This document shows positions 1-64,000 of a DNA stretch of 64,000 bases, one piece after another. The position numbers and the translations under genes were made by a program. How positions within the stretch are numbered: the stretch's first letter is position 1; each line of letters starts with the position of its first letter. The DNA comes from Escherichia coli (lineage in GTDB: Bacteria > Pseudomonadota > Gammaproteobacteria > Enterobacterales > Enterobacteriaceae): assembly GCF_024502345.1 (NCBI RefSeq), contig NZ_JALDNN010000001.1, one strand, 5' to 3'. The notes beneath the pieces are model-generated. The model saw only the letters and a list, made by a program, of their open reading frames with translations. It made no database searches and was not told the origin of the DNA.

Positions 1-92
1 AGGCCTGATAAGACGCGTCAGCGTCGCATCAGGCAACCGGCTCGGGCGTTAGATGTCGGATGCGGCGTGACCGCCTTATCCGACCTACGGGG
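1..92. repeat. REP/BIME-like palindromic units downstream of eco
   Basis: Two GC-rich imperfect palindromes of the 'gcctgatgcgacgctgacgcgtcttatcaggcct' / 'gccggatgcggcgtg..ccttatccggcctac' type typical of enterobacterial REP elements. Confidence 0.6.
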
Positions 93-111
93 TGACGCAC
101 TTCACAGCAGT

Positions 112-600
112 TTAGCGAACTACCGCGTTGTCAATTTTCTCTTCCGCCTTCCAGACGCGGTACTTCACATCTACATTGTCTGGCGTATACACCACGATCG
201 GCAGCTTGCTGTTGTAACGCAGCATTCCAGCATCGCCCAGATACGCGGTGACAAATTTCTTCTCTTTCTTGCCATCCGGGCAGGCCATCATCGTGGAAAC
301 CGGCGAGCTAACTTTATCAAAGACATAATAATCATAGCCCCAGCCTTCCAGCGTTTTGCTTTCCAGCTTCCCGCCGAGACGATGCAAATTGCAATCGACT
401 TCCAGCGTCTGACCGATTAACAGTTCTACTTTCAGGGTAGATTCATCTTCTTGCGGGGTTAACTGAATCACCTGACGCTTCATGCCTTTTTCAGCTTGTG
501 GATAAGGCGCGATTTTTTCCAGTGGCTGGACGCTCTCTGCCGCCCAGGCGGAAGTGGTGGCGAAAGCGGCAAACAATACTGCAGGTAGAATGGTCTTCAT
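112..600 (-). CDS. eco: ecotin, periplasmic serine protease inhibitor
   Basis: 162 aa ORF with signal peptide [20 protein letters not shown]; sequence recognised as ecotin. Confidence 0.95.
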
Positions 601-877
601 TTTTTGCTTTCCTTCTTCATTTATAGGTTTGCACCGATGATGTCGCTGAAGGTTAACATATTCATCAGATTTATTAATTTGCTTTATGAATAACTTAAAG
701 AATATTCAGACAATTTTACCTGCTCTTTTAGTGTTAAATTCTGATGAGAGAGCAAAACAGCAGAAATATCTCTGGTGAATTAATCGCTATATAAATATAT
801 TTATAACCATTTGAAATGTGAGCAAAAGCCCGTTTTTGCCACGCTTCCCGCCACTCTTTTGATCCTGCTACAGGTTT

Positions 878-893
878 TACCTCGATCGGGGTA
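878..893. promoter_or_regulatory. Candidate NarP/NarL 7-2-7 heptamer pair in napF control region
   Basis: tacctcg-at-cggggta inverted heptamers (TACYYMT type) about 115 bp upstream of napF start; matches recalled architecture of the napF promoter. Confidence 0.5.
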
Positions 894-1006
894 TGCATCT
901 TTGACACATCCTTTAATATCTTAGCGGCTATAAAAATGGCTTATTAATTATGCGGTTTATTTGGTCGCTCTCAATTTTCAGAGCGCGTTAATGATGGAAG
1001 GTCAAT

Positions 1007-1501
1007 GTGAAGATTGATGCATCCCGTCGGGGCATACTCACTGGTCGCTGGCGCAAAGCCAGTAACGGTATCCGTCCGCCCTGGTCCGGTGATGAATCTC
1101 ATTTTCTGACCCATTGCACCCGCTGCGACGCCTGTATTAATGCTTGTGAAAACAACATTCTGCAACGCGGCGCGGGCGGCTATCCGAGCGTTAATTTCAA
1201 AAATAACGAGTGCAGCTTCTGTTACGCCTGCGCGCAGGCTTGCCCCGAATCGCTATTTTCTCCGCGCCACACCAGGGCCTGGGATTTGCAGTTCACCATT
1301 GGGGACGCGTGCCTGGCGTATCAGTCAGTTGAATGCCGCCGCTGTCAGGATAGCTGTGAGCCAATGGCAATTATCTTTCGCCCGACGCTCTCCGGGATCT
1401 ACCAGCCGCAACTTAATAGCCAACTTTGCAACGGATGTGGAGCATGTGCAGCCAGCTGTCCGGTATCAGCCATAACTGCGGAGTATCTCCATGCACACTA
1501 A
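1007..1501 (+). CDS. napF: ferredoxin-type protein NapF (4Fe-4S clusters)
   Basis: 164 aa, multiple CxxCxxCxxxCP motifs; first gene of nap operon. Confidence 0.95.
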   Translation: MKIDASRRGILTGRWRKASNGIRPPWSGDESHFLTHCTRCDACINACENNILQRGAGGYPSVNFKNNECSFCYACAQACPESLFSPRHTRAWDLQFTIGDACLAYQSVECRRCQDSCEPMAIIFRPTLSGIYQPQLNSQLCNGCGACAASCPVSAITAEYLHAH

Positions 1502-1754
1502 CTGGCAAGTTTGCAGCCTGGTCGTGCAGGCCAAAAGCGAACGAATTTCAGACATCAGCACCCAACTGAACGCCTTTCCCGGCTGTGAAGTTGCTGTCAG
1601 CGACGCGCCGAGCGGTCAGTTGATTGTGGTGGTGGAAGCAGAAGACAGCGAAACGCTGATCCAAACCATTGAGTCAGTACGCAACGTAGAGGGCGTGCTG
1701 GCGGTGTCGCTGGTTTATCACCAGCAGGAAGAGCAAGGTGAGGAAACACCATGA
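1491..1754 (+). CDS. napD: NapA chaperone NapD
   Basis: 87 aa ORF overlapping napF stop and napA start; recognised sequence. Confidence 0.9.
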
Positions 1755-4237
1755 AACTCAGTCGTCGTAGCTTTATGAAAGCTAACGCCGTTGCGGCCGC
1801 TGCGGCGGCTGCCGGTCTCAGCGTGCCGGGCGTTGCCCGCGCCGTTGTTGGTCAGCAGGAAGCCATCAAATGGGATAAAGCGCCGTGCCGTTTCTGCGGT
1901 ACTGGTTGCGGCGTTCTGGTCGGAACGCAGCAGGGGCGTGTGGTGGCCTGTCAGGGCGACCCGGACGCACCGGTTAACCGTGGCCTGAACTGCATTAAGG
2001 GCTATTTCCTGCCCAAGATCATGTACGGTAAAGACCGTTTGACGCAGCCGCTGCTGCGTATGAAAAACGGTAAATATGACAAAGAAGGCGAATTTACCCC
2101 AATCACCTGGGATCAGGCCTTCGATGTGATGGAAGAGAAATTCAAAACCGCCCTGAAAGAAAAAGGGCCGGAATCGATCGGTATGTTCGGTTCTGGTCAG
2201 TGGACTATCTGGGAAGGTTATGCCGCGTCCAAGCTGTTTAAAGCGGGCTTCCGTTCGAACAACATCGACCCGAACGCGCGTCACTGTATGGCGTCGGCAG
2301 TAGTTGGCTTTATGCGTACCTTTGGTATGGATGAGCCGATGGGCTGCTATGACGACATCGAGCAGGCTGACGCGTTTGTGCTGTGGGGCGCAAACATGGC
2401 GGAGATGCACCCGATCCTCTGGTCACGCATCACTAACCGTCGTCTCTCTAACCAGGACGTCACCGTGGCGGTGCTTTCAACCTACCAGCATCGTAGCTTC
2501 GAGCTGGCGGATAACGGCATCATCTTTACGCCACAGTCTGACCTGGTGATCCTGAACTACATCGCCAACTATATCATTCAAAACAATGCGATAAATCAGG
2601 ACTTCTTCAGCAAACACGTTAACCTGCGCAAAGGGGCGACGGACATCGGCTACGGTTTACGTCCGACCCATCCGCTGGAAAAAGCAGCGAAGAATCCGGG
2701 TTCTGACGCCTCCGAACCGATGAGCTTTGAAGATTACAAAGCCTTCGTTGCTGAGTATACGCTGGAAAAAACCGCTGAAATGACCGGCGTGCCGAAAGAC
2801 CAGTTAGAACAACTGGCGCAGCTGTATGCCGATCCGAACAAGAAAGTCATATCCTACTGGACGATGGGCTTCAACCAGCATACCCGTGGTGTGTGGGCCA
2901 ACAACCTGGTCTACAACCTGCACCTGCTGACCGGCAAAATTTCCCAGCCGGGTTGCGGTCCGTTCTCCCTGACCGGGCAGCCTTCCGCGTGTGGTACTGC
3001 GCGTGAAGTGGGCACCTTTGCTCACCGTCTGCCTGCGGACATGGTGGTAACTAACGAGAAACATCGTGATATCTGCGAGAAGAAGTGGAATATCCCGAGC
3101 GGCACCATTCCGGCGAAAATCGGTCTGCATGCGGTAGCACAAGACCGTGCGCTGAAAGACGGCAAGCTGAATGTTTACTGGACCATGTGTACCAACAACA
3201 TGCAGGCCGGGCCGAACATCAATGAAGAGCGTATGCCGGGCTGGCGCGATCCGCGCAACTTCATCATCGTCTCCGATCCGTATCCGACAGTCAGTGCGCT
3301 GGCCGCCGACTTGATCCTGCCGACCGCAATGTGGGTAGAGAAAGAGGGCGCTTACGGTAACGCCGAACGCCGTACTCAGTTCTGGCGTCAGCAGGTACAG
3401 GCGCCAGGCGAAGCGAAATCGGATCTCTGGCAGTTAGTCCAGTTCTCCCGCCGCTTCAAAACTGAAGAAGTATGGCCGGAAGAGCTGCTGGCGAAGAAAC
3501 CGGAACTGCGTGGCAAAACGCTGTACGAAGTTCTGTATGCCACCCCCGAAGTGAGCAAATTCCCGGTATCCGAACTGGCGGAAGATCAGCTGAACGATGA
3601 ATCCCGCGAGCTGGGCTTCTATCTGCAAAAAGGGCTGTTCGAAGAGTACGCATGGTTTGGTCGCGGTCACGGTCACGATCTCGCGCCGTTCGATGACTAC
3701 CACAAAGCGCGCGGTCTGCGCTGGCCGGTGGTGAACGGTAAAGAAACGCAGTGGCGTTACAGCGAAGGTAACGACCCGTACGTGAAAGCGGGCGAAGGCT
3801 ATAAGTTCTACGGTAAACCGGATGGTAAAGCGGTGATCTTCGCGCTGCCGTTCGAACCGGCGGCGGAAGCACCGGATGAAGAGTACGACCTGTGGCTCTC
3901 TACCGGACGCGTCCTGGAGCACTGGCACACCGGCAGTATGACTCGCCGTGTGCCGGAACTGCACCGTGCCTTCCCGGAAGCGGTCCTGTTTATTCACCCG
4001 CTGGATGCGAAAGCGCGCGATCTGCGCCGTGGCGACAAAGTGAAAGTGGTTTCTCGCCGTGGCGAAGTGATCTCGATTGTCGAAACGCGCGGTCGTAACC
4101 GTCCGCCGCAGGGCCTGGTGTACATGCCGTTCTTCGACGCCGCACAGCTGGTTAACAAACTAACGCTGGACGCGACCGATCCGCTCTCGAAAGAGACGGA
4201 CTTCAAGAAGTGCGCGGTCAAACTGGAGAAGGTGTAA
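1751..4237 (+). CDS. napA: periplasmic nitrate reductase catalytic subunit NapA (Tat signal, molybdopterin)
   Basis: 828 aa; N-terminal twin-arginine motif SRRSFMKA; CxxCxxxC cluster; recognised. Confidence 0.97.
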
Positions 4238-4243
4238 GCCATT

Positions 4244-4939
4244 ATGTCCCGGTCAGCGAAACCTCAAAATGGTCGCCGCCGCTTTCTGCGCGATGTCGTT
4301 CGCACAGCAGGCGGGCTGGCTGCCGTGGGTGTGGCGCTGGGGTTACAACAGCAAACCGCACGCGCATCTGGCGTGCGGTTGCGCCCGCCCGGAGCCATAA
4401 ACGAGAACGCCTTTGCCAGTGCCTGTGTGCGTTGCGGTCAGTGTGTTCAGGCTTGCCCTTACGACACCTTAAAACTGGCGACGCTGGCCTCTGGCCTGTC
4501 GGCGGGCACGCCATATTTTGTCGCACGGGATATTCCTTGCGAAATGTGTGAGGACATTCCGTGCGCCAAAGTGTGCCCGAGCGGTGCGCTGGATCGTGAG
4601 ATTGAATCGATCGACGACGCGCGGATGGGGCTGGCGGTACTGGTGGACCAGGAAAACTGTCTCAACTTTCAGGGGCTGCGCTGCGATGTTTGTTATCGCG
4701 AATGCCCGAAAATTGATGAGGCCATCACCCTGGAGCTGGAGCGCAACACGCGTACCGGTAAGCACGCCCGCTTTCTGCCGACGGTTCACAGCGACGCCTG
4801 TACCGGTTGCGGTAAGTGCGAAAAAGTATGCGTGCTGGAACAACCGGCAATCAAGGTGTTACCGCTGTCACTGGCGAAAGGGGAGTTAGGTCACCATTAC
4901 CGCTTCGGCTGGCTGGAGGGGAACAATGGCAAATCGTAA
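4244..4939 (+). CDS. napG: ferredoxin-type protein NapG
   Basis: 231 aa, Tat-like signal (RRRFLR), four Cys clusters. Confidence 0.95.
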
Positions 4940-5789
4940 ACGTGACGCCGGGCGCGAGGCGCTGGAGAAAAAAGGCTGGTGGCGCAGTCACCGTTGGCTG
5001 GTGTTACGTCGCCTTTGTCAGTTCTTCGTGCTGGGGATGTTTTTGAGCGGTCCGTGGTTTGGTGTGTGGATCTTGCACGGCAACTACAGCAGTAGCCTGT
5101 TATTCGACACCGTTCCGCTGACCGATCCGCTGATGACGCTGCAAAGTCTTGCCAGTGGTCATCTGCCTGCCACGGTGGCGTTGACCGGTGCGGTGATTAT
5201 CACCGTGCTCTACGCCCTGGCAGGAAAGCGATTATTTTGCAGCTGGGTCTGCCCGCTGAACCCGATTACCGACTTAGCGAACTGGTTACGCAGGCGCTTT
5301 GACCTCAATCAGTCTGCGACGATCCCTCGCCACATTCGCTACGTGCTGTTGGTGGTCATTCTGGTGGGATCTGCCTTAACTGGCACGCTCATCTGGGAAT
5401 GGATCAACCCCGTTTCCCTGATGGGGCGTAGCCTGGTAATGGGCTTCGGCAGCGGCGCGCTGCTTATTCTCGCGCTGTTTTTATTTGATCTACTGGTCGT
5501 TGAACACGGCTGGTGCGGGCACATTTGTCCGGTTGGCGCGCTGTATGGCGTGCTGGGTAGCAAAGGTGTGATTACCGTTGCGGCCAGCGATCGGCAGAAA
5601 TGTAACCGCTGTATGGATTGTTTTCATGTTTGCCCGGAACCGCATGTGCTACGTGCCCCGGTGCTGGATGAACAAAGCCCGGTGCAGGTCACCAGCCGCG
5701 ATTGCATGACGTGCGGTCGCTGCGTGGATGTCTGTTCTGAGGATGTATTTACAATAACTACACGATGGAGTTCGGGAGCGAAATCATGA
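4926..5789 (+). CDS. napH: membrane ferredoxin-type protein NapH
   Basis: 287 aa, TM helices plus C-terminal Cys clusters. Confidence 0.95.
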
Positions 5790-6229
5790 AAAGCCATGAC
5801 CTGAAGAAAGCGCTGTGTCAATGGACGGCGATGCTGGCCCTGGTGGTAAGCGGCGCGGTTTGGGCGGCTAATGGCGTCGATTTTAGCCAGTCGCCGGAAG
5901 TATCCGGGACGCAGGAAGGGGCCATTCGGATGCCAAAAGAGCAGGATCGGATGCCGCTGAACTATGTGAATCAGCCGCCAATGATCCCGCATAGCGTTGA
6001 AGGTTATCAGGTAACGACCAATACCAACCGCTGCTTGCAGTGCCACGGTGTCGAAAGCTATCGCACCACTGGCGCGCCGCGTATCAGTCCTACTCACTTT
6101 ATGGACAGCGACGGCAAAGTGGGCGCGGAAGTGGCTCCGCGTCGTTATTTCTGTCTGCAATGTCACGTACCGCAGGCCGATACCGCGCCAATCGTGGGGA
6201 ATACCTTTACCCCATCAAATACCGAATGA
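5786..6229 (+). CDS. napB: dihaem cytochrome c NapB, with C-terminus altered by a novel joint
   Basis: [13 protein letters not shown]...; two CxxCH haem motifs; the last residues (..TPSNTE) differ from the recalled K-12 C-terminus (..TPSKGYGK). Confidence 0.9.
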   Translation: MKSHDLKKALCQWTAMLALVVSGAVWAANGVDFSQSPEVSGTQEGAIRMPKEQDRMPLNYVNQPPMIPHSVEGYQVTTNTNRCLQCHGVESYRTTGAPRISPTHFMDSDGKVGAEVAPRRYFCLQCHVPQADTAPIVGNTFTPSNTE

Positions 6230-6671
6230 AGTGGACTATCGAAAATTGCAGGAACTGTTCACGCGGATCGCCATCGATAAACATATTCAGCAAAAGCTTG
6301 AACATCCTCACCACCAGCTGGTGGCTACCTACCAGTCATTAAACCGCAAGTATTCAGAATTGCTGGAGGAATACAAAATCCTTCGGCGCTGCTTCTCTGT
6401 TTCCGCTCTTGTTCCTTATACCGACGTATGGACACATAAGCCTGTTCAGTTTTATCCAGGCAAACATCCATGCGAAAAACCTGCCGACATGCTGAAACAG
6501 ATCATTAGCGCCAGCAGCAGACCGGGGGATATCGTTGCCGATTTCTTTATGGGCTCTGGTTCAACTGTGAAAGCTGCAATAGAACTTGGCCGTCGGGCGA
6601 TCGGCGTAGAACTGGAGGCAGACAGGTTTATACAGACCACCGAAGAGGTGGAAAAACTGAAAAAATCATAA
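6220..6671 (+). pseudogene. 5'-truncated N6-adenine/N4-cytosine DNA methyltransferase (C-terminal fragment only)
   Basis: Translation contains HPCEKP then DIVADFFMGSGSTVKAAIELGRRAIGVE (SAM-binding FxGxG block of beta-class MTases); no start codon and no N-terminal DPPY catalytic motif; reading frame begins at the napB joint. Confidence 0.7.
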
Positions 6672-6816
6672 CGATCACCACGCTCCCCCGTTGCTGTGGT
6701 GATCACCATCTTCAGGCACCGGGAATCATCCTTAATTTTTACTTGAACATAAGAGCCCGGTTGCCTGATCCCCTTCAATCACACACAGCGCCATCCGAAC
6801 TATCGGAGGTGAGGCT

Positions 6817-7095
6817 ATGACCAGAATGAGCACCATTTACAGCAGACTTTCATATGGATCAGGAACCACGCTTGCCGGCTGCGGTGTATCAGCGAAGGCA
6901 TATGCCGAAACAGCTAAAACAGCAAAAGAGGTGTCCTGGATGTTGGCCGACAGAATTGCAGGGTTAAGCCTGAGTGACTGGGCAATTATTGTCGGTATCG
7001 CATGCACAGTTATCACCTGTGCAGTGAACTGGTATTACAGGAAAAAGGAAAGGGAGGACCGGCTTAATGGCAATGTCACCAAAGCAGAAGAATAA
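6817..7095 (+). CDS. phage holin
   Basis: 92 aa, hydrophobic helix WAIIVGIACTVITCAVNWYY, charged C-terminus, immediately upstream of endolysin. Confidence 0.7.
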   Translation: MTRMSTIYSRLSYGSGTTLAGCGVSAKAYAETAKTAKEVSWMLADRIAGLSLSDWAIIVGIACTVITCAVNWYYRKKEREDRLNGNVTKAEE

Positions 7096-7615
7096 ACTGA
7101 GCGCAGCGGTCGTTGGGTTAATTCTTGCCGGGGCTTCCGCACCCGTGATTCTCGATCAGTTTCTGGATGAGAAAGAGGGTAACAGCACAACAGCGTACAA
7201 GGACGGCTCTGGTATATGGACCATTTGTCGTGGCGCTACGATGGTTGATGGCAAGCCAGTAGTTCAGGGCATGAAGCTGTCTGCTGAGAAATGTTCCAAG
7301 GTGAACGCCATAGAACGCGACAAGGCGCTGGCGTGGGTCGAGCGAAACATCAAGGTGCCACTGACCGAACCACAGAAAGCCGGGATCGCGTCTTTCTGCC
7401 CATATAACATCGGTCCCGGAAAATGTTTCCCATCTACGTTCTATAAGCGAATAAATGCTGGCGACCGTGAAGGTGCCTGTGAAGCGATCCGCTGGTGGAT
7501 AAAAGACGGTGGTCGCGATTGTCGTCTGACCAAAGGGCAGAAGAACGGTTGCTATGGTCAGGTTGAACGGCGAGACCAGGAAAGCGCGTTGACGTGCTGG
7601 GGGATAGACCAGTGA
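7067..7615 (+). CDS. phage endolysin, lysozyme family with N-terminal signal-anchor (SAR-type)
   Basis: 182 aa; N-terminal hydrophobic [18 protein letters not shown] followed by lysozyme-like body; position between holin and Rz. Confidence 0.8.
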
Positions 7616-8127
7616 GCCTGCGCTATCAGTTCATTGTTATTTTGTTGCTGGTGGCCGTTGCATTCTTCGCGGGTAGTGTATGGAGCAGCCGCGGTTGGGA
7701 AAAGAAGTGGGCCGAGCGTGACAGCGTAGAATCATCGCAAACAGCGAACGCACAGACCGCCGCTCGCATGATTGAACAAGGGCGTATTATTGCCCGTGAT
7801 GAGGCTGTAAAAGATGCACAAGCACAAGCCGCTAAATCCGCTGCCACTGCTGCTGGCCTGTCTGCCACTGTTAACCAGCTGCGTACCGAAGCAACAAAGC
7901 TTGCCACTCGCCTGGACGCCGCAAAGCACACCGCAGATCTTGCCACTGCCGTCAGAAGCAAAACAGCCGGAGCCGACGCCGCAGTGCTCGCCGACATGCT
8001 CGGACGCCTTGCAGAAGAAGCTCGATATTATGCTGAGCGATCTGACGAAAGCTACCGGGCAGGAATGACGTGTGAGCGCATTTACGACTCAGTGAGGCAG
8101 TCAAACAACAACAGGGTTAGAAGATGA
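7594..8127 (+). CDS. i-spanin (Rz-like); true start may be GTG at 7612
   Basis: N-terminal TM ([15 protein letters not shown]), coiled-coil Ala/Gln-rich periplasmic domain; Rz1 nested in +1 frame. Confidence 0.8.
7814..8068 (+). CDS. o-spanin (Rz1-like lipoprotein) nested inside Rz
   Basis: Signal peptide with lipobox LLTSC, proline-rich mature region; entirely embedded in Rz in another frame. Confidence 0.75.
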
Positions 8128-8354
8128 ACGCAGAAAACCTAAGTGAAGCGTATTACCTCAATAACGATATAAAAGAACTACAACTTCAGAAAAGCATACT
8201 GGAAAGTGGTGCCGGACTTGGTGTGACAATCCAGTCTACCTATCAGGATAACGCCTTTCTTGATGCCATACGCCCGCATGCAGTGGCTGAACTTGATCGC
8301 CGTATTGTGGAGAAGAAAAAAAACCTCTCCACTCTGGGTGTTACATTCTCTTAA
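8124..8354 (+). CDS. hypothetical protein, start overlaps Rz stop (ATGA)
   Basis: 76 aa ORF translationally coupled to Rz; no recognisable motif. Confidence 0.45.
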
Positions 8355-8701
8355 ATGAGAACAACAATAAAAGGTTATGTCTGCTTTGCCACATTCTGAG
8401 AGTATGAGTTTTATTTGGTAGTCAATCAGTTACTTTATTGGTTTGCTTTCCGATGGAAGATAGATGTTTCCACAGAAGGGGCAAATTAACGTTATATTGT
8501 TTTTTATTCTCGACAGACTGTGCTTTGACTGGCGGGAGCAATGAGGACAAGTACTTTTCACATGGCGTAAAGTACGCATCTTGATATCTTTGAGTATCGA
8601 CATGTTGATTGTCCTGGTGGGCGGTTAACAACCATACACCACATGTTGGCTAATAGCTTCTTTTATAACCGTTACGATGTAGTCGTTAGCCATAATCAAT
8701 C

Positions 8702-8727
8702 AAGCCTCGCAATAGCGGGGCTTTTTA
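8702..8727 (+). terminator. possible hairpin plus T-run
   Basis: agcctcgc-aata-gcggggct followed by ttttt. Confidence 0.35.
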
Positions 8728-8738
8728 ACAACTGAGGA

Positions 8739-8942
8739 ATGAGCATTACAGTAGTTCTTACAGCTAAGCAGATTGAAGACCTGGCTGCCTTCGCAAAAGA
8801 AGATGGCCAGCCACAATATACCATCACTACCGGAACAATCCCTGAGTTCGAAGCGGATGATGGCGAGGTTATCCCTGAGTACACCGGGCTGATTGCCTAT
8901 TCCGAGTCGCTAGAGCATAGCGTTCTACAGCTCGATAACTAA
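8739..8942 (+). CDS. hypothetical small acidic protein
   Basis: 67 aa, Asp/Glu-rich, SD-like gaggaa upstream; a degenerate copy of its 3' end recurs at 10.8-10.96 kb. Confidence 0.5.
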   Translation: MSITVVLTAKQIEDLAAFAKEDGQPQYTITTGTIPEFEADDGEVIPEYTGLIAYSESLEHSVLQLDN

Positions 8943-8969
8943 CGAATCAACATAACTTTCCATCCGCCA

Positions 8970-9135
8970 TGACACCACAATGCTCGTAGACATGCCAGGA
9001 AGCCTGGCAGAAGAAGCTCGATACCATGCTGAACGCGCTGATGAAAACTACCGAGCAGGAATGACATGTGAGCGGATTTATGAGTCCGTAAAAATACTAA
9101 CAATGAACCGTAGAGGAAAAATAATAGCTCTATAA
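8970..9135 (+). pseudogene. duplicated 3' fragment of the Rz gene
   Basis: 9006-9092 is an imperfect direct repeat of 8011-8097 (gcagaagaagctcgata..gcaggaatgac.tgtgagcg..attta); would encode ..[27 protein letters not shown].. Confidence 0.7.
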
Positions 9136-9514
9136 ATTAAGATGTTGACGGTTTTCGTGGATAAATTTGTGAATTTTTACTATGAAGGAAATACGACTCT
9201 TCCTTGAGTCAAAATCCCTGACAACTTAGGGTGATAGATAAAGGTCTTACGCAGCATGACATAATTTTCGATTTAAGCTATTTAAATTAATTTTTAAGAT
9301 CAAAACCCACTGAGATTTACTTACAAAACTAAACCTTGCTATGTCTGGTTAATCATGCGTTAATGAATGTCTGGTTTGTAACGAATTTATCTGAAGCAGT
9401 CGCTGTAATAATTTTATTCCTTGTTCCTGTTGAGATTTCCTTGTTAGCTTTTCTCTCTGATAAATTTTTTTCGGACCATTCTGCCCAAGGGCTTACTCAA
9501 TAAAGGTAATGTTT

Positions 9515-9727
9515 ATGTCTAATAAAATGACTGGTTTAGTTAAATGGTTTAATCCTGAAAAAGGTTTTGGTTTTATCACTCCAAAAGATGGTAGTAAAGA
9601 TGTGTTTGTTCACTTCTCTGCTATCCAGAGTAATGATTTCAAGACGTTGAATGAGAATCAGGAAGTTGAATTTAGTGTTGAACAGGGACCTAAAGGCCCC
9701 ACGGCAGTTAATGTCGTGGCTGTATAA
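9515..9727 (+). CDS. cold-shock protein (CspA family), prophage-borne
   Basis: 70 aa [23 protein letters not shown]...; long AT-rich 5' leader typical of csp genes. Confidence 0.9.
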
Positions 9728-9931
9728 GGTAACTGTTATTACTAATAATATTCACTTCAGATGTCCGTGTTGCCACGGATCTCAGTACCGAACGTCAAAC
9801 TTTGATGTTACTGAAAAAAATCCTTTCGGAGCAAAATGTATTTTTTGCAAATCAACAATGATTACATTTGATAATATTGCACTGTACATTCGTTCTGGTC
9901 AGTCTTCGTTAGAATTCAGAAAATAAATTTC

Positions 9932-9955
9932 AGGCTCCTTATGGAGCCTTTTTTG
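9932..9955 (+). terminator. rho-independent terminator
   Basis: aggctcc-ttat-ggagcct followed by tttttt. Confidence 0.7.
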
Positions 9956-9999
9956 TATGCTGAACCGACAATCTCTGTAAGAGACATCACGGTAAAATT

Positions 10000-10230
10000 A
10001 TGAAAAAAGTCATCGTTTTTTTTAATGCAGAACCAGCAGTTGTTGTAACCGTAATGAAAGGTATTACTACGATAATGCGTGAGTTTCCCAATGGGGAAAA
10101 AGCACACCTACCCGTGATGTCAGCGGGATTTCCATCTCTGACAGGAGACCATAAAATAGTTTATGTAGCCTCTGATCGTGATGTCAGTTCAGAAGAGATC
10201 CTCGAGGCAGCCTCGAAGCTTTTGAAATGA
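10000..10230 (+). CDS. hypothetical protein
   Basis: 76 aa ORF; weak RBS; no recognisable motif. Confidence 0.35.
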   Translation: MKKVIVFFNAEPAVVVTVMKGITTIMREFPNGEKAHLPVMSAGFPSLTGDHKIVYVASDRDVSSEEILEAASKLLK

Positions 10231-10434
10231 GATCTGGTTGTTTCGTGACCGACCCGGATTTTAGTACAGTGGTTTGTGTGGTCGCGAGCTCTTTTGCATG
10301 AAGATTGTACTGCAAACTATTGATAATTGAGTCTTTCTATTCTATCTTTTAAACATATCAGCGCTTATACAAGTGCTCTACGGGGAATGTAACATGCCTG
10401 GCGTTGATACGTTAGAGATCAAGAGAGGTAAACA

Positions 10435-10608
10435 ATGAACGTCGAAGATTTAAAAAGAAAAACTGAAGCGGATATTTCTGAATTCATCACAAAAAAAATT
10501 ATTGAACTCAAAAAAAAGACAGGAAAAGAAGTTTCCGATATCCAGTTTAATGCTCGTGAAAAAATGACTGGGCTTGAAAGCTATGATATTAAAATCACAT
10601 TAATCTAA
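10435..10608 (+). CDS. GnsA/GnsB-family small protein
   Basis: 57 aa MNVEDLKRKTEADISEFITKKIIELKKKTGKEVSDIQFNAREKMTGLESYDIKITLI; strong similarity to recalled GnsA/GnsB; below the 60-aa cutoff of the ORF track. Confidence 0.8.
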   Translation: MNVEDLKRKTEADISEFITKKIIELKKKTGKEVSDIQFNAREKMTGLESYDIKITLI

Positions 10609-10632
10609 TTGTTATAAGACTCAGTTCGAGTG

Positions 10633-10667
10633 AAAAAGCATTATCTTGAAAGGTAATGCTTTTTTAT
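10633..10667 (+). terminator. rho-independent terminator after gns-like gene
   Basis: aaagcatta-tcttgaaagg-taatgcttt followed by tttatttc. Confidence 0.7.
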
Positions 10668-10760
10668 TTCTGTCATAAAATTTAGAACGTTGTCAAAGCC
10701 TTCACTTCTAACCACAGATTTTCTGCTTACCTTTTAACGGGTCCTCCTTGACGATTCTGA

Positions 10761-10964
10761 CCATCGAGGGGCAGCAGCGGCGCGGGATTTGGAGCATTTT
10801 TGATTCTTCACGCAACCATTTCAGCATTTGATGCTGATGACGGAACACTATCCCCGAATACACTGGGTTTGTTGCATTCTCTGATTCAAAAGAACACGGT
10901 GTGCTTCAACTTGGCTGAGCAGGCATTACAGCAGACATTCACTGAGTGCCTGCGACAAAGTTAA
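10761..10964 (+). pseudogene. start-less 3' remnant related to the 8739-8942 gene
   Basis: Frame encodes ..FDADDGTLSPNTLGLL.. resembling ..FEADDGEVIPEYTGLI.. of the 8739 ORF; no in-frame start codon after the upstream stop. Confidence 0.45.
10921..10958 (+). repeat. ~35-bp boundary repeat, copy 1
   Basis: cattacagcagacattcactgagtgcctgcgacaa; near-identical copy at 11311-11343. Confidence 0.6.
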
Positions 10965-11049
10965 ATGGCATCAAGCATGCGATGATGATTGATTAATAAT
11001 TGAGCTATGCATGGTATAATAAGCCCCATTCATTGAAAGGTTAACCACC

Positions 11050-11214
11050 ATGTCATTTTTCGATTATGCAATGCAGCGTGTTGGGCTTGCAGCCAATACG
11101 ACTGTCATGTGCCCGATATGCGGACATAAATCCACACACTCGACCACGAAAGTACGCCAACAACAGGCGTTACTTTGCCCTAAATGTAAATCGCTGTTTG
11201 TCATTCACAGATAA
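11050..11214 (+). CDS. small zinc-ribbon protein (CxxC...CxxC)
   Basis: 54 aa MSFFDYAMQRVGLAANTTVMCPICGH...LCPKCKSLFVIHR; upstream -10 tataat at ~11015; two terminators downstream. Confidence 0.6.
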   Translation: MSFFDYAMQRVGLAANTTVMCPICGHKSTHSTTKVRQQQALLCPKCKSLFVIHR

Positions 11215-11232
11215 CATGCGACCTGCTGAATA

Positions 11233-11257
11233 TAACCGCCTACGGGCGGTTTTTTAT
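11233..11257 (+). terminator. rho-independent terminator
   Basis: accgcctacgggcggt followed by tttttt. Confidence 0.75.
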
Positions 11258-11268
11258 TGCCATCACAA

Positions 11269-11293
11269 AGGCCACTTTCGAGTGGCTTTTTTA
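11269..11293 (+). terminator. second rho-independent terminator
   Basis: gccactttcgagtggc followed by ttttttaa. Confidence 0.65.
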
Positions 11294-11310
11294 ATGGTCA
11301 TCACGACGGG

Positions 11311-11343
11311 TATTACAGCAGGAATTACTGAGTGCCTGCGATA
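11311..11343 (+). repeat. ~35-bp boundary repeat, copy 2
   Basis: tattacagcaggaattactgagtgcctgcgataat; matches 10921-10958. Confidence 0.6.
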
Positions 11344-11370
11344 ATGCTCAATATTTTTATCGGAGTGAAT

Positions 11371-11559
11371 ATGCCACCGCGCACACCGAAGGCCGGCCTG
11401 AAAGGGGCGATACAAAAAAGGGAAAAAATGAAAAGACATAAGCGAAATAAAAAAGCCACCACATCTGCAAATGTGATGGCTGGCATTCGGATTAATTCAG
11501 GTTGGCTGAATAAGTTAGCCGCAGATATTACTAAAATAATTAATGAAGCATGTCCCTAA
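11371..11559 (+). CDS. hypothetical small basic protein
   Basis: 62 aa from ATG with ggag SD; Lys/Arg-rich; no known motif. Confidence 0.3.
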   Translation: MPPRTPKAGLKGAIQKREKMKRHKRNKKATTSANVMAGIRINSGWLNKLAADITKIINEACP

Positions 11560-11956
11560 TCTCATCTGAGATATCTCTTGGCCCTGCAGGCTGAGGCGCA
11601 ACCAACCGGGTCGGAAGTCTCTCGAAGAAACCACCACCACCATGATGATGAAAACCCCGGTTATTTTTATAACTATTGAAGTTACTGTCGGTAGTGAGAA
11701 GGATGTTGCACTGGTGCGAGCAGTCAACAACAACGACATCACCTGCATTCAGGTGCATTCGTTTGTGAAGAAATTGCATAAGTCTCCTTATCAAGAGGCA
11801 ATCAGCACTCCTCTCAAGGCTGGTACGCCAACGTCCCACCGCTGACGGGCTGAGCCATTACCTTACCCAGACTCAACGATAAGTAACATCCTGATATTCA
11901 GACAGTAACTGTAATCGATAATGCTGAAGAATAGGCAGTAAATACAGGTGACTGAT

Positions 11957-12595
11957 ATGGCAACACTGAAGGATTTATCAAACCAGTTAAAGCAACTGCA
12001 AAAGCAAATCCCGTTTGCCACAGCTCAGGCGATGACAAAAGTTGTACGCCAGATTGAGTTGGCTCAGAAGACGGCATTCGAACGACATCTGGAGAGCCCC
12101 ACGCCGTTTACCGTTAAATCAGTTGGTTCGGTGGCGGCAAGAAAGAACAATCTGACCGCAAAGGTTTTTGTCCGTGATACCGCTGCTGGTTATCTGGAAC
12201 CATTCGAGTTTGGCGGAGAGCACAAGCTCAATAGCCAGGCTCTATTAAATCCCAAGAACGTTAAGCTAAACAAATACGGCAACATGCCGCGTAATAAGCT
12301 CTCACAGCTTAAAGCAAAGGAAAATGTATTCGTAGGTGAGGTTGATGGCGTTAACGCTGTCTGGCAGCGTAAGAAGCCGATGAAAGCTAAGAAGCGACGG
12401 GCCAAACGTTCCGCTAACGGGACGCGAAGACCGAAACGCAAACAGCGTTCTCCAAAGCTTTTGATCCGGTTTGGTGATGCGCTACCTGTGACTCCAGTGC
12501 TGGGGTATATGGATAGGGCCCGTACCATGGCGAACGCACTGCTACCGTCTGCTTTAAATCAGGCGATAGCAGAAGCCATCAGGACGGCAAAATAA
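11957..12595 (+). CDS. hypothetical phage protein with highly basic segment
   Basis: 213 aa (alternative GTG start at 11948); SD aggtga; region RKKPMKAKKRRAKRSANGTRRPKRKQRSPK suggests nucleic-acid binding. Confidence 0.6.
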   Translation: MATLKDLSNQLKQLQKQIPFATAQAMTKVVRQIELAQKTAFERHLESPTPFTVKSVGSVAARKNNLTAKVFVRDTAAGYLEPFEFGGEHKLNSQALLNPKNVKLNKYGNMPRNKLSQLKAKENVFVGEVDGVNAVWQRKKPMKAKKRRAKRSANGTRRPKRKQRSPKLLIRFGDALPVTPVLGYMDRARTMANALLPSALNQAIAEAIRTAK

Positions 12596-12605
12596 AAGCA
12601 GTAAC

Positions 12606-13109
12606 TTATAAGTTAATTTCGCAAGCTTTTATGAAGCTGTTTACTGCAGTTGTCGATCCAGAAACATTGGCTGACATGGAATGCTGGTTTCCGCCATCCT
12701 TTGTTTGCACACCAACTAACACTTTGGATTTCGCCCCCTGAAGCTGCTTAAGCACTGTTTTCAGTTGGTCCGTGTCATCCGATTGAATCTGGAGGCTCTG
12801 AACATTACGTCTTGAAAGGGTAGCATCGAGCTTCACTGCGGTATTCCCGTCGACCTTCATTATCAGGTCCATTGGTACCTCTGATAGTGATTCGGTGCTT
12901 TTATCCATTTCAACGTATGCCGCCGATAGCTTTTCTTTAGTGCAGTCAAACACAATGGCGCCATTGTCGGATGAAACCTCGCCAAGCATCATTGCTTTCT
13001 TACCACCAGAGAAAAGGTCATCTTCAGTATTAGTTACCCACTGGGCATGAGCAATTGGTGATGCCAGCACTGCGGCTACGAAAGTTATTTTGATTATATT
13101 GTTACCCAT
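12606..13109 (-). CDS. secreted/periplasmic protein of unknown function (opposite-strand cargo gene)
   Basis: 168 aa; strong SD aaggagaatgta; signal peptide MGNNIIKITFVAAVLASPIAHA|QW; convergent with and 10 bp from the preceding gene. Confidence 0.6.
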   Translation of the reverse strand: MGNNIIKITFVAAVLASPIAHAQWVTNTEDDLFSGGKKAMMLGEVSSDNGAIVFDCTKEKLSAAYVEMDKSTESLSEVPMDLIMKVDGNTAVKLDATLSRRNVQSLQIQSDDTDQLKTVLKQLQGAKSKVLVGVQTKDGGNQHSMSANVSGSTTAVNSFIKACEINL

Positions 13110-13252
13110 TACATTCTCCTTGTATTGAATAGGAATAATCATAGTCGGAGCGAATGGTCGAAGCCATTAAAAAAATGGGTCCTTCCTGAGACTTTTGTAA
13201 GGCACGGGCATTGCGCGCCGCGGTGTTTTCCTAGCTACAACTTTCAGATTTG

Positions 13253-13402
13253 TGTCCCATGTCCCACCTCTGGCGATCATTACGGACACCTCGCCAGCTC
13301 TGGCTATTCCAGTTTATTCCAGTGGGACATTCTGGTGGGACATGGCAAAAATGTCCCAGGCGAATGTCCCACCCCAGAAAATGTCCCAGGTGATGTCCCA
13401 TG
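13253..13402. repeat. Cluster of eight TGTCCCA/TGGGACA heptamer repeats immediately upstream of terminase small subunit
   Basis: Copies at 13253, 13260, 13323(rc), 13336(rc), 13352, 13365, 13382, 13394; the last overlaps the terS ATG. Confidence 0.7.
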
Positions 13403-13969
13403 ACCACGATGAACCAGAGTCAGTACGCACAACATTCAGGTGTGGATCGCAAAACAATTGGTCGGTGGATTAAAGCCGGGCGCTTCATTGTGATGGACGG
13501 AGACCTGATTGACGTAGAGGCCAGCGATGCGGCATTGAAGAAAAACCGCGATGGCAAAGACCCGCGCGCCTCGAACGCGAAGAAAAAGAAAACTCCCGTC
13601 GTTAGCGATAACGATGATGACGGTGATGAAATCAATAAAACTGTCCGCCAGATAATGCTCACTGAAGGGGCAGATCTTTCGAGAGAGGAAGCGGGACGTA
13701 TCCGCGAGAATTACATGGCCCTGCAGGCAAAGCTGCAGTATGAAAAAGACAGCGGCCAGCTTATTGAGCTGACAGCAGCCGAGGAGGTTTTATTCAACGC
13801 CTTTCGCCAACAGCGTGATGCCTGGCTTAACTGGCCGTCCAGGGTGGCGCCGCTAATGGCTGCTGATCTGGATGTACCGGCGGACAGGATGACAGAGGTG
13901 CTGATTGAACATGTCCACAAACACATCTCAGTCCTCGGAGAGCCAGAGTTTAACCCGGCAGAAGATTGA
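13400..13969 (+). CDS. terminase small subunit (Nu1-like, N-terminal HTH)
   Basis: 189 aa; N-terminal ..VDRKTIGRWIKAGRF.. winged-helix pattern as in lambda Nu1; followed by large terminase. Confidence 0.7.
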   Translation: MTTMNQSQYAQHSGVDRKTIGRWIKAGRFIVMDGDLIDVEASDAALKKNRDGKDPRASNAKKKKTPVVSDNDDDGDEINKTVRQIMLTEGADLSREEAGRIRENYMALQAKLQYEKDSGQLIELTAAEEVLFNAFRQQRDAWLNWPSRVAPLMAADLDVPADRMTEVLIEHVHKHISVLGEPEFNPAED

Positions 13970-16034
13970 GCGTCTTGAATTAAGCGTCCGCAAAGGCTGG
14001 ACACCCCCGCCGCGTATCAGTGTGCCGCAGTGGGCAGATGACTATCGTAAGCTGGCAAAAGAGGCTGGGAGCACTTCGGGAAACTGGGAAACATCGACGG
14101 TAGAAATTGCCCGCGGACCGATGCTTGCCGCGACGGAGTCCGGGGTTCATATCATCACTGTAATGTGCTGTACCCAGTTGATGAAGACAGCACTGCTGGA
14201 AAACCTTTTTGGCTATTTTGCCCACCTCGATCCTTGTCCGATACTGCTGCTGCAGCCGAAAGAAGAAGCCGCTGAACAGTTTTCGAAAGAGCGTATTAGC
14301 CCGCTGGTAAGGGTGACGCCGGTACTGCGTAAAATCATCGGTGATTCGAAACAGAAAAGCTCGAAAGAAACCATTCTTTACAAGGCATTCACTGGCGGAT
14401 TTCTGGCGCTGGCGGGTGCTGGTAGCCCTGATAACCTTGCGCGTCGTCCGATTCGTGTCCTGCTGGCGGATGAAGTGGACAAGTACCCGATAACCCGCGA
14501 AGGCGATCCAATTGCGCTGGCCGAAGAGCGTACAGCGACATTTGGCCTGACCTGGCTGTCTGTACGCGCCTGTTCGCCGACGGTGGAGGATGAGAGCCGC
14601 ATTGCTGACAGCTACGCCGACTCCGATCAGCGCCGGGCATCTGTGGTTTGCCCGCACTGTGGCCACCGCCAGTTCCCCGACTTTTTCAAACACGTTCAGT
14701 GGCCGAAAGAGGGAGATAAACACCTGACTAAATCGGCGATGCTCTATTGCGAATGCTGTGGTAGTGGCTGGTCCGAAGGACAGCGCCTCAGAGCTCTGCA
14801 CACTATTCGATGGCATCAGACGCGCCCATTTGAGTGCTGCGGGGAGCGGCACTCACCGCTGATGGATTATGACCTTGCCTGGCGGGCGGCAGACGAGGGC
14901 AGCGTTGAAAAGGTCTGGCAATGGTCAGAGTCGGAACGGCATGCGGTCTATCGCGCAATCTGCCCCTCCTGTGGAAAGGAGGCAGTCGATAACCACCACG
15001 CGGGGTACCAGGCATCCAAGCTTTTCAGCCCCTGGCAAAAAGATAAGCCGTCGGATATTGCGAAAAAATATATCGATGCGAAGGGCGATCCGGATAAGGA
15101 ACAGGCGTGGTGGAATACCCAGATGGGGCTTCCGCACCGACCTAATCATGGGAAACAGCTCCCTGTTGATGTTCTGCTGGCGCGCCGGGAAATATTTCCG
15201 GCCGTCGTTCCGGACGGGGTGGCATTGTTAACAGCTGGAGTTGATACCCAGGACGATCGCTTCGAAATTACGATCACCGGCTGGGGGAGAGATGAAGAAT
15301 CGTGGTCGGTCGCGCATGACGTTATTTATGGTGACCTTGAGACGGAAGAACCCTGGAAGCGACTGGATGCATACCTGAAACAGATCTGGCGACGTGGTGA
15401 CGGGCGCGGCCTGAATATCATGGCAACGTGCATGGACTCCGGTGGCCACCATACGCAGAAGGTATACGAATTCGCCAAAGAGCGTCTTGGCCGTCGTGTC
15501 TGGGCAATTAAGGGGGAGTCTGCACAGGGAGGTAAACGCAATCCTGTCTGGCCGACCAAACGACCATCATCGAAAAGCAAAGCCAGTTTCCGCCCTGTCA
15601 TTCTGGGGGTTAACTCAGCGAAAGACGTGATACGCGGTCGCCTGCATCTTGAGCCACCCAAACCTGGCGCCGCCGCTGCGGGTTATATGCATTTTCCTGA
15701 CGATCGCGATCTCGGGTACTTCAATCAGCTGCTGGCGGAGCGACTGGTTTACAAAGTCATTTCCGGGCAGCGGTACAGTATCTGGGAAGCAATACCAGGA
15801 CGAGCTAACGAAGCGCTTGACTGCCTCGTTTACAGCTATGCCGCGCTGTGCGGTCTCAAACATATGGGGTTAAAACTCAACGTCCGGGCCGCCAACCTCG
15901 AAGCCGATCCGGATAAGTTCCTGCCAGCGCCAGTTGGACAGGAAGAAAAAATCAATTACGAGCTGCCGGGTGCGGTTATTGAAGAACCAGCGCCGGTCAA
16001 ACGTAAGCGAATATCGCAACTCCTGCCGAAATAA
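13905..16034 (+). CDS. terminase large subunit (lambda gpA-like)
   Basis: 709 aa, position and size; overlaps terS 3' end as in lambda Nu1/A. Confidence 0.8.
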   Translation: MNMSTNTSQSSESQSLTRQKIERLELSVRKGWTPPPRISVPQWADDYRKLAKEAGSTSGNWETSTVEIARGPMLAATESGVHIITVMCCTQLMKTALLENLFGYFAHLDPCPILLLQPKEEAAEQFSKERISPLVRVTPVLRKIIGDSKQKSSKETILYKAFTGGFLALAGAGSPDNLARRPIRVLLADEVDKYPITREGDPIALAEERTATFGLTWLSVRACSPTVEDESRIADSYADSDQRRASVVCPHCGHRQFPDFFKHVQWPKEGDKHLTKSAMLYCECCGSGWSEGQRLRALHTIRWHQTRPFECCGERHSPLMDYDLAWRAADEGSVEKVWQWSESERHAVYRAICPSCGKEAVDNHHAGYQASKLFSPWQKDKPSDIAKKYIDAKGDPDKEQAWWNTQMGLPHRPNHGKQLPVDVLLARREIFPAVVPDGVALLTAGVDTQDDRFEITITGWGRDEESWSVAHDVIYGDLETEEPWKRLDAYLKQIWRRGDGRGLNIMATCMDSGGHHTQKVYEFAKERLGRRVWAIKGESAQGGKRNPVWPTKRPSSKSKASFRPVILGVNSAKDVIRGRLHLEPPKPGAAAAGYMHFPDDRDLGYFNQLLAERLVYKVISGQRYSIWEAIPGRANEALDCLVYSYAALCGLKHMGLKLNVRAANLEADPDKFLPAPVGQEEKINYELPGAVIEEPAPVKRKRISQLLPK

Positions 16035-16042
16035 GGAAAATC

Positions 16043-16306
16043 ATGTTCAACCGGAACACCAGCCTGCTTGCCGGCGCAATGACTGACGATCAGCTCAGGG
16101 ATGCGCTTGCGAAAGCTCAGCAGGCGTACATTGATTTAGCAACCGGGAGCCACGGTGTTTCGTTTTCCTATACGCAGGGAGACGGGACGCGATCAGTGTC
16201 CTATCAGCAAAGCACCCTGGCTGATCTGCTGGCCCTGATTCAACTTCTGCAGGCGCAACTGGGGATTATCTCTCGTCCCCGGAAACCAGCGAGGTTTAGA
16301 TTCTGA
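16043..16306 (+). CDS. head-tail joining protein (gpW-like)
   Basis: 87 aa, position between terminase and portal, C-terminal ..RPRKPARFRF. Confidence 0.6.
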   Translation: MFNRNTSLLAGAMTDDQLRDALAKAQQAYIDLATGSHGVSFSYTQGDGTRSVSYQQSTLADLLALIQLLQAQLGIISRPRKPARFRF

Positions 16307-17943
16307 TGAATAAAGTACAGATACTGGGCTCTGATGGGCAGCCGTTGCGACAGCAGCGTCCCTCTATGCTGGTGGGGGGGAGCCGCGTACCTTATGACGC
16401 AGCTGACTCTTTCAGCGATCAACTGGCGAACTGGCAACCCGCGCTGTGGTCCCCGGACAATGAAATTAACATTTACCGGGATCGCATCGTGTCCCGCGCA
16501 CGCGATCTGGTCCGTAATGACGGCTGGGCAAACGGTGCGGTCACACGTCTGCTGGATAATGCGGTTGGTGCCAACTTCCGCCCCATCATGAAACCCGATT
16601 ACCGTGTTCTCAGAATGATCACCGGAAACAAGGCGTTTGATGCGTCCTGGGCGGAAGAGTACGGAAAAGCACTGGACGGGCACTGGCGGACCTGGAGTAA
16701 CGATCCTGGCCGGTATTGTGATGTTGAACGAAAACTCACCGTGTCGCAGATGTTACGCCTGGGATTTCGTCACAAGCTTATTGACGGGGATGCTCTGGCC
16801 ATTCTCCAGTACAGAACTGACAGGCTTGGTCCCGGAAGAGGGCGTTACGCCACCACGGTACAGATTGTCGATCCTGACCGCCTCAGTAATCCTCAGCAGA
16901 ATTTCGATATGCCAAATGTCCGTGGTGGCGTTGAAATTGATGCGGACGGTGCGCCGGTTGCTTACCACATCAGGGAGGCCCATATCGGTGACTGGTGGAG
17001 CGGGGCTAAAACCATGACGTGGCAGCGTATCCCGCGTGAAACTGACTGGGGCCGCCCGCATGTGGTTCACGATTTTGATCATGAGCGTGGCGCGCAGCAC
17101 CGTGGTAACGGCATCCTGACTCCGGTTATTCAGCGTCTGAAAATGCTGGTGAAGTATGACCAGAGTGAGCTTGAGGCAGCAATTCTTAATGCCATATTTG
17201 CCGCTTACATTGAGTCACCCTATGACCCTGCGATGGTTCAGTCTGCCCTGGGCGAGACCTATGACGAGTCGGAGTTAGGCACTTATCAGGACGGGCGTGT
17301 TGAGTTCCATAACGATCGGCGTCTGACACTTCAGAATGGTGCCCGAATGCCCATTCTTTATCCTGGTGAGAAAATCACGACGGTTAACGCGGCGCGGCCC
17401 TACAGCAATTTTGAAGTCTTCGAATCTGCTGTTCTCCGTAATTTTTCTTCAGGAACAGGGTTGTCCCCACAGCAGGTCACCCAGGACTGGTCTGACGTTA
17501 ACTACAGTTCTGCACGCTCCTCGTTGCTGGAGGCATGGAAAACACTGACTCGCCGCCGGGACGATTTTTCTACCGGCTTCGCTCAGCCCATTCTCACCGC
17601 CTTTGTTGAAGAAGTTCACGACAATGAGGATTTACCCCTGCCCGCAGGCGCACCTGATTTTGTTGACGCCAGAGCCGCGTATTCTCGCGCGCGCTGGATG
17701 GGGCCAGGGCGCGGCTGGGTGGATCCGGTTGCAGAGAAAAAAGGCGCCATTCTTGGTCTGGATGCCGGACTTTCCACCCTCGAGATTGAGGTGGGTGAAA
17801 ACGTCGGTGAAGACTGGGAAGAAGTGCTTGATCAGCGCCAGAGAGAAATTGAGTCATGTCTTAAACGCGGATTACCGCTTCCGAGCTGGGCACAGGCTGA
17901 CCAGTTTGCGAGCCAGACCATTACCGATCCGGAGGAAAAGTGA
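16306..17943 (+). CDS. portal protein (lambda gpB-like)
   Basis: 545 aa, gene order. Confidence 0.8.
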   Translation: MNKVQILGSDGQPLRQQRPSMLVGGSRVPYDAADSFSDQLANWQPALWSPDNEINIYRDRIVSRARDLVRNDGWANGAVTRLLDNAVGANFRPIMKPDYRVLRMITGNKAFDASWAEEYGKALDGHWRTWSNDPGRYCDVERKLTVSQMLRLGFRHKLIDGDALAILQYRTDRLGPGRGRYATTVQIVDPDRLSNPQQNFDMPNVRGGVEIDADGAPVAYHIREAHIGDWWSGAKTMTWQRIPRETDWGRPHVVHDFDHERGAQHRGNGILTPVIQRLKMLVKYDQSELEAAILNAIFAAYIESPYDPAMVQSALGETYDESELGTYQDGRVEFHNDRRLTLQNGARMPILYPGEKITTVNAARPYSNFEVFESAVLRNFSSGTGLSPQQVTQDWSDVNYSSARSSLLEAWKTLTRRRDDFSTGFAQPILTAFVEEVHDNEDLPLPAGAPDFVDARAAYSRARWMGPGRGWVDPVAEKKGAILGLDAGLSTLEIEVGENVGEDWEEVLDQRQREIESCLKRGLPLPSWAQADQFASQTITDPEEK

Positions 17944-18806
17944 ATCTACCCCATCTGGCCCAGCGATTATTTAACACCCCGCTGGCGCTGCACCCGAGTA
18001 AAGCCGAAGTCATCATGGCATCCGTAATGGACCGATTTGGTATCAGTAAAATCGAATCTTCTCTTGCCATGGAGGATGACTGGTACGGATATGACGATAA
18101 CCGGGGACGTGAATCCCGTAGTGATCCGGGTTATGACAATGTGCTGGGTGTCGCCGTCATCCCGATATGCGGAACGCTGGTGCAAAAACTGGGCAGTCTG
18201 CGTCCGTACAGTGGAATGACAGGGTATGACGGCATTCGTCAGGCGTTTCTTACTGCGATGGAAGATCCCGACATTTCGGGCATTTGCCTGGATATCGACT
18301 CACCCGGCGGCGAGGTCGCTGGATGCTTCGATCTGGTTGATGTCATTTACGGCTCCCGGGGGAAAAAGCCTATCCATGCCATTCTGACGGAAAGCGCTTA
18401 TTCCGCTGCGTATGCCATTGCCAGTGCAGCGGACCGGATTTCTGTTCCGCGCACCGGCGGAGTGGGTTCTGTGGGTGTGATCACCATGCACCTTGACTGG
18501 ACGCAGCGGATTAAAGATGACGGTCTTAAAGTTACGATCATCACCTATGGATCCCGCAAGGCTGAAGGTTCGCCGCTGAGAGAGTTGTCAGATGAAGCTC
18601 TGGCCGCCATCCAGCAGGACATTAACACCATGGGCGAATTGTTTGTGAACACTGTTGCCAGAAACCGGGGGATTAGCGCAAAGGTTATAAAAAGTACCCA
18701 GGCCGCCTGTTTTATGGCTGCTGATGGCGTTGAAATTGGACTGGCTGATGAGGTGTGTCCTCCTGACGCTGCGTTCAAAAACTTACTTGAAAAAACAGGA
18801 GCCTGA
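17940..18806 (+). CDS. head maturation protease (S49/ClpP-like)
   Basis: 288 aa, gene order after portal. Confidence 0.7.
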   Translation: MNLPHLAQRLFNTPLALHPSKAEVIMASVMDRFGISKIESSLAMEDDWYGYDDNRGRESRSDPGYDNVLGVAVIPICGTLVQKLGSLRPYSGMTGYDGIRQAFLTAMEDPDISGICLDIDSPGGEVAGCFDLVDVIYGSRGKKPIHAILTESAYSAAYAIASAADRISVPRTGGVGSVGVITMHLDWTQRIKDDGLKVTIITYGSRKAEGSPLRELSDEALAAIQQDINTMGELFVNTVARNRGISAKVIKSTQAACFMAADGVEIGLADEVCPPDAAFKNLLEKTGA

Positions 18807-18807
18807 A

Positions 18808-19398
18808 ATGGCAAAGAAAAAGACGTTTAGTTTTGCTCACCTCATTGGTCTTGGCCCTTCCGCTTCTGAGGAAGAAGAGGATAAAAAAGCCAAAAAAGCG
18901 AAAGCCCGTCGCGCGGAAGAGGACGAGCGCGAAGATGATGCCGATGATGATGAGCGCGACGACGACGCGGAAGAAGACGAACGCGACGATGATGCTGAAG
19001 ATGACGGCGATGATCCGGATGCGTCAGAAGATGATGATTCTGAAGACGACGGCGACGACGATCGCAAAGAGAGTAAGGCGGTAAAAAATGCACGCGCTGC
19101 TGAGCGTAAACGCTGCGCCCGTATTTTCGGCAGTAAGCATGCAGCTGCGAATCCTTCACTGGCCGCGTCACTGGCTTTCAATACCGGGATGAGTTCTGCG
19201 GCAGCAATTAATGTCCTAGCCTCTTCGGCTCCGGCCGCAGCCGCATCTCAGCCATCCCGTAAACGCTCTCTCGATCAGCGTATGCAGGAAAGCCACCAGG
19301 TCCGGCTTAATCCGGATAGCGGACAGAAAGAGACCGGAAAGTCTGCGCTGGTAAGTAAAATGACCGGCCTCTACAACTCCACAAGAGGAGAGAAATAA
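18808..19398 (+). CDS. putative scaffolding protein with long acidic low-complexity tract
   Basis: 196 aa; SD aggagc; ~70-residue run of D/E (DDADDDERDDDAEEDERDDDAEDDGDD...). Confidence 0.6.
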   Translation: MAKKKTFSFAHLIGLGPSASEEEEDKKAKKAKARRAEEDEREDDADDDERDDDAEEDERDDDAEDDGDDPDASEDDDSEDDGDDDRKESKAVKNARAAERKRCARIFGSKHAAANPSLAASLAFNTGMSSAAAINVLASSAPAAAASQPSRKRSLDQRMQESHQVRLNPDSGQKETGKSALVSKMTGLYNSTRGEK

Positions 19399-19802
19399 TG
19401 GATCAGTTTGGTCAGAATGCGTTTGCGCCTGGCATGAAGAGCGCGCTGTTTGTTCCGGATCAGCTTGTCGCTGGCACGCTCCAGCTGGTGACTGACACCG
19501 GGATCATTACGGGCGGTGCCTTTAAGCGTGGTACTGTCCTGGGCCTGGTGGCTGCCAGCGGGAAATACACGCAATGTGTGAAAACGGCTGAAGATGGCAG
19601 TCAGTTACCCGTTGCTATTCTGGTTGATGATGTTGATGCATCGTCTTCCGATCAGAACGGCGGCCTGTATCTGATGGGGGAATTCAACCAGCACCGAATT
19701 ATTTTTGATAACTCCTGGACGACCGCTGACCTGAAAAAAGCGCTCCGACCGCTGGCTATCTTCCTGAAAGACAGTGACCAGGCACCTGTAACCACCTCCT
19801 GA
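19398..19802 (+). CDS. head decoration protein (gpD-like)
   Basis: 134 aa, gene order immediately before major capsid. Confidence 0.7.
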   Translation: MDQFGQNAFAPGMKSALFVPDQLVAGTLQLVTDTGIITGGAFKRGTVLGLVAASGKYTQCVKTAEDGSQLPVAILVDDVDASSSDQNGGLYLMGEFNQHRIIFDNSWTTADLKKALRPLAIFLKDSDQAPVTTS

Positions 19803-19899
19803 TTTCCCCCACGGCTCTCCTGACGAATGCTTTAACCGGCAGGGGCTGGCTCGTTTAAATTTTTTGCCAGCTGCGGCTGGCACTATCAAGAGACTGAAT

Positions 19900-20949
19900 A
19901 TGGAAAATATTTTTGATACCAGCGTGCTGGTGCAGGTTGTTCCTAACCTGAAAACCAGTCAGAACTGGCTGCTCGATCGCTTCTTCCCGAATGTCGTGAC
20001 TTACGAGACTGAAGAAGTGGCGATTGATGTTGATGTCGGCCTGCGTCGTATGGCGCCGTTCGTCTCCCCGCTGGTGGAAGGTAAGCTGGTCGAATCCCGT
20101 AAATACCAGACCAATACCTTCAAACCGGCATACATCAAAGATAAGCGCGCGCCGGACCTGCGCAAACCTATCCGCCGCCAGATTGGTGAGCGTATTGGCG
20201 GGGAATATACCGCTGCCGAGCGCGAAATGCTGAACCTTCAGTTTGAAATGACTGACCAGATTGACATGATCAACCGTCGTCTGGAATGGATGGCGGCGAG
20301 TGCGCTGGTGTCTGGGACCGTAACCGTCGCCGGGGAGGGCTATGAAACTAAGGTGGTGGATTTCGGGCGTGCTTCGGATCTGACCATCACTCTTAGCGGC
20401 TCGGATAAATGGCCACTGACCGTTGCAGCTGGCGCTACCAATACCCAGCCATCAGATGACATTGAAATCTGGCAGACTACTTTCCTGAAAGAGTCCGGCT
20501 CTGTCGCCACGGATCTGGTCTTTACGAATAAGTCATGGCGTGCATTCCGACTGGATACCACCATCAAGGATAACGCCATTACATTCCCGGCGCTGAGCCC
20601 GTTTGGTAACCAGATTAACGCCGGCCCACAGGTAATGAAGGGCGCAATTTATAAAGGGCGCTGGGGTAACTTTGACCTCTGGTTATATAACGACTGGTTT
20701 ATTGACCCGCTGGACAACGTCGAGAAGCCTATGATCCCCGATGGCGCTGTCATTATGAGTGGTGCCGATCTGATGGGTACCCGCGCCTTTGGCGTTATCC
20801 TGGACCCGGCTTTCAACTACGGTCCGCTGGCTTATGCGCCAAAATCCTGGGTGAAAGAAGATCCAGCCCAGCGTCTTATCCTGATGCAATCCTCCCCGCT
20901 GGTAATTCCGAGCCGGGTAAATGCATCCCTCTGCGCAACGGTGGTCTGA
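19900..20949 (+). CDS. major capsid protein (lambda gpE-like)
   Basis: 349 aa from MENIFDTSVLVQVVPNL; gene order. Confidence 0.8.
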   Translation: MENIFDTSVLVQVVPNLKTSQNWLLDRFFPNVVTYETEEVAIDVDVGLRRMAPFVSPLVEGKLVESRKYQTNTFKPAYIKDKRAPDLRKPIRRQIGERIGGEYTAAEREMLNLQFEMTDQIDMINRRLEWMAASALVSGTVTVAGEGYETKVVDFGRASDLTITLSGSDKWPLTVAAGATNTQPSDDIEIWQTTFLKESGSVATDLVFTNKSWRAFRLDTTIKDNAITFPALSPFGNQINAGPQVMKGAIYKGRWGNFDLWLYNDWFIDPLDNVEKPMIPDGAVIMSGADLMGTRAFGVILDPAFNYGPLAYAPKSWVKEDPAQRLILMQSSPLVIPSRVNASLCATVV

Positions 20950-20950
20950 T

Positions 20951-21331
20951 ATGGCAAAACAACCTAATACCGGGCTGGCTGATGATCTGAATGCAGAAGG
21001 ATCTGCCAAAGACGGCCTGAGCGTTGACAACCTGAATGCTGGCGATAACACCCAGGAAAAACAGCCTTTGAGCAAAACAGATGATGCCGAATTGTCTGTT
21101 GATGACGATGGTGGTGACGAAAAATCCGGAGACACTGAATCGCAGGAGTATGTGGTGTTGAAAGGGAATTGCATTCGTCATGACGGGGAGATGTACCGCG
21201 AAAATATGCGCATCCCTGTAACCGGCAAAGATGCTGAGCGTCTTCTGCAGTCCGGCGTTATTGCTGATGTTGATGTGCTTCGTAAGCGAGTTCTTGCTTC
21301 TCAGCCATCAGTTTCAGTTACGACAGGGTAA
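20951..21331 (+). CDS. hypothetical head-module protein
   Basis: 126 aa, acidic N-terminal half. Confidence 0.5.
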   Translation: MAKQPNTGLADDLNAEGSAKDGLSVDNLNAGDNTQEKQPLSKTDDAELSVDDDGGDEKSGDTESQEYVVLKGNCIRHDGEMYRENMRIPVTGKDAERLLQSGVIADVDVLRKRVLASQPSVSVTTG

Positions 21332-21335
21332 TGAC

Positions 21336-21695
21336 ATGGGCGTGGACTGGGATTCTCATCTTCTGAGTCCGCTGCATGATGTCTTTGGCGATGAGCACGA
21401 GTACCGTCCACGTAACGGTACTCCTTTTACAATTAACGGGATTTTTGACCGTGGTTATGCGCAGGTTGCTGAAAACCTTGATGGCGATTCAGAAATTAAC
21501 ACCTCCAGCCCGATGTTGGGTGTGCGCGATGCTGAATTTCGCAAGCTGGGTAAATCGCAACCTGCTGTATCTGACCGGGTATTTATAAAGACGGTCGGTG
21601 GTCACATCATCAATCAGTTATTTGTTGTGTCAAACGTCGAACCCGACAGTCATGGCGGATCTCGTCTTGTCCTCAATGTGGTAAAACCGCGATGA
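21336..21695 (+). CDS. putative head completion/head-tail connector protein
   Basis: 119 aa, position after capsid. Confidence 0.45.
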   Translation: MGVDWDSHLLSPLHDVFGDEHEYRPRNGTPFTINGIFDRGYAQVAENLDGDSEINTSSPMLGVRDAEFRKLGKSQPAVSDRVFIKTVGGHIINQLFVVSNVEPDSHGGSRLVLNVVKPR

Positions 21696-22237
21696 ATTCA
21701 GCAGCGATACGGCAAATGGTTGTCACTGCACTAACCGGGACAACCAGCGCGGGCGACCGCGTATTCTCTCCACGCGACTGGTCAACTTCACCAGATATGT
21801 ATCCTGTGTTGTTGGTTCAGACGCCTTTTGAACAGAAAAAATCACAGGGGCGTAATACCCCTGCTTTTACCACCCTCACCACTGTCAGGATCACTGGGCG
21901 CGTTCAGGAGTATGACGGCGATACAGTGGATGATGGAGCCATGCGGGCAGAGCTGGCGCTTGAAAGCCTTCGCGAGCAGGTGGAGCGCGCGGTGATCAAC
22001 AGCTACGAACTGACGCGGAATATTCAGAAATACGCGGAAGTTCGTTCAACCATCAATGTTGATTCAGAAGGAGAGGCCCATATGGGGCAGCTTCTTTTCG
22101 AGATCGATATAGAGCATTACCAGGGGCCGGAAGATTTTTATCCTGTCCAGTCGGTTCCCCTTGAGGGCATGGATATTGCGGTCGACATGCCAGACGGCAC
22201 AGTTAAACCGGGTATCAGCCTCAATCTTCAGGAGTAA
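21692..22237 (+). CDS. putative tail completion/terminator protein (Mu-like)
   Basis: 181 aa, directly upstream of sheath. Confidence 0.5.
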   Translation: MNSAAIRQMVVTALTGTTSAGDRVFSPRDWSTSPDMYPVLLVQTPFEQKKSQGRNTPAFTTLTTVRITGRVQEYDGDTVDDGAMRAELALESLREQVERAVINSYELTRNIQKYAEVRSTINVDSEGEAHMGQLLFEIDIEHYQGPEDFYPVQSVPLEGMDIAVDMPDGTVKPGISLNLQE

Positions 22238-22240
22238 TCC

Positions 22241-22438
22241 ATGTTTGTTAAGCCGAACAACGGGCTCAGCGTTCGCTGCCCCGTCAAGGGCATCCCATTG
22301 CCTAAAGAGGGTGCTGAAGTACCTGACAATATTTTCTGGCGTCGCCGTCTGAGCGATGGGGACGTGATCCTCTCTAAAAAGGATGAGGGCGCGCCAGAGA
22401 AACAATCATTACCTAAAAAAGCGGGAGAAAATGAATGA
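22241..22438 (+). CDS. small hypothetical tail-module protein
   Basis: 65 aa, overlaps sheath start. Confidence 0.45.
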   Translation: MFVKPNNGLSVRCPVKGIPLPKEGAEVPDNIFWRRRLSDGDVILSKKDEGAPEKQSLPKKAGENE

Positions 22439-23937
22439 CCGTACCTTTCGCTCGTGTTCCCGATAACCTGCGGGTAGGGCTTTTCTTCGTTGAGTTTGAT
22501 AACTCAATGGCGAATAACGCCACTGCCACGCAGCGCACCCTGCTTATCGGTGGGATGCTCAGTACCGGCTCAACCCTCCCTGGTATTCCGCAGCGAGTTT
22601 CCTCTTCGGATACCGTCGGTGAGCTGACAGGAAAAGGGGGAATTCTGCAGGCCATGATGGCGGCGTATCAGAAAAATGATACCGCAGCCGAAGTCTGGAT
22701 CCTGCCGCTGGAGGAAGACTCCGATTCCATGGTGGCTGCAACCGGCACCATTAGAGTGAGCAGCGCACCGACGGAAACCGGAGTGATCTCCCTTTATATT
22801 GCTGGTGAGCGCATTCAGTTGACCGTTGTAGCAACAGATACGGTGGCAGCGATCGCCACCTCTCTGGCCGCGGCGATTAACGCAAAAACCACGCTACCTG
22901 TAACCGCCAGTGCGACTACGGATACCGTAACCCTGACCGCGAAGAATCTTGGTGCTACGGGTAATGGGATCGACATTCGCCTGAACTTCCTCGGCTTACC
23001 TGGAGGCGAGTCCACACCTGCAGGCCTGGAACTGACGATTACTGCTATGTCTAACGGAGTCGGGGCTCCGGATATTACCGGCGAGCTGGCAAACCTGCAG
23101 GATCGGACATTCGATTTCATCATCAACCCTTACGACGATACAACCTCGTTGAATGTGATGAAGGAGTTCCTGTCAGACACTGGCGGTCGCTGGGCATGGG
23201 ACAAGCAGCTTTATGGCCATTCCTTTGGTACAACCACCGGGACTTACGCCCAGCTCGGTACCAAAGGTGAGCTGCGCAATAACCAGCATGAGACCCTGCT
23301 GGGCGTAAATAAATCGCCGTCCCCTTCCTGGGCATGGTCTGCAGCTTACACCGGCGCAGCTGCGGTGAGTCTGCGTAATGACCCCGGCCGCCCGCTACAG
23401 TCGCTCGCTGTTCAGGGGGTGCTTGCGCCAGAACTGCAGGATCGCTTTGAGCTGACCGAGCGTAACAATCTGCTGTACAGCGGCATTTCGACATTTACGG
23501 TCGATGACGATGGCACGGTGCGCATTGAAAACCTGATCACCACCTACCAGAAAAACAGCTATGGCGATGCAGATGACAGTTATCTGGAAGTGGAGACGCT
23601 GTTCAGCCTGATGTTTGTGACCCGCTACCTGCGCACAGCGGTGACCAGCAAGTTTGGCCGTATGAAGCTTGCTGCGGATGGAACCCGATTTGCACCTGGC
23701 GCGGCGATCGTCACGCCAAACATTATCAAGGCCGATCAGATTGCCGAGTACCAGACTCTGGTATGGAACGGTTATGCGCAGGATGCGGAGGCATTCGCAA
23801 AAAATATCATCGTCGAGCAGAACGCCAAAAATCCGAACCGCGTCGATGTGCTGTGGCCGGGAACCCTCATGAACCAGTTGCGCATTTTCGCGCTGCTCAA
23901 TCAGTTCCGCACTCGGGCTGAATCAACAGGAGCTTAA
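22435..23937 (+). CDS. contractile tail sheath protein (Mu gpL-like)
   Basis: 500 aa, followed by tube gene. Confidence 0.8.
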   Translation: MTVPFARVPDNLRVGLFFVEFDNSMANNATATQRTLLIGGMLSTGSTLPGIPQRVSSSDTVGELTGKGGILQAMMAAYQKNDTAAEVWILPLEEDSDSMVAATGTIRVSSAPTETGVISLYIAGERIQLTVVATDTVAAIATSLAAAINAKTTLPVTASATTDTVTLTAKNLGATGNGIDIRLNFLGLPGGESTPAGLELTITAMSNGVGAPDITGELANLQDRTFDFIINPYDDTTSLNVMKEFLSDTGGRWAWDKQLYGHSFGTTTGTYAQLGTKGELRNNQHETLLGVNKSPSPSWAWSAAYTGAAAVSLRNDPGRPLQSLAVQGVLAPELQDRFELTERNNLLYSGISTFTVDDDGTVRIENLITTYQKNSYGDADDSYLEVETLFSLMFVTRYLRTAVTSKFGRMKLAADGTRFAPGAAIVTPNIIKADQIAEYQTLVWNGYAQDAEAFAKNIIVEQNAKNPNRVDVLWPGTLMNQLRIFALLNQFRTRAESTGA

Positions 23938-23940
23938 ACG

Positions 23941-24312
23941 ATGGCAGGTGATACTACTAACCGCCTGGCGGGAACCGCCTATGTCACTGTTAACGGTGTG
24001 ACGGTAATGGTGGAGGGCTCGTTTAAATACCAGGCTGCCACCGTAAACCGTACCACCCTGACAGGGATGGATGGTGTGCACGGATATAAGGAAAAACCTG
24101 TGGCGCCATACATTTCTGCCCGACTGCGTGACAGTGGCGGAACGAATGTGCAGGGCTTTAACCAGCAGACGAACGTCAACGTGATCGCCGAGCTGGCTAA
24201 CGGGAAAACTATCATTGGCCGTTCACTCTGGACGGTCAACGTCCAGGAAGTGGAAAGCGAAGATGCAGTATTTGATGTTCGCTGGGAAGGCCGCGACGTA
24301 ACGGAGAACTAA
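23941..24312 (+). CDS. tail tube protein (Mu gpM-like)
   Basis: 123 aa, position. Confidence 0.75.
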   Translation: MAGDTTNRLAGTAYVTVNGVTVMVEGSFKYQAATVNRTTLTGMDGVHGYKEKPVAPYISARLRDSGGTNVQGFNQQTNVNVIAELANGKTIIGRSLWTVNVQEVESEDAVFDVRWEGRDVTEN

Positions 24313-24313
24313 G

Positions 24314-24592
24314 ATGGCTGAGATTGAACGCGTTAAAACCATTCCATTAACCGTAGCGCTGGATGATGCTGCGGAGAAGACCACTTATACGCAGCTGGAG
24401 CTGAAAGCACCCACGCTAAGCCAGGCTGAGCAGTTTTACGAGAAACAGGCTGCGTCAACGTCGCTCGCGGCGATGCGCCTGCTTATTGCGCTGGTTTCCG
24501 GTACGCGTGAAAGCGTACTGCAGCCGATGGATTTTCTCGACTTCCGTAAGTGTGAGGAGTATCTGCTCAGTTTTTTGACCTGGAAGCCCTGA
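24314..24592 (+). CDS. tail assembly chaperone (short form)
   Basis: 92 aa, immediately upstream of tape measure; contains slippery heptamer near 3' end. Confidence 0.7.
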   Translation: MAEIERVKTIPLTVALDDAAEKTTYTQLELKAPTLSQAEQFYEKQAASTSLAAMRLLIALVSGTRESVLQPMDFLDFRKCEEYLLSFLTWKP

Positions 24593-24741
24593 CAACCTGG
24601 CAGGAAATGGCCGCTGACGTCACCTTCTATTTCCGCTGGTCTGAGGACAGGGCGTGGGGAATGACCCGCGCCCGGCTGAAATGGTGGGTGGCGCAGGCAT
24701 CCCGGATAAACAAGCTTAGGAAACCTGAAGACGATGAGTAA
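24314..24741 (+). CDS. tail assembly chaperone, -1 frameshifted long form
   Basis: Zero-frame ORF to 24577 joined to -1 frame extension ..TWQEMAADVTFYFRWSEDRAWGMTRARLKWWVAQASRINKLRKPEDDE. Confidence 0.55.
24571..24577 (+). promoter_or_regulatory. Programmed -1 ribosomal frameshift slippery site T TTT TTG
   Basis: ttttttg with TTT TTG in the zero frame; the -1 frame stays open to 24741, overlapping the tape-measure start. Confidence 0.65.
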
Positions 24742-26662
24742 TTCTTTTGATTTTGAGCTGGTGGCCAGCGACCAGGTTAGCGAGGCTATAGACCGCATTA
24801 ATGAGGCTGTCCGTGACCTGGAGCCGAAGCTAGATAAAACTAAAGAAGGGCTCAAGTTAGGCGGTCAGGAAACAGCCGACGGACTGAGCGGTTTTATTTC
24901 TCGCCTCGAGAATATGTCGAAGAGCGCGCGGGATAACGTGCAGTTTATTGGCGACATGGTTCCCCCACTGAAAATGGTGGGGGAGCTCACGGGGAAGATG
25001 GGGGCGCTGGGGTTAGCCGGTGCTGCCGGCTACGGACTGAAACAGGTCGCTTATGGATTTCGGGAGGCATCCCGTCAGGCCTATAATCTTGATGTCTCGG
25101 CAAAAAATGCGGGAATGCGCGTTGACGATTTTACCCGACTTTCCGGGGCAATGCGTATTCTTGGGGCAGACAGCGAGAGCGCTAATGCATCAATAGAAGG
25201 TATTTTCAAAGCATTCAATGAGGCTGCCAGTGGTAAAAACGAGGGGGTTATGGCAGCGATGGCGCAAATTGGTGCTCAAATCCAAAAAAACAGCGATGGT
25301 TCAGTAAATACCCTTAAAACACTGGAGTCTATCGCAAAAATTTTTCCAACCTTGCGACCTGAACAGCAGAAGTCCGCCGCTGATGCACTTGGGCTGACGC
25401 CCGAATTGCTGGCGCTAATGCGTGACGGTGAGCGCATGAAAAAGCTGCTGGCGAAATCGGATGAATTTGGTCTGACTGTGGATCCGGCACTAAATCAGCA
25501 ATTGAGTGAAGTGAACGGCACTATGAATGAGCTCAGCGCATCCTGGGATGGTCTGTGGCAACGTTCAAAAAACAAGGCACTTAAGACCATTCTTTCGGAT
25601 GGTTCAGTCAAAGACGGCCTTGAAGGTGTTACCGATCTGTTCACTAATGGTGATTTTACTGGGCTGTCTCATGCTCTCGGTTTTATCAACAGCAATGATG
25701 CTGAGAAACTACGGCGCATTCAGAACGATAAGGAACTTTATAACAGCTTACCCCGCAGTGAACGTGGGCAGGTTGACGCGGGTTTCATGACTGATGCTGT
25801 AAGAAAGCGGTACGATGCGAATTACCGCGCGACCGATTCTGCGATTCAATTGCAGAATGACTTATCCGCTATCAGCCAGCCACAATCCAACGTTGCACGC
25901 GGCAATGTTCCTTACGGGGAAACAAGGAATAACGCAATTGGCTTCAGAAATAATAATCCCGGTAATTTGAGGGCTGCAGCAAACGCAACGGGTAAAAATG
26001 GCGGATTTTCTACCTTTGCGAATGATGCCGACGGAAGAGCTGCAATGGCGAGACAGCTGATGTTGTATGGTGACAGGGGGAATAATACTCTGGATGGGAT
26101 TATTCATACCTATGCTCCGCAATCAGAGAATAATACTCGTGCATATATTGATTCCGTATCAAAAAGTACTGGGTTTGGAGCGCAGCAGCGTATTAATCTC
26201 CACGATCCTGATGTGTTAAAAACACTGATGGCAGCAATGATTAAACATGAAAGCGGAGCACAGCCGTATACCGAAAATGAACTGAGCGATTCTGTCCGGA
26301 CGGCCATCATTGACGATCGGTGGAAGGGTTTACGTAGCCCGGAAGTTCTGGCTCAACAGCGATATGATATTATCTCAGGTTCGCAAACTGGAAATCGTGA
26401 CTCCAGCACTCTTAGTAACCCGAGTGATGAAACTGATATTCTCTCAGGCTCGCAGAACAGAAATCGGGAATCCATCATTCTGAGTGATACGGGTAAGAAA
26501 AGTGATGAAAGTGTACTCGGCGACAATCTGGCTAAGTCTCTTAAAGAGGCAATGTCAGAACAACCACTTAAGCTCGAAATCACAATGGTTAATGATAAGG
26601 GTGAGCGAAAAACCTATAATGCGGAAAATAATGGCAGAATAACAACGGCCATGAATTACTGA
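24734..26662 (+). CDS. tail tape measure protein
   Basis: 642 aa, helical-rich, position after chaperone pair; C-terminal imperfect tandem repeat (ISGSQTGNRDSS / LSGSQNRNRESI). Confidence 0.8.
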   Translation: MSNSFDFELVASDQVSEAIDRINEAVRDLEPKLDKTKEGLKLGGQETADGLSGFISRLENMSKSARDNVQFIGDMVPPLKMVGELTGKMGALGLAGAAGYGLKQVAYGFREASRQAYNLDVSAKNAGMRVDDFTRLSGAMRILGADSESANASIEGIFKAFNEAASGKNEGVMAAMAQIGAQIQKNSDGSVNTLKTLESIAKIFPTLRPEQQKSAADALGLTPELLALMRDGERMKKLLAKSDEFGLTVDPALNQQLSEVNGTMNELSASWDGLWQRSKNKALKTILSDGSVKDGLEGVTDLFTNGDFTGLSHALGFINSNDAEKLRRIQNDKELYNSLPRSERGQVDAGFMTDAVRKRYDANYRATDSAIQLQNDLSAISQPQSNVARGNVPYGETRNNAIGFRNNNPGNLRAAANATGKNGGFSTFANDADGRAAMARQLMLYGDRGNNTLDGIIHTYAPQSENNTRAYIDSVSKSTGFGAQQRINLHDPDVLKTLMAAMIKHESGAQPYTENELSDSVRTAIIDDRWKGLRSPEVLAQQRYDIISGSQTGNRDSSTLSNPSDETDILSGSQNRNRESIILSDTGKKSDESVLGDNLAKSLKEAMSEQPLKLEITMVNDKGERKTYNAENNGRITTAMNY

Positions 26663-26693
26663 TCACTGTCGTCATTTCGTTAAGGAAGAAGTT

Positions 26694-26942
26694 ATGAATG
26701 AAAAAGTTTTTGGAGCAAAAGCCATTTAGACTCCAAAGGTTTTTGCGCTTGTTTACCTGGTAATTGGCATTTTCCTCGTTTTTTCTGTTGTCTCAATGAA
26801 TTTCACGGCGATTACGATATCGGTGGTAAGTGCATTGCTTTTACGTGTGCTTTATGAGTTCCTAATGAACTCATTCAAGGCGACTGAGCATCTTTACAGG
26901 ATCGCCGAATCTCTTGACCGTAATGGATCCAGCGATAAATAG
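26694..26942 (+). pseudogene. small membrane protein ORF interrupted by an in-frame amber (TAG) codon at 26727-26729
   Basis: SD aaggaag then ATG; 11 codons, TAG, then the same frame stays open for 70 codons encoding a hydrophobic helix (VFALVYLVIGIFLVFSVVS...); internal ATG at 26796 has no SD. Confidence 0.5.
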
Positions 26943-26965
26943 ATAAGTCATTTCAGTGCATATGT

Positions 26966-26993
26966 AAACCGCCGACATGGCGGTTTTTTTATT
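26966..26993 (+). terminator. rho-independent terminator
   Basis: aaccgccgacatggcggtt followed by ttttttt. Confidence 0.8.
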
Positions 26994-27002
26994 TCCGGAG
27001 GC

Positions 27003-28409
27003 GTGATGCCGTCAATTATCCAGGACGCAATAACTTCTCTTTTGGGGGGAGATACCAGCGATGACTGGCAGGGGCAGTTACGGCCCAGCTCATTCAGAGG
27101 TGTGCCATTTGCAATTGTTGCTGAGGAAGGGAGCCACGGCCGACGCCAGGCGGTACATGAATATCCCTACCGTGATACAGCCTGGATAGAGGATATCGGG
27201 CGGGCAACACGGCGATTTGTTATTCGCGGTTTCTTGATCCAGAACAGCCAGGTTTACGGCGGCGGCGATGCTATCACGCAGCGCCAGTCACTGATTGAAG
27301 CCTGTGAACAAAAAGGTAGCGGTACGCTTGTCCATCCGACACTGGGCGAATTAACGGTTTCCATCCCTGAGAATGGTTTGCGTATTTCCGGTTCGATGGA
27401 GAACGGGCGAGTATTTGAATTTACCCTGATGGCAATTGAATCAGGGCTTAAAGTGTTTGCTGTCACGGGCAGTACCGTTGCAGGCGCCACGGTGAAAACC
27501 AACTATCTGAAACTGGTCAGCACTGCTGTGCTGAGCACGATTGCCAGAGTTAAGAGTGAAATCCGCGGTGTCACACAGGCTATAAACACCATCAGAGGCA
27601 CGGTCACGTTCTGGACTAACATGGTTGACAGCACCATCAGTCAGGTCACGAATCTCAGCAATGTCCTGAACTCCACGTTCGGGAATACCCGGTACGGACG
27701 TTACAGTAAAGGCTCTGTGGGCGGTAGTTCCTCTGCTGTTGCTGGCAAATCGTCAGTTGCTGATGTGGATGATGAGAGAGCACTGGCTGACAAGGTAACA
27801 GCCCAGTCGGTAATGGACCGGAAAAATGTTACCGACAGGTCGAGCCAGCTTAGCAGCTCCAACACACCTGATGAGTTTGTCCAGGGCGTCGCCGACGTGG
27901 TAAACGCAATTCTTAACAGCGCCGGCAGCGTTAATGACCGAATCACAGCGCTGGAAAAACTGGCTAATTCAATCAGCACGGAGTACCAGCAGTCCGACAG
28001 CAGCAAAGCGATTTCGGCGACCATGAACACGCTGATTGTTGTGCTATGTACTGGTGCCATGACCAGTGCCGCTGCGGACTCCAGACCAGCCAGTACAGAC
28101 GAGGCAGAAGAGTTAACTCAACGAGTTTCTGTGCAACTTGATACGGCGCTGGTTCTGGCTGGAGACCGCGCGGACGATGATATGTATAACGCGCTTCTCG
28201 CCGTCAGATCGGCATTCCTTTCTACGATGAGTGAGCGTGCTTCTGGTCTGAGCGAGCTTCTGCAGGTTACTACCGCTCAGCCGCTTCCGGCGCTGACGCT
28301 GGCAAACCGATTATACCAGGATGCCACCCGTGCAGATGAACTGGTACAGGAAGCGCGCGTACCGCATCCGGCGTTTATGCCGACAACCATGAAGGTACTG
28401 AGGCAATGA
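27003..28409 (+). CDS. Mu gpN-like DNA circulation protein
   Basis: 468 aa; N-terminal ..SSFRGVPFAIV.. region; gene order. Confidence 0.7.
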   Translation: MMPSIIQDAITSLLGGDTSDDWQGQLRPSSFRGVPFAIVAEEGSHGRRQAVHEYPYRDTAWIEDIGRATRRFVIRGFLIQNSQVYGGGDAITQRQSLIEACEQKGSGTLVHPTLGELTVSIPENGLRISGSMENGRVFEFTLMAIESGLKVFAVTGSTVAGATVKTNYLKLVSTAVLSTIARVKSEIRGVTQAINTIRGTVTFWTNMVDSTISQVTNLSNVLNSTFGNTRYGRYSKGSVGGSSSAVAGKSSVADVDDERALADKVTAQSVMDRKNVTDRSSQLSSSNTPDEFVQGVADVVNAILNSAGSVNDRITALEKLANSISTEYQQSDSSKAISATMNTLIVVLCTGAMTSAAADSRPASTDEAEELTQRVSVQLDTALVLAGDRADDDMYNALLAVRSAFLSTMSERASGLSELLQVTTAQPLPALTLANRLYQDATRADELVQEARVPHPAFMPTTMKVLRQ

Positions 28410-29491
28410 ATGCAGACAGCGATCTGGATGTTGTTTCTTTGACGGTCGACGGCAAAATCATCGAGGGGTGGGATTCTGTCCGGGTAACGCGGGGTATTGA
28501 GCGTTTTCCCTCTGATTTCGATCTTGGGCTAATGGATTACTTCCCTGGCAACGAAGATCGTCAACTCGTTGAAGAGGGAATGTCTTGTGAAGTTCGTATC
28601 GGAGATGATCTGACACTGACGGGATATGTTGATGACTGGGAACCCGCACTATCGCGCTCCCGCCATGAGGTCCGCGCCACGGGCAGGAGCAGATGTCAGG
28701 ACCTGGTGGATTGCTCAGCCGAGTGGCCTAACAACGTCATCAATGCCAGTAATGCGCTTGAAATTGCTTCTCGCCTGGCATCCTACTACGGCATCACCGT
28801 AACCACGGATGTTGATGAACTTGTGAAGGTACCCCAGTTCACTCTGAACTGGGGTGAGTCTCCGCAAGAAGTCATCGATCGGGTGGCCAGATGGTCTGCT
28901 CTGCTTTACTACGATCAGCCCGATGGAAACCTGTTACTGACCCGGGTGGGAACACGTCGTGCGGCAAGTGGGATAGCCGAAGGGGTAAATGTCGAGCAGG
29001 CATACTACCGCAAATCGATGGCTGACAGGTTTTCAGATTATGTCGGTGTATCAATGAGCGTTTCTCCAATTGCAGGGTATTCGCCTGATACGGCCTATGA
29101 CGCTGTGACTCTGGCAACGGCGAGAGATCCGGAGGCCGCCCGCATGCGGTACCGAAAACATATATCGATTGTGGAAAGTACCCTGATGGCTACTCAACAG
29201 GCACAAAGTGCGATCGACTGGGAAATGAACCGGCGGTACGGACGTTCAAAACAGCTCTCGGTAACCATCGATTCCTGGCGGGATAAAGACGGGAAACTGT
29301 GGGAACCAAACACATTGATCCCCGTTGATCTTCCCACCTTACGGTTGCCGAAGACTGAATTGCTACTGGCAGAAGTCACCTATATGCGCGATGACTACGG
29401 CACCCATGCACGCATGACGCTGATGCCGCCTGAAGCATTCTCCGTTCAGCCATATGCCTTCTACCAGAACCTGGCGGGATTCAATACATGA
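28406..29491 (+). CDS. Mu gpP-like tail/baseplate protein
   Basis: 361 aa; gene order. Confidence 0.7.
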   Translation: MNADSDLDVVSLTVDGKIIEGWDSVRVTRGIERFPSDFDLGLMDYFPGNEDRQLVEEGMSCEVRIGDDLTLTGYVDDWEPALSRSRHEVRATGRSRCQDLVDCSAEWPNNVINASNALEIASRLASYYGITVTTDVDELVKVPQFTLNWGESPQEVIDRVARWSALLYYDQPDGNLLLTRVGTRRAASGIAEGVNVEQAYYRKSMADRFSDYVGVSMSVSPIAGYSPDTAYDAVTLATARDPEAARMRYRKHISIVESTLMATQQAQSAIDWEMNRRYGRSKQLSVTIDSWRDKDGKLWEPNTLIPVDLPTLRLPKTELLLAEVTYMRDDYGTHARMTLMPPEAFSVQPYAFYQNLAGFNT

Positions 29492-30072
29492 AGCAACTAT
29501 TTAAACATGCAGCGACCAGGATCGCCGGCATGCTGGGGATTGGCCGGATCACGGCTATGAAAGATGGTGGGGTGGTGCAGTCTATCCAGTACCAGACTCC
29601 GCTGGAGGTGGCCAGCGCTCCGCGGATGGCAGAATTTGGCTTTTCATCCGGCCTGCCGTCAGGGACTGACGTGGTTCTGGCTTTTATTGGCGGTGATCGT
29701 TCCAGCGCGGTGGTAATTGCGTCCAACCATCAGGGGTTCCGTCATACAGGCCTGAAAGCGGGCGAAACGGTCATGTATAACCAGTGGGGCCTTAATATTC
29801 TCCTGACGGAGAAGGGGATCTTCCTGGATGCAAAGGGCCAGAATGTTGAGGTCAATAACGCCACTAACGTGACCATCAATGCCAGCCAGGGGATCCTTGC
29901 AAATACCCCGATCCTGAGGTGCACGGGTGACATTGTTGATAACTGTGAAACCAATACCCGAACACTGAAAGAGCTGCGGGATGCACATAATGACCATGAT
30001 CATGTGGTTAAAAATGCCCAGAGTGGCAATGACAATATCCGCAGCCAAAAAACAGAGGATCAGGTGACATGA
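29488..30072 (+). CDS. baseplate assembly/spike protein (gpV-like)
   Basis: 194 aa; gene order. Confidence 0.65.
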   Translation: MKQLFKHAATRIAGMLGIGRITAMKDGGVVQSIQYQTPLEVASAPRMAEFGFSSGLPSGTDVVLAFIGGDRSSAVVIASNHQGFRHTGLKAGETVMYNQWGLNILLTEKGIFLDAKGQNVEVNNATNVTINASQGILANTPILRCTGDIVDNCETNTRTLKELRDAHNDHDHVVKNAQSGNDNIRSQKTEDQVT

Positions 30073-30506
30073 GTGACATCGCTTCATTCTGGAATGTGGA
30101 TGAGATGTTTGCTGACTGGCAGAAAGGGCTGGGTGAACTCACCACGGGGAACGATTTACAGACTGCAATACTGGACAGCCTGTTTACCGACAGGCTGGCG
30201 CGCGCTGACGATGATTATGAGGATAGCGATCGCCGCGGCTGGTGGGGGGATTCCGGGGAGGAATCCCAACTGGGATCCCGGCTGTGGCTGCTACGGCGGA
30301 AAAAACTGACCCCGGATGTAGCAAAAAAAGCGGAGGAATACTCGAGTGAAGCGCTCAACTGGTTAAAGGTTGATGGCGTTGTCAGCGAGGTTATTCCTGT
30401 TGCAAGGATCGTCCTGCCTGACCGGCTCAATCTCATTATCCGCTATCAGGCACCGGGGAAGGACTGGCAGGAATTCAGGTTTTACTGGATATGGGAGCAA
30501 CGTTAA
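30069..30506 (+). CDS. baseplate protein (Mu gp46 / gpW-like)
   Basis: 145 aa; gene order. Confidence 0.65.
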   Translation: MSDIASFWNVDEMFADWQKGLGELTTGNDLQTAILDSLFTDRLARADDDYEDSDRRGWWGDSGEESQLGSRLWLLRRKKLTPDVAKKAEEYSSEALNWLKVDGVVSEVIPVARIVLPDRLNLIIRYQAPGKDWQEFRFYWIWEQR

Positions 30507-30507
30507 T

Positions 30508-31650
30508 ATGCCGTTTAAACGACCGACGCTGAGCGAACTCCGCGACGGAAACCGGAAATTTATGCAGGCGGAGCTTGAGGATGTTGGTGCGCTCCTGCGC
30601 TTCGCGAACCTGAAGGTACTGGCTGACATGGATGCGGGGATGGGGCATCTGCATTACGCCTACCTTGACTATATTGCCCTGCAGACAAACCCGTTTACCT
30701 CTACCGATGAGTATCTCGCCGGGTGGATGGCCCTTAAGCAGGTATTCAGAAAACCAGCTGCAGCGGCGAAGTCGCCTGCGGTACAGGCTAGTGGCAGTGT
30801 TGACTGTATTATCCCTGTTGGCTCGATCATTAACCGCGGGGACGGATACCAGTACCGGACGGATGCAGATCTTAAAATTCAGGCAGATGGATTTGGTATC
30901 GTCGCGGTGACGGCCATACTGCCGGATATTACCAGTGATGTAACGGGTGGAGGCGCGCGCGGTAACGCTGATGCCGGGACCATAATGACCCTGGACGCGA
31001 ATATTGCTGGCGTGGATCCACAGGTAACGTTACTGTCCGCTGCGACCGGCGGAGCCGATATTGAAACGGAAGAGGATTTTCGCAGTCGTGGCTTGCTGGC
31101 ATGGCAGAATCCGCCTCAGGGTGGAAGCGACGCCGATTATAAAAAATGGGCGCTTGAGGTTTCGGGCGTCACCCGCGCGTGGGTAAAGCGGCGTCTGAAC
31201 GGGGCCGGGACCGTTGGCGTGTATATCATGTGTGATCGGAATGACAATGGTGGGTTTCCGGTCGGTACCGACGGAATATCCCAACTTGAGGACTGGGGGG
31301 CTGTTAAAGCCACCGGAGACCAGCTCGCTGTCGCCGACCACATCTATCCGCAGCAGACAGACACTGCCATTGTTTTCGTATGTTCCCCGATCAAGAAAGT
31401 CATCAATATTGAAATCTCTGGGATCAAAAATGCCGACAGCACCACAGTTCAGGGGATAAAAGACGCGCTGACGGCGCTGTTTTTTGATGAAGCTAACCCT
31501 GATGGTTCCGGGAAAGTTTACCTCTCTGATATTAACGGGAGTATCGGCGGTGTTAGCGGCACGACGGGCTATATTCTTAACTCTCCGACGGCCAATATCA
31601 CCTTTGCTGTTGGCGAAATTCCGGTGCTTGGCGGGGTGAATTTTGTATGA
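30508..31650 (+). CDS. baseplate J-like protein (Mu gp47-like)
   Basis: 380 aa; gene order. Confidence 0.7.
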   Translation: MPFKRPTLSELRDGNRKFMQAELEDVGALLRFANLKVLADMDAGMGHLHYAYLDYIALQTNPFTSTDEYLAGWMALKQVFRKPAAAAKSPAVQASGSVDCIIPVGSIINRGDGYQYRTDADLKIQADGFGIVAVTAILPDITSDVTGGGARGNADAGTIMTLDANIAGVDPQVTLLSAATGGADIETEEDFRSRGLLAWQNPPQGGSDADYKKWALEVSGVTRAWVKRRLNGAGTVGVYIMCDRNDNGGFPVGTDGISQLEDWGAVKATGDQLAVADHIYPQQTDTAIVFVCSPIKKVINIEISGIKNADSTTVQGIKDALTALFFDEANPDGSGKVYLSDINGSIGGVSGTTGYILNSPTANITFAVGEIPVLGGVNFV

Positions 31651-32240
31651 GCCTCTTTTCAAAAAATGATTATGCCGGTGCGCTTGGTGCGCTGCTACCG
31701 ACGGGCAGGGCGTGGCCCCGGTCGCAAAGAACGGTACAGGCTGCGGTATTACGGGCACTGGGCAGCGCGTTTCAGCGTTCTGACAACGATGCGCAAAGCC
31801 TGATTACTGGTGCTTTTCCCCCTACAGCGACGGTAATGTTGTCAGAATGGGAAAGCTCTCTGGGGTTACCAGATGATTGTGCGATTGGTGAATCCGGTGG
31901 CGTCAGCGATCGCCAGCGCGCCGTGGTGGCAAAGTTAATCAGCACCGGCGGCCTGAACCGCGATTATTACATCCGGGTGGCTGCAGCTCTTGGTTATACC
32001 ATCACTATCACACAGTTCCGGCCCGCTATGAGTGGCATGTCAGTATGCGGTGATGCGCTTAACGGTGACGAGTGGCCATTTACCTGGCGGATAAATGCGC
32101 CACAAACAACGATCAAGTATTCGCTTGCTGGCGCGTCCTACTGCGGAGATCCGCTCGCATCGTGGGGCAATAAACAACTGGAGTGTTCAATCAACAAAAT
32201 TGCCCCATCCCATCTGAACATCATTTTCAATTATTCATAA
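31647..32240 (+). CDS. tail protein of the YmfQ / Mu gp48 family
   Basis: 197 aa, position before tail fibre; resembles e14 YmfQ by recall. Confidence 0.65.
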   Translation: MSLFSKNDYAGALGALLPTGRAWPRSQRTVQAAVLRALGSAFQRSDNDAQSLITGAFPPTATVMLSEWESSLGLPDDCAIGESGGVSDRQRAVVAKLISTGGLNRDYYIRVAAALGYTITITQFRPAMSGMSVCGDALNGDEWPFTWRINAPQTTIKYSLAGASYCGDPLASWGNKQLECSINKIAPSHLNIIFNYS

Positions 32241-32291
32241 CTGATATTTCCCCCTCTGATTTTATCGCTTAACACTAAGTGAGGATTAACT

Positions 32292-32924
32292 ATGCTCCGA
32301 ATCGGGCAAGTCGAAGCCACTGCAACGCAGGATGGCAAATATACTGATGGAAGTGTTGCTGGTGGTATTGCCGCAACGAGGCTGCGGGCAGCAGCGTTTA
32401 ATGCCATGCAGGAAGAGTTAGCGCATATCGTAGAGTCAGCAGGATTGGCGCTCGACATTAACGATATGACTCAGGTTTTAAAAGCCATTCAAAAACTCAC
32501 ACTGAGCCGTGCAAACCCATTTGCCGATATCAAATCAGATGGTGCAGCGGCGATTTCTACGGCTCTCACAAACCTTGGATTGGGCGAAGCGGCGAAATGT
32601 AACGTTGGAACTAGTGCTAACCAGATCCCCGATATGTCGTTTTTCACATATTCAAACGGTGTTTATAGATTCCCCAATGGGCTGATTCTGCAAATATTTA
32701 ACAGGGTAACATCAACTACAGATACAACTACAGCATTTACTTTCCCTACGGTTTTTCCTGATTCATGCCACGGCATTTTTTCGACATATAACTCGGGGAC
32801 AGCAGGTAACTACTACACGTTCAATAATGTGACTCCTGCGGGTGCAAATATGCAGGCGTTTCTCGGGTCGCCCACACCTACCAAGGGCGGCAGTACTGCA
32901 ACAATAGTTGCGTTCGGGAGGTAA
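32292..32924 (+). CDS. side tail fibre protein (e14 StfP-like)
   Basis: 210 aa, Gly/Thr/Ser-rich C-terminus, followed by tail fibre assembly gene. Confidence 0.7.
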   Translation: MLRIGQVEATATQDGKYTDGSVAGGIAATRLRAAAFNAMQEELAHIVESAGLALDINDMTQVLKAIQKLTLSRANPFADIKSDGAAAISTALTNLGLGEAAKCNVGTSANQIPDMSFFTYSNGVYRFPNGLILQIFNRVTSTTDTTTAFTFPTVFPDSCHGIFSTYNSGTAGNYYTFNNVTPAGANMQAFLGSPTPTKGGSTATIVAFGR

Positions 32925-32926
32925 TA

Positions 32927-33352
32927 ATGCAATACGCCTATAGCCAGTCGCAGAATCTGTTTTATGTGCGTGAGTGGGAGCGTGACTACGGGGATTCATG
33001 GCCTCAAGATTGCCTTGATGTATCCGACGAGCAATTCAGAGAGTTCAGTGTTGAGCAAGCACCTGGAAAGGTTCGCTCACCAGGTATTGATGGTCTTCCA
33101 TGCTGGATTGACGTGCCACCGCCAACGCAAGACGAATTAATCGCTATAGCTGCTGCAGAAAAACAGCGACTGATTGCTGCTGCTAACGAATTTATGAATG
33201 GGAAGCAATGGCCCGGTAAGGCGGCAATTGGTCGGCTGAAAGGCGATGAGTTGTCGCAGTACAACTTGTGGCTGGATTATCTCGACGCCCTAGAAGCGGT
33301 CGACACCTCCAGCGCACCAGATATCAACTGGCCTATTCAGCCGGAAGTGTAG
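32927..33352 (+). CDS. tail fibre assembly protein (TfaP-like)
   Basis: 141 aa; strong SD gggagg; position. Confidence 0.7.
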   Translation: MQYAYSQSQNLFYVREWERDYGDSWPQDCLDVSDEQFREFSVEQAPGKVRSPGIDGLPCWIDVPPPTQDELIAIAAAEKQRLIAAANEFMNGKQWPGKAAIGRLKGDELSQYNLWLDYLDALEAVDTSSAPDINWPIQPEV

Positions 33353-33492
33353 GCCATTCCGGGTCTGCTGTATCAACGTGCATCAGCAGCACCCGGTATT
33401 TCTTTCACTCGCTTAGAGCGGTGGTTTCTTCCTCCGTCGCAATACCTGCATCAACAGCATCCTGACGCCGGTCAATCTCTGAGTCTGCCTGC

Positions 33493-33518
33493 GCTCGTAA
33501 ACCAACCTTTTTTATAAC
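33493..33518. promoter_or_regulatory. Candidate invertase crossover site (gix/hix-like)
   Basis: gctcgtaaacc-aa-ccttttttataa resembles the 26-bp gix (ttcctgtaaacc-ga-ggttttggataa) and hix sites; ~60 bp upstream of pin, as in Mu gixR/gin. Confidence 0.4.
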
Positions 33519-33576
33519 CATCAAAAATCTGGTGATGCTTCGCCGTTTCTCCTGTTTTCATAACAGGAGAAATCCC

Positions 33577-34131
33577 ATGATTTACGGTTATGCCCGAGTA
33601 TCAACAAACCACCAGGACACTGAATTGCAACTAACGGCGCTCAAGTCAGCGGGTTGTGAGAAAATTTTTGAAGAGCATGCCAGCGGGAGGAAATCGAATC
33701 GGCCGGTTCTAAAACGGCTCATCGCCACTATGCAGCCGGGGGATGAACTGGTGGTATGGAAACTAGATCGCCTCGGGCGAAGCATGCGAAATTTAGTGCT
33801 GCTGGTCGACGAACTCCGACAGCGGGGCATTCACTTTAAGAGCCTCACGGACAGCATTGATACATCAAGTCCAATGGGGCGTTTTATATTTCACATCATG
33901 TCAGCGCTGGCGGAAATGGAAAGAGAGTTAATCGTCGAACGCACCCGGGCTGGATTAGCGGCTGCGCGGGAAAAAGGGAGAATAGGTGGCAGACGTCCAA
34001 AATTAACTCCCGAGCAATGGGCACAGGCTGGGAGATTAATATTAAACGGCGTGGATAGAAAACAAGTGGCAATAATTTATGATGTCGCTGTATGCACGCT
34101 TTATAAAAAATTTCCGGTGGGGCAGGCTTAA
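33577..34131 (+). CDS. pin: serine-recombinase DNA invertase (Pin/Gin/Hin family)
   Basis: 184 aa MIYGYARVSTNHQD... with catalytic Ser near N-terminus and C-terminal HTH. Confidence 0.9.
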   Translation: MIYGYARVSTNHQDTELQLTALKSAGCEKIFEEHASGRKSNRPVLKRLIATMQPGDELVVWKLDRLGRSMRNLVLLVDELRQRGIHFKSLTDSIDTSSPMGRFIFHIMSALAEMERELIVERTRAGLAAAREKGRIGGRRPKLTPEQWAQAGRLILNGVDRKQVAIIYDVAVCTLYKKFPVGQA

Positions 34132-34132
34132 A

Positions 34133-34167
34133 TGATAAAAGGGCAGCTGCTAGATAGGCTGCCCGTC
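34133..34167 (-). terminator. hairpin downstream of the dinI-like gene
   Basis: gggcagc-tgctagatagg-ctgccc with A-run on the plus strand (T-run on minus). Confidence 0.5.
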
Positions 34168-34173
34168 AAAGTA

Positions 34174-34437
34174 TTATCCATTTTGCCGGACAGTTGGAAA
34201 TTCAGACGTCAGCCACATGTCAGATTCATCAAACATTTCCTCCAGCATACGGTTCAGCTTTTCCCGATCACTTTTGCTGGCATCACTATTTAAGCCGTTC
34301 GCCTGCATCGGCTTTACCTTCACTTCGGCATCAGGAAAAATCTGGTGCACCCGCTTCGTTAGTTCAGCCAGGATGATCTCTCTGGCCCCTTGGAGTCCTT
34401 CAACATTTCGCTTGTCATAAACCAGTTCAACAAACAT
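34174..34437 (-). CDS. DinI-family protein
   Basis: 87 aa MFVELVYDK...AELTKRVHQIFPDAEVKVKP...ESDMWLTSE; SD gagagga; LexA box upstream. Confidence 0.8.
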   Translation of the reverse strand: MFVELVYDKRNVEGLQGAREIILAELTKRVHQIFPDAEVKVKPMQANGLNSDASKSDREKLNRMLEEMFDESDMWLTSEFPTVRQNG

Positions 34438-34493
34438 ACCGATCCTCTCATAAGTGAAAATTGCCTGTGCTTGATCTGTTTTTATAAAAATAC

Positions 34494-34513
34494 TACTGTA
34501 TATGCATACAGTC
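34494..34513. promoter_or_regulatory. LexA (SOS) box between divergent genes
   Basis: tactgtatatgcatacagtc fits CTGT-N8-ACAG; 57 bp upstream of dinI-like start and 24 bp upstream of the 34537 ORF. Confidence 0.8.
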
Positions 34514-34536
34514 AATAAGCGAGTGAGGGTGCGTTC

Positions 34537-34776
34537 ATGCCTCGTCAACCGGATATTCGTGCTGCTTTTATTGCGGCCATACAGCAAAACCCGAAGGGCT
34601 ATCTCTGCCTGCATACAGACAGATTCATCGCTGAACTGCAGGAGAGGCGCTGGCACTTCAGCCAGGCGGATGCAAATTCATGGATCGAACGATACCAGCC
34701 AGACTTCGCCGATAAGACGACAAACGGAAGTGAGAACCGATACTGGATCCTGCGTAACATGGGGAGGGTTTTCTAA
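34537..34776 (+). CDS. hypothetical protein, first gene of SOS-box-associated pair
   Basis: 79 aa; SD gagggtg; stop overlaps next start (TAATG). Confidence 0.65.
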   Translation: MPRQPDIRAAFIAAIQQNPKGYLCLHTDRFIAELQERRWHFSQADANSWIERYQPDFADKTTNGSENRYWILRNMGRVF

Positions 34777-35096
34777 TGGGGTTTCCATCGCCAGCCATGG
34801 ATTACCAGGAGCAGCGCATGACAATAGATGTTATCTGTGGTGTAGATAACAACTGCCGGGTTATTGAAACTTCATGCGGCTGGGCCGTTATAAACGTCAG
34901 TCTTAAGCCAGAAGGAGGGGATACGTTGCTGGTTAGCATGGACGGGAGAAACCAGTTCGTGAAGCTAATGGGCCACGCGCTGATCACTCAAGATGGTGAA
35001 GCGATAGAAGGGGAAGCTTTGAATGACGTAACGGTACACGGCGTTCTAACACATACACTTAACCAAGTTAAGGACGATAAATCGCCTGTAATGTAG
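34776..35096 (+). CDS. hypothetical protein, second gene of pair
   Basis: 106 aa; translationally coupled; followed by bidirectional terminator. Confidence 0.6.
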   Translation: MGFPSPAMDYQEQRMTIDVICGVDNNCRVIETSCGWAVINVSLKPEGGDTLLVSMDGRNQFVKLMGHALITQDGEAIEGEALNDVTVHGVLTHTLNQVKDDKSPVM

Positions 35097-35164
35097 CGTG
35101 TAAATGTCGGGGGTTATTCCCCCATTTTTCCCCAATGATTCCCCGTACAAATTTCAAACATAAA

Positions 35165-35190
35165 AAAACCAGCCGTAAGAGGCTGGTTTT
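35165..35190. terminator. bidirectional rho-independent terminator (proL and the 34776 gene)
   Basis: aaaaaaa-ccagcc-gtaaga-ggctgg-tttt. Confidence 0.8.
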
Positions 35191-35201
35191 CAATGTGTTT
35201 T

Positions 35202-35278
35202 TGGTCGGCACGAGAGGATTTGAACCTCCGACCCCCGACACCCCATGACGGTGCGCTACCAGGCTGCGCTACGTGCCG
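35202..35278 (-). tRNA. proL: tRNA-Pro
   Basis: 77 nt; reverse complement reads CGGCACGTAGCGCAGCCTGGTAGCGCACCGTCATGGGGTGTCGGGGGTCGGAGGTTCAAATCCTCTCGTGCCGACCA. Confidence 0.95.
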
Positions 35279-35352
35279 ACTCGTGGCTGCTAATACTACC
35301 GTTTTCCACACCGATTGCAAGTAAGATATTTCGCTAACTGATTTATAATTAA

Positions 35353-37113
35353 TCAGTTAGCGATAAAACGCTTCTCGTCTGTCAGTACTTGCAATAACAA
35401 ACTTAACTGTGGTTTTTCATCTTTCACTCTTTCACCACGTAAGTTGTAAGTGCGGTATTTACCGTTATTGTTCAGCACCAGCGTCTTTTTCGGAGTGGTA
35501 ATTGCCAGCGTATCGTTATCCGCTGCGGTAACCCAGTAATGACGGCGTTGAGGGTTGAACAAATCCTGACCTTGCGAATATTCGCTGGCAGGTGTGCTGA
35601 CATGTAGCAGGCGTTGCATCAGCGTCGTCATCAGATCGGTATGATCAGTCAGAGCATTAATACGCTGCGCCGGCGTGCCTGGCCAGTGAATCACTAATGG
35701 CACCTGCAGATGACCGTGGGACCAGTCAAAGGTTTCTTCCTCTTCGCTCAGTGGAATACCCCGAGCGGCAGTGATAATCACCACCGTATTGTCCAGTTTG
35801 CCAGAATCACGCAGTGCATTGAGCACACGGTTGATCTGGTCATCGACATTGCCTGCCGCCCGGCTATATTTCCGTGCAAATGCCTGCTGATTGCTGTCGT
35901 CAATGTTAGTACCATTGAAAGAGACCCACGAGAACCAGCGGTTATCTTCTTGTGCGTAGCGTCCCAGCCAGTTGATCCACTGCGTGGCGGTCTGCTCGTC
36001 GGATTGGGTGCGTACGCTCGGCATCGAGAAATCTGACAACAATGCCTGGCGATACAGCGGGCTGGTAAAGCCATCTGATGAGAATAACCCCAGCTGATAG
36101 CCTTGCTGATTAAGCGCAGTAATTAATGCCGCAGGCGTACGGGTCGACAGAATGCCGTCCATATAGCTCGGCGAGATGCCATAGAACAGGCCAAAGATGC
36201 CGTTGTCTGTAGTGTTGCCGGAGCTCATATGGCGCGTGAACGAAATATTTTGCTCAGCAAAACCTGCCAGCGCAGGCATCTGCTTCTCGAAGCGTGAGTA
36301 GTTCAGGCCATCGACAGTAATCAACAGCACATTCTGCCCGGTGCCCATATCGCGATAGCGCAGTTCGCTTAACGGATACTGAACGGAAACGGCGTCTGGA
36401 TTACCTTGCTCAATAAGACGGCGTTGATACTCCTGCGCATCAAGCAGGCCATGCTTCTCAAGAAAACGTCGCGCCGTCATCGGGTACGAAAGCGGCAGGT
36501 TAGCGCGCTGCATGGTGATAGGGCGATAGAAGTTGGCATCGGCCCAGATATACACCACATGCGAGGCGATAAAGGCGATAAATAAGAATGCGGCCAGCGG
36601 GCGCGCGAAGCGTCGACGACGCGTCAGGCTGCGCAGCTTTTGCCAGCTCCACGTCGCAAACACCAGTTCAAGCAATAAAATAACCGGCACGCTGATGAAC
36701 ATCAGCTGCCAGTCGCGCGCCATCTCATTTTCGTCTGGGTTGATAACCAGTTGCCAGACGATGGGATTAAGATGGAGATGGAAACGAGTAAAGACTTCGC
36801 TATCGATCAGTAATAGCGTCATTCCCGCCGTTGCCAGAATGACGGACAAAAACCTCATCAGCCTCTGGGAGCCGACGATAAAGGTCAGCGGGAAGAGGAT
36901 CAGCAAGTAGGTGGCGAACACCAGGAAGCTGAAATGGCCGATAATGCTTACGTAGGAATAAATGCGACCAGCAAGCGTGGTCGGCCAGTCGGCGATAAAC
37001 AGGTAACGGCTGCCAATGACGAGCGAAAGCAGAATATTGAACAGTGCAAACCAGTGCCCCCAACTGACCATCTGGGAGACTTTTTCACGGTAGCGCTGAC
37101 GATGAGTTACCAT
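35353..37113 (-). CDS. yejM: inner-membrane cardiolipin transport / LPS regulator protein YejM (PbgA)
   Basis: 586 aa, N-terminal TM helices plus sulfatase-like periplasmic domain; recognised. Confidence 0.95.
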   Translation of the reverse strand: MVTHRQRYREKVSQMVSWGHWFALFNILLSLVIGSRYLFIADWPTTLAGRIYSYVSIIGHFSFLVFATYLLILFPLTFIVGSQRLMRFLSVILATAGMTLLLIDSEVFTRFHLHLNPIVWQLVINPDENEMARDWQLMFISVPVILLLELVFATWSWQKLRSLTRRRRFARPLAAFLFIAFIASHVVYIWADANFYRPITMQRANLPLSYPMTARRFLEKHGLLDAQEYQRRLIEQGNPDAVSVQYPLSELRYRDMGTGQNVLLITVDGLNYSRFEKQMPALAGFAEQNISFTRHMSSGNTTDNGIFGLFYGISPSYMDGILSTRTPAALITALNQQGYQLGLFSSDGFTSPLYRQALLSDFSMPSVRTQSDEQTATQWINWLGRYAQEDNRWFSWVSFNGTNIDDSNQQAFARKYSRAAGNVDDQINRVLNALRDSGKLDNTVVIITAARGIPLSEEEETFDWSHGHLQVPLVIHWPGTPAQRINALTDHTDLMTTLMQRLLHVSTPASEYSQGQDLFNPQRRHYWVTAADNDTLAITTPKKTLVLNNNGKYRTYNLRGERVKDEKPQLSLLLQVLTDEKRFIAN

Positions 37114-37132
37114 AACCTGTTATCTGTTTCCC

Positions 37133-37360
37133 TTAGTGCGCTTTGTCTTCGTTGATAGAGGACTGTAATGCGCGGGCAAAAGAGTTGGCAATTGCCTGGC
37201 GTTGGGCCGGGGCAATGCTGGTGTTGATAAGGTTAGTGACCATGTTGCCTAACACCATCAGGGAAAGGTCGGTCGGAGCCTTATGTTTTTCCAGTACGTT
37301 GAGCAGCTCTGCGAGCAATTGTTCAACCTGTTCATCACTGTAGCGGGAAATTTGTGGCAT
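37133..37360 (-). CDS. yejL: UPF0352 protein YejL
   Basis: 75 aa [27 protein letters not shown]... Confidence 0.9.
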
Positions 37361-37541
37361 AAATCGAAATCAGTTAGTTGATGAAAGGGCAACATATTAC
37401 CGTAGCAACGGTTTTTTTTCTGCTTTTTTATGCGTTAAATCATTCTCGTTACGCTGCCTTCTGTAAAATGACCGCCATCTTTTATTGCGTCGCTTAACCG
37501 GCGGTGGTTGAATACCGCCCGGTCTTAAAGGAGAGTTTATC

Positions 37542-38549
37542 ATGAGTCTGGATATCAACCAGATTGCTCTGCACCAGCTTATCAAGCGTAATGAGCAGAA
37601 CCTTGAGCTGGTGTTGCGCGATTCATTGCTGGAACCGACAGAAACCGTCGTTGAGATGGTGGCAGAACTGCATCGGGTCTATAGCACCAAAAATAAAGCT
37701 TACGGCTTGTTTAGCGAAGAGAGTGAACTGGCGCAGACGCTGCGCTTACAGCGTCAGGGCGAAGAGGACTTTCTGGCATTTAGCCGCGCGGCAACCGGTC
37801 GCCTGCGTGACGAATTAGCGAAATATCCTTTTGCTGACGGTGGATTCGTGCTGTTTTGTCACTACCGTTATCTGGCGGTGGAGTATTTGCTGGTGGCAGT
37901 TCTGAGCAACCTGAGCAGTATGCGCGTTAACGAAAATCTCGACATCAACCCAACCCATTATCTTGATATCAATCATGCGGATATTGTTGCGCGTATCGAT
38001 TTAACCGAATGGGAAACCAATCCAGAGTCCACCCGCTATCTCACTTTCCTGAAAGGGCGAGTAGGGCGCAAAGTGGCGGATTTCTTTATGGATTTCCTCG
38101 GGGCCAGCGAAGGTTTAAACGCGAAAGCGCAAAACCGTGGGCTGTTGCAAGCGGTTGATGATTTCACTGCCGAAGCACAACTGGATAAAGCAGAGCGACA
38201 GAACGTGCGCCAGCAGGTTTATAGCTACTGTAATGGGCAGCTGCAGGCAGGCGAAGAGATCGAACTGGAGTCGCTGTCGAAAGAGCTGGCAGGCGTCAGC
38301 GAAGTGAGCTTCACGGAGTTTGCGGCTGAAAAAGGCTACGAACTGGAAGAGAGCTTCCCGACAGACCGTAGCACACTGCGTCAGTTGACGAAGTTTGCCG
38401 GTAGCGGCGGTGGCTTGACTATTAACTTTGATGCGATGCTGTTAGGTGAACGCATCTTCTGGGATCCAGCAACCGATACCTTGACCATTAAAGGCACGCC
38501 GCCGAATTTGCGCGACCAATTGCAGCGCCGGACGTCTGGCGGCAATTAA
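37542..38549 (+). CDS. yejK: nucleoid-associated protein YejK (NdpA)
   Basis: 335 aa [19 protein letters not shown]... Confidence 0.95.
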
Positions 38550-38568
38550 TCGGTTTTGTGTTCTGAAT

Positions 38569-38599
38569 GCCAGATGCGGCGTGAACGCCTTATCTGGCC
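38569..38599. repeat. REP element
   Basis: gccagatgcggcgtgaacgccttatctggcc. Confidence 0.6.
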
Positions 38600-38642
38600 T
38601 GCAAAAAATAGCAATACCGTAATCAGCATAATCTGCAGATAC

Positions 38643-38670
38643 AAAAAACCCCGCCGGAGCGGGGTTTTTT
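38643..38670. terminator. bidirectional rho-independent terminator between yejK and rplY
   Basis: aaaaaa-ccccgccggagcgggg-tttttt. Confidence 0.85.
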
Positions 38671-38686
38671 ACAACTTATTCAGCAA

Positions 38687-39079
<393 letters not shown>

Positions 39080-39095
39080 TCAATCAAAACTACCA

Positions 39096-40856
39096 TTAAC
39101 CGCGTAATTCGTGCGCCCGACGAAAACGACCTTCGTAATCGAACACTTTTTCACGCACTTGCCAGTACTGACCTTTCATGCGGGCGACGACAAAATCCGG
39201 ATGTCGCAGTAAGGCTTGCTGGGCGAGGATATCGGCGGCGGTGATCCAGCGCAGAGGGATGCCCGGTGTGCGCGTATGCGGGCGGATAAAAAGCTGCTCG
39301 AAGGCAGTTCGCTGGGCGGGCGTTTGCAGACGGAAACGCTCACTCACATCCGCGCCGTCTTCATCGTAATAGGTGATTTTCAACCATTCGCCTTTCTCGT
39401 CGTGCCCATGCTGCAAAGACATGCCGCTACAGCGTAATACCAGCGCGTCTTTCAGTCGTAGCGCCGCTTTTAACATATCGTCAGGATCAACCAGTACCGT
39501 GTCACATTCGCGGCAGCGGCGAGCGGCAATATCATTTTCTGCGTTACATTGCGGGCAATTTTTAAAACGGAAACGGAAGTCACACTGTTCGCGATGACCG
39601 TCGTCATCTTCAAACCATCCCTGGCAGCGGCGACCAAAGTGTTCAATCAATGTTCCGTCAGCGGTCGTTTTCCCCCAAAAGGTGTTAGCAAAGCCGCAGG
39701 CAGGGCAGAAAACCTGTACCGGAACGTTGTCACTTTTGCCTTTCGGTGTACCAACTTCCGGCGCGTAGAGGTCGTGAGGATTACCCGCATAATCAAGAAT
39801 TAAGCAATCAGTCTTGCCAGGAGCGAGACGCAGACCGCGCCCGACAATCTGTTGGTAAAGACTCACTGATTCGGTAGGGCGCAGAATGGCGATAAGATCG
39901 ACGTGCGGGGCGTCAAATCCGGTGGTCAGTACCGCGACGTTGACCAGATAGCGAAAACGCTGGGCTTTAAAATTTTCAATTAACACATCGCGCTCAGCGC
40001 CGGGGGTGTCGCCAGTAATCAGTGCAGCATCTTCGGCGGGTAGTAATCCCACAATCTCTTTTGCGTGTTCAACGGTGGCGGCGAAAATCATCACCCCTTT
40101 GCGCGTTGCAGCAAACTCCATAATCTGGCTGATGATGTGCGGGGTAATACGTTGTTGTTTTTTTAGCTCGCGGTTGAGATCGGCTTCGCTGAACAGCCCA
40201 TTACTCTGTGCCTGCAAGCGGCTGAAATCGTATTGCACTACTGGCATATCCAGTCGTTCTGGCGGCGTCAGATAGCCGTGTTTAATCATATAACGCAGCG
40301 GCAGTTCATAAATGCAGTCACGGAAAAGGGCTTTCTCATCGCCGCGTACCATGCCGTGATAATGGAACTGGTAGATCCAGCCTTTGCCCAGTCGAAAAGG
40401 CGTGGCAGTCAGCCCCAGCAGGCGTAAGTGGGGATTCACTTTTGTCAGGTGAGTGAGGATTTGCTGATACTGGCTCTCTTCATCGTCACCAATACGGTGA
40501 CATTCATCGACAATCAACAGCGAAAATTCACCCTGAAAGGCATCAAGATTACGGGCGACCGACTGCACGCTGCCAAATACCACTTTACCGTGGCTCTCTT
40601 TGCGCTTTAGCCCGGCGGCAAAAATATCGGCTTCCAGCCCCAGCGCCTGATACTTTGCATGGTTTTGCGCCACCAGTTCTTTAACGTGTGCCAGCACCAG
40701 TACGCGACCACGAGCCAGCCGTGCCAGTTCCGCTATCACCAGGCTTTTACCTGCGCCGGTGGGCAGCACGATAACGGCAGGGGTTTTATGACGACGAAAA
40801 TGGTTGAGCGTGGCATCCACGGCTTCTTGCTGATATGGGCGAAGTGTAAAAATCAT
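39096..40856 (-). CDS. radD: ATP-dependent DNA repair helicase RadD (YejH)
   Basis: 586 aa, helicase motifs (GAGKS, DECH), C-terminal zinc-finger cysteines. Confidence 0.95.
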
Positions 40857-41005
40857 GGTCTCGCGTAGGTAGATTATTCTGCTAATAGTATGCCACGGAT
40901 CTTTTTCCCTTGAGGGATGTTATTAGACCGCTATACTGGGCAGACAACAGTTCAGATTTTCGGGTCATTACCCGACCTCCGTTTTTTACAGGCAAAATCA
41001 CACAC

Positions 41006-41701
41006 ATGCGACTTGATAAATTTATCGCACAGCAACTCGGTGTTAGCCGTGCTATTGCCGGGCGTGAAATCCGCGGCAATCGTGTCACCGTTGATGGCGA
41101 AATCGTCCGCAATGCAGCGTTCAAACTGCTCCCTGAACACGATGTTGCTTATGATGGCAATCCGCTGGTGCAGCAACACGGCCCACGTTATTTCATGCTC
41201 AACAAGCCCCAGGGCTATGTTTGCTCAACTGATGACCCGGATCACCCAACGGTGCTCTATTTTCTGGATGAACCTGTGGCGTGGAAACTGCACGCGGCGG
41301 GGCGGTTGGATATTGATACCACCGGTCTGGTGCTGATGACTGACGACGGTCAGTGGTCGCATCGCATTACTTCTCCGCGTCATCATTGCGAGAAGACCTA
41401 TCTGGTGACGCTGGAATCACCCGTAGCTGACGATACGGCAGAGCAATTTGCCAAAGGCGTACAGCTGCATAACGAAAAAGATCTCACTAAGCCAGCGGTG
41501 CTGGAAGTGATTACCCCTACGCAGGTCCGTCTGACCATCAGCGAAGGGCGTTATCATCAGGTGAAACGCATGTTCGCCGCTGTGGGTAACCATGTGGTTG
41601 AGCTGCATCGTGAACGTATTGGCGGTATTACGCTGGATGCTGATTTAGCCCCCGGTGAATATCGTCCGTTAACTGAAGAAGAAATTGCCAGCGTCGTCTA
41701 A
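41006..41701 (+). CDS. rsuA: 16S rRNA pseudouridine(516) synthase
   Basis: 231 aa [16 protein letters not shown]..., S4 domain plus pseudouridine synthase. Confidence 0.95.
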
Positions 41702-41728
41702 CTTTTCCATGACTTTCAGGAGCCCGTT

Positions 41729-42919
41729 GTGACCACCCGACAGCATTCGTCGTTTGCTATTGTTTTTATCCTTGGCCTGCTGGCCATGTTGATGCCGCTG
41801 TCGATTGATATGTATCTGCCCGCGCTACCGGTAATTTCAGCGCAGTTTGGCGTACCTGCGGGCAGTACGCAGATGACCCTCAGTACTTATATTCTGGGCT
41901 TTGCGTTGGGGCAGTTAATCTACGGGCCGATGGCAGACAGCTTTGGGCGTAAGCCGGTGGTTCTTGGCGGTACGCTGGTGTTTGCCGCCGCCGCGGTGGC
42001 GTGTGCGTTGGCACAAACCATCGATCAGCTGATTGTGATGCGTTTCTTCCACGGGCTGGCGGCGGCTGCGGCCAGCGTGGTTATCAACGCTTTGATGCGT
42101 GATATCTACCCGAAAGAAGAGTTCTCGCGGATGATGTCGTTTGTCATGCTGGTGACGACCATTGCACCGCTGATGGCACCGATAGTTGGCGGCTGGGTGC
42201 TGGTGTGGCTGAGCTGGCATTACATCTTCTGGATCCTCGCCGTGGCGGCGATTCTGGCTTCGGCAATGATCTTCTTTCTGATCAAAGAAACCTTACCACC
42301 GGAGCGTCGCCAGCCTTTTCACATTCGTACCACTATTGGTAACTTTGCGGCGCTGTTCCGTCATAAGCGTGTCCTGAGTTATATGCTTGCCAGTGGTTTC
42401 AGCTTTGCCGGGATGTTCTCGTTCTTAAGCGCCGGACCGTTTGTCTACATTGAAATTAACCACGTCGCGCCGGAAAACTTTGGTTATTACTTTGCACTAA
42501 ACATTGTTTTCCTGTTCGTGATGACCATTTTTAACAGCCGCTTCGTCCGCCGTATTGGCGCGTTAAATATGTTCCGCTCGGGGTTGTGGATACAGTTTAT
42601 TATGGCGGCGTGGATGGTCATCAGTGCGCTGCTGGGGCTGGGATTCTGGTCGCTGGTGGTTGGCGTTGCGGCGTTTGTGGGCTGCGTGTCGATGGTGTCA
42701 TCCAATGCGATGGCGGTCATTCTTGATGAGTTTCCCCATATGGCGGGAACGGCATCTTCGCTGGCAGGAACCTTCCGTTTTGGCATAGGGGCAATTGTTG
42801 GCGCATTGCTTTCTCTTGCGACCTTTAACTCTGCATGGCCGATGATTTGGTCAATTGCATTCTGCGCAAGCAGCTCCATTCTCTTCTGTCTGTACGCCAG
42901 TCGACCGAAAAAACGGTGA
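41729..42919 (+). CDS. bcr: MFS efflux transporter (bicyclomycin resistance protein)
   Basis: 396 aa, 12-TM MFS profile. Confidence 0.95.
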
Positions 42920-43251
42920 TCTATTGCACAACGAGGAAGCTAAAAGGCTTTCTTTGTTGATGCATGTCAACCACAAATCTATCATTCCCCCGATATATGT
43001 TTATTTTATGTAAAATCAATTTATGTAAAAAGTCACATCATTGTAGTTAAAAAGGTTGAGTTAGATCGCAGAAACGGGTACATATAGCCCCGCAAACGTG
43101 ACCACGCCCGCAGATATTACTTAAATCAGAGCCATAGAGGCCACGCAGGCGAGGCATCAATCTTTACGATCTGTATAAAGACGGATTGTTGATGATGTGT
43201 TAAAATTGATGTAAACAAATTGTGAAGTGAATGTGCTTCCGGGGAAAATAA

Positions 43252-43596
43252 GTGACTTCATTACAACTCTCAATCGTCCATCGACTGCCGCAGAACTATC
43301 GCTGGTCTGCTGGTTTCGCAGGTTCGAAGGTTGAACCGATTCCGCAAAATGGACCGTGCGGTGACAACAGCCTGGTGGCGCTTAAATTGCTTAGCCCGGA
43401 TGGTGATAATGCATGGTCGGTGATGTATAAACTAAGCCAGGCGTTAAGCGACATCGAAGTTCCATGTTCGGTGCTGGAGTGTGAAGGTGAGCCGTGCCTG
43501 TTTGTAAATCGCCAGGACGAGTTTGCTGCAACATGCCGATTGAAAAATTTTGGTGTGGCAATTGCCGAACCCTTTTCAAACTACAATCCTTTTTAA
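43252..43596 (+). CDS. yejG: uncharacterised protein YejG
   Basis: 114 aa; conserved position between bcr and yejF. Confidence 0.85.
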
Positions 43597-43599
43597 GCG

Positions 43600-45189
43600 T
43601 CAGCTCAACGCCAGTAGCTGACGCGTATACTCCTGCTGCGGTGTGGCAAACACGCGCGCGCACGGTCCTTGTTCCACTACTTCCCCTTGTCGCAGTACGA
43701 TAACCTGATGACATAACGCGCGGACAACGTGCAAATCGTGGCTGATAAACAAATAGGCCAGTTGATGCTTTTGTTGCAATGATTTCAATAGCGTCAATAT
43801 TTGCGCCTGTACCGTTTTGTCGAGTGATGATGTCGGTTCATCAAGTATGATCAGCGAGGGCTTAAGAATTAATGCCCTGGCAATCGCAATACGTTGTCGC
43901 TGACCACCAGAGAACTCCGCCGGATAACGGTGGCGTGTTTCAGGATCTAATCCCACTTCATGCATCACGGCTATCACTTGTTGTTCGCGTTGTGCGGCAG
44001 AAAGCGTCGGCTGGTGAACCCGTAAGCCTTCCTCAATAATCTGCAAAACGTTGAGTCGTGGGTTGAGCGAGGAGTTTGGATCCTGAAATACCACCTGAAT
44101 GCGATGACGAATAGGTAACAGCTGGCGGCGATTTAAATTTTGCAGTGGCTGACCGTCAAAGATGATGCTGCCCTGAGAATTAATCAGTCGCAGCAGCGCC
44201 AGTCCCGTCGTACTTTTCCCGGAACCGGACTCGCCCACTAAACCCAGTGTTTCACCCGCTCGTAGCGTAAAACTGATGTTTTTCACCACCACATTATGAT
44301 CCACAATGCGCTTCAAAATCCCTTTGCGAATGGGGAAGGCAACCTGAAGCTGTTCAACATCCAGCAACGTTGAGGCAGGTTCTGGCAACGGCACTGGATC
44401 GCCTGACGATTCACTGTTGAGTAGCTTTTGTGTGTAAGGATGAGTGGGTGAGGCAAATAGCGTAGCGGCGTAATTTTGCTCGACACAGCGACCGTTTTGC
44501 ATTACCGCCACGCGGTGGGCCAGTTTTCTGACAATGCTGAGGTTATGAGTAATAAACAGCATGCCCATATTCAGCTCGCCTTGCAGTTCGCGCAACAGCT
44601 GTAAAATCTGCGCCTGGACAGAGACGTCCAGTGCGGTGGTCGGTTCATCGGCAATTAATAATTCCGGTCGCGTTAACAGCGCCATCGCAATCATCACCCG
44701 CTGGCGTTCGCCGCCGGAGAGCTGATGCGGATAATCTGTCAGCCGTTTTGCCGCCTGGCGGATACCAACGCGATCAAGGCAGTTAAGAATTTCGCCACGA
44801 GCCGCTTCCCGACGCATCCCGCGGTGGAGTGAAAGCACTTCATAAAGCTGTTTTTCCAGGGTATGCAATGGATTTAACGACACCATCGGCTCCTGAAAAA
44901 TCATGGCGATCTTATTACCACGTACGCCGCGCAACGTTTGATCGCTGGCATGAAGCAGCGATTCGCCATGAAAACGAATATCGCCGGAGAGATATTCAAC
45001 CGGCGGGGAAGGGAGCAGGCGTAAAATTGACAGCGCGGTAACGCTTTTGCCTGAACCAGACTCACCCACCAGCGCCAGCGTTTCGCCAGCCTCAATCTGT
45101 AGTGAAACATCATTTACTACTGTACGTACGGTTTGCTGATGGCGAAAACCCACCGACAAATCTTCAATCGCTAACAGAGTTTGCGTCAT
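43600..45189 (-). CDS. yejF: microcin C/peptide ABC transporter ATP-binding protein (duplicated ATPase)
   Basis: 529 aa from [11 protein letters not shown]; two Walker A motifs (GESGSGKS). Confidence 0.95.
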
Positions 45190-45190
45190 G

Positions 45191-46216
45191 CTACACCGCC
45201 TTATTAGGATCAAATGCGTCGCGGACGGCTTCACCAATAAAGATCAGCAAAGACAATAATATCGCCACCGACAAGAAGGCGGTGATCCCAAGCCACGGGG
45301 CCTGAAGGTTATTTTTCCCTTGTAACAGCAGTTCACCGAGTGACGGTGAACCGAGCGGCAGACCGAAGCCGAGGAAATCGAGTGAGGTCAGGGTGGTGAT
45401 CGAACTACATAAAATAAACGGTAAAAAGGTGAGGGTCGCGACCATGGCATTAGGCAACATATGACGCAGGATGATACTGCGATCGCTGACGCCAAGCGCC
45501 TGCGCCGCACGAATGTAGTCGAAATTACGGGTACGTAAAAACTCCGCCCGCACCACGCCGACCAGACTCATCCAGCCAAACAAGACAGTAATTGCCAGCA
45601 GCCACCAGAAGTTAGGCTGTACGACGCTGGAAAGTAAAATAATCAAAAACAGCGTCGGCATCCCCGACCATACTTCAATAAAGCGTTGTCCCCAGAGATC
45701 GACTTTACCGCCGTAATAGCCTTGTAGCGCCCCCGCCAGCACGCCCATCACGCTGGAACAGAGAGTCAGCATCAGGCCAAACAGAACCGAGATCCGCGTG
45801 CCATAGAGAATACGTGCCAGCACATCGCCGCCGTTGGCATCCGTTCCCAGCCAGTTTTGCCGGGAGGGTGGAGAAGGGAAGGGCTTATCGGTAGCAAAGT
45901 TGATACTGGTAGCACCAAAGCGAATCGGTGCCCACAGTACCCAGCCGTTATTTTCCAGCCGTTGTTTCAGCCACGGGTCCTGATAATCAGCCTGACTTGC
46001 CAGAGGGCCGCCAAAATCGCTTTCACTGTAATTTTTCAACAACGGAAAATACCAACTGCCGTCATAACGCACCAGCAACGGTTTATCGTTGGCGATAAGT
46101 TCAGAACACAAACTCAAACCAAACAAAACGAGGAAAATCCATAACGACCAGTAGCCGCGACGGTTATGGCGAAAACGCGCCCAACGGGCCTGATTGACGG
46201 GGCTGAGTCGCGACAT
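45191..46216 (-). CDS. yejE: peptide ABC transporter permease
   Basis: 341 aa, TM permease. Confidence 0.95.
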   Translation of the reverse strand: MSRLSPVNQARWARFRHNRRGYWSLWIFLVLFGLSLCSELIANDKPLLVRYDGSWYFPLLKNYSESDFGGPLASQADYQDPWLKQRLENNGWVLWAPIRFGATSINFATDKPFPSPPSRQNWLGTDANGGDVLARILYGTRISVLFGLMLTLCSSVMGVLAGALQGYYGGKVDLWGQRFIEVWSGMPTLFLIILLSSVVQPNFWWLLAITVLFGWMSLVGVVRAEFLRTRNFDYIRAAQALGVSDRSIILRHMLPNAMVATLTFLPFILCSSITTLTSLDFLGFGLPLGSPSLGELLLQGKNNLQAPWLGITAFLSVAILLSLLIFIGEAVRDAFDPNKAV

Positions 46217-47310
46217 TAACGTCCCTCAAAATCTATACGCGGATCGACCAGCGTATAGCTGATATCACTGACAATATTCAGCAGCAGGCCAATCAGGGTG
46301 AAAATATACAAGGTACCAAACATTACAGGATAATCGCGCGAGACGGTCGCTTCGTAGCCCAGTAAGCCAAGACCATTGAGTGAAAACATCACCTCAATCA
46401 GCAGCGAGCCGGTAAAAAACATGCTGATAAACGTCGCCGGAAAACCGGCAATCACCAGCAGCATGGCGTTGCGGAACACATGTTTCCAGAGAATATTTTT
46501 TTCACTTACCCCTTTCGCACGCGCGGTCACCACGTATTGCTTGCGTACTTCATCAAGGAATGAGTTTTTTGTCAGCATAGTCAGCGCCGCAAAGCCACCA
46601 ATCACCGTCGCCAGCACCGGCAGCGTGATATGCCACAGATAATCGGTGATTTTCTGATACCACGGCAGCGAATCAAAGTTAGCGGAAACCAGGCCGCGTA
46701 GAGGGAACAGGTCGAAATAGCTGCCGCCTGCGAAGAAGACAATCAGCAGGATGGCAAACAAAAAGGCCGGAATGGCGTAGCCGATGATGATAAATGCGCT
46801 ACTCCAGACGTCAAAGCGGCTCCCATTATAAACAGCTTTGCGAATGCCTAACGGAATCGACACCAGATAGATAATCAGCGTGCTCCATAATCCGAGGGTG
46901 ATGGAAACCGGCAGACTGTCTTTAATCAGCGTCAGCACCGAGGCGCTGCGAAACAGGCTATCGCCAAAATCAAAGCGGATGTAGTCCCAGAGCATTTTGA
47001 AGTAACGTTCGTGGATCGGCTTATCGAAACCGTAGCGATGAGTGATCTCGGCGATCACTTCTGGATCTAATCCGCGTCCGCCACGGTAATTACTGTCGCT
47101 GATATTGCCGACACCCGTTTGCGCATGGCTGGCACGAACACCTTCACCGCCTGCGCCGGGTAATACTCCGGCATTACCAAACTCAATGGCGGCGATGGCC
47201 TGGTCGATCGGACCGCCAGGCGCAATTTGCACGATGAAAAAGTTGATAGTGATAATCGCCCATAACGTTGGGATCACCAGCAACAGACGGCGAATCAGAT
47301 AAGCGCCCAT
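46216..47310 (-). CDS. yejB: peptide ABC transporter permease
   Basis: 364 aa, TM permease. Confidence 0.95.
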
Positions 47311-49125
47311 CTACTCTCCCTGTTGCCTGGCTGACGGCAGTTTGGCCGCTTTATTAACGTCATACCACCAGGTATCGATACCCAGGCTGTAAACAGGGCG
47401 TACAGCGGGTTGGGAGAATTTATCCCACCAGGCGAGACGGTCTTCCGCCATGTACCACATTGGCAGCATGTAATAATTCCACGTTAATACGCGATCCAGT
47501 GCTCGCCCTAACGGCAGTAATTTTTCTTTATTTCCCTGCGCGGCAATAATTTGGTTGATCAGCGAGTCGATAACCGGGCTTTGCACGCCGGGGGCATTAT
47601 AAGTGGAATTGATATATTCCGATGACCAGGAAATCTGTAAATCGGAACTGGGCCACGGCATCGCCCGCCATACGCGCGGCATCATGTCATAGTCGCGACT
47701 GCGCATGCGGTTGGTGATTTGCGAGTTATCCACCTTGCGAATGTCCATGTTGATACCCAGCCGTTGCAGGCTGTGCTGGAACGGCAATACCCACTGACTA
47801 TTGCTGCTTGCAGGAAGCAATAATTCAAAGCTGAGTGGCTGACCCGTTGTGGCATTAACGCGTTGCTGACCCTTCAGCACCCAGCCCGCTTCGTTGAGAA
47901 GTTTGTCGGCTTTTAACAGGTTGTCACGATCGTAGCCATCGCCTTTAGATACCGGCGGCTGGTAGATTTGTGTGAAGACTTCTGACGGTAGATCTTTTTT
48001 CATTGGTGCCAGAAGCACCAGCTCCGCGGCGTCGGGGTAATTTCTGGCCGCGTATTCGGTATTCTGAAAATAACTGTTCGTGCGACTCCAGGCATTGTAA
48101 AACAACGCCTTGTTCATCCATTCAAAGTCAAAGGCGAGGGTGATTGCTTCGCGGACCCGGCGATCGCTGAATACCGGACGTTGGATATTAAACGCCAGCC
48201 AGCGCGTATCCTGGGCTGATTCGTTCTTTTGCTCATCTTTGATGATGTATTTTTTATCGAAATTTTTACCGGTATAACGCGTGGCCCAGTTTTTAGCGTC
48301 GTTTTCCATACGCAAATCAAAGGCACCTGCTTTAAACGCTTCAAAGGCGACATTATCATCGAGGTAATAATCGTAGCGAATGGTGTCGAAATTCCAGCGT
48401 CCACGGTTTACCGGTAAGTTTGCTGCCCAGTAATCTTTCACGCGGGAATAGACAATATTTTGCCCCATTTTCCAGGACGTAATTCGGTACGGACCACTGG
48501 CAAGCGGAGGCGTGGCGAGTGGATCGCTAAGTTTGTGATCCTTCCAGTACTTTTCTGGAAATACCGGCAGCGAAAACAGACTCAACATATCTTCTTTGCC
48601 GGGTTTAGCTAACTCAATGCGCACGGTTAACGGCGCAATGGCTTTGACGGTGGTGCCTTTGTAGACCAGACGAAATTGCGGCACGCCTTCGGTCATAAAT
48701 TTTTGAAAAGTAAACTCTACATCGCGGGCAGTAATGGGCGAACCATCATGAAAACGGGCGCGCGGATTAATAGCTACCTCCACCCAGGAATAATCGTCAG
48801 CATAGCGTGCACTTTCAGCAATCAGCGGGTAATAACTGCCTGGTTCGTCATCGGAAGTCGTAAATAGCGTGTCGTACAGCTGCTCGGTGCGTGCGCCCGG
48901 GTTGCCGCGCAGTGCATAGCGGTTGAAATTATCGAAGGTGCCGAGGGCTGACAACGTTATCTGCCCACCTTTTGGCGCGGCGGGGTTCACATAATCAAAA
49001 TGGTTGAAATTAAACGCGTACCGGGGTTCGCCCAGCACGGCAAAGGCATAGCTTTCCTTGATAGCCTGCGCCTGCGCACCAAAGGTGAACAGAGCGATAA
49101 ACAGCAGCAGTATGCGCACAATCAT
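47311..49125 (-). CDS. yejA: peptide ABC transporter periplasmic substrate-binding protein
   Basis: 604 aa with signal peptide. Confidence 0.95.
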   Translation of the reverse strand: MIVRILLLFIALFTFGAQAQAIKESYAFAVLGEPRYAFNFNHFDYVNPAAPKGGQITLSALGTFDNFNRYALRGNPGARTEQLYDTLFTTSDDEPGSYYPLIAESARYADDYSWVEVAINPRARFHDGSPITARDVEFTFQKFMTEGVPQFRLVYKGTTVKAIAPLTVRIELAKPGKEDMLSLFSLPVFPEKYWKDHKLSDPLATPPLASGPYRITSWKMGQNIVYSRVKDYWAANLPVNRGRWNFDTIRYDYYLDDNVAFEAFKAGAFDLRMENDAKNWATRYTGKNFDKKYIIKDEQKNESAQDTRWLAFNIQRPVFSDRRVREAITLAFDFEWMNKALFYNAWSRTNSYFQNTEYAARNYPDAAELVLLAPMKKDLPSEVFTQIYQPPVSKGDGYDRDNLLKADKLLNEAGWVLKGQQRVNATTGQPLSFELLLPASSNSQWVLPFQHSLQRLGINMDIRKVDNSQITNRMRSRDYDMMPRVWRAMPWPSSDLQISWSSEYINSTYNAPGVQSPVIDSLINQIIAAQGNKEKLLPLGRALDRVLTWNYYMLPMWYMAEDRLAWWDKFSQPAVRPVYSLGIDTWWYDVNKAAKLPSARQQGE

Positions 49126-49206
49126 CTGCAACGGATTTCCTTTTACTCATCATTAGCCGCAATCCGGCATGCTTTCACTATGAATAATAAGGGACGTAAG
49201 CACACC

Positions 49207-50763
49207 TTACCACTGCGGCGTATACGGTTTCTTCAGCCAGCGGACAAAATCGTCCAGCGGTAACGGGCGACTAATCCAGTAGCCTTGCATGAAATTAACG
49301 CCGCGTTCGCTTAGCCATCGCGCCTGTTCCGGCGTTTCGACCCCTTCAGCAACCGTCAGCATATTGAGGCGTTTCGCCAGCGTCAGCACCGCGTCAAGTA
49401 CGGGTGAAGTGATCGTTTCCGTACCGATGGCGTTGATAAATCCACGGTCAATTTTCAGATAATCGAGCGTAAAACGCTCAAGATAGATAAGCGCGCTGTG
49501 CCCGGTGCCGAAGTCATCAATAGCAATTTCTATGCCGACCGAGTGCAGCCAGGCGAAGAGTTGTGTGGCTTCTTGCTCTTTCAGCATATCGCGCTCGGTA
49601 ATTTCCAGCACAATCTGGAAATGGTGTGCGGGCAGGGAAGTGAGCAGTTTCTGGATATCTGCTTTAAAGCTTTCGCTGTGCAGATGGTCCGGCGCAATGT
49701 TAATACCAAATTTGACGCCTACCGGCAGCACTTTTTCTAATTCTGCGGCATCGCGGGCAATTAACTCAAACAGGTGCTGAGTCAGCGGCACAATCATCTT
49801 TTGAGATTCGGCAAAGTTAATGAAGGCATCCGGGGGAATTTCTCCCGCGACAGGATGCCGCCAGCGTAGCAGTACTTCCAGGCCCGTTACTCGCAAAGCT
49901 TGTGTATCCACCACCGGTTGATACGCCACGTAAAATTGTTCGCGCTTGATGGCGGTCATGATTTCTCTGCCGGGGCGCATACGTACGCTCATCAGGTAAT
50001 AGCAGAGCAGGCCAACGACAGTTCCACTCATGCCGCCCAGTAAAAATGCGTACCACACATCGTTCCATGTCCAGTCATCTGCATAAAGCCGAACGGTCAG
50101 AGGAATGCCCGCAATTTTAGTTTCACGGACTGGCATGTCGGTTAATTCATTAACGTTCATCAAACGTGAAGAAAAGGTAGATAGCGCAGTATTACCAATA
50201 ATGAGGGCGACGCCATCGTAATCTTCCTGCCTTGAACTATAAAAGAGAGAAGGCGTCAGGTTGAGATTCAGAGCGGCAAAGACGCCGCTATTTTTCAGCA
50301 AAGGGTTGCGATACCAGATGACGATTGCGGGTTTGTTCGGCACCATCGGCGTGCCGGGTAAGATCGCCATATCGACGTTTTTATTAATGTCGAGCGCCGG
50401 AATCAATTCATTGAGTGGAATGTCCATCTCACCGGTCGCAGATGAACAGAATGTTTTTTTATCTTTCACCAGCACAAACGTACGGACATTCATGCTAAAC
50501 GCCGCGCGGGCGGTCAGTTCGGGGTTAGCCTGCTGGCAGGTATCTAAGGTCAGCGGCTGGAGCCGGTCAGTAGTGGATTTCAGGTCGGCAAAATAGGTAT
50601 CGAGATACTTTTGTACGTCGGTAATCAGTGTGTCGTATTTGACTTCGTGCTTATGCCAGGCCACTAAAAACTGAAGGCAACTCACCAGTATCGCAATCAT
50701 TACGCCTGCAACAATGCAGGTAAGCAGGAGCTTACGTCCAGAATTGGGAGCGCGTATGAACAT
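49207..50763 (-). CDS. pdeN: c-di-GMP phosphodiesterase with EAL domain (Rtn/PdeN)
   Basis: 518 aa; two TM helices flanking a periplasmic domain, C-terminal EAL domain. Confidence 0.9.
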   Translation of the reverse strand: MFIRAPNSGRKLLLTCIVAGVMIAILVSCLQFLVAWHKHEVKYDTLITDVQKYLDTYFADLKSTTDRLQPLTLDTCQQANPELTARAAFSMNVRTFVLVKDKKTFCSSATGEMDIPLNELIPALDINKNVDMAILPGTPMVPNKPAIVIWYRNPLLKNSGVFAALNLNLTPSLFYSSRQEDYDGVALIIGNTALSTFSSRLMNVNELTDMPVRETKIAGIPLTVRLYADDWTWNDVWYAFLLGGMSGTVVGLLCYYLMSVRMRPGREIMTAIKREQFYVAYQPVVDTQALRVTGLEVLLRWRHPVAGEIPPDAFINFAESQKMIVPLTQHLFELIARDAAELEKVLPVGVKFGINIAPDHLHSESFKADIQKLLTSLPAHHFQIVLEITERDMLKEQEATQLFAWLHSVGIEIAIDDFGTGHSALIYLERFTLDYLKIDRGFINAIGTETITSPVLDAVLTLAKRLNMLTVAEGVETPEQARWLSERGVNFMQGYWISRPLPLDDFVRWLKKPYTPQW

Positions 50764-50943
50764 GATTCCGTTAATTTCCTGAAATTACGACAACATTTAA
50801 AAGATAACAATGACCGGACTATAGCCTGGATCAAGACGCGGAAACATCATTTTCTCTGATGAATGAAAACAAAAAAGCACTGCCTAAGCAGTGCTTTCAG
50901 TTAACTCGTCAGGATAGCCAAGGGATTGCATCCAAACGGTTTA

Positions 50944-51510
50944 TTAGCTGCGGCTGAGAACCCGGCGTGCTTCGTTGTAACGCTTCTTCCAGTACGGTTC
51001 ATTCATGCTGGAAATAATAACACCACTGCTGGTGGAAGCATGGACAAACTGATTGTTGCCGATATAAATACCGACATGGCGTCCCGTTGAACCGGCACGG
51101 AACAGAACTAAATCACCCGTACGCAAATTACTGCGGGAAACAGATTTACCCATTTCCTGCTGTTCGTAAGTCGAACGCGGAAGTTCTAAGCCAAATTGCT
51201 CACGGAATGTACGCTGTACAAAACCAGAACAATCGATACCTTTTTTAGTGCTGCCGCCCAGACGATAACGTACGCCTTTCCAGTCAGCATACTGATCCAT
51301 AATTCGCGATTTTACGTCGACATTACGAACCAGGTTTTCAAATTCATCCTGAGAAGCTTGCAGTGATGATGTTTCACTACCCACTGCACGTGTCTCAGGA
51401 TGCATATTCTTTGCGGTGTTATTTGCACTACATGCAGAAAGCAGAACCGCTACTGCAATCGCGGGGATCCCGCGCAAGATATATCTCAAAATCGGTTGAG
51501 ATTTGACCAT
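50944..51510 (-). CDS. mepS: murein DD-endopeptidase MepS (Spr), NlpC/P60 lipoprotein
   Basis: 188 aa; lipobox LSAC; NlpC/P60 Cys-His residues. Confidence 0.95.
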
Positions 51511-51921
51511 GTTGTTTGTTTTCCCTTGAAGTCCTTAACGACAAATATCGTTATAAAAAAATGCCAAGCGACACGAGACTAATTACCTGGGCATGTTGAA
51601 ACAATTCCTTAAGGCCAAATCTGTGGACTAACGCACAAAATTATATGCTGTGAGGATAATCTACCGCCGAGGCAAAACGAGTTCGAGATTACCCGATTGG
51701 TGCGGTCTTGGCGAGCGGTTTTACATGATTTTTTATAAGAAAAAGTGATACAGAAAGTTAATAAGCGGGATTGGTCAATTAAAGTACGATTGAGTGAAAC
51801 GCATGCAATCCATTCATTTACTTAGAGAATGATTTTTGCTTTCGATGGATGAAAGCACGGTGCGCATCATCAGGATTATCCTCACTATAAAAATAAACCT
51901 GATGATGTTAATTACTGTGAG

Positions 51922-52635
51922 TTATTTGTTTTGGAAATGTTTGTTTTTTCCCGGTAGTGATTTGTCAAAAAAAGTGATTAATCGATCACTTAATGGCGTC
52001 AGCAACACCCAGGGCAAACCGATCAATATCACGGTCATCGAACCGACAATGATGTCAGTAAACCAGTGTGCGCCAATCATTACTCTGGGAAACGCAAAAA
52101 CCACAAAAATAATAAGGGCGATAAGACCTGCAACTTTGCCGAAATAACGCCACATGAATGCCGAAAAAATAAGCAGCATCATGCCGTGATCGCCGGGAAA
52201 GCTATCTCGTGAGGCATCTTTCGTGGGAACAGAGAGCAGTTCGCTGACGCGGTTAATATCGGTAAAAGTCAATGTTGGGCTGGCCCGTTTTACAGGAATT
52301 AATGCCTGACCCAGCTGGTTTAATACCACTGCAGTTAATAGCATGACCAGACCAATAATCACGATACGTCGTCTGCCAGGGGCGTTTTCTTTCAGCCAGA
52401 AACTCAGCATCAACATACCCATCGCCAGCAGTGAACAACCGTCGAAGGCGCGATTGTTGGTCAATGCAACCAGCCACAAAAAGGCCTTACTTTCGACCAG
52501 TTTCTGATTAAAGAAATAAAAAATATCCGCATCAATCGGCAACCAGAATCCATGATTAACGGGAATATACCAGGAAAGAAACAGCGCGAGGCCGACAATA
52601 TTCAACAACACTATTTGCGGCAAATTTTTAATCAT
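51922..52635 (-). CDS. lpxT: lipid A 1-diphosphate synthase (undecaprenyl-PP phosphotransferase)
   Basis: 237 aa from MIKNLPQIVLLN; PAP2 family membrane protein. Confidence 0.9.
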   Translation of the reverse strand: MIKNLPQIVLLNIVGLALFLSWYIPVNHGFWLPIDADIFYFFNQKLVESKAFLWLVALTNNRAFDGCSLLAMGMLMLSFWLKENAPGRRRIVIIGLVMLLTAVVLNQLGQALIPVKRASPTLTFTDINRVSELLSVPTKDASRDSFPGDHGMMLLIFSAFMWRYFGKVAGLIALIIFVVFAFPRVMIGAHWFTDIIVGSMTVILIGLPWVLLTPLSDRLITFFDKSLPGKNKHFQNK

Positions 52636-52673
52636 ATTTTCTCTAATTATCTTACTGAAAAACGCAGGCAACC

Positions 52674-53660
52674 TTACGCGGTAGTCGCTAAACGAAGCTT
52701 CAACAGCGCGCTCTGCAAGGCATTCCAGTCAGCTTCGCTGCTGGAAATCAGCTCAATACGACTGTCCGGTGGCGCAACGTTTTGCGTTTCAATGTGCAGG
52801 TCATCGCCCTGACGGTTGATTCGCACCAGCCCTTCGGGAATACGCAGCACGCCTTTGACGCGTTCCACCGGTGCAAGTCGCGCCCATTCCAGAATGCCAA
52901 TGGTGTCGAATACCGTATCAGCGTCGAATATCCAGCCGCAGGCCTGATGTCCTTGTCCACTGTTCAGACTGCGACGCCAGCGTTGATGCTCTGGCAGGCT
53001 TAACGCTGCTAACCCTTTTTTCACGACATGCTGATGAGAATGCGCGGCGCTGGCGGGCAACTCGGCTAAATTGCGACGCGGCAAATCCAGAAGATGACCG
53101 TCAACTTTCCCATGCTCACTGTGAATTAATTGCCGATCGCCACCATTTTGCTGCCACCAGCGCTGTAGCGCTTGCTCGCTTTCAGGTGTCGCACGGTCGG
53201 ATTTATTGGCGACAATGATGTCTGCGGCAGCCAGCTGGTCACGGAAGTTTTCATTGCTGGCGCTTTTTTCGTCCAGCAGCAGGCGTGGATCGAGAATGCA
53301 CAACGTGGCGCGTAGATCTATCCACGGTTCATAGACTGGTGCGGTTAAGAGATCGAGGATCTGTTTCGGATGGCCCAGCCCGGTCGGCTCTATCAACAAG
53401 CGGTCTGGTTTTCCCTGACGCAGTAAGGTATTCAACCCTACCTGCATGGGTAAACCATTAACGCAGCACATGCAGCCGCCGGGGATCTCTTTCAGCAGTG
53501 CGCCGCTATCGGCGAGCAAAGCACCATCAATTCCGACTTCCCCAAATTCATTAACCAGTACCGCCCATTTTTCGTTGGGATCTTTATGGGCTAACAGATG
53601 AAGAATCGACGTGGTTTTCCCGCTGCCGAGAAAACCGGTGATGAGGTTGGTCCTGGTCAC
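52674..53660 (-). CDS. yeiR: zinc-binding GTPase of the CobW/COG0523 family
   Basis: 328 aa; GFLGSGKTT P-loop; CxCC motif. Confidence 0.9.
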   Translation of the reverse strand: MTRTNLITGFLGSGKTTSILHLLAHKDPNEKWAVLVNEFGEVGIDGALLADSGALLKEIPGGCMCCVNGLPMQVGLNTLLRQGKPDRLLIEPTGLGHPKQILDLLTAPVYEPWIDLRATLCILDPRLLLDEKSASNENFRDQLAAADIIVANKSDRATPESEQALQRWWQQNGGDRQLIHSEHGKVDGHLLDLPRRNLAELPASAAHSHQHVVKKGLAALSLPEHQRWRRSLNSGQGHQACGWIFDADTVFDTIGILEWARLAPVERVKGVLRIPEGLVRINRQGDDLHIETQNVAPPDSRIELISSSEADWNALQSALLKLRLATTA

Positions 53661-53777
53661 AACGGCTCCGCAATACTCTGGTAAGTTAACTGAGCGTTAA
53701 TCCTGGCTAAAAACGGCAGAAAAGAGAAGGGGAGAGCGGACTAAGGCGAGCTTCATCCGCTTTAACCGCAGAAATCG

Positions 53778-55244
53778 TTAAATTTTGAGGGTGTTTAATA
53801 GCGCCTGATGCGCGCCGAATTGTGCGATTTGTTGCCAGGCTTGTTCGATGGCCTGCACAAAATGCGGGTTATCTGGCAGATCATCACCGAAAACTTCACG
53901 CAGGGAAAGCAGGGCGGTGACGCGTTGTTCACTGCTGCTGCCCGCAACAAGTTCGCGAATTTTATCGCTAAGCGGATCGCGAACATCAATGGCATTTCCG
54001 GCATCATCAACGCCGCTGACGTAACGCATCCAGCCTGCAACGCCTAATGCCAGCAACGACCAGTCCGTTTCGCGCCCCAGATGTATGCGAATACCTGCCA
54101 GCATGCGTTGCGGTAATTTCTGGCTGCCATCCATCGCGATTTGCCAGGTCTTATGTTTCAGCGCCGGATTAGCAAAACGTGCAATTAACTTATCCGCATA
54201 TTGTGTTAAATCGACATCTTTAATCCGCAGTGTCGGCGCTTGCTCATCCAGCATTAATGTTCTGTCGGCATGGCGAAATGCGCGATCCTGCATGCAATCA
54301 CTGATATGGGCGAATCCTGAGAGGTAACCCAGATAAGCGAGAAAAGAGTGGCTGCCATTAAGCATCCGCAGTTTCATCTCTTCCCATGGCAGGACATCAT
54401 TCACCATTTGTACACCTGCGACTTCCCAGGCAGGACGCCCAGCGACGAAGTTATCTTCCACTACCCACTGGATAAACGGTTCGCAGCTAATCGCGCAGGG
54501 ATCATTCACCCCCAGATGCTGGCTGATTTCCGCCAGTGATTCGTCGGTTGCAGCCGGAACAATGCGGTCGACCATGGTTCCCGGAAAACTGACGTGTTCT
54601 TTTATCCACCCGGCGAGTTCTGGCGAACGTTTTTCTGCCATTCCCAGCACCGCGTTTTTCACCACATGGCCATTGTCGGGAATATTGTCGCAGGAGAGCA
54701 CGGTAAACGGTGTAAGGCCGCGCTCACGGCGGCGTTTCAGTGCTTCGACGAGAATACCCGGTGCGGAGTGAGGTTCTTCAGGGGTTTGTAGATCGTGAAT
54801 AATCCGCGGATTGCTGGTGTCGAGTGCACCGGTGGCCGGGTCAATACAATAGCCTTTTTCGGTAATCGTCAGGGAAACAATTGCCACCTGTGGCTCGCAA
54901 AATTTCTCAATAATTGCCGCTAAGGAATCCAGTTTTGCATTCAGGCATTCGTGAACGGCACCGACAATTATCGCCTGATTGCCGTCCGCCCCTTTCTCCA
55001 GCACGGTGTATAAATGGTTCTGTGCGCGGAGCTGGCTCATCAGTTGATCACCGCTGAACAAGCTGATTTCACAGATCCCCCAGTCACCGCCCTGGGCATT
55101 CAGCACACGATCGGTCAGTAACGCCTGATGTGCGCGGTGAAAGGCTCCAAAGCCAAAATGAACGATACGTGATTGCAACTGCTGGCGATCGTAGCGTGGA
55201 GCGTGTACATGATGCGGGAGCGTAACGGAGGCGATTGTATTCAT
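53778..55244 (-). CDS. yeiQ: mannitol dehydrogenase-family oxidoreductase
   Basis: 488 aa from MNTIASV; N-terminal Rossmann GFGAFHRAHQA. Confidence 0.9.
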   Translation of the reverse strand: MNTIASVTLPHHVHAPRYDRQQLQSRIVHFGFGAFHRAHQALLTDRVLNAQGGDWGICEISLFSGDQLMSQLRAQNHLYTVLEKGADGNQAIIVGAVHECLNAKLDSLAAIIEKFCEPQVAIVSLTITEKGYCIDPATGALDTSNPRIIHDLQTPEEPHSAPGILVEALKRRRERGLTPFTVLSCDNIPDNGHVVKNAVLGMAEKRSPELAGWIKEHVSFPGTMVDRIVPAATDESLAEISQHLGVNDPCAISCEPFIQWVVEDNFVAGRPAWEVAGVQMVNDVLPWEEMKLRMLNGSHSFLAYLGYLSGFAHISDCMQDRAFRHADRTLMLDEQAPTLRIKDVDLTQYADKLIARFANPALKHKTWQIAMDGSQKLPQRMLAGIRIHLGRETDWSLLALGVAGWMRYVSGVDDAGNAIDVRDPLSDKIRELVAGSSSEQRVTALLSLREVFGDDLPDNPHFVQAIEQAWQQIAQFGAHQALLNTLKI

Positions 55245-55466
55245 AGGAGTCACGTCTTAGTAACGATTAATTAACAATAACAGTGTAAAGTTATATGACA
55301 GCAATTGAAATTGGTCTGGATTGTTAATGCGATGAAGTGTGAGGGCGATCAATCAACGAGTGAATATTGCGGGCGTAAGGTGTTCAGGAAGCGCAAAATA
55401 GAAGATTGGTATAATAAATTAAAAAAGGGACAGCCTGAGCTATCCCTTTTCTGCATGCGGCTGAAG

Positions 55467-56039
55467 TTAGTCAGCACGCCCCATATAACGGCGTTCTTCG
55501 ATATGGATACGAATTTTTTCGCCCGGGCTTAAGTATTCTGGTACCTGAATCACCAGACCAGTGCTCAATGTCGCCGGTTTGTTACGGGCGCTGGCAGATG
55601 CCCCTTTGATGCCTGGTGCGGTTTCAACGATTTCCAGATCAACGGTCTGCGGCAGCTCAAGCGCCAGCAGTTGACCGTCCCAGGTCAGCACCTGCATGTC
55701 CGGCATGCCGCCCTCTGGCATAAACAGCAACTCTTCTTCAATCTGATCTTTGGTGAAGGTATACGGGGTATAGTCTTCTTTATCCATAAAGACATATTCG
55801 TTGCCATCGACATAGGAGAAGTCAACGTAACGGCGGGTCAGCGTCACGGTGTCAACGATATCATCTCCTTTGAAACGCTCTTCTACTTTCAGCCCGGTAC
55901 GGACATCAGAAAAACGCATTTTGTACAGCGTAGCGGCACCGCGGGCAGTGGGCGACTGAATATCAATGTCCTTAACCAGCAGCAGTTTGCCGTTGTAATT
56001 CAGTACCATACCTTTTTTAATTTCGTTCGCTCTTGGCAT
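55467..56039 (-). CDS. yeiP: elongation factor P-like protein
   Basis: 190 aa [22 protein letters not shown]... Confidence 0.95.
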
Positions 56040-56193
56040 CGAAAAATTCCTGTAGTCGAAAATGTCAAAAATATCGCGACAAAGTACTCGCGACGGGCCT
56101 TTCGGGCAAGTGGTATTCGCACTTTTGCTGGTGCAAAAAAGGTGGTACTGTGCGCGCTCATCAATCCGGTGGTTAACCTTAAGAGAACAACGT

Positions 56194-56448
56194 ATGGAAT
56201 GCCGTCCGGGTTGCGGGGCGTGTTGCACTGCCCCTTCAATTTCCAGCCCTATTCCCGGTATGCCAGATGGCAAGCCCGCCAATACGCCCTGCATTCAGCT
56301 TGATGAACAGCAACGCTGTAAAATTTTCACCTCGCCACTGCGGCCGAAAGTCTGTGCAGGCTTACAAGCCAGCGCTGAAATGTGCGGTAACTCGCGTCAG
56401 CAGGCAATGACCTGGCTTATCGATCTGGAAATGCTGACTGCGCCTTAA
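56194..56448 (+). CDS. yeiW: UPF0153 cysteine-cluster protein YeiW
   Basis: 84 aa [18 protein letters not shown]... Confidence 0.85.
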
Positions 56449-57626
56449 ACATCTTTAATCCGCAGTAAGCAAAACAGAGTGGCGATAATCATCACCATCG
56501 CAAACCAGAACACAGCGTGATAATTCCAGATCTCGGCGACGATGCCCGCCACAGATCCTGCGATGATCCAGCCCACGCGCGACGTGTTGGTATAGAGCGT
56601 GGTGGCTGAACCTGCCTGACCGGGCATCAAATCCTGAAAATAGAGCATCCCGATGCCGCCCAGAATGCCAATAAAAATAGCATTTAGCAGCTGCAAGCCC
56701 AACAGAATGGCAGGTGAATGCGCCATCAGCATTCCTGCGTAAAAACAGACGCCACCCACGGCGGCAACGCGCATTAAGAAGCGCTTACCCAGACGTTTGG
56801 CAAAATATCCGGCAATCAACATGGTCGGGATTTCCAGCCCGGCGGCGGTCCCCATCATCACACCGGCCAGTTTCTCGGGAAGATGCAGTTCGTTGATAAT
56901 AAATAGCGGCATGTTGATGATGTACAGGCTGTTCGAGCCCCACATCAATGTACAAATGACAAACAGCAGCAGCGTATCGCGACGGTTACGGCGCGGCGCT
57001 TCAACCGTGCCGGTCGCCAGCGGAAGCTCTTTTTGCATCGACGGTAAAAACAGCCACACCATCACGCCGCAAACAATAAATGCTACCGCTGCGCTCAGAT
57101 ACATTACCGTAAAGCTGAAACCCATCGCTAAGGCATAAGCCAGCGGTGGGCCAATGACCCATGCCAGTGAAACCTGAGCGCGTAAAAAAGAGCTGAACAT
57201 CACCGCCTCACGTCCGGTTTTGTCGGCATGTTCACGGGCAAGGGCAAACATTTGCGGGTTAGCGGTCGAGCCAAAGCTGCTAAGAAAGACGCCAACGAAT
57301 AGCAAAACAAAGTAGTTGCGATTCCAGGCAAAAAGGGTGCAGGCCAGCACGCCTAACAGGCAGCAAAAGACAATCAGCGATTTGCGATCGCCGCGCTTAT
57401 CAGAGCGCCCGGCGAGAAACTGACTCACCAGAATCCCAATGACAGCGCTGCCGGTAAAGAAGAATCCCACCATCGCCGGACGGGCATGTACTTCATCGGT
57501 AAGAAAAATACTGAGTATCGGGGTTTGCAGAGCGCCCGCAATACCGGTGAGAAAGGCAACGATTAAAAACGCCGTCGAGGTCAGGTCAAACGATTTCGCG
57601 CTGGAGACTGCGGGGGAGTTATGCAT
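56445..57626 (-). CDS. setB: sugar efflux MFS transporter SetB
   Basis: 393 aa, 12-TM MFS. Confidence 0.95.
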
Positions 57627-57891
57627 GCTGGTCGATCACTGGAAGAGGAAGACGCGGAGTTTACGCTGCTTGTCAGAAAATAAACAGACAGCGAAATCAA
57701 AAGCGCCACGAATAATCAAAATGCCATTTCACTGTTGCTGATTGGCTGCTGACGCTGCTGAAATGAAATTGCTGATAACGGATTTTCCCATCAGCAATTC
57801 GGAAAAATGACAAAAAATTGTGCAGCACATCAAACTTTTGCTCATAACTTTACGGCTTTCCTTGCGTGCTGAAACAGAAGTATTATGCTTT

Positions 57892-57907
57892 CTTGAAACG
57901 TTTCAGC
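57892..57907. promoter_or_regulatory. Cra (FruR) operator 1 of the fruBKA promoter
   Basis: cttgaaacgtttcagc palindrome matching the Cra consensus. Confidence 0.75.
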
Positions 57908-57958
57908 GCGATCTTGTCTTTAACCCTAAGCCAGGTTGGCGCTTTTTTTCTCATAGAA

Positions 57959-57979
57959 GCTGAATCGTTTCAATTCAGC
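57959..57979. promoter_or_regulatory. Cra (FruR) operator 2
   Basis: gctgaatcgtttcaattcagc just upstream of fruB SD. Confidence 0.7.
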
Positions 57980-57993
57980 AAGAGAGGAGAACT

Positions 57994-59124
57994 ATGTTCC
58001 AGTTATCCGTACAGGACATCCATCCGGGCGAAAAGGCCGGAGACAAAGAAGAGGCGATTCGCCAGGTCGCTGCGGCGCTGGTGCAGGCCGGTAATGTAGC
58101 AGAAGGCTACGTCAATGGCATGCTGGCGCGCGAACAGCAAACCTCAACGTTCCTCGGCAATGGTATTGCTATTCCACACGGCACTACCGACACCCGCGAT
58201 CAGGTGCTGAAAACCGGCGTTCAGGTATTTCAGTTCCCGGAAGGCGTCACTTGGGGTGACGGTCAGGTAGCGTACGTAGCGATCGGTATTGCTGCCAGCT
58301 CGGATGAGCATCTGGGCCTGCTACGCCAGCTGACCCACGTACTGAGCGATGATTCCGTTGCTGAACAACTGAAGTCAGCAACAACAGCAGAAGAACTTCG
58401 CGCATTGCTGATGGGCGAAAAGCAGAGTGAGCAGCTGAAGCTCGACAACGAAATGCTGACGCTGGATATCGTCGCCAGCGATCTGCTGACTCTTCAGGCG
58501 CTGAACGCTGCGCGTCTGAAAGAAGCGGGGGCAGTTGACGCCACTTTCGTCACCAAAGCCATCAATGAACAACCGCTGAACCTCGGACAGGGCATCTGGC
58601 TGAGCGATAGCGCCGAAGGCAATTTGCGTAGCGCGATTGCTGTAAGCCGTGCGGCAAATGCTTTTGATGTGGACGGCGAAACGGCAGCCATGCTGGTGAG
58701 TGTGGCGATGAATGACGATCAGCCCATTGCGGTTCTTAAGCGTCTCGCTGATTTGTTGCTCGACAATAAAGCTGACCGCTTGCTGAAAGCGGATGCGGCA
58801 ACGTTGCTGGCGCTGCTGACCAGCGATGATGCGCCGACCGACGACGTGTTAAGCGCGGAGTTTGTGGTGCGCAATGAACACGGCCTGCATGCTCGTCCAG
58901 GTACCATGCTGGTCAACACCATTAAACAATTTAACAGTGATATTACCGTGACAAACCTTGATGGCACCGGCAAACCGGCAAACGGACGTAGTCTGATGAA
59001 AGTTGTGGCACTTGGCGTTAAGAAAGGTCATCGCCTACGCTTTACCGCCCAGGGTGCAGATGCTGAACAGGCGCTGAAAGCAATCGGCGACGCTATCGCT
59101 GCTGGTCTTGGGGAGGGCGCATAA
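57994..59124 (+). CDS. fruB: fructose PTS diphosphoryl transfer protein (EIIA-M-HPr fusion)
   Basis: 376 aa. Confidence 0.95.
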
Positions 59125-60062
59125 TGAGCAGACGTGTTGCTACTATCACCCTTAATCCGGCTTATGACCTTGTTGGTTTCTGCCCGGAAATTGAACGCGG
59201 CGAAGTGAACCTGGTGAAAACCACCGGTCTGCATGCGGCGGGTAAAGGCATCAACGTGGCCAAAGTATTAAAAGACCTGGGAATTGATGTCACCGTTGGC
59301 GGCTTCCTCGGTAAAGACAATCAGGATGGTTTTCAGCAACTGTTCAGCGAGCTGGGCATTGCCAACCGTTTCCAGGTTGTACAGGGGCGCACCCGAATTA
59401 ACGTTAAGCTGACGGAAAAAGACGGCGAAGTGACCGACTTCAACTTCTCGGGTTTTGAAGTCACTCCCGCCGACTGGGAACGCTTTGTGACTGATTCTCT
59501 GAGCTGGCTCGGTCAGTTCGATATGGTCTGTGTCAGCGGAAGCTTACCGTCAGGCGTCAGCCCGGAAGCGTTCACCGACTGGATGACTCGCCTGCGTAGT
59601 CAGTGCCCTTGCATTATCTTTGATAGTAGCCGTGAAGCGTTAGTAGCAGGTTTGAAAGCGGCACCGTGGCTGGTGAAACCTAATCGCCGCGAGCTGGAAA
59701 TCTGGGCAGGCCGTAAACTGCCTGAAATGAAAGATGTGATTGAAGCTGCGCATGCGCTGCGTGAACAAGGTATTGCGCATGTCGTTATTTCACTGGGTGC
59801 CGAAGGCGCGCTTTGGGTTAATGCCTCCGGCGAATGGATCGCCAAACCACCGTCAGTCGATGTCGTAAGCACCGTTGGCGCAGGGGATTCTATGGTTGGT
59901 GGCCTGATTTATGGCTTGCTAATGCGTGAATCCAGTGAACACACACTGCGTCTGGCGACTGCTGTTGCAGCCCTGGCGGTAAGTCAAAGCAATGTGGGTA
60001 TTACCGATCGTCCGCAGTTGGCCGCAATGATGGCGCGCGTCGACTTACAACCTTTTAACTGA
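59124..60062 (+). CDS. fruK: 1-phosphofructokinase
   Basis: 312 aa, PfkB family. Confidence 0.95.
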   Translation: MSRRVATITLNPAYDLVGFCPEIERGEVNLVKTTGLHAAGKGINVAKVLKDLGIDVTVGGFLGKDNQDGFQQLFSELGIANRFQVVQGRTRINVKLTEKDGEVTDFNFSGFEVTPADWERFVTDSLSWLGQFDMVCVSGSLPSGVSPEAFTDWMTRLRSQCPCIIFDSSREALVAGLKAAPWLVKPNRRELEIWAGRKLPEMKDVIEAAHALREQGIAHVVISLGAEGALWVNASGEWIAKPPSVDVVSTVGAGDSMVGGLIYGLLMRESSEHTLRLATAVAALAVSQSNVGITDRPQLAAMMARVDLQPFN

Positions 60063-60078
60063 CAGCAGGAGAGGCATA

Positions 60079-61770
60079 ATGAAAACGCTGCTGATTATTG
60101 ACGCTAATCTCGGTCAGGCACGCGCCTATATGGCGAAGACCCTGCTGGGCGCGGCGGCGCGAAAAGCAAAACTGGAAATCATCGACAATCCGAACGACGC
60201 AGAAATGGCGATTGTTCTCGGTGATTCCATCCCGAACGACAGCGCGCTGAACGGTAAAAATATCTGGCTGGGCGATATTTCCCGGGCAGTTGCGCACCCT
60301 GAGCTGTTCCTGAGTGAAGCCAAAGGCCATGCGAAACCTTACACTGCGCCGGTCGCTGCGACAGCACCGGTTGCCGCCAGCGGTCCGAAACGCGTAGTTG
60401 CGGTGACTGCTTGCCCGACTGGCGTAGCACACACCTTTATGGCGGCTGAAGCCATTGAAACCGAAGCGAAAAAACGTGGCTGGTGGGTGAAAGTTGAAAC
60501 CCGTGGTTCTGTTGGTGCGGGTAATGCAATCACTCCCGAAGAAGTAGCCGCAGCGGATCTGGTGATTGTGGCGGCAGATATCGAAGTGGATCTGGCGAAA
60601 TTTGCTGGTAAACCGATGTATCGTACCTCTACCGGTCTGGCGCTGAAGAAAACCGCGCAGGAACTGGATAAAGCGGTTGCTGAAGCAACGCCGTATGAAC
60701 CGGCGGGCAAAGCTCAAACGGCGACCTCTGAAGGTAAGAAAGAGAGTGCAGGCGCATACCGTCACTTGCTGACGGGCGTCTCTTACATGCTGCCGATGGT
60801 CGTTGCAGGTGGTCTGTGTATCGCGCTTTCTTTTGCTTTTGGTATCGAAGCGTTTAAAGAGCCGGGTACGTTGGCAGCGGCGCTGATGCAGATTGGTGGT
60901 GGTTCAGCCTTTGCGCTGATGGTGCCGGTACTGGCAGGTTACATTGCCTTCTCCATTGCCGATCGTCCGGGCCTCACGCCGGGTCTGATTGGCGGTATGC
61001 TGGCGGTCAGCACCGGTTCTGGCTTTATTGGCGGTATTATTGCGGGCTTCCTGGCTGGTTACATTGCGAAGTTAATTAGTACGCAACTGAAACTGCCACA
61101 GAGTATGGAGGCGCTGAAACCAATCCTGATCATTCCGCTAATTTCCAGTCTGGTGGTCGGTCTGGCGATGATCTACCTGATCGGTAAACCAGTTGCTGGC
61201 ATTCTCGAAGGGTTGACTCACTGGCTGCAGACCATGGGGACTGCGAATGCGGTTCTGCTGGGGGCGATCCTCGGTGGCATGATGTGTACTGACATGGGCG
61301 GTCCGGTAAATAAAGCAGCGTACGCATTCGGTGTGGGTCTGCTGAGTACTCAAACCTATGGCCCGATGGCGGCGATTATGGCGGCAGGTATGGTGCCACC
61401 GCTGGCAATGGGCCTGGCAACAATGGTGGCGCGTCGCAAATTCGACAAAGCGCAGCAGGAAGGTGGCAAAGCCGCTCTGGTACTGGGACTGTGCTTTATT
61501 TCGGAAGGTGCAATTCCGTTTGCTGCTCGTGATCCGATGCGTGTGCTGCCGTGCTGTATCGTGGGTGGGGCGCTGACTGGCGCAATCTCAATGGCGATTG
61601 GTGCGAAACTGATGGCACCGCACGGTGGTCTGTTTGTTCTGCTGATCCCTGGCGCTATTACGCCGGTACTGGGTTACCTGGTAGCAATTATTGCCGGTAC
61701 GCTGGTGGCGGGTTTGGCCTATGCCTTCCTGAAACGTCCGGAAGTGGACGCAGTAGCGAAAGCCGCGTAA
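60079..61770 (+). CDS. fruA: fructose PTS EIIB'BC component
   Basis: 563 aa. Confidence 0.95.
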   Translation: MKTLLIIDANLGQARAYMAKTLLGAAARKAKLEIIDNPNDAEMAIVLGDSIPNDSALNGKNIWLGDISRAVAHPELFLSEAKGHAKPYTAPVAATAPVAASGPKRVVAVTACPTGVAHTFMAAEAIETEAKKRGWWVKVETRGSVGAGNAITPEEVAAADLVIVAADIEVDLAKFAGKPMYRTSTGLALKKTAQELDKAVAEATPYEPAGKAQTATSEGKKESAGAYRHLLTGVSYMLPMVVAGGLCIALSFAFGIEAFKEPGTLAAALMQIGGGSAFALMVPVLAGYIAFSIADRPGLTPGLIGGMLAVSTGSGFIGGIIAGFLAGYIAKLISTQLKLPQSMEALKPILIIPLISSLVVGLAMIYLIGKPVAGILEGLTHWLQTMGTANAVLLGAILGGMMCTDMGGPVNKAAYAFGVGLLSTQTYGPMAAIMAAGMVPPLAMGLATMVARRKFDKAQQEGGKAALVLGLCFISEGAIPFAARDPMRVLPCCIVGGALTGAISMAIGAKLMAPHGGLFVLLIPGAITPVLGYLVAIIAGTLVAGLAYAFLKRPEVDAVAKAA

Positions 61771-61783
61771 TAAAAGGTGTGTT

Positions 61784-61812
61784 ACAGGGCAGAAATTTAC
61801 TGCCCTGTATCA
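61784..61812 (+). terminator. hairpin terminator after fruA
   Basis: acagggca-gaaatttac-tgccctgt. Confidence 0.5.
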
Positions 61813-62092
61813 TTGGATGAGCGCAAAGAGAATGACCGGTTTGTGAATGTAATTTTATGAATTTAAATGGTTTTATCTTTCAGTAGAAACCTGAAACGTT
61901 CATCAAATACTAAGGTTATTTCCTCAAGGGCAGATTCTTTTCTGCCCTTTTTTAGTGTTCATGTTCTGTGCATCCCGTCACAAATTCCTCGCTTTTGTAA
62001 TTCAGGCATTTAATCGCATTTTGTGAGCCTGCTCAAATCTGCCCATTTTGCCTCTCTGGCGGTAATTTACTTTACGTAAAACATGCATACTA

Positions 62093-62126
62093 TGAGCACA
62101 TGTTTAAATATGAACACATGTTTAAA
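62093..62126. repeat. Tandem 16-bp direct repeat upstream of psuK (possible operator)
   Basis: tgagcacatgtttaaa-ta-tgaacacatgtttaaa; each unit has a palindromic ACATGT core. Confidence 0.5.
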
Positions 62127-62193
62127 CCGTCTTTGCAGTATCTATATTCTTGTGGATTGACAGGGTTGGTAATTTTTTACCAGAGGACGTGCT

Positions 62194-63135
62194 ATGCGCG
62201 AAAAGGATTATGTCGTAATTATAGGTTCGGCGAATATTGATGTCGCCGGATATTCACATGAATCATTAAATTATGCGGATTCAAATCCAGGTAAAATAAA
62301 ATTTACGCCTGGTGGGGTAGGGCGAAATATTGCACAAAACCTGGCGTTGCTGGGTAACAAAGCCTGGCTACTGAGCGCAGTAGGCAGTGATTTTTATGGT
62401 CAATCGCTGCTAACGCAAACCAATCAATCTGGCGTTTATGTCGATAAATGCCTGATTGTGCCGGGAGAAAATACGTCGAGCTATTTATCATTACTCAATA
62501 ATACCGGTGAAATGCTGGTTGCTATAAATGACATGAATATTAGCAACGCTATTACAGCTGAATATCTCGCACAGCACCGTGAATTTATTCAGAGGGCAAA
62601 GGTCATTGTCGCGGACTGTAATATCAGTGAAGAGGCACTGGCATGGATTCTGGATAATGCTGCCAACGTACCCGTATTTGTCGATCCGGTTTCAGCGTGG
62701 AAATGTGTCAAAGTGCGCGACCGTCTAAATCAGATCCACACTCTCAAGCCAAACCGCCTTGAAGCGGAAACCCTGAGTGGGATTGCGCTGTCAGGGCGTG
62801 AAGATGTGGCAAAAGTTGCTGCCTGGTTCCATCAACATGGCCTGAACCGACTGGTATTGAGCATGGGCGGCGATGGCGTTTATTACAGTGATATCAGCGG
62901 TGAAAGTGGCTGGTCTGCCCCGATCAAAACCAATGTTATTAATGTTACCGGAGCGGGCGATGCCATGATGGCGGGACTTGCTTCGTGTTGGGTAGACGGA
63001 ATGCCGTTTGCCGAATCTGTTCGTTTCGCACAGGGATGTTCGTCAATGGCGCTCTCCTGTGAATACACCAATAACCCCGATTTATCGATTGCCAACGTTA
63101 TATCGTTAGTGGAGAACGCAGAATGTCTGAATTAA
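62194..63135 (+). CDS. psuK: pseudouridine kinase
   Basis: 313 aa, PfkB-family carbohydrate kinase. Confidence 0.9.
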   Translation: MREKDYVVIIGSANIDVAGYSHESLNYADSNPGKIKFTPGGVGRNIAQNLALLGNKAWLLSAVGSDFYGQSLLTQTNQSGVYVDKCLIVPGENTSSYLSLLNNTGEMLVAINDMNISNAITAEYLAQHREFIQRAKVIVADCNISEEALAWILDNAANVPVFVDPVSAWKCVKVRDRLNQIHTLKPNRLEAETLSGIALSGREDVAKVAAWFHQHGLNRLVLSMGGDGVYYSDISGESGWSAPIKTNVINVTGAGDAMMAGLASCWVDGMPFAESVRFAQGCSSMALSCEYTNNPDLSIANVISLVENAECLN

Positions 63136-64000
63136 AAATTTCCCCTGAATTATTACAAATTTCCCCGGAAGTGCAGGACGCTTTAAAAAACAAAAAACCG
63201 GTTGTGGCGCTGGAATCGACCATTATTTCTCACGGGATGCCGTTCCCACAAAATGCCCAGACCGCAATTGAAGTAGAAGAAACTATTCGTAAACAGGGCG
63301 CAGTACCTGCCACTATCGCAATTATTGGCGGCGTGATGAAAGTGGGTTTAAGCAAAGAAGAAATTGAATTACTGGGTCGTGAAGGGCATAACGTGACCAA
63401 AGTTAGTCGTCGCGATTTACCTTTTGTTGTTGCCGCCGGAAAAAATGGCGCAACCACTGTGGCTTCAACGATGATTATTGCGGCGCTTGCCGGAATTAAA
63501 GTATTTGCCACCGGGGGAATTGGTGGTGTGCATCGCGGGGCGGAACATACCTTCGATATTTCTGCCGATTTGCAAGAACTGGCAAATACTAATGTCACCG
63601 TTGTTTGTGCCGGGGCGAAATCTATTCTCGATTTAGGATTAACCACTGAGTATTTAGAAACCTTCGGTGTGCCGTTAATTGGCTATCAGACTAAAGCGCT
63701 GCCTGCGTTTTTCTGCCGTACCAGCTCGTTTGACGTCAGCATTCGTCTCGACAGCGCCAGTGAAATTGCCCGTGCAATGGCGGTGAAATGGCAAAGCGGG
63801 CTGAACGGTGGCCTCGTGGTAGCGAACCCGATCCCGGAACAGTTTGCGATGCCGGAGGAATCTATCAATGCAGCCATAGATCAAGCCGTCGCCGAAGCCG
63901 AAGAGCAGGGCGTTATTGGTAAAGAAAGTACACCGTTCCTGCTGGCGCGCGTTGCTGAGCTGACCGGCGGTGACAGCCTGAAATCCAATATCCAGCTGGT
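63123..64000 (+). CDS. psuG: pseudouridine-5'-phosphate glycosidase (partial, runs off window end)
   Basis: [40 protein letters not shown]...; overlaps psuK stop. Confidence 0.9.
   Translation, partial: [292 protein letters not shown]

Follow-up and report, generated by a model that had tools for sequence, protein, structure and literature searches.

The window, the whole stretch of E. coli DNA analysed here, is 64 kb long and carries, in order, eco and napFDAGHB, a block of phage genes (6220-35198), attR and proL (35199-35278), and then the genes from yejM to fruA in the normal E. coli order (Table 1). An earlier note had placed late phage genes at 6200-35200, where napC, ccmABCDEFGH, narP and yejO are expected; the late-gene block is indeed there, its limits being base 6220 and the att core. 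IS elements were not found in the 64 kb, for which reason Shigella is considered an unlikely source.

Table 1. Features identified in the 64-kb window
Feature	Position	Strand	Remarks
eco	112-600	-
Truncated nap operon (napF, napD, napA, napG, napH, napB')	1007-6229	+
napF	1007-1501	+	164 aa
napD	1491-1754	+	87 aa
napA	1751-4237	+	828 aa
napG	4244-4939	+	231 aa
napH	4926-5789	+	287 aa
napB'	5786-6229	+	147 aa; altered C-terminus
Presumed deletion junction, napB 3' end to middle of phage DNA methyltransferase (MTase) gene	6219-6220	.	Three-way alignment
MTase 3' fragment (about residues 201-350 of 350), pseudogene	6220-6671	+	Protein match to Nissle prophage
Lysis cassette	6817-8127	+	Pfam labels on 95-99.5% identical loci
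Holin	6817-7095	+	Phage_holin_2
Lysozyme	7067-7615	+	Phage_lysozyme
Rz-like spanin	7594-8127	+	DUF2514
Lipoprotein ORF within Rz-like spanin gene, putative Rz1	7814-8068	+	Signal peptide and Cys
Cargo cluster of small genes	8124-11900	.	GC 38-42%; Pfam labels on near-identical loci, PHROG matches
phrog_5415	8124-8354
YnfU	8430-8603	-
Rz fragment	8980-9135
CspA-family	9509-9727
YmcF-like	9739-9926
76-aa ORF	10000-10230
GnsAB	10435-10608
YnfU, second	11050-11214
DUF1883	11543-11779	-
Phage gene of uncertain role, phrog_1924	11948-12595	+	PHROG annotation minor tail protein
Phage gene of uncertain role, phrog_19473	12606-13142	-	PHROG, function unknown
Packaging and lambda-type head module	13400-21695	+	RefSeq annotation; Pfam labels on 98.5-99.8% identical loci
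terS	13400-13969	+	phrog_57
terL (GpA terminase)	13911-16034	+
gpW	16043-16306	+
Portal (Portal_2)	16306-17943	+
S49 protease	17940-18806	+
196-aa gene	18808-19398	+
Decoration protein	19398-19802	+
Major capsid protein (capsid E)	19900-20949	+
Two small head-completion genes	to 21695	+
Mu/SfV-type contractile tail and baseplate	21692-32240	+	Annotation of 99.8% identical ECONIH4 region
181-aa gene, then DUF2635	from 21692	+	Start of tail module
Sheath	22435-23937	+
Tube	23941-24312	+
Assembly protein	24314-24592	+
Tape measure	24734-26662	+
DNA circularization protein	27003-28409	+
Baseplate genes (incl. gp46, gp47; gp44-48 analogues)	28406-31650	+
YmfQ	31647-32240	+
Fibre/pin region	32292-34131	+
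Tail fibre	32292-32924	+
Pin-type crossover site	32566-32589		One good site
Tail fibre assembly gene	32927-33352	+
Degenerate partner crossover site	about 33486-33509		17/24 match, judged by eye
pin invertase	33577-34131	+	184 aa
Right-end accessory genes	34174-35096	.
DinI	34174-34437	-
79-aa ORF	34538-34777
106-aa ORF, phrog_3469	34776-35096		'UmuD-like'
attR 49-bp core	35199-35247		Overlaps proL 3' end; core defined as attL/attR direct repeat of ECONIH4
tRNA-Pro(GGG) proL	35202-35278	-	ARAGORN

The left flank is 99.5-99.9% identical to E. coli genomes as far as base 6219, where the identity stops. The napF, napD, napA, napG and napH open reading frames have the lengths called in other E. 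coli, and NapA has the amino acid sequence of a very common allele; the loci returned with that allele were all normal. The nap genes had been described as intact, which is true of these five but not of napB, whose last five codons are exchanged for three (KGYGK to NTE). On the right, host homology resumes at the att core and proL and is collinear from yejM to fruA, prophage-free genomes aligning from about 35110.

The phage block retains a lysis cassette, low-GC cargo, a lambda-type head, a Mu-type contractile tail, one fibre cassette, pin and dinI. Pfam, RefSeq and PHROG labels agree with the modules first proposed (lysis, cargo, lambda-like head, Mu-like tail, e14-like fibre and pin). The head module carries GpA terminase, gpW, Portal_2, S49 protease, decoration protein and capsid E, and the tail module DUF2635, sheath, tube, DNA circularization protein and analogues of baseplate gp44-48, which are characteristic of the lambda and Mu types, respectively. 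The late ORFs all keep the lengths of their references. Based on its signal peptide and Cys, the lipoprotein ORF embedded in the spanin gene may encode Rz1. When loci sharing a cargo protein with the window were collected, only complete prophages were returned.

A single clean junction (6219|6220) joins napB to the phage block. In an alignment of the window with the napB-napC region of ECONIH4 and the MTase gene of the Nissle prophage, the 3' end of napB runs, at about codon 201, into the gene for a phage DNA methyltransferase of 350 aa. The C-terminal fragment is in frame and agrees with residues 205-350 of the Nissle protein at 145 of 146 positions, and the same 350-aa gene lies directly 5' of the holin gene in ECONIH4, SZQ1, Nissle and phiNP. 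Neither an IS element, repeat or scar nor an att-like or Pin-site-like sequence was found at the junction, and the overlap, which is ambiguous, is at most 1-3 bp and offers no useful microhomology. The deletion was therefore read as illegitimate recombination, a site-specific or homologous origin being rejected on the same grounds. Alignment to E. coli genomes defined the missing interval: with reference to ECONIH4, for which the BLAST breakpoints fell at 5451 and 37128, about 31.7 kb are absent, namely the host genes from napC to yejO, attL and all of the early phage genes.

Homologs of NapC, CcmA-H, NarP and YejO were not found by tblastn anywhere in the 64-kb window, the sole match among these queries being the weak ABC-ATPase similarity of CcmA to yejF. 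That these genes belong here was borne out by E. coli ECONIH4, SZQ1 and ten further E. coli contigs, all of which have the order napB-napC-ccmA-H-narP-yejO-proL. Of the nap-ccm (aeg-46.5) operon, napFDAGHBC-ccmABCDEFGH, the window thus lacks the contiguous napC and ccmA-H 3' of napB. Since 5418 of 5426 complete E. coli genomes (99.85%) carry napC-ccm-narP as one contiguous set, its absence is the derived state. Loss of napC-ccm-narP is rare in E. coli and is ordinary genome decay. A literature search for natural ccm or napC deletions in E. coli, or for a described proL prophage, returned nothing relevant.

Two complete relatives, in ECONIH4 and SZQ1, occupy the same att site with the arrangement yejO-attL-HTH-ImmA-int...LexA-like repressor...Q...MTase-holin...pin-dinI-attR-proL. 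The ECONIH4 prophage (NZ_CP026399.1, about 4997404-5043083) is 45.7 kb in length, is integrated in proL with the same att core, and lies in the order napB-napC-ccmA-H-narP-yejO-attL-int...repressor...Q-MTase-holin...tail-pin-dinI-attR-proL. Over 13176-32589, which takes in 19.4 kb of structural (head and tail) genes, it aligns with the window without gaps at 99.8% identity; for pin, dinI and the right end the identity is 97.7%. It differs in having attL, HTH/ImmA, int, repressor, replication genes and Q, and its host retains napC, ccm, narP and yejO. Its lysis genes are just 77-79% identical to those of the window, and it is without the csp cargo cluster.

The fibre region of ECONIH4 is an invertible segment with two cassettes, whereas the window has a single fibre cassette. 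A serine invertase gene adjoins the fibre genes, as in Pin/Gin/Cin-type switches, but in place of two inverted crossover sites flanking alternative cassettes there are one good site and a degenerate match, and the search reported no inverted repeat. From 33596 on, the sequence is 97.7% identical to ECONIH4, in which the gene is annotated "recombinase family protein".

Among isolated phages, none showed megablast similarity to the window beyond short stretches of lysis genes. SfV, SfI and SfII, the serotype-converting phages of Shigella, have the same Mu-type tail module, with DUF2635 adjoining the sheath gene, and a sheath identity of about 41%. The attachment site of these phages (thrW for SfV) and their cargo of O-antigen modification genes would both differ from those of the element described here. 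The closest sheath (72.5% amino acid identity) was that of Citrobacter phage phiNP (OR565852.1), an active temperate myovirus of C. rodentium which integrates at ssrA (PMC6456863). The architecture of phiNP is like that of the window (int-xis...repressor...replication...Q-dam(350 aa)-holin...Rz-cargo-terS-terL-W-portal-protease-decoration-capsid, then sheath-tube-tape measure-DNA circularization-baseplate-fibre-assembly gene-dinI-like). It is complete and inducible, and its nucleotide similarity to the window is confined to short stretches. Because its att site is the 3' end of proL, as against ssrA for phiNP, the element is a relative of the phiNP/SfV-type myoviruses with a different integration module, and not the same phage.

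SfV, e14 and Qin, to which comparison had been suggested, were rejected as close relatives. The tail is of the SfV type, but SfV gave no megablast match, and the likeness to Qin lies in the cargo genes cspI, ynfN and ymcF (about 80% identity). YmfQ, fibre and pin presumably resemble e14 genes, to judge also from the RefSeq names. The K-12 elements e14, Qin and Rac are likewise immobile, with one att site and with integration and regulation genes lost. Compared with these cryptic prophages, the window retains an entire late operon (lysis, head, tail), and the deletion would have taken a core respiratory cluster as well.

No gene for integrase, putative excisionase, repressor, Cro-like protein, replication protein or Q was detected in the 64 kb, either by tblastn with the proteins of the two complete relatives or by PHROG; nor was any integrase or repressor module found contiguous with the block, as the earlier note had already observed in calling the element locked in place. 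Q and the region 3' of Q fall inside the deleted interval. The 49-bp att core occurs once in the window, attL being gone. Without integrase, excisionase, repressor, replication gene and Q, and with only one att core, the remnant cannot excise or move. It is a cryptic prophage, collinear with complete proL prophages, which has lost its excision, immunity, replication and late-activation functions.

Based on these comparisons, an ancestor of the strain would have carried a complete temperate phage of about 45 kb whose head was of the lambda type and whose contractile tail was of the Mu type. This prophage would have occupied the 3' end of proL, its integrase end lying beside yejO. A single deletion of about 32 kb, illegitimate in that it needed no homology, would then have joined the last napB codons to the middle of the late-region MTase gene, removing napC, ccmABCDEFGH, narP, yejO and attL as well as the whole early half of the phage, with its genes for integrase, putative excisionase, repressor/cro, replication and antiterminator Q, and the late promoter. 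The remaining 29 kb would be incapable of excision, replication or the normal switching-on of the late operon. The phage block thus lies where the host genes are expected, as first proposed, but rather than by insertion in their place it would have come to do so by deletion from a complete proL prophage. Taken as a whole, and including the loss of host respiratory functions, this explanation is likely to be correct. As neither the nap genes nor the late phage genes show decay, the event is considered recent; it is rare and strain-specific, and appears confined to one strain. The 5426 complete E. coli genomes did not share the junction, none of them spanning it, and a 53-mer across it was absent from GTDB species representatives. 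Exact matches to the NapB' fusion protein, with either of two possible starts, and to the MTase fragment were not found either. A deletion that begins within a prophage and extends into adjoining host DNA corresponds, on the chromosome, to the lambda dgal-type event. The mechanism itself is well known; the locus would be a clean, datable case in which one event disarmed a prophage and removed neighbouring host genes as collateral damage.

One event explains the locus most economically, although two overlapping deletions would give an identical junction. Cryptic prophages usually erode in several steps, and an internal deletion of the early region could have been followed by an independent leftward deletion through attL, yejO-narP-ccm and napC which, by overlapping the first, would leave one junction. 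We consider this very improbable, as there are no other scars, and the late genes, undamaged, share 99.8% identity with those of an intact relative, which suggests that little time has passed. It is very improbable that the segment from napC to the early phage genes was moved by inversion, inter-prophage translocation, or excision and reinsertion, and is working elsewhere. Lambdoid prophages commonly drive rearrangements in E. coli and Shigella, and the analysis covers 64 kb of the genome; however, both flanks are collinear, in normal order and orientation, where an inversion would make one of them non-syntenic, and the junction lacks shared homology to drive homologous exchange, so that deletion is much likelier. 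Least probable of all is a chimeric contig join hiding a complete locus and a complete prophage, for although the junction occurs in no other genome, misjoins normally arise at repeats, both sides of 6219|6220 are unique in the window and free of IS elements, and the breakpoints are exactly those expected from a single deletion in an ECONIH4-like locus.

If the single deletion is accepted, consequences for the host can be predicted. NapC is required as the quinol dehydrogenase for Nap. E. coli has no cytochrome c maturation route other than Ccm system I (PMC3601427, PMC10457321, PMC10937671). With this single system absent, no relocated copy having been found in the 64 kb searched, the strain probably cannot make c-type cytochromes, and NapB, NrfA/B, TorC/TorY and YhjA would not mature. 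Since Nap would also be without NapC, periplasmic nitrate reduction, formate-dependent nitrite reduction, Tor TMAO respiration and NarP-dependent regulation should be lost. The strain would represent a natural E. coli lineage probably without its only cytochrome c maturation system, NapC and NarP, and hence a natural Ccm-null background.

The junction also places the lysis genes downstream of nap. The holin gene starts 588 nt 3' of the napB stop codon (6229) and has the same orientation; 2 nt past that stop codon the MTase frame has a GTG start. A consensus scan for intrinsic terminators between napB and holin gave nothing above the shuffled expectation; the 161 nt of 6660-6820, which cover the MTase-holin spacer, are strongly structured (z = -4.35) and have no U-tract. 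It is conceivable, though unlikely, that the FNR- and nitrate-regulated nap operon reads into the lysis cassette and the 28-kb late operon as a transcriptional fusion. Were this so, anaerobic nitrate could trigger holin and endolysin, or phage-like particles, from an element without its own Q, and the concurrent loss of NarP, an activator of napF, could be what makes the fusion tolerable.

To establish the layout of the window, its ORFs and tRNAs were mapped and it was compared with 5426 complete E. coli genomes. The nap stretch showed 99.5-99.9% identity to E. coli, and this similarity ends exactly at base 6219. All genes between 6220 and 35198 are of phage type. To the right of proL the genes yejM, yejL, yejK, rplY, radD, rsuA, bcr, yejG, yejFEBA, pdeN, mepS and lpxT, followed by yeiR, yeiQ, yeiP, setB and fruBKA, are arranged in the order and orientation usual in E. 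coli. The left flank (1-6219) is up to 99.9% identical to one complete E. coli genome (O125ac:H10), while the top match to the right flank (39100-64000) across 25 kb is just 99.1%; either the source lineage has few close counterparts in the set of complete genomes, or it is mosaic at this locus.

Principal features of the window and their positions
Feature	Position	Strand	Content or basis
eco	112-600	-	
nap genes	1007-6229		napF, napD, napA, napG, napH, napB
Lysis cassette	6817-8127		holin, lysozyme, Rz
Low-GC cargo cluster	8124-11900		CspA-family gene, YmcF-like, GnsAB, two YnfU genes, DUF1883, stray Rz fragment
Two phage genes	11948-13142		role unclear
tRNA-Pro(GGG), proL	35202-35278	-	tRNA scan

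A complete relative of the element was found at the same site in E. coli ECONIH4 (NZ_CP026399.1). Its locus reads napB, napC, ccmA-H, narP, yejO (interrupted by IS2) and attL, then an early half carrying HTH/ImmA, integrase, early genes, a LexA-family repressor, a cro-like gene, replication and methylase genes and Q, and a late half with the 350-aa DNA methyltransferase, holin, lysozyme, terminase, head, contractile tail, fibre, pin, dinI, attR and proL. A 49-bp direct repeat forms attL and attR and overlaps proL at its 3' end. The host map expected in the earlier note, napC-ccm-narP-yejO, is the one seen in ECONIH4, and napB-napC-ccmA-H-narP was present in 10/10 further contigs of E. coli whose NapA allele is exactly that of the window. 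The nap operon of ECONIH4 is independently damaged (L002, its reference locus, 233-3469), napA lacking its N-terminus and adjoining an IS4321 transposase gene; in E. coli SZQ1, which also has a complete proL prophage, yejO contains an internal stop.

A three-way alignment placed the break between 6219 and 6220. NapB, which normally ends in TFTPSKGYGK, terminates here as TFTPSNTE, and the sequence resumes midway through the methyltransferase gene, of which 146 residues are kept (99% identity to residues 205-350 of the 350-aa enzyme of the Nissle prophage). Neither an IS element nor a repeat, an att-like site or any meaningful microhomology was detected at the junction, which is thus of the illegitimate-recombination type. 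The breakpoints correspond to composite positions 5451 and 37128 of ECONIH4, so that approximately 31.7 kb is missing: about 12 kb of host DNA from napC to yejO, including the IS2 of ECONIH4, and about 19.7 kb of early phage DNA, attL included. The late-region-only remnant proposed between napB and tRNA-Pro is thereby confirmed and its location (6200-35200) upheld, with the exact edges at 6220 and 35198/35247. Likewise napFDAGH are intact as claimed, but the C-terminus of NapB is slightly altered; and the host genes are missing as stated, most likely through one deletion spanning attL and not replacement by insertion.

Such a deletion in an ECONIH4-like ancestor would account for both breakpoints, and we consider it quite probable. 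Translocation, assembly chimerism and stepwise decay share the small remaining probability; the strongest available argument for deletion over rearrangement is collinearity, both flanks being in normal order and orientation, which an inversion would break. Exchange between prophages is opposed by a junction without homology to drive it. A 7.6-kb napC-ccm-narP query, scored at a threshold of at least 80% coverage in one place, was present in 5418/5426 complete E. coli genomes, and none of these spanned the window's junction, indicating that the loss is rare and derived. The deletion is also recent: NapA matches a very common allele exactly, and no decay is seen in the late phage genes. The event is rare, yet mechanistically ordinary.

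The remaining phage genes begin with the lysis cassette, in which an embedded lipoprotein ORF was read as Rz1. Beyond the cargo cluster and the two genes following it lie terS, terL and a lambda-type head set (gpW, portal, S49 protease, decoration protein, capsid E), a Mu/SfV-type contractile tail and baseplate with YmfQ, and at the right end a single fibre and assembly-gene cassette, pin, dinI and two small genes. The segment 13176-32589 is 99.8% identical to ECONIH4 with zero gaps, and all of its ORFs are of reference length. The integrase, putative excisionase, repressor, cro-like protein, replication protein and Q of two relatives found no match in the 64-kb window, PHROG scans of the unassigned ORFs revealed no function of the integrase, excisionase, repressor, replication or Q type, and the 49-bp att core is present as a single copy. 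Accordingly the remnant, as had been proposed, is locked in place; it can neither excise nor replicate, and its late operon can no longer be activated through Q in the normal way.

No isolated phage was close at the nucleotide level. Based on the sheath protein, the nearest was Citrobacter phage phiNP (72.5%), followed by Serratia phage BZS1 (64%), and SfV, SfI and SfII showed only about 41%; the comparison with SfV suggested earlier thus holds for tail type alone. The genome architecture of phiNP, an active temperate myovirus integrating at ssrA (PMC6456863), is the same as that of the element, including a 350-aa dam gene directly before holin. This makes the element a truncated representative of the phiNP lambdoid-myovirus group, equipped with a proL integration module; as an object it is grouped with cryptic prophages such as e14, Qin and Rac. 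SZQ1 (L024 25440-47783) possesses the same proL integration module, early genes, methyltransferase-holin arrangement and pin-dinI right end, with a lambda-like virion module encoding a non-contractile tail (gpG/T, tape measure, L, J). The proL phage family is hence mosaic, an entire virion module having been exchanged within one att-site family.

Within 6754-13176, the lysis-plus-cargo module from holin to GnsAB (6754-10965) was found at a coverage of at least 80% in 0/5426 complete E. coli genomes; many other NCBI genomes (4.8-5.3 Mb) carry it at 95-99.5% identity, and the sole GTDB species representative matching an exact 47-mer from it was a Citrobacter freundii MAG. From these matches, the remnant joins a lysis/cargo module of Citrobacter type to structural genes that share 99.8% identity with E. 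coli prophages, a combination suggesting that the phage lineage moves between both genera. A 51-codon piece of a second Rz gene (8980-9135) and two YnfU-type zinc-ribbon genes (8430-8603 and 11050-11214) look like scars of older recombination between the lysis modules of different phages.

Besides NapB, the c-type cytochromes of E. coli include NrfA/B, TorC/TorY and YhjA. NapC, the quinol-oxidising partner of Nap, and the regulator NarP are also gone from the locus. Three reports describe Ccm system I as the only cytochrome c maturation pathway of E. coli (PMC3601427, PMC10457321, PMC10937671). Without Ccm, NapB and all other c-type cytochromes would stay apoproteins and, with NapC and NarP lost as well, napFDAGH and the altered napB should be functionally dead.

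Through the deletion napB is now followed, 588 nt downstream and on its own strand, by the lysis cassette, and a GTG in the methyltransferase frame occurs 2 nt past the napB stop codon. A consensus scan for intrinsic terminators between napB and holin gave none above background. The 161 nt from 6660 to 6820, covering the spacer between the methyltransferase stop and the holin start, fold at -51.9 kcal/mol (z = -4.35 versus shuffled controls) into two long hairpins without a U-tract, a structure which may serve to regulate the late operon. Transcription starting at the napF promoter, which is under FNR/NarP control, could conceivably read through into the holin and endolysin genes, but this is rated improbable.

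The Pin-invertible segment (32566-33510) is reduced: only one of its crossover sites (32566-32589) is good, the partner near 33486-33509 being degenerate, and it has just one fibre-tip/assembly cassette, whereas that of ECONIH4 is 1.8 kb with two cassettes; the switch is probably frozen. The phage carries its own copy of the proL 3' end and, just downstream, its own terminator-like hairpin (35165-35198), which replaces a similar host hairpin displaced in ECONIH4 to attL (L002 17370-17404).

Follow-up and report, generated by a model that had tools for sequence, protein, structure and literature searches.

An abrupt change of content within the nap operon raises the question that is addressed here. 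In the 64,000-nucleotide stretch of E. coli DNA that was analysed (the window), napC and ccmA-H are missing from their usual place downstream of napB, and napB runs instead into the interior of a phage DNA methyltransferase gene. How did these two genes come to be joined, and what became of the missing ones? The original prediction, made from the sequence alone, had read the fusion as the endpoint of a deletion or of illegitimate recombination. It left out which genes were lost and why phage DNA should be found there, and the phage DNA proves to be the right arm of a prophage integrated at proL, the losses being accounted for by one deletion.

The joint between napB and a phage methyltransferase gene

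The window starts with eco (112-600, minus strand), which is followed by napF, napD, napA, napG and napH, all intact reading frames. The features that surround the joint are as follows.

1007-5789, plus strand: napF, napD, napA, napG and napH, the intact upstream part of the nap operon (open reading frames of 164, 87, 828, 231 and 287 amino acids)
5786-6229, plus strand: napB', 147 codons, in which residues 1-144 are native and the last five residues (KGYGK) are replaced by NTE (alignment)
6219/6220: presumed deletion joint, nucleotide 434 of the 450 of napB against nucleotide 602 of the 1053 of the methyltransferase gene (megablast and three-way alignment)
6220-6671, plus strand: 3' remnant of a phage beta-class N6A/N4C DNA methyltransferase gene, amino acids 202-350 of 350 (alignment and Pfam)

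The segment 5760-7100 was used as a megablast query against 5,426 complete E. coli genomes. Bases 5760-6219 matched napH-napB, with 100% identity in many of these genomes, and bases 6216-7100 matched a prophage DNA methyltransferase, holin and lysozyme region, with 99.9% identity in strain 027_SK3 and 97.7% in Nissle 1917. The napB homology ended at 6219 and the phage homology began at 6216-6220. None of the 5,426 genomes contained both halves of the query together, and an exact 31-mer spanning the joint had no match in the GTDB species genomes or in the JGI metagenomes. A three-way alignment of the window with napB-napC and with the full-length methyltransferase gene resolved the breakpoint to one nucleotide position: the switch falls exactly between 6219 and 6220, inside the interval (about 6217-6220) in which the fusion had been predicted.

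The same alignment was inspected for microhomology. The overlap at 6216-6219 is an imperfect match only, the window reading CAAA and the phage gene CAAC, so that the single match between the parents is a CAA that sits one base off the joint; the parental bases differ on either side of 6219/6220. Base A6219 is attributed to napB because codon 201 encodes Leu (CTN or TTR) in every methyltransferase allele found in the IMG/VR loci. For the same reason, a microhomology hidden in an allele with Ile at position 201 was ruled out. The joint is thus blunt, with no inserted base and no shared base. No IS, IS end or meaningful direct or inverted repeat was detected around it by repeat search and alignment, in line with the prediction that neither an IS element nor a direct repeat would be visible; the napB and phage sequences abut directly.

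On the napB side, the window is 99.9% identical to E. coli C 236-04A over 1-6219 and 100% identical over 4347-6219. Residues 1-144 of NapB' are identical to NapB of the WP_000835174 type, including the native N-terminal export region, and both CLQCH haem motifs (CxxCH) are kept, at amino acids 83 and 123 (DNA 6032-6046 and 6152-6166). Comparison with the reference NapB confirmed that the protein reads normally up to ..NTFTPS and then terminates as ..PSNTE instead of the native ..PSKGYGK, the TGA stop codon (6227-6229) being derived from phage sequence. No reference napB ending in ..PSNTE was found on record, either by megablast or by exact look-up of the NapB-NTE protein in its 147-aa and 154-aa versions.

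On the phage side, the full-length gene of strain 027_SK3 is 1053 nt long and encodes 350 amino acids, with PF01555 (N6_N4_Mtase) extending over residues 29-336. The window keeps nucleotides 602-1053 of this gene, which correspond to two bases of codon 201 and codons 202-350, and the remnant frame is 100% identical at the protein level to amino acids 202-350 of the full-length relative. In the Pfam search, the remnant matched only positions 132-215 of the 221 of the PF01555 model (E = 4.6e-24) whereas the full-length relative matched positions 1-215. The catalytic motif IV (DPPY/F), which the full-length relative has as DPPY at amino acids 35-38, does not occur in the window. By contrast, HPCEKP is found in the remnant at 6465-6482 and DIVADFFMGSGST at 6528-6566, and the SAM-binding motif I (FxGxG) is retained as FMGSG (6546-6560). 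The Pfam span and the alignment thus agree with the prediction that only the C-terminal SAM-binding half, devoid of DPPY, was present.

The predicted lack of a start codon also stands, with a refinement. No in-frame ATG precedes 6489. The frame does contain a GTG at 6231, separated from the napB stop codon by a single base, and a TTG at 6246, but both are without a Shine-Dalgarno sequence. The remnant does not form a complete reading frame with a proper start of its own, and no full-length methyltransferase gene with a start codon occupies this position. A mechanically called open reading frame at 6048-6671 begins inside napB and was discarded as spurious. An open reading frame of about 350 amino acids that contains both DPPY and FMGSG, and that starts about 200 codons upstream of the position of the joint, was observed in 79 of the 80 IMG/VR loci kept, which makes the short form a truncation and not a natural variant. 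Since the catalytic motif is missing, the remnant is a catalytically dead fragment which cannot act as an enzyme. Like the PF01555 enzymes encoded beside the lysis genes of temperate enterobacterial phages, it keeps FMGSG within a 100% identical tail. Unlike them, it has lost the N-terminal 201 residues that include the catalytic DPPY, and it is a gene fragment rather than a member of this group of enzymes.

A prophage remnant at tRNA-Pro and the missing segment

Downstream of the methyltransferase remnant, phage genes continue as far as a tRNA gene.

6673-6704, plus strand: stable hairpin in the interval from the methyltransferase remnant to the holin gene; no U-tract follows (hairpin search)
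6817-8127, plus strand: intact lysis cassette (PHROGs), made up of the next three genes
6817-7095, plus strand: holin (PHROGs)
7067-7615, plus strand: endolysin (PHROGs)
7594-8127, plus strand: Rz-like spanin (PHROGs)
8128-11900, plus strand: AT-rich accessory block with a cold-shock protein gene at 9509-9727 (no match in two reference prophages)
11948-33352, plus strand: complete late region with terminase, portal, head, contractile tail, baseplate and tail fibre genes (comparison with ECONIH4)
33532-34656: right-end accessory genes, a DNA invertase (33532-34131, plus strand) and DinI (34174-34656, minus strand)
35202-35278, minus strand: tRNA-Pro(GGG) (proL), which contains the attR core; no second att core occurs in the window
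35353-37113, minus strand: yejM, the gene with which the chromosome resumes on the right of the prophage

An intact 45.7-kb prophage of the same family occupies the same site, between yejO and tRNA-Pro, in strain ECONIH4. This prophage is bounded by a 49-bp direct repeat that corresponds to the 3' part of the tRNA, and its integrase gene lies next to yejO. The window is colinear with its late half only: 13176-32589 (19.4 kb) is 99.8% identical to the ECONIH4 prophage with zero gaps, and the ECONIH4 methyltransferase homologue (1053 nt, 77% identity) occupies the same place just before the lysis genes. The lysis cassette of the window is 98.7% identical to that of the 027_SK3 prophage. The single att core of the window is located at 35203-35247, inside the tRNA gene, and attL is gone; by synteny with ECONIH4, no integrase gene would be expected between 6220 and 35200. 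A defective (grounded) prophage is recognised by contiguous phage genes that are flanked by an att core at a tRNA gene on a single side, the integrase side being missing, and the remnant corresponds to this description. Beyond yejM the normal E. coli order resumes with yejL, yejK, rplY, radD, rsuA, bcr, yejG, yejFEBA and onward.

In the phage genome collection, no megablast match to the methyltransferase-holin region was obtained, and the structural region matched a Serratia phage only, over 10% of the query at 79% identity. With matches this poor, this type of prophage has no sequenced isolate close enough to give it a name.

The AT-rich block (GC 35-45%) also contains small zinc-finger-like open reading frames, and a partial second copy of the 3' end of the spanin gene (about 7976-8084) is found at 8972-9080 with 82% identity; the block with this copy looks like an insertion of accessory genes by recombination. 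At the right end, the invertase gene, of the Pin/Gin type, adjoins tail-fibre and tail-fibre-assembly genes, with DinI next to it. In ECONIH4, the neighbouring tail-fibre assembly genes point in opposite directions, and this suggests that a host-range segment can be inverted.

Which genes are missing was established by comparison with undeleted chromosomes. In C 236-04A and L26, both prophage-free, the genes follow one another as napB-napC-ccmABCDEFGH-narP-yejO-tRNA-Pro-yejM. Both flanks of the window are colinear with, and in the same orientation as, such genomes (eco-napFDAGHB on the left, tRNA-Pro-yejM-yejL-yejK...yejFEBA on the right). The host side has lost the last 16 nt of napB, napC, ccmABCDEFGH, narP and yejO. 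Comparison with the intact prophage indicates that the phage side has lost attL, the integrase, immunity, replication, Ant and Q genes and the 5' part of the methyltransferase gene. A 29-kb prophage remnant with the lysis, head and tail genes has been kept, anchored at attR. The size of the deletion was taken from the related ECONIH4 prophage, the left arm of the parental prophage itself being deduced from it: mapped onto ECONIH4, the missing interval amounts to 31,680 bp, a figure that counts an IS2 perhaps specific to ECONIH4. Mapping onto the prophage-free C 236-04A assigns about 10.6 kb of the loss to the chromosome, and the prophage share, measured in ECONIH4, is about 19.7 kb.

Taken together, these results make it very likely that the joint was left by a single deletion of about 30 kb that arose by illegitimate recombination in an E. 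coli lysogen. The flanks have kept their order and orientation, as they would after one deletion of this kind; together with the blunt joint, this colinearity supports the reading of the joint as a deletion or illegitimate recombination endpoint. In the ancestor, tRNA-Pro (proL) would have harboured a temperate phage of about 45 kb at its 3' end, between yejO and yejM and about 10.6 kb downstream of napB. Non-homologous joining would have placed nucleotide 434 of napB directly onto nucleotide 602 of the late-region methyltransferase gene, and everything between the two points would have been removed in one event. The remnant would then be unable to excise or to switch on its late genes by itself. 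Such deletions are expected to be favoured because the lost half holds everything that makes the prophage lethal on induction. It is probably for this reason that the deletion spread, the loss of nap-ccm genes being collateral.

The remnant resembles the cryptic prophages DLP12, Rac and Qin, which carry deletions of att, int and regulatory genes: it has likewise lost one att at a tRNA site and, by synteny, integrase, immunity and Q, and has kept lysis and late genes. It differs from them in that 10.6 kb of core chromosome (napC-ccm-narP-yejO) went with the prophage genes and in that its late region is complete and undecayed (99.8%, no indels), so that it looks recent and not ancient. The perfect identity of the methyltransferase remnant protein and the gap-free late region likewise suggest a recent event. 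The kind of event, prophage decay with collateral deletion of host genes, is known, and the napB/methyltransferase instance is new; a literature search for a described deletion between nap or ccm and a prophage returned nothing relevant. This locus therefore provides a nucleotide-exact example of how a functional prophage could be turned into a locked-in remnant in one step, with a price for the host.

Possible routes to the deletion

The two points may have been brought together when a double-strand break was repaired by end-joining, by a topoisomerase-mediated exchange, or by aberrant excision on induction. The joint is free of homology, IS and att sequences, and the sequence thereby excludes homologous recombination between repeats, an IS-mediated adjacent deletion and recombination by an integrase or invertase; it also weighs against classical joining through microhomology. 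Both the alternative end-joining of E. coli (A-EJ, dependent on RecBCD and LigA) and short-homology-independent illegitimate recombination likewise yield a large deletion without long homology. However, A-EJ is reported to use 1-9 nt of microhomology, which its joints carry (bioRxiv 10.1101/605246), whereas the shared bases that it requires are absent at 6219/6220. A zero-base joint is unusual for this pathway, and because of this discrepancy no pathway was assigned. The absence of microhomology also makes this blunt joint informative about how illegitimate recombination proceeds where Ku and LigD are lacking.

Aberrant excision of the Campbell type during prophage induction, the chromosomal reciprocal of the formation of a specialised transducing phage, would give the same deletion, and we regard it as a possible but rather unlikely origin. 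A circle consisting of napB'-napC-ccm-narP-yejO-attL-int...'methyltransferase would have been cut out and then lost. The two endpoints, the first within the prophage and the second in the host flank beside the integrase, reproduce the geometry of lambda gal and bio, and survivors of induction would be enriched because the lost segment holds all the early lethal functions. On the other hand, the resulting sequence is the same as expected from any double-strand-break repair or replication error. Moreover, the circle would be without the terminase genes, which remain in the chromosome at 13400-16034, and presumably without the adjoining packaging site. Since the terminase genes stay behind, the excised circle would not have been a transducing genome; specialised transduction calls for a packaging site in the excised molecule and a packageable size, a combination that this circle would not offer.

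Chromosomal deletions recovered from lambda lysogens (gal-chlD, bio-uvrB-chlA) run from inside the prophage into host genes. The deletion described here shares with them, and with the reciprocal transducing phages, an illegitimate joint between prophage and host and the loss of early killing functions together with host genes. It differs in that it comes from a natural isolate and not from laboratory selection, and in that it concerns another phage family and another attachment site, proL. In contrast to specialised transduction by lambda, no transducing particle is possible, the packaging genes having remained in the chromosome.

It is improbable that the joint arose during assembly, through a chimeric contig made of two unrelated places. 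Its uniqueness would fit such an origin, the joint being found in none of the 5,426 complete genomes, its 31-mer having no exact match and the NapB-NTE protein not being on record; so would the left flank having a 99.9% neighbour when the right flank has none above 99.1%. However, assembler chimeras form at repeats, and both breakpoints lie in unique sequence without shared bases. The flanks are also equally distant from strain L26 (99.2% on the left, 99.1% on the right), as would fit one genomic background. The main argument is that the order and orientation of the flanks are those predicted by a simple deletion, which a random misjoin would rarely produce.

Import of donor DNA by homology-facilitated illegitimate recombination, in which the prophage remnant and the yej region would have been anchored rightward and joined at napB, is more improbable still. 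It would account for a left flank that is 100% identical to C 236-04A over 4347-6219 next to a right flank that differs by about 1.2% throughout. Yet there is no return to near-identity anywhere in the 26.6 kb of the right flank, both flanks are equally diverged from L26, and such discordance is normal mosaicism in E. coli. Finally, an adjacent deletion mediated by an IS, or the action of the phage integrase or of the Pin/Gin-type invertase (33532-34131) on pseudo-sites, is hardly credible: IS rearrangements do occur nearby in other strains (IS26 at yejO in AH21C082, IS2 and IS4321 in ECONIH4) and an invertase gene is present in the remnant, but no IS sequence or IS end is found at the joint, the phage-side breakpoint is not at att, and the parental sites share no central dinucleotide, which serine recombinases need.

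A Chi sequence was noticed on the phage side of the joint.

6311-6324: palindromic double Chi, CCACCAGCTGGTGG, located 92 nt into the phage sequence that was kept

The minus-strand copy, one of three minus-strand Chi sites in the 64 kb, is oriented so as to stop RecBCD coming from the deleted interval. The double Chi is encoded by conserved HHQLV residues of the methyltransferase; it is present in 60 of 70 unique IMG/VR allele sequences and is lacking from whole allele groups. Three independent fusions from the databases (P0064, P0066 and P0080) break 7-20 nt upstream of Chi, as judged from DNA, and a fourth (P0050) breaks likewise upstream of it, as judged from protein sequence. The N-termini that precede the methyltransferase tail in these fusions are Cro-like, DnaD-like or unknown early-region proteins (loci L008, L009 and L011). 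It should be noted that the protein list from which the fusions were drawn is biased towards fragments that keep most of the query. Chi might be a resection barrier that shapes the endpoints of prophage decay, or its position might be a coincidence due to this sampling bias. Chi-limited resection was considered as an explanation of the napB/methyltransferase joint itself and was not adopted, as 91 nt upstream of Chi, which RecBCD would be expected to degrade, are still present and Chi is not invariant.

A further fusion, P0002 from Citrobacter freundii (261 aa, annotated as a YmfL-family regulator), consists of a YmfL N-terminus and a methyltransferase tail that is 98% identical. Its junction lies 5 codons downstream of the napB/methyltransferase joint, and it represents a deletion from the early region to the methyltransferase gene in another genus.

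Consequences for the host and for the remnant

Two features give this locus its main interest: the cytochrome c maturation operon, which is rarely lost, is missing from it, and the joint is clean and homology-free. At least 80% of the 10.6-kb napC-ccm-narP-yejO segment was kept in 5,409 of the 5,426 complete E. coli genomes (99.7%), and its loss is a rare state. The lowest-ranked match to the deleted segment was strain AH21C082 (NZ_CP196261.1), which shows an IS26 rearrangement at yejO. In this blood isolate, IS26 truncates yejO and adjoins the metG side, and only 8% of the query matches, all in the yejO part; this is a different, IS-mediated disruption of the same locus. The intact-prophage reference ECONIH4 has a nap defect of its own, IS4321 splitting napA (locus L004, 3656-7469).

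The product of napB' is nearly complete and carries a 3-codon foreign tail. NapC is the partner that feeds electrons to NapB. Maturation of c-type cytochromes in E. coli depends on the system I Ccm apparatus (PMC12285233). If the missing segment is not present elsewhere in the genome, no c-type cytochrome would be matured, and Nap, Nrf and Tor respiration would be lost as a consequence of the missing Ccm apparatus and NapC; the regulator NarP would be lacking as well. Provided that the segment is truly gone, this strain would be a natural mutant without periplasmic nitrate reductase, formate-dependent nitrite reductase and TMAO reductase, and such a phenotype, with no c-type cytochrome, would bear on fitness in the gut and under anaerobic conditions.

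The deletion might also have fused the two transcription units. The napF operon is FNR-dependent, and RNA polymerase that starts at the napF promoter normally proceeds through napC into ccm. After the deletion, the phage late operon would be left without its own promoter and without Q. The napF operon could now read through napB' and the 590-nt remnant into the holin-endolysin-spanin genes and the late operon, and the domesticated remnant could thereby cause low-level lysis or release of vesicles or particles under anaerobic conditions; we consider this scenario improbable. No terminator-like site was found on the plus strand from the napB stop codon (6229) to the start of the holin gene (6817), for which a strong GGAGGTGA ribosome-binding site is present, and the GTG at 6231 could allow a translational coupling that suppresses Rho polarity. 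Against this scenario, the 590 nt of RNA, probably untranslated, would invite Rho-dependent termination. In addition, NarP is an activator of napF, and its gene has gone with the deleted segment.

Regarding the relatedness of the flanks, the left flank (1-6219) has its 99.9-100% neighbour in the O125ac:H10 strain C 236-04A, and the right flank (35160-61743) has no neighbour above 99.1% among the 5,426 complete genomes. This contrast is compatible either with a poorly sampled source lineage or with a mosaic region. Exact protein look-ups aimed at a nearer relative led to no locus above 98.9% on the right flank, the Bcr allele being too common to discriminate and a phage protein having no entry on record. 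Further to the right, the psuK region (62165-64000) is 85% identical to C 236-04A whereas the preceding 26 kb are 98.8% identical, a step that appears to mark a sharply divergent allele or a recombination boundary. At the opposite end, bases 1-115 of the window match, with 92-94% identity, five tandem units of about 113 nt that lie beyond eco in ECONIH4 (locus L004, 1344-1906), and this unit is best read as a tandem intergenic repeat of variable copy number.

Follow-up and report, generated by a model that had tools for sequence, protein, structure and literature searches.

Introduction

The model of Hendrix, Juhala and Hatfull describes gene fragments at novel joints in mosaic lambdoid genomes and accessory genes termed 'morons', i.e., variably present genes of lower G+C content inserted between essential late genes. 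Two known arrangements come closest to the locus described here. In phage N15 (genes 52–56) and in the prophage of Escherichia coli Nissle 1917, a methyltransferase, a holin, a lysozyme and Rz (DUF2514) are followed directly by a terminator stem-loop and a gp56-type gene. In the Qin-type cryptic prophages of E. coli, rzpQ is a complete DUF2514 gene located directly after the lysozyme gene, and it is followed by cspI, ynfQ/ymcF, ynfN and gnsB.

The locus lies in a window of 64,000 nucleotides from E. coli (contig NZ_JALDNN010000001.1 of assembly GCF_024502345.1), the whole stretch of DNA that was analysed. The left part of the locus has the N15/Nissle gene order and is 91% identical to the Nissle 1917 prophage from a methylase fragment through Rz. 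Unlike N15 and Nissle, the window has two genes, orf76 and a ynfU-family gene, before the hairpin, and it lacks the sequence normally present 3' of gp56-type genes. The right part resembles Qin in gene order and in spacing from the 3' end of Rz, with positions 9189–10609 being 75–81% identical; Qin also has a ynfU gene. Between the two parts lies a second Rz 3' end. Whereas Qin rzpQ is complete, the window keeps only the last third or so of this gene, split from the lysis cassette by orf76, ynfU and orf67. The fragment is 69% identical to the 3' end of Qin rzpQ, and N15/Nissle-type Rz is closer to it (83%). The second Rz end is very probably the inert remnant of an Rz gene from another phage, stranded where two mosaic segments meet. 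A literature search found no publication describing this joint.

Results

The lysis genes and the direct repeat

The intact lysis genes and the two copies of the Rz 3' end are as follows.

7594–8127, + strand: intact Rz (i-spanin, DUF2514); Pfam PF10721 full length, E 4.8e-49; PHROG 312 'Rz-like spanin', E 3.6e-56
7814–8068, + strand: embedded Rz1 (o-spanin) in the +1 frame of Rz, from the ORF list; lipoprotein-type signal ending LLTSC
7975–8093, + strand: repeat copy 1, which forms the 3' end of functional Rz and overlaps that of Rz1; repeat search, alignment and self-BLAST
8971–9135, + strand: Rz' relic (copy 2), the probable 3' third of a second Rz allele; homology 8971–9089, residual ORF 8980–9135 (51 aa)

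The intact Rz is 82–91% identical to Rz of the Nissle 1917 prophage; with its start placed at 7612 instead, it has the length of 171 aa annotated in related loci. The Rz1 lipobox was read from the sequence, and the Rz1 stop codon (8066–8068) falls within repeat copy 1. The preliminary description had reported an imperfect direct repeat of the Rz 3' end at 8011–8097 and 9006–9092. The repeat itself was confirmed by a self-BLAST E value of 1.5e-28 (4.6-kb query); its extent needed correction, as the 5' end reaches about 30 nt further and the offset is 996 rather than 995. Repeat search and alignment gave a gapless pair of 119 nt (7975–8093 and 8971–9089) with 97 of 119 positions identical (81.5%) and a longest perfect run of 17 nt. 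Identity to Rz drops to the random level directly 5' of 8971, where the upstream DNA is the end of orf67. The claim that copy 2 has no Rz body before it was thus borne out.

The residual ORF matches Pfam DUF2514 (PF10721) at positions 124–160 of 161 (E 1.5e-9, 38.6 bits, cut-off 26) and also PHROG 312. The transmembrane domain and the coiled-coil body are absent, and the ORF list and alignment revealed nothing Rz-like upstream of 8971. Because the N-terminal anchor and the periplasmic body are missing, the ORF is a fragment and not a DUF2514 member gene. Its Rz1 frame is broken by a TAG at 8986–8988, and the lipoprotein N-terminus is missing.

The two copies differ mainly at synonymous sites (dS 0.72, dN 0.117, dN/dS 0.16), suggesting that they diverged as working genes in different phages. 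Functional Rz alleles compared over the identical 120 nt gave dN/dS values of 0.14–0.55, a range that includes the value of the copy pair. Additionally, copy 2 is equally near to copy 1, to the Nissle Rz and to the Rz of Citrobacter MGH106 (82–83% each). A search of 5,426 complete E. coli genomes and 50,697 phage records found no full-length Rz close to the relic, the best match being 83%, and a word-limited search of a 5.8-billion-protein collection returned only truncated forms of 51–81 aa. Since no near-identical full-length donor was found, the existence of a donor Rz is inferred from these comparisons.

Small genes between the copies

The interval between the copies contains three small genes and a hairpin.

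8124–8354, + strand: orf76, a conserved small phage gene; phrog_5415, E 3e-35, full length
8430–8603, − strand: YnfU-family zinc-ribbon gene, 57 aa; PF23499 E 8.4e-15, 54.9 bits against a cut-off of 27; NF038384 76.4 bits against a cut-off of 36
8702–8728, + strand: terminator-like hairpin; 9-bp stem, AAUA loop, U5; −15.1 kcal/mol, z −2.7
8739–8942, + strand: orf67, acidic small protein of the N15 gp56/mEp390 gp53 family; last codon and stop altered at the joint

The 76-aa ORF had been described as coupled to the Rz stop codon, and its ATG indeed overlaps that stop in an ATGA at 8124–8127. Its family comprises 327 protein clusters, all labelled 'hypothetical'. AlphaFold2 predicts a two-helix hairpin (helices 3–28 and 39–70; pLDDT 81.8), and no PDB match was obtained. 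The minus-strand YnfU-family gene, which the preliminary description had missed, encodes a protein with two CxxC motifs in its translation, CPHC and CPFC.

Sequence comparison assigns orf67 to the family of N15 gp56. It matches phrog_9518 (E 4.4e-38, residues 3–66 against profile positions 2–65 of 66) and is 51% identical to N15 gp56 (tblastn E 5e-12) and 89% identical to mEp390 gp53. Of the 67 residues of the product, 13 are Asp or Glu and only 2 are Lys or Arg (pI 4.05). The earlier view of a very acidic ORF with a Shine-Dalgarno sequence holds for the charge and for the presence of the motif, GAGGA at 8734–8738; the start is less clean than implied, as the motif abuts the ATG at 8739. The annotated start of the homologues is an ATG two codons downstream with good Shine-Dalgarno spacing, and this codon is ATT in the present allele.

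The hairpin precedes orf67 in every context examined and is 94–100% conserved in other genera. It directly follows Rz in seven other loci, whereas orf76 and ynfU intervene in the window. The equivalent stem-loop of N15 is annotated as a putative rho-independent terminator. As orf67 begins 11 nt after the hairpin, with no room for a promoter of its own, its position points to expression on the late transcript. A promoter and terminator scan of 7900–9600 gave background levels. Sub-threshold Rfam hits at 8627–8730 (isrJ and Phe leader, E about 0.5) were dismissed.

Both small plus-strand genes are under strong purifying selection, with dN/dS values of 0.02–0.09 for orf67 and 0.10 for orf76 (against E. 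coli MEI4O1-23). Lack of conservation had been named beforehand as evidence against the preliminary reading of these ORFs; the values found indicate real conserved genes, probably encoding late-expressed accessory proteins. The suggestion that orf67 is a DNA mimic or anti-defence factor is consistent with its strong negative charge. No relation of orf67 to a known mimic or anti-defence protein was seen: sequence searches of Pfam, NCBIfam, PADLOC and PDB gave no match, and fold comparison gave nothing significant. For orf76 and orf67 alike, no fold or family match speaks for or against an anti-defence role, and the PADLOC scan of the small proteins returned nothing meaningful. Late expression would be atypical timing for anti-restriction proteins. 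HMMER hits of orf67 to giant SprB-repeat proteins were attributed to score accumulation over repeats, not homology, and longer proteins with the orf67 domain carried no Pfam domains in their extensions. Being very acidic, strongly constrained and without a known fold relative, orf67 is a reasonable target for functional screens.

The interval had been interpreted as a cargo cassette. The genes are accessory cargo, variably present among related prophages, but they do not form a single cassette, since the three occur separately or in other combinations. Rz is followed by orf76 only in E. coli MEI4O1-23; by the hairpin and orf67 in Nissle, Citrobacter amalonaticus, Citrobacter gillenii, Mixta, mEp390 and N15; by ynfU2 and orf67 in Citrobacter MGH106; and by cspI in Qin-type prophages. 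This presence and absence in different prophages agrees with the moron model, as does the base composition. The G+C content is 0.43 at 8124–8970 and 0.38 at 9136–11300, and the accessory range of 0.38–0.44 compares with values of 0.53 for the lysis genes and 0.54 for the structural genes. As for expression signals, the csp gene has its own cspA-type 5' UTR and orf76 is coupled to Rz.

The joint and the downstream module

The joint and the segments downstream of it comprise the following features.

8943–8970, + strand: joint filler, 28 nt between the orf67 stop and the Rz homology; unchanged in all block carriers
9370–9786, + strand: cspA-type thermoregulator 5' UTR and cspI-like gene (CDS 9515–9727); Rfam RF01766 142.8 bits, gathering score 78, E 5.8e-38; Pfam CSD E 9e-33
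9738–10608, + strand: ymcF-like (9738–9926), ynfN-like (10000–10230) and gnsB-like (10435–10608) genes; collinear BLAST to the Qin-type prophages L004 and L005
10811–10958, + strand: second scar, a 3' relic of another orf67 allele with its stem-loop; 71–83% BLAST matches to the orf67 3' half and downstream hairpin of 10 loci

All other orf67 loci end in ...CTCGACGACTAG followed by a conserved stem-loop. In the window, orf67 ends in ...CTCGATAACTAA, followed by unrelated sequence and by Rz homology from 8971. The filler matches neither Rz nor the sequence downstream of orf67 in other loci. A deletion running from CTCGA of orf67 to CGATAA at the 3' end of the stem-loop was considered as the origin of the joint. 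It found no support, since 8945–8970 does not resemble the sequence downstream of the element elsewhere.

From 9189 onward the window is 77–79% identical to the Qin cspI region. The Pfam labels YmcF-like and GnsAB_toxin sit on identical genes in two other loci (L006 and L014). In L004 and L005, cspI begins about 364 nt after rzpQ. Their homology to the window spans the relic (8979–9086) and is picked up again at 9189, which lies 49 nt beyond the rzpQ stop; the offset changes by only 26 nt. Copy 2 is therefore in the same register with the csp module as rzpQ with cspI, which indicates that the relic belongs to the downstream module and not to the 0.9-kb insert. Further downstream lie the orf67 3' relic and an HNH 5' relic at about 11371–11393, indicating that this interval accumulates such joints.

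A conserved stem-loop after small accessory genes

A 40-nt stem-loop lies 0–9 nt after small accessory genes in many enterobacterial temperate phages, including orf67 and orf76 elsewhere. It has the form GGCATTACAG-[variable stem and loop]-YGATAATGC, with an invariant outer helix and internal loop and a covarying inner stem. The element is a selected sense-strand structure found in an extreme combinatorial range of contexts. None of the inspected phage records annotates it, Rfam has no entry for it, and a search of the accessible literature did not find it. Both ends of the stretch between the Rz copies lack it. It seems rather unlikely that the spanin-terminase interval is a cassette array, with the stem-loop as a dedicated joint for exchange or processing, instead of a place where DNA collects at random. 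If this were true, phages would have a new system for shuffling or expressing genes; the stem-loop could be recognised as a folded strand, much like attC sites or the intercistronic RNase III sites of T7, and the Rz' relic would mark a rare joint outside the stem-loop. A functional stem-loop would explain the shuffling or expression of small genes here.

Distribution of the composite block

The arrangement is not private to this prophage but a fixed block common to many, mostly Citrobacter, prophages, in which it is near-identical and has different flanks. Every carrier examined has the same joint and relic, and window positions 7975–10965 or beyond are 98–100% identical. The carriers differ in holin (93% identical), lysozyme (89–93% identical), early genes and terminase types. 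The carrier loci were collected through exactly matching proteins, which makes the block look more uniform than it is. Records with the exact protein numbered 215 collection blocks for the relic ORF, 936 for orf67 and 3,898 for the csp protein. The block was absent from 5,426 complete E. coli genomes. A search for an uninterrupted Rz-csp parent with the exact csp protein retrieved only the same composite block and a chromosomal remnant (L046) with homology from 9281.

Among carriers, the relic has accumulated two to three times the substitutions of neighbouring segments. In diverged carriers, the odds of substitution in the relic were 2.5–7 times those in the adjoining 847 nt (Fisher p 0.049, 0.016 and 0.006; 4–9 differences per comparison), and the changes mostly alter the amino acid. 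Variants of start and frame exist (e.g., P0001 and P0002). The relic thus appears to be in neutral decay and without function.

Discussion

The preliminary description attributed the second Rz end to an insertion at the Rz 3' end. In such an event, a cargo cassette would have inserted there and duplicated about 120 bp of target, so that both copies derive from one resident Rz. The direct-repeat geometry with cargo between the copies fits this idea. However, the flanking repeats are not the near-identical pair of a target-site duplication or an integron-type cassette: they have diverged by 18% with a dN/dS of 0.16, while the rest of the block differs by 0–5% among carriers, and unrelated Rz alleles are as close to copy 2 as copy 1 is. 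Carriers do swap copy 1 alleles (copy 1 of locus L018 differs at 22 of 119 positions), and a later replacement of the copy that first paired with copy 2 is conceivable in principle. Yet the cargo consists of three separately mobile genes, copy 2 has the same position relative to the csp module as its counterpart in Qin, and neither the ORF list nor Pfam revealed a recombinase or transposase gene in 6800–9800. Duplication in place is consequently very unlikely. An assembly or chimera artefact falsely joining two prophages is conceivable in view of the E. coli host flanks around a block typical of Citrobacter and absent from complete E. coli genomes. The identical joint nevertheless recurs in many independent assemblies, including the complete chromosomes CP022273.1, CP057824.1 and LR134485.1 and metagenome contigs, making an artefact almost certainly wrong.

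The relic might also be kept for a function, either as a spanin-modulating Rz C-terminal peptide or as a homology patch for swapping or deleting the 1-kb cargo. Most carriers retain an ATG and an uninterrupted frame of 51 aa that, judged by sequence, may be translated, and the exact ORF is widespread. Recombination between the direct repeats would delete orf76, ynfU and orf67 and rebuild one chimeric Rz; the 17-nt longest perfect match, however, is a poor substrate for RecA. Rz meets Rz1 in the periplasm, and a relic product without a transmembrane segment or signal peptide could not reach this compartment. No Shine-Dalgarno sequence precedes 8980, and the raised, mostly amino-acid-altering substitution and the start and frame variants also argue against maintenance. 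A retained function is accordingly highly improbable. The lack of start signals and of a membrane anchor, together with the broken Rz1 frame, indicates that the relic probably does nothing.

A mosaic joint between two phages is therefore the preferred reading. One parent would have carried an N15/Nissle-type lysis cassette (methylase, holin, lysozyme and Rz/Rz1) with the small late genes orf76, ynfU-family and orf67. The other would have carried an Rz followed by a cold-shock-type cluster of cspI-, ymcF-, ynfN- and gnsB-like genes, as in E. coli Qin. We infer an illegitimate (non-homologous) crossover from the very end of orf67 into about codon 127 of the second parent's Rz. This event would have placed one set of accessory genes behind the other and spared only the final third of the second Rz, which may have survived because the lysis-terminase interval tolerates extra DNA. 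The composite block would then have spread as a unit among mostly Citrobacter lambdoid prophages through recombination in the flanks, and one such prophage, itself truncated, now sits in this E. coli chromosome. As in the mosaic-joint model, a partial gene lies at a sharp ancestry boundary; unlike a joint private to one genome, it is widely spread as a fixed block.

The relic itself is of little weight, being an ordinary scar of phage mosaic evolution. For annotators it is a warning, as many Citrobacter genomes list a 'DUF2514 family protein' of 51 aa that is only part of a gene. The composite block would show clearly, and in a case that can be dated, that temperate phages first add accessory genes one behind the other through illegitimate recombination and later pass on the combined segment by homologous exchange.

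Prophage setting

The window opens with the E. coli nap operon (1-6229), for which several E. coli genomes give 100% identity. At about 6216-6230, the 3' end of napB is joined to a phage DNA-methylase gene (6216-6671) midway along its length; a phage late region comes next, and the prophage ends at tRNA-Pro(GGG). The element is therefore a prophage at tRNA-Pro(GGG) whose left arm is missing, and the deletion must have taken out napC and everything in the prophage up to the methylase fusion point.

Features of the prophage in the window
6817-7095, holin
7067-7615, lysozyme
7594-8127, Rz (i-spanin, DUF2514)
7814-8068, Rz1 (o-spanin) frame, embedded in Rz
Between Rz and terminase, small-gene interval of ~5 kb
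8124-8354, orf76, its ATG overlapping the Rz stop
8430-8603, minus strand, YnfU-family zinc-ribbon gene, overlooked in the earlier sequence-only reading
8702-8728, terminator-like hairpin
8739-8942, orf67, with 13 acidic and 2 basic residues
From 13400, terminase, then structural genes
35202-35278, tRNA-Pro(GGG), prophage end, adjoining yejM

Origin of the second Rz copy

The preliminary description reported a direct repeat of the Rz 3' end with no Rz body before the second copy, and both observations hold. Copy 1 (7975-8093) and copy 2 (8971-9089) align ungapped over 119 nt at an offset of 996, with 97 identical positions (self-BLAST E 1.5e-28). Directly 5' of 8971 the identity drops to random level, so no Rz body lies ahead of copy 2. 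The relic containing copy 2 (8971-9135) has a 51-aa ORF (8980-9135) whose hit to Pfam DUF2514 passes the curated cut-off and covers the final 37 profile positions.

Copy 2 had also been described as a duplicate, and this part did not survive. Read in the Rz frame, copy 1 and copy 2 are separated by 13 synonymous and 10 non-synonymous changes (dS 0.72, dN 0.117, dN/dS 0.16), and working Rz alleles of different phages show the same substitution pattern over the same 120 nt. Copy 2 is about equally distant from copy 1 (82% identity) and from the Rz of Nissle 1917 (83%) and Citrobacter MGH106 (82%), as one allele is from others; together with the dS and dN/dS values, this speaks strongly against duplication of the Rz 3' end in situ. 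No nearer Rz match to copy 2 was found in 5,426 complete E. coli genomes or 50,697 phage records, and proteins retrieved from a large collection included only truncated forms of 51-81 aa.

Copy 2 instead belongs to the downstream module. It is followed by a cspA-type 5' UTR and a cspI-like gene (Rfam RF01766, 142.8 bits), and then by ymcF-, ynfN- and gnsB-like genes, the identical order that E. coli Qin-type prophages have after rzpQ, their Rz gene. Homology to Qin-type loci spans the relic (8979-9086, aligned with the 3' end of rzpQ) and restarts at 9189, 49 nt past the rzpQ stop, with a shift of only 26 nt. By this continuity, the relic is what naturally adjoins the csp module on the left, truncated at about codon 127.

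The other side of the joint is marked by orf67. In all other prophages compared, it ends in ...CTCGACGACTAG with a conserved stem-loop directly 3', whereas in the window it ends in ...CTCGATAACTAA, followed by 28 unassigned nt and then Rz homology. The altered end and changed flank place the breakpoint in the last two codons of orf67, whose length was kept and whose usual 3' flank was lost. The repeat thus probably reflects a mosaic joint at which two accessory-gene sets were stacked, with part of a second Rz allele left there as a dead fragment.

The relic also appears, on limited data, to be decaying. In three somewhat diverged carriers of the composite block, it has 4-9 differences per 119-165 nt against 3-20 in the adjoining 847 nt (odds ratios 2.5-7; Fisher p 0.049, 0.016 and 0.006). 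Its protein variants include I to N, A to D and P to S changes and altered N-termini, its Rz1 frame is interrupted by a stop codon, and no Shine-Dalgarno sequence precedes 8980. Rz acts in the periplasm, and a fragment without a membrane anchor could not get there.

Within the csp module, the 3' end of the ymcF-like gene overlaps a sub-threshold Rfam match to the Salmonella sRNA STnc220 at 9884-9960 (43.2 bits against a gathering threshold of 60, E 2e-5). Just 3' of the gnsB-like gene, an A/T-flanked palindrome (10627-10669; AAAAAGCATTA...TAATGCTTTTTT) looks like a bidirectional terminator and has a GCATTA/TAATGC outer helix in common with the stem-loop family described below.

Genes between the copies

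The 76-aa ORF coupled to the Rz stop and the very acidic 67-aa ORF were correctly described, but the single ~0.9 kb cargo cassette proposed to carry them was not borne out, because orf76, ynfU and orf67 occur in other combinations in other prophages. E. coli MEI4O1-23 has Rz-orf76; Nissle 1917, mEp390, N15 and several Citrobacter and Mixta genomes have Rz, hairpin and orf67; and Citrobacter MGH106 has Rz, a second ynfU type, hairpin and orf67. Judged by gene order, the intervening DNA consists of separate units. Conservation of the small ORFs was also upheld: dN/dS is 0.02-0.09 for orf67 (at dS >= 0.8) and 0.10 for orf76, and both are therefore real genes, with full-length matches to phrog_9518 and phrog_5415, respectively. 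AlphaFold2 models orf67 as a helix packed on a small sheet (pLDDT 81) and orf76 as a two-helix hairpin (pLDDT 82). Neither gave a significant PDB match by fold or sequence, or one in Pfam, NCBIfam or PADLOC; the anti-defence role suggested earlier for orf67 had its charge as sole basis.

The position of orf67 directly after the terminator-like hairpin suggests late, antitermination-dependent expression. The hairpin is 94-100% conserved across genera, against only 80-87% identity for orf67 DNA; its counterpart in simpler prophages lies a few nt past the Rz stop, and the N15 record labels the equivalent stem-loop a putative terminator. Most orf67 homologues start at an ATG 6-7 nt past GAGGA. In the window allele (8739-8747) and identical copies elsewhere, this codon is ATT, the sole remaining ATG abuts the Shine-Dalgarno sequence, and some annotations of identical DNA give a 65-aa product, which implies initiation at ATT; this allele may thus be weakly translated.

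Distribution of the block and further scars

Exact matches to the 51-aa relic ORF, orf67 and the csp protein were found in 215, 936 and 3,898 collection blocks, respectively. Protein source names are mostly Citrobacter. Across the loci examined, identity is 98-100% over window 7975-10965 or beyond, while the same loci differ in early genes, holin (93%), lysozyme (89-93%) and even the type of terminase. The joint therefore had a single origin, after which it was passed as a unit between different prophages. The composite block is absent from the 5,426 complete E. coli genomes. The accessory block 7975-11200 is typical of Citrobacter prophages and the host flanks are E. coli at 100% identity; the prophage was likely acquired across genera.

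The small-gene interval holds two other relics. One, with its own stem-loop, is the 3' half of a second orf67 allele (10811-10958); the other, at ~11371-11393, consists of the first ~8 codons of an HNH endonuclease gene that is complete in two comparison loci (L003, L028). Joint-borne gene fragments are evidently common in this interval.

A conserved 40-nt stem-loop

The stem-loop has the form GGCATTACAG-[covarying stem and loop]-YGATAATGC. In enterobacterial temperate phages, it directly follows the stop codons of numerous, mutually unrelated small genes located past the lysis genes. It is the usual 3' neighbour of orf67 and also follows orf76 in MEI4O1-23.

Copies of the stem-loop
10912-10971 and 11299-11357, two strong copies in the window
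11260-11298, weak third copy in the window
4027-4066 in L001, 3862-3901 in L002 and 6253-7275 in L111 (comparison loci)
44298-44337 in phi80 (NC_021190.1)

The exact core occurs in at least 120 IMG/VR contigs; among the 120 listed, it is surrounded by 47 upstream and 66 downstream sequence kinds, and an ORF stop lies <=30 nt upstream in 93. Arrays hold 2-4 copies at ~310-340 nt spacing. Across 51 variants, pairing holds in 95.6% of cells, and double changes are seen at 8 of 16 pairs. Covariation is strong, with a score of 0.315 compared with 0.155 for shuffles and 0.03-0.08 for slid partners. Of the 51 sequences, 43 have a U-G pair, favouring the sense strand as the one that folds. In phi80, where it lies 4 nt past rha, and in Klebsiella prophages, the 40-mer is 100% identical; identity is 97.5% in Pectobacterium ZF40, and 37 of 40 nt match in mEp390. 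Otherwise unrelated phages carry it in identical form. It is without annotation in the phi80, mEp390, Klebsiella prophage and ZF40 records, has no Rfam match, and was not found in the searchable literature.

The Rz repeat is genuine and its explanation ordinary; the parts worth a further look are this stem-loop and orf67, the N15 gp56-family protein.

Follow-up and report, generated by a model that had tools for sequence, protein, structure and literature searches.

The window, a stretch of 64,000 nt of Escherichia coli DNA, carries at 9140-11600 the accessory ("moron") region of a lambdoid prophage, with the lysis module on one side and the packaging genes on the other, as the original prediction had placed it. 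The main finding in this region is a discrete 40-nt hairpin, here called element E, with the consensus GGCATTACAGCAGGCATTCACTGAGTGCCTGCGATAATGC; as judged by covariation, its stem and loop are a sense-strand hairpin under selection of its own. The whole of 9140-11600, the reading of E included, is probably best explained as the product of several recombination events. Another lambdoid phage would have supplied an entire Qin-type block, Rz'-cspI-ymcF-ynfN-gnsB-cos'; after it would come a YnfU zinc-ribbon moron complete in itself, with promoter, gene and two terminators; and the boundary repeat of about 35 bp described earlier is two slightly degraded copies of E. Exchange at E would yield arrangements such as gene-E-YnfU-E-HNH. 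The cargo genes themselves, that is, the Qin-type cold-shock module and the YnfU morons, are ordinary and all belong to known families; the small ORFs are thus conserved, and the lack of conservation that would have spoken against the earlier reading was not found.

Gene content and joints of the post-lysis region

Table 1. Coordinates of the features discussed in the text (positions in the window).
Feature	Position	Strand	Evidence
Second YnfU-family gene, 57 aa (outside 9140-11600)	8433..8603	-	NF038384 76.4 bits; PF23499 54.9 bits
Intact phrog_9518 gene, 67 aa	8739..8942	+	phrog_9518 130 bits
Rz', second Rz spanin gene, 3' remnant; left boundary of imported block	8971..9135	+	DNA identity
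cspA-type thermoregulator, long 5' leader and start of coding region	9370..9786	+	Rfam RF01766
CspG/CspI-like cold-shock protein gene, 70 aa	9515..9727	+	NCBIfam NF007378; Pfam CSD PF00313
YmcF-like cold-shock small zinc-binding protein, 62 aa, ATT start	9738..9926	+	Pfam PF23641 126.6 bits
YnfN-like gene, 76 aa	10000..10230	+	phrog_3425 142 bits; collinear with annotated ynfN in L001
GnsB-like gene, 57 aa	10435..10608	+	Pfam PF08178 110 bits, positions 1-54 of 54
Lambda-type cos remnant; right edge of imported block	10737..10795	+	pattern and alignment
Frameshifted 3' remnant of phrog_9518 (67-aa) gene, paralogous to 8739-8942	10818..10919	+	DNA/protein alignments
E copy A	10922..10961	+	covariance model R1, 42.2 bits, E-value 1.6e-9
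Sigma-70-like promoter of YnfU cassette, TTAATA-16-TATAAT with TG	10993..11020	+	consensus match
YnfU-family zinc-ribbon protein gene, 54 aa	11050..11214	+	NCBIfam NF038384 72.9 bits, cut-off 36
Two tandem intrinsic terminators of YnfU cassette	11234..11292	+	hairpin and T-run
E copy B	11309..11347	+	covariance model R1, 41.7 bits, E-value 2.2e-9
Chimeric ORF: first 8 codons of HNH endonuclease (MPPRTPKA) and unrelated sequence	11371..11559	+	homology ends 11393
Second lambda-type cos	13177..13232	+	alignment with lambda cos; terminase small-subunit gene (13400) nearby

The imported block is collinear with E. coli rzpQ-cspI-ymcF-ynfN-gnsB (locus L001), with 69-75% identity by blastn and 79.8% identity over 891 nt in the cspI-ynfN core (megablast against E. 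coli). Its genes are the known cold-shock module, with the established cspA RNA thermoregulator on the csp gene. The CspA-family gene with a long leader that had been predicted was borne out by NF007378 (CspG equivalog, 145.6 bits against a cut-off of 144), by PF00313 (CSD, 112.5 bits) and by RF01766 (142.8 bits, gathering score 78), which matches over its full length (model positions 1-428 of 428). The predicted GnsA/B-like gene was confirmed as well, and a terminator hairpin, seen as an inverted repeat, lies 3' of it at 10633-10664. The inventory of csp, GnsA/B and zinc-ribbon genes was correct, but it had overlooked the YmcF-like gene, which starts 11 nt past the csp stop, in the same position and with the same ATT start as RefSeq ymcF in L001, and is followed by a terminator at 9932-9949. 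The block resembles the E. coli Qin-type cluster in gene content, gene order and place (past Rz and ahead of cos), in DNA identity (75-80%) and in the full-length RF01766 leader. Unlike that cluster, however, it lies outside its native frame, within the post-lysis region of another phage, bearing a truncated Rz at its left end and, at its right end, a terminase-less cos.

At the left edge, the Rz' remnant shares 82% identity with the intact Rz gene over 7975-8093; its translation matches the Rz C-terminus and its DNA aligns to the 3' end of rzpQ in L001. At the right edge, the cos remnant is composed of cosQ (ACGGGTCCT), 23 nt, GGGCAGCAGCGG and CGCGG; it is a unique pattern match, with none expected by chance, and it can be aligned to the joined lambda cos as well as to the corresponding regions of L001 and of Citrobacter phage Chris1. 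We take a lambda-type cos to consist of the 7-bp cosQ GGGTCCT and a CG-flanked cosN with 12-nt cohesive ends about 23 nt downstream, and both cos sequences of the window show this cosQ/cosN layout in alignment with lambda. The roles of the lambda cos subsites and the conservation of cosQ have been described (PMC4669245). The cos at 13177 is accompanied by TGTCCCA repeats at 13250-13400 and by terS 170 nt downstream, and it is probably the working cos, judging by this arrangement. The copy at 10737 has neither the repeats nor terS downstream, and for this reason we read it as a remnant.

The sequence 10761-10964 had been proposed as a remnant of the gene at 8739. This holds for approximately 10818-10919, about 100 nt that read IPEYTGFVAFSDSKEHGVLQLG before the stop, compared with IPEYTGLIAYSESLEHSVLQLDN before the stop in the 8739-type gene, and that match the intact gene of locus L046 at its 3' end with 72% identity; the remnant is frameshifted, and the proposed interval also takes in part of the cos remnant and the repeat. 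At other loci (L008, L031, L036, L041 and L046) E lies directly 3' of the phrog_9518 gene, whereas in the window the intact gene adjoins Rz' instead. Further downstream, homology of the chimeric ORF to the intact HNH locus L028 stops at 11393, in codon 8, so that the HNH piece spans 11371-11393, and the complete ORF matched no Pfam, NCBIfam or PHROG family. Several joints of the region (Rz', cos', the 67-aa gene and HNH codon 8) are thus located away from linkers and cut genes or sites, which indicates illegitimate recombination, and the truncated ends of the Qin-type block likewise argue for illegitimate joins.

The 54-aa zinc-ribbon gene, predicted originally together with a promoter of its own and a pair of terminators, was recovered as a YnfU-family member. 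Its translation shows two CxxC pairs (CPICG...CPKC), and its DNA is 96% identical to an unannotated stretch of Chris1. The promoter-like site is the best of the region, with a score of 10/12. The first terminator is a hairpin at 11234-11251 with a T-run, and the second, read from the sequence, is GCCACTTTCGAGTGGC followed by TTTTTT, with the hairpin at 11271-11286 and the T-run reaching 11292. A promoter-like site and terminators around a single gene, as far as consensus matches go, agree with the definition of a moron. The left junction of the YnfU module is always at one point within E (...CTGCGA↓CAAAG), and this junction was found in other loci with the same module, behind at least four different upstream sequences. 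The right end is variable, so the earlier picture of a cassette flanked by repeats is correct as to the two copies but not as to a fixed unit. The IMG/VR contig 2938152372_000003 is identical to the window over 10050-12131.

Structure and conservation of element E

The predicted fold of E comprises an outer stem GCAUUA/UAAUGC, a CA/GA internal loop, a variable inner stem of 7 bp and the loop UUCNNUGAG. A search of the 64 kb with the covariance model R1, built from unrelated phages, gave exactly two matches, so the repeat described earlier is real and its extents are corrected to those of Table 1. Copy A has a canonical 5' part, one inner-stem mismatch and a 3' arm exchanged for GACAAAG at the YnfU junction (predicted fold -19.6 kcal/mol). 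Copy B has a loop shorter by 1 nt and also one inner-stem mismatch (-17.7 kcal/mol, z -3.1), and the same variant was found ahead of the intact HNH gene in L018 and L028. Both score about 42 bits, compared with 55-67 bits for canonical copies; both are defective and may be relics here. We rejected the repeat as the 3' coding end of two paralogous genes, an outcome that had been considered adverse to the original prediction: the copies differ by a 1-nt indel, stand in different frames and follow unrelated genes, and the repeat is noncoding.

The 7+7 unconstrained positions of E are complementary, with 95.7% of cells paired and changes on both sides in six of the seven inner pairs; none of 500 shuffles reached the observed values. 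At the genome loci, 369 cells were Watson-Crick, 52 were G.U and 6 were mismatches, two of them A.C. As G.U is far above A.C, folding of the sense strand is favoured. Loop and arms are conserved in more than 20 Enterobacterales genera, although 20 positions were fixed by the search patterns and their conservation is partly by construction; these same positions were recovered independently by BLAST matches at 87-90% identity and by the first pattern. The conserved loop counts against E as a plain stability hairpin, for which no such loop would be required. The sequence GGC↓AUUACA at E fits the RNase E site RN↓WUU and is a candidate site.

It could be argued that the repeat is functionless, a stretch of shared ancestry left at recombination joints with an incidental palindrome. 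Phage mosaic joints often keep short shared segments, and both window copies are imperfect. We consider this explanation very improbable, since the inner stem is kept paired through compensatory changes in at least 10 different stem sequences, loop and arms persist across the genera mentioned, the orientation of E is constant, its adjacency to stop codons recurs (in about half of the contexts), and tandem neighbours differ in stem and yet match in arms and loop. The view of the repeat as a linker is sustained but, given the covarying stem and the conserved loop, not as a homology patch alone.

Rfam 15 gave no family for E, neither for the window copies (E-value up to 1) nor for the phi80, ST64B, ZF40, P27 and EPP-1 loci (E-value up to 5), and the literature, queried with the sequence of either strand and with keywords, gave no match; the detailed annotation of phi80 leaves the site blank. 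By inspection of the alignment we also considered and dropped likenesses to a T-loop or anticodon mimic, a hammerhead core, BglG RAT, a CRISPR repeat, a dif/Xer arm and a LexA box; in each case required positions were variable or absent.

Genomic context and possible roles of E

A genome search for the motif, suggested together with the original prediction, showed E to be widespread across Enterobacterales prophages, within a sampling skewed to sequenced clinical Enterobacterales. An exact 25-nt pattern identified 45 IMG/VR contigs with differing flanks on both sides, and a pattern that leaves the stems free extended this to at least 120; altogether E is present in at least 160 viral contigs, with one to three copies per prophage. 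Among deposited phages 35 carry it, including phi80, P27, ST64B, Fels-1 and ZF40. It occurs in 140 of 5426 E. coli genomes, in one place per genome carrying any, and at 60 loci in species-representative genomes, all of Enterobacterales save one 1.3-kb MAG contig. E is also found in DH5alpha and DH10B, laboratory strains with phi80 remnants.

E is always downstream of lysis genes and co-oriented with the upstream gene; Rz, endolysin and holin genes are found ahead of it, and HNH, terS and terL after it. Around 168 instances from other phages we distinguished 70 upstream and 87 downstream classes in 119 combinations: a single upstream class was joined to 17 different downstream classes, and three pairs of upstream classes had at least two downstream classes in common. 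Homology ends exactly at the edges of E, with non-homologous, independently reassorting modules on both sides, as expected of a linker. The claim of modular shuffling at conserved linkers is therefore supported in that E sits at reassorting junctions, but shuffling there is not the only mechanism, given the joints that cut genes. The E core co-segregates equally with either flank (1.75 versus 1.45 differences), therefore there is no single crossover point, and site-specific recombination at one fixed point is unsupported.

These data bear on a further proposal, namely that E acts as an attC-like or REP-like site for strand-specific ssDNA recombination, at which a dedicated recombinase or transposase would insert or excise "gene-E" cassettes, the post-lysis region being a small array. 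It would account for the imperfect palindrome of E, in which the internal mismatch is fixed, the ends are conserved and the centre is variable and covaries, for the location of E directly after small co-oriented ORFs, for the constant left junction of YnfU, and for the tandem arrays observed at 28 of 237 loci, where two or three co-oriented copies with different stems but the same arms and loop are one small gene apart (for example L056). However, no recombinase gene accompanies E: phi80 and ZF40 have only holin, endolysin and a CII-like protein in common, and no gene family adjoining E is universal across contexts. In addition, E lacks the attC core sites (RYYYAAC/GTTRRRY) and the GTAG motif of REPs, its sense strand folds, its core goes with either flank, and its few copies per prophage are not dispersed over the chromosome. 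We therefore regard such a site as quite unlikely.

As regards the stop codon, E usually begins 1-4 nt past it; 33 of 68 independent upstream classes, and 30 of 61 loci in genomes, have the stop starting 4-7 nt ahead of ATTACA. A translational signal acting in cis and coupled to the preceding stop, with a role in termination, stalling/rescue or re-initiation of late-operon accessory genes, would fit a stop that directly adjoins E or overlaps its first bases in about half of the independent contexts, the UGA in the loop, the UAAUG in the 3' arm, and a next gene that usually starts about 20-50 nt past E (median offset 53 nt; next ORF co-oriented in 143 of 174 contexts). There is also a precedent, since REP hairpins up to 15 nt from the stop codon lower expression of the upstream gene. 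Nevertheless, this role is unlikely: the AUG of E is rarely a gene start, long ORFs use a later in-frame AUG, the stop is more than 15 nt away in about a third of contexts, and upstream stops occur in all three frames relative to E. Nor is the AUG strict, as shown by the Fels-1 copy (GATAATAT), by L004 and L019 (GATAATA) and by the YnfU-junction copies (GACAAAG). We also discarded this ATG as a gene start or portable initiation region, as it opens ORFs of fewer than 20 codons in 77 of 125 contexts and is not always kept, and E as an intrinsic terminator, as no T-run follows it and terminator-like sites occur within 90 nt downstream in 4 of 174 contexts.

Our best guess is that E would be an intercistronic hairpin of the late mRNA that may also serve as a 40-bp homology patch for module exchange. 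E would be transcribed in the Q-dependent late mRNA and fold between cistrons; what points to an RNA role is the strand asymmetry of the wobble pairs together with orientation, and a hairpin of sense-strand ssDNA may be the alternative. Tentatively, and with less than even confidence, E could form a barrier, in processing or stability, for the cistron ahead of it, the conserved loop being recognised by a host factor; some other type of RNA operator has a low probability. No partner encoded by the phages themselves was evident from the proteins that phi80 and ZF40 share or from the genes next to E. A similarly small chance is given to the broader idea of an unrecognised functional RNA or sense-strand DNA signal, read by a conserved host factor or phage enzyme, that would define "gene-E" cassettes. 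With regard to exchange, lambda Red works with 35-50 nt of homology. Copies of E that are near-identical between unrelated phages would offer about 40 bp, a sufficient length, and whole modules could for this reason be exchanged there by Red/RecT-type or RecA recombination; the conserved arms by themselves, at 8-10 nt, fall short of what homologous recombination requires, so that exchange would need near-identical cores.

Relation to known systems and to phage mosaicism

Conserved "boundary sequences" as recombination targets between lambdoid modules are one of two models for modular exchange (PMC3233612). Like them, E is a short conserved stretch located exactly between non-homologous modules, with both flanks reassorting. 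In contrast to them, E is a structured, strand-specific, covarying hairpin, confined to the post-lysis region and common to phages with very different virion modules, a distinction drawn on these properties. The boundary-sequence model is reportedly due to Susskind and Botstein and to Clark et al. 2001 (HK620). The promoter-early stem-loops (PeSL) of T4-type phages are said by Arbiol et al. 2010 to flank ORFan genes and to mediate modular shuffling. E is similar in being a short repeated stem-loop that brackets small accessory genes in a hyperplastic region and provides homology for shuffling, but it has no promoter, belongs to temperate Enterobacterales phages, is present in one to three copies instead of dozens, and abuts stop codons.

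REPs are known to stabilise the 3' parts of mRNAs and to act in translation, and REP/BIME sequences share with E the form of a 35-40 nt imperfect palindrome just past stop codons within operons. E differs from them in sequence, with no GTAG, in its single orientation to the upstream gene, and in being undispersed and found only in prophages; with one place per E. coli genome carrying any, and all copies of a prophage co-oriented, it was rejected as a REP element. Integron attC sites fold on the bottom strand. They too are imperfect palindromes after each small co-oriented ORF, with conserved ends, a variable centre conserved in structure, and tandem arrays, but E has neither core sites nor an integrase, folds on the opposite strand, and has no single crossover point. 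E was consequently rejected as an attC: the consensus has no R''/R' motifs, phi80 and ZF40 share no recombinase, and the core follows either flank.

The debate on phage mosaicism sets targeted exchange at conserved linkers against random illegitimate joins filtered by selection. The window shows both modes together: gene-cutting joins (Rz', cos', HNH') beside E, a precise joint for dozens of modules. On comparative grounds E is a strong candidate for a structured RNA motif that is new, covarying, strand-specific, order-wide and stop-abutting. If the cassette-array reading were true, lambdoid phages would have an equivalent of integron cassettes, and modular evolution through linkers of the Botstein type would have a concrete example. 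The presence of E in well-studied phages such as phi80, P27, ST64B and Fels-1 makes it accessible to standard genetics.

Late region and its cargo genes

Positions 7000-14000 of the window are the late region of a lambdoid prophage, whose features are collected in the table. The best DNA matches of the region are the Qin-like cold-shock cluster of E. coli (about 80%) and Citrobacter phage Chris1 (96% over 280 nt), and the IMG/VR contig 2938152372_000003 is identical to the window over 10050-12131. In relatives L003 and L046, a plus-strand YnfU gene occupies the place of the oppositely oriented one in the window.

The stress-type genes of the original prediction are real, belong to known families and are ordinary cargo. 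The CspA-family gene with its long leader was confirmed: it reaches the CspG equivalog cut-off, and leader and early coding region together cover the whole Rfam model of the cspA thermoregulator (142.8 bits vs a gathering score of 78). The 54-aa zinc ribbon proved to be of the YnfU family, and its two terminators and the top promoter-like site of the region, all consensus-type predictions, agree with what had been claimed. The inventory overlooked a YmcF-like gene that starts eleven bases after the csp stop. The cold-shock genes show the same order and spacing as in the E. coli prophage rzpQ-cspI-ymcF-ynfN-gnsB. In addition, 9884-9960, where the ymcF-like gene ends and its terminator lies, weakly matches the Salmonella sRNA STnc220 in Rfam (43 bits, under the gathering score of 60).

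Features of the late region (window positions; element E is the 40-nt hairpin repeat)
Feature	Position	Strand	Remarks
Endolysin gene	7067-7615		
Rz gene	7594-8127		intact
phrog_5415 gene	8124-8354		
YnfU-family zinc-ribbon gene, second in window	8433-8603	-	opposite orientation; between phrog_5415 gene and terminator preceding 67-aa gene
phrog_9518 gene	8739-8942		67 aa
Second Rz gene, remnant	8971-9135		last ~45 codons; 82% identity to intact Rz
csp gene	9515-9727		reaches CspG equivalog cut-off
YmcF-like gene	9738-9926		PF23641, 126.6 bits; ATT start as in RefSeq E. coli annotation
YnfN-like gene	10000-10230		
GnsB gene	10435-10608		
cos remnant	10737-10795		ACGGGTCCT, 23 nt, GGGCAGCAGCGG, CGCGG
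phrog_9518 gene, remnant	10818-10919		3' third, frameshifted
Element E, copy A	10922-10961		
YnfU-family zinc-ribbon gene	11050-11214		54 aa; NF038384, 72.9 bits
Element E, copy B	11309-11347		
Chimeric ORF	11371-11559		first eight codons (MPPRTPKA) of HNH endonuclease gene, then unrelated lysine-rich sequence
phrog_1924 gene	11948-12595		'minor tail protein' homologue; between cargo region and cos/terS
Secreted-type (signal-peptide-like) ORF	12606-13142	-	178 aa; between cargo region and cos/terS
cos, lambda type	13177-13232		
Small terminase gene, DUF1441 type	at 13400		

Remnants of earlier joins and two cos sites

The cos remnant, read by the published rules for cos subsites (PMC4669245), aligns to the joined ends of lambda, as well as to cos in the E. 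coli and Chris1 loci. Because a truncated Rz lies at its left end and this remnant at its right, 8971-10795 appears to come from the right end of a Qin-like phage, captured in one piece that begins within Rz and stops shortly beyond cosN. In the chimeric ORF, homology to an intact HNH locus ends at 11393; since only the first eight HNH codons are retained before unrelated sequence, an HNH-cos-terS packaging module seems to have been replaced by the present lambda-type one. The HNH endonuclease to which these codons belong is the one found with P27/HK97-type terminases. The joints at the Rz, cos, phrog_9518 and HNH remnants cut through genes or sites and therefore point to illegitimate events rather than linker exchanges.

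The window thus has two lambda-type cos sites (cosQ plus cosN), which point the same way with 2.4 kb between them; only the second has repeats and an adjacent terS. The repeats, roughly eight copies of TGTCCCA/TGGGACA pointing either way, lie at 13250-13400, directly 5' of the small terminase gene, and probably serve terS as binding sites of the cosB type. As cosQ, cosN and I2 suffice for packaging termination (PMC4669245), the internal cos could be cut too early, except if the prophage is defective or the divergent cosN of this site goes unrecognised.

Structure and distribution of element E

The boundary repeats noticed around the zinc-ribbon cassette belong to a new, testable element, E, with the consensus GGCATTACAGCAGGCATTCACTGAGTGCCTGCGATAATGC. 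The window copies have an exact core of 15 nt and, apart from one indel, agree at about 33 of 38 positions; they sit in different frames, which rules out E as coding sequence. A covariance model built from unrelated phages (R1) found exactly these two copies in the 64-kb window, at 42 bits; canonical copies reach 55-67, which marks the two as somewhat degraded. E matched no family in Rfam 15, and none of the papers searched contains its sequence.

An exact 25-nt pattern recovered E from 45 IMG/VR contigs, in which both flanks diverge directly beyond about 40 nt. By BLAST, E was found in 35 deposited phages, usually once per genome and unannotated, including phi80, mEp390, cdtI, P27, ST64B, Fels-1, Pectobacterium ZF40, Edwardsiella EPP-1 and Klebsiella prophages. 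In phi80 the element occupies 44298-44337, with the Rha gene upstream of it. It is also present in 140 of 5426 complete E. coli genomes, among them Nissle 1917 and the phi80-remnant strains DH5alpha and DH10B. Species-representative genomes gave 60 loci, spread over more than 20 genera of Enterobacterales, plus one stray MAG contig; the range of E is order-wide. Outside the order only this 1.3-kb contig (L218, labelled Flavobacterium psychrophilum) and Elizabethkingia phage EKP1 (OM284015) carried it; in both cases the DNA probably comes from an enterobacterial phage and was mis-binned or mis-assigned.

When only arms and loop were fixed (ATTACA-N7-TTC-NN-TGAG-N7-GATAATG), the free N7 stretches were mutually complementary in nearly all matches, across many stems (GCAGGCA/TGCCTGC, GAAGCTC/GGGCTTC, GCAGCCC/GGGCTGC, GGTGGCA/TGCCATC, CAGCTCA/TGGGCTG). 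Among 81 distinct sequences, 95.7% of inner-stem cells were paired and six of the seven inner pairs had changed on both sides, the outer stem being held fixed by the search patterns; none of 500 shuffles attained these values, and slid registers fell to 26-47%. This covariation contradicts the reading of E as a remnant without function. In 61 copies from species-representative genomes we counted 369 Watson-Crick cells, 52 G.U and 6 mismatches; with 52 G.U against only two A.C, the constraint falls on the sense strand, as RNA or possibly as sense-strand DNA. An attC/REP-like DNA site is a rival reading. At the same YnfU-module junction, Chris1 (L002 4997-5030) carries an E derivative that has lost the conserved loop and forms a perfect hairpin of 13 bp (TGTCACAGGCATT-TAGTG-AATGCCTGTGACA); the YnfU gene 3' of it is unannotated in the record.

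Position, exchange and putative function

In all annotated phages examined except FSL SP-016, E lies between the lysis cassette and the packaging genes, usually behind one or two accessory genes and oriented with late transcription; FSL SP-016 has its lysis genes on the other strand, and E is still 3' of a co-oriented gene. The stop of a co-oriented upstream ORF starts 4-7 nt 5' of ATTACA in 33 of 68 independent upstream classes, and likewise in 30 of 61 genome loci; a translational signal linked to the stop codon is another rival explanation. In 143 of 174 contexts the ORF that follows points the same way as E; the median start is 53 nt later, and downstream terminators are rare. The ATG within E is seldom a real gene start. 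The tail-gene homologue of the window is in an unusual location, and in locus L026 the same gene lies directly 3' of E.

E joins 70 upstream with 87 downstream classes in 119 combinations: a single upstream class was paired with 17 downstream classes, and a single downstream class with 8 upstream ones. Stem-loop cores differ by 1.75 and 1.45 when either flank is shared, vs 5.32 for unrelated pairs, while the three bases 5' of E track the upstream flank and the base 3' of it the downstream flank. This pattern agrees with crossovers to the left or right of the core, as in homologous exchange over a 40-bp patch, and does not match a single site-specific cut. The left joint of the YnfU module always falls inside E, between ...CTGCGA and CAAAG, and its right end is variable; a cassette flanked by two repeats therefore describes the window and a few relatives, but not a rule. 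The original observation was largely right, and its interpretation as modular shuffling partly so, the cargo being ordinary and the linker a new element.

We prefer to regard E as a putative intercistronic hairpin of the Q-dependent late mRNA. For the cistron 5' of it, the hairpin would be a barrier in processing or stability, and being identical from phage to phage would also make it a recombination linker. Since phi80 and ZF40 have only a holin, an endolysin and a CII-like protein in common, a trans factor, if any, is more likely host-encoded. In 28 of 237 loci E occurs two or three times in the same orientation, with one small gene between copies, as tandem units of small gene plus E (L056, 3646-3685 and 4000-4039; three copies each in L065 and L161; pairs spaced by 311 nt in about 10 loci). 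Neighbouring copies have the same arms and loop and usually different inner stems, a difference that would lower deletion by recombination between them.

Follow-up and report, generated by a model that had tools for sequence, protein, structure and literature searches.

Gene content of the locus

The DNA analysed, a stretch of 64,000 nucleotides from Escherichia coli hereafter called the window, carries a ymcF-like gene within a lambdoid prophage, between the lysis genes and the terminase genes. The prophage features on either side of it are the following, in coordinates of the window.

6048-6671, + strand: DNA methyltransferase-like ORF (phrog_6952, E=1e-81), just upstream of the holin/endolysin/Rz cassette
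6817-7095: holin
7067-7615: endolysin
7594-8127: Rz-like spanin
8433-8603, − strand: YnfU-family zinc-binding gene of 57 aa with the motifs CPHC...CPFC (NCBIfam NF038384, 76.4 bits, cutoff 36)
10000-10230, + strand: ynfN-like gene, after the csp-ymcF unit as in Qin
10435-10608, + strand: GnsA/GnsB-like (gnsB-like) gene, after the csp-ymcF unit as in Qin
13400-16034: terminase, small and large subunits

The order of the lysis genes, the ynfN-like gene, the gnsB-like gene and the terminase is that of the Qin prophage, and the ynfN-like and gnsB-like genes fall into PHROGs families of unknown function (phrog_3425 and phrog_2301, respectively). The YnfU-family gene on the opposite strand is located between the lysis cassette and csp. 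The csp-ymcF unit itself comprises the following features.

9370-9786, + strand: cspA thermoregulator element (Rfam RF01766, covering model positions 1-428 of 428 with 142.8 bits; gathering score 78)
9515-9727, + strand: csp gene of the CspG/CspI type (NCBIfam NF007378 CspG; 145.4 bits, cutoff 144), with the start that the model alignment makes likely
9711-9713, + strand: ATG in the ymcF frame, the rival start, giving a 71-aa product that would read MSWLYKVTV followed by the 62-aa sequence with Ile replacing the initiator Met
9725-9730, + strand: Shine-Dalgarno-like TAAGGT, which includes the csp stop codon TAA (9725-9727) and leaves an A/T-rich 8-nt spacer to the ATT
9738-9926, + strand: ymcF/ynfQ-family gene, 62 codons and a stop, with ATT 9738-9740 as the probable start codon
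9762-9764, 9771-9773, 9837-9839 and 9846-9848, + strand: codons of Cys9, Cys12, Cys34 and Cys37, the likely metal ligands
9932-9955, + strand: intrinsic-terminator-like hairpin AGGCTCC-TTAT-GGAGCCT with a T run, stem at 9932-9949

The RF01766 element covers a long 5′ UTR together with the csp coding region, and its 3′-end reaches the first ymcF codons. The csp ORF as delimited mechanically extends from 9509 to 9727, and since the NF007378 alignment begins from residue 3, the csp coding sequence is likely 9515-9727. An earlier reading of the letters and ORFs alone (the sequence-only reading) had described an open frame with a cysteine motif running from directly after a csp gene to 9926, ahead of a terminator. 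Each of these points was borne out: the csp gene is present immediately upstream, the frame is open on the + strand up to its stop codon TAA at 9924-9926, the encoded peptide is identical to the one quoted (exactly ..IHFRCPCCHGSQYRTSNFDVTEKNPFGAKCIFCKSTMITFDNIALYIRSGQSSLEFRK), and the hairpin stem at 9932-9949 is followed by a T run. An equivalent hairpin is present after ymcF and ynfQ in E. coli. In this prophage, the ymcF-like gene very probably forms the second cistron of a cold-shock operon, which consists of a cspA-type thermosensing leader, csp, ymcF and a terminator.

At the distal end of this unit, the + strand region 9884-9960, i.e. the 3′-end of ymcF with the terminator, matched the Salmonella sRNA STnc220 (RF02077), though its 43 bits fall short of the gathering score of 60. 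In Salmonella diarizonae, the homologue (locus L011, 1647-1726) reaches 102 bits with RF02077 over the same gene part, and for this reason STnc220 appears to be the 3′-end of the transcript of csp and ymcF and not a separate gene.

A 20-codon ORF on the + strand (MEPFLYAEPTISVRDITVKL, 9941-10003) starts in the terminator hairpin loop, and its stop codon overlaps the start codon of the ynfN-like gene as ATGA. It lies in place of E. coli ynfR, but in another frame and with another sequence, and no family match was returned for it. The ynfR small protein is reported to rise after cold shock (PMC6001520).

Family membership

The translation from ATT 9738 matched all 62 positions (1-62) of Pfam PF23641 (YmcF-like), scoring 128.6 bits (gathering score 27; E-value 1e-37). 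PF23641 was present in all of the 138 homologues found in the database, the top match among them being 97% identical, 62 aa long and annotated as “cold shock small protein YmcF [Citrobacter]”. The exact 62-aa protein was found in at least 1000 public contigs. In an alignment of 31 sequences, the invariant columns F7, C9-P-C-C12-H-G-S-Q, G-A-K-(C34)-I-F-C37-K and M41 are all present in the window protein. No NCBIfam model scored above its threshold with the YmcF-like protein, the ECs_2282-type model NF047912 giving 16.9 bits against a cutoff of 37, and no PHROGs family was matched. Identity with YnfU was also considered and rejected, as YnfU belongs to a different family and BLASTP returned no alignment between the YmcF-like protein and K-12 YnfU.

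Start codon and Shine-Dalgarno sequence

The ATT at 9738 is located 10 nt past the csp stop. The K-12 genes ymcF and ynfQ are annotated in RefSeq as 189-nt coding sequences, and reading of their DNA gave ATT as the first codon, 10 nt past the stops of cspG and cspI, respectively. The window aligns base for base with both, ATT 9738 being the equivalent codon, and the PGAP annotation of strain 32F4 likewise starts on an ATT located 10 nt after the csp stop. According to the sequence-only reading, the frame was either decayed or expressed by an unusual start or coupling, and the unusual start is the alternative supported here, by the annotated ATT position of K-12 ymcF/ynfQ and by the finding that 34 of 79 genomic copies, drawn from various genera, have ATG there.

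The comparison drew on the best 80 of 192 genomic and the best 80 of 181 viral matches (373 in total), the former from genomes sampled one per species and the latter from viral contigs. The codon at the start position, eight codons before Cys9, was ATT in 38, ATG in 34, ATC in three and another codon in four of the 79 genomic copies. Three of the four remaining copies had ATG three codons upstream, and one had ATG as the next codon after a one-codon deletion. Because the position alternates only among ATG, ATT and ATC, it is to be regarded as the start codon. A T(A/G)AGG motif including the csp stop, with a spacer of 7-8 nt, was present in all csp-adjacent genomic copies (38/38). With high probability, therefore, as judged from these alignments, translation begins at the near-cognate AUU at 9738, 8 nt past the Shine-Dalgarno sequence TAAGG that overlaps the csp stop.

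Another in-frame ATT, at codon 5 (9750), was rejected as a start, being CTC in E. coli ymcF and 20 nt distant from the Shine-Dalgarno sequence. In 20 copies, the 90 nt surrounding the start codon were folded jointly with RNAalifold, which gave −1.68 kcal/mol and a single base pair with compensatory changes; no conserved structure was thus found, and an RNA-unfolding switch at the start was unsupported. A small hairpin in the CPCCHG codons, which Rfam aligns to the cspA terminator, had no consistent covariation.

The earlier statement that no in-frame ATG, GTG or TTG precedes the cysteine motif holds for the 10-nt spacer (9728-9737) but fails farther upstream, where ATG 9711, TTG 9678, GTG 9675 and ATG 9651 are found, all four within the csp coding sequence and none separated from the cysteine motif by a stop. 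The strongest rival to AUU 9738 follows from this, namely initiation at ATG 9711, within csp, with a 71-aa product and an overlap of its first nine codons with the csp end, a reading that we consider unlikely. ATG 9711 is in frame with no stop between it and ymcF, and as both it and ATG 9651 lie on the open frame in the window, some initiation there would be possible by sequence. The exact 71-aa form from ATG 9711 occurs in 2 public contigs, being annotated in NCBI records of Citrobacter freundii (2 contigs), and 71-aa forms are present for C. youngae and C. farmeri. However, the extension is a by-product of the C-terminal codons of csp (..N-V-V..), and a stop codon interrupts it in 17 of the 41 ATT/ATC copies, among them two from Citrobacter (L006 and L010); in E. 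coli ynfQ the ATG is followed at once by TAG. In these same 17 of 41 copies, ynfQ and the two Citrobacter loci among them, no in-frame canonical start exists before the nearest upstream stop. Such stops in relatives imply that the nine-codon extension is accidental and not a conserved part of the protein. The nearest Shine-Dalgarno-like sequence, AAAGG, is 14 nt upstream of ATG 9711, a distance too great to serve a start well, and this ATG lies within a heavily translated cistron. Furthermore, the Pfam model and most annotations start at the ATT position.

The gene and its non-AUG start have both been described and annotated previously, so that the intact ymcF-like frame is real but not new. 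In 2017, D’Lima et al. (J Proteome Res 16:3722) reportedly found YmcF and YnfQ by proteomics, with cold induction, identified their ATT starts, and are said to have shown the ATT start by mutagenesis. Of nine phage genomes carrying the ymcF frame, six were deposited without annotation there (e.g. Escherichia phages 2H10 and mEp460_ev081), which fits gene callers skipping ATT starts. The lesson for annotation is that, since ATT is rarely used by gene callers, they may overlook a conserved, expressed small gene or assign it an incorrect, overlapping start.

Purifying selection and integrity of the reading frame

When codons 2-44 of the ymcF frame in the window were compared with 78 copies in other genomes, pN was 0.03-0.15 and pS 0.5-1.0, and the median dN/dS was 0.06 where it could be estimated. 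The ymcF frame is evidently, by these substitution rates, under strong purifying selection. The low dN/dS indicates that the ymcF-like gene is not decayed, and the purifying selection (78 copies compared, median dN/dS 0.06) contradicts the possibility of a chance ORF, which the sequence-only reading had raised as well. The region 9738-9926 is in all likelihood a real and intact gene of the YmcF/YnfQ family.

That the frame is instead a pseudogene which lost its start codon is highly improbable. The spacer after csp is indeed devoid of ATG, GTG and TTG, and the frame is unannotated in most phage records, but the match to the family model is full length, dN/dS is ca. 0.06, and ATT has been kept in 35 of 38 genomic and 74 of 77 viral csp-adjacent copies despite saturated synonymous divergence. 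In addition, the annotation of the homologues in E. coli is that of expressed, cold-induced proteins. The decayed-gene alternative is thereby refuted, by the full-length family match together with the strong conservation.

Equally improbable is a Csp-YmcF fusion produced by +1 frameshifting or by read-through of the stop codon at the csp end, for which the ymcF frame, free of stops in the window over the final 77 nt of csp, and one natural in-frame csp-ymcF fusion (C. sedlakii, locus L016) could be cited, but against which stand a relative frame that is not conserved (a 10-nt gap in most genera, 9 nt in Kosakonia), many copies with stops in the ymcF frame just upstream, the existence of stand-alone ATG copies, and a conserved, optimally spaced Shine-Dalgarno sequence that points to independent initiation. 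In the said locus of Citrobacter sedlakii NBRC 105722 (L016, 1258-1689), a deletion at the csp end joins csp and ymcF in one frame, and an ATG is present at the ymcF start position.

Adjacency to csp and identity of the start codon

Among the genomic copies, the 38 located 9-10 nt after a csp stop had ATT (35) or ATC (3) and no ATG, and the 41 located apart from csp had ATG (34), ATT (3) or another codon (4). In the viral contigs, 77 copies were located 9-10 nt after a csp stop, with ATT in 74, ATC in three and ATG in none; many of these viral copies are near-identical, 44 of them having one common sequence context. Three viral copies were scored as non-adjacent to csp, at least one of them being cut at a contig end. 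Taken together, ATT or ATC was found in 115 of 115 csp-adjacent copies (38 genomic and 77 viral) among the best 80 matches of each set. The gap between csp and ymcF was 10 nt in most genera and 9 nt in Kosakonia.

Non-adjacent copies with ATG often had a stronger Shine-Dalgarno sequence, AGGAG, and among the 12 stand-alone ATG loci that were scanned, none had a cspA thermoregulator upstream. As exceptions, two loci (L057 and L079) carry ATT while being non-adjacent to csp, with no upstream partner ORF, and in one (L066) ATG is the next codon. The neighbour-joining tree was built on 40 residues and is poorly resolved, which makes a count of independent ATT-to-ATG transitions unreliable. An excess of ATT-to-ATC over ATT-to-ATG changes was not significant, given the transition bias and ca. 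4-5 events.

The fixed spacing of 9-10 nt and a Shine-Dalgarno sequence that includes the csp stop make coupling of ymcF translation to csp plausible. Ribosomes that end csp would be positioned on the Shine-Dalgarno sequence and start codon of ymcF and reinitiate there (translational coupling), and the weak AUU start would hold YmcF synthesis at a low level that depends on translation of csp, hence on cold. According to a review of translational coupling, the efficiency of coupling is highest where intergenic distances are short (PMC12548453). The pattern of start codons suggests that the weak start may have been retained owing to translation being coupled to csp.

A further and more tentative proposal, to which we give slightly less than even credence, is that the AUU/AUC start is a selected trait tied to the csp stop. 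Only ribosomes coming directly from the completion of csp would then make YmcF, with a low YmcF:Csp ratio and strict cold dependence as the outcome, and AUG with a stronger Shine-Dalgarno sequence would be required outside the csp context. The strict tie of csp adjacency to a non-AUG start is the sole point presented here that is possibly new. If the rule is confirmed by experiment, it would constitute a natural example of start-codon strength tuned to translational coupling.

Predicted protein

The frame contains Cys codons at positions 9, 11, 12, 34 and 37 (CPCC...CIFC), forming the knuckle motif CxxC twice (C9/C12 and C34/C37). An AlphaFold2 model of the YmcF-like protein, made from the 31-sequence alignment, was of low confidence (pLDDT 56), and a profile search against PDB with the same protein returned nothing significant, the best E-value being 0.016. 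An AlphaFold3 model of YnfQ is described as having rubredoxin topology (PMC13348028). The YmcF-like protein may be pictured as binding zinc or iron via Cys9, Cys12, Cys34 and Cys37 in a rubredoxin or zinc-ribbon-like knuckle fold. Our best guess would be a Cys4 zinc/iron knuckle protein acting by partner binding during cold adaptation. The gene ynfQ is reported to be induced by cold shock together with cspI and ynfN (PMC11228462), and it is named among the uncharacterised genes of K-12 (PMC11551758).

Comparison with known systems

The closest described counterparts are in E. coli K-12, where YmcF (b4723) follows cspG, and YnfQ (b4724) follows cspI in the Qin prophage. Both are proteins of 62 aa with a CPCC...CxxC core and 74% identity with the window protein, and their genes share with the ymcF-like gene the Shine-Dalgarno sequence overlapping the csp stop, the ATT start and the terminator after the gene. 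With ynfQ in Qin, the window has also in common the ynfN-like and gnsB-like neighbours and the lysis genes upstream. The window protein differs from K-12 YmcF and YnfQ in its C-terminal 15 residues, which diverge, and the frame in the window is open upstream to the ATG inside csp, whereas that of ynfQ is closed there by TAG.

The YnfU family (NCBIfam NF038384) resembles the YmcF-like protein in that its protein is small, is encoded by a prophage and has two CPxC knuckles. Sequence similarity between it and the YmcF-like protein was not detectable, however, and the YnfU-family gene starts with an ordinary ATG and is oriented in the opposite direction.

A conserved AUU start that is kept and not swapped for AUG is likewise found in infC of E. 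coli, which encodes IF3. IF3 discriminates against AUU starts, as in the autoregulation of infC. The AUU of infC thus serves autoregulation by the gene’s own product, whereas the distinctive trait of ymcF is its tight linkage to an upstream stop codon; we know of no autoregulatory loop of the infC kind for ymcF. Overexpression of IF3 has been reported to lower reinitiation (PMC2268962).

RcsD-Hpt of Yersinia pestis, another bacterial protein, has been shown to be initiated at AUU from a ribosome-binding site of its own (PMC10191623), and the same article cites D’Lima et al. 2017 for AUU starts in bacteria. The two proteins are unrelated, and the start of RcsD-Hpt is internal to a frameshifted gene, whereas ymcF is a downstream cistron that begins after a stop codon.
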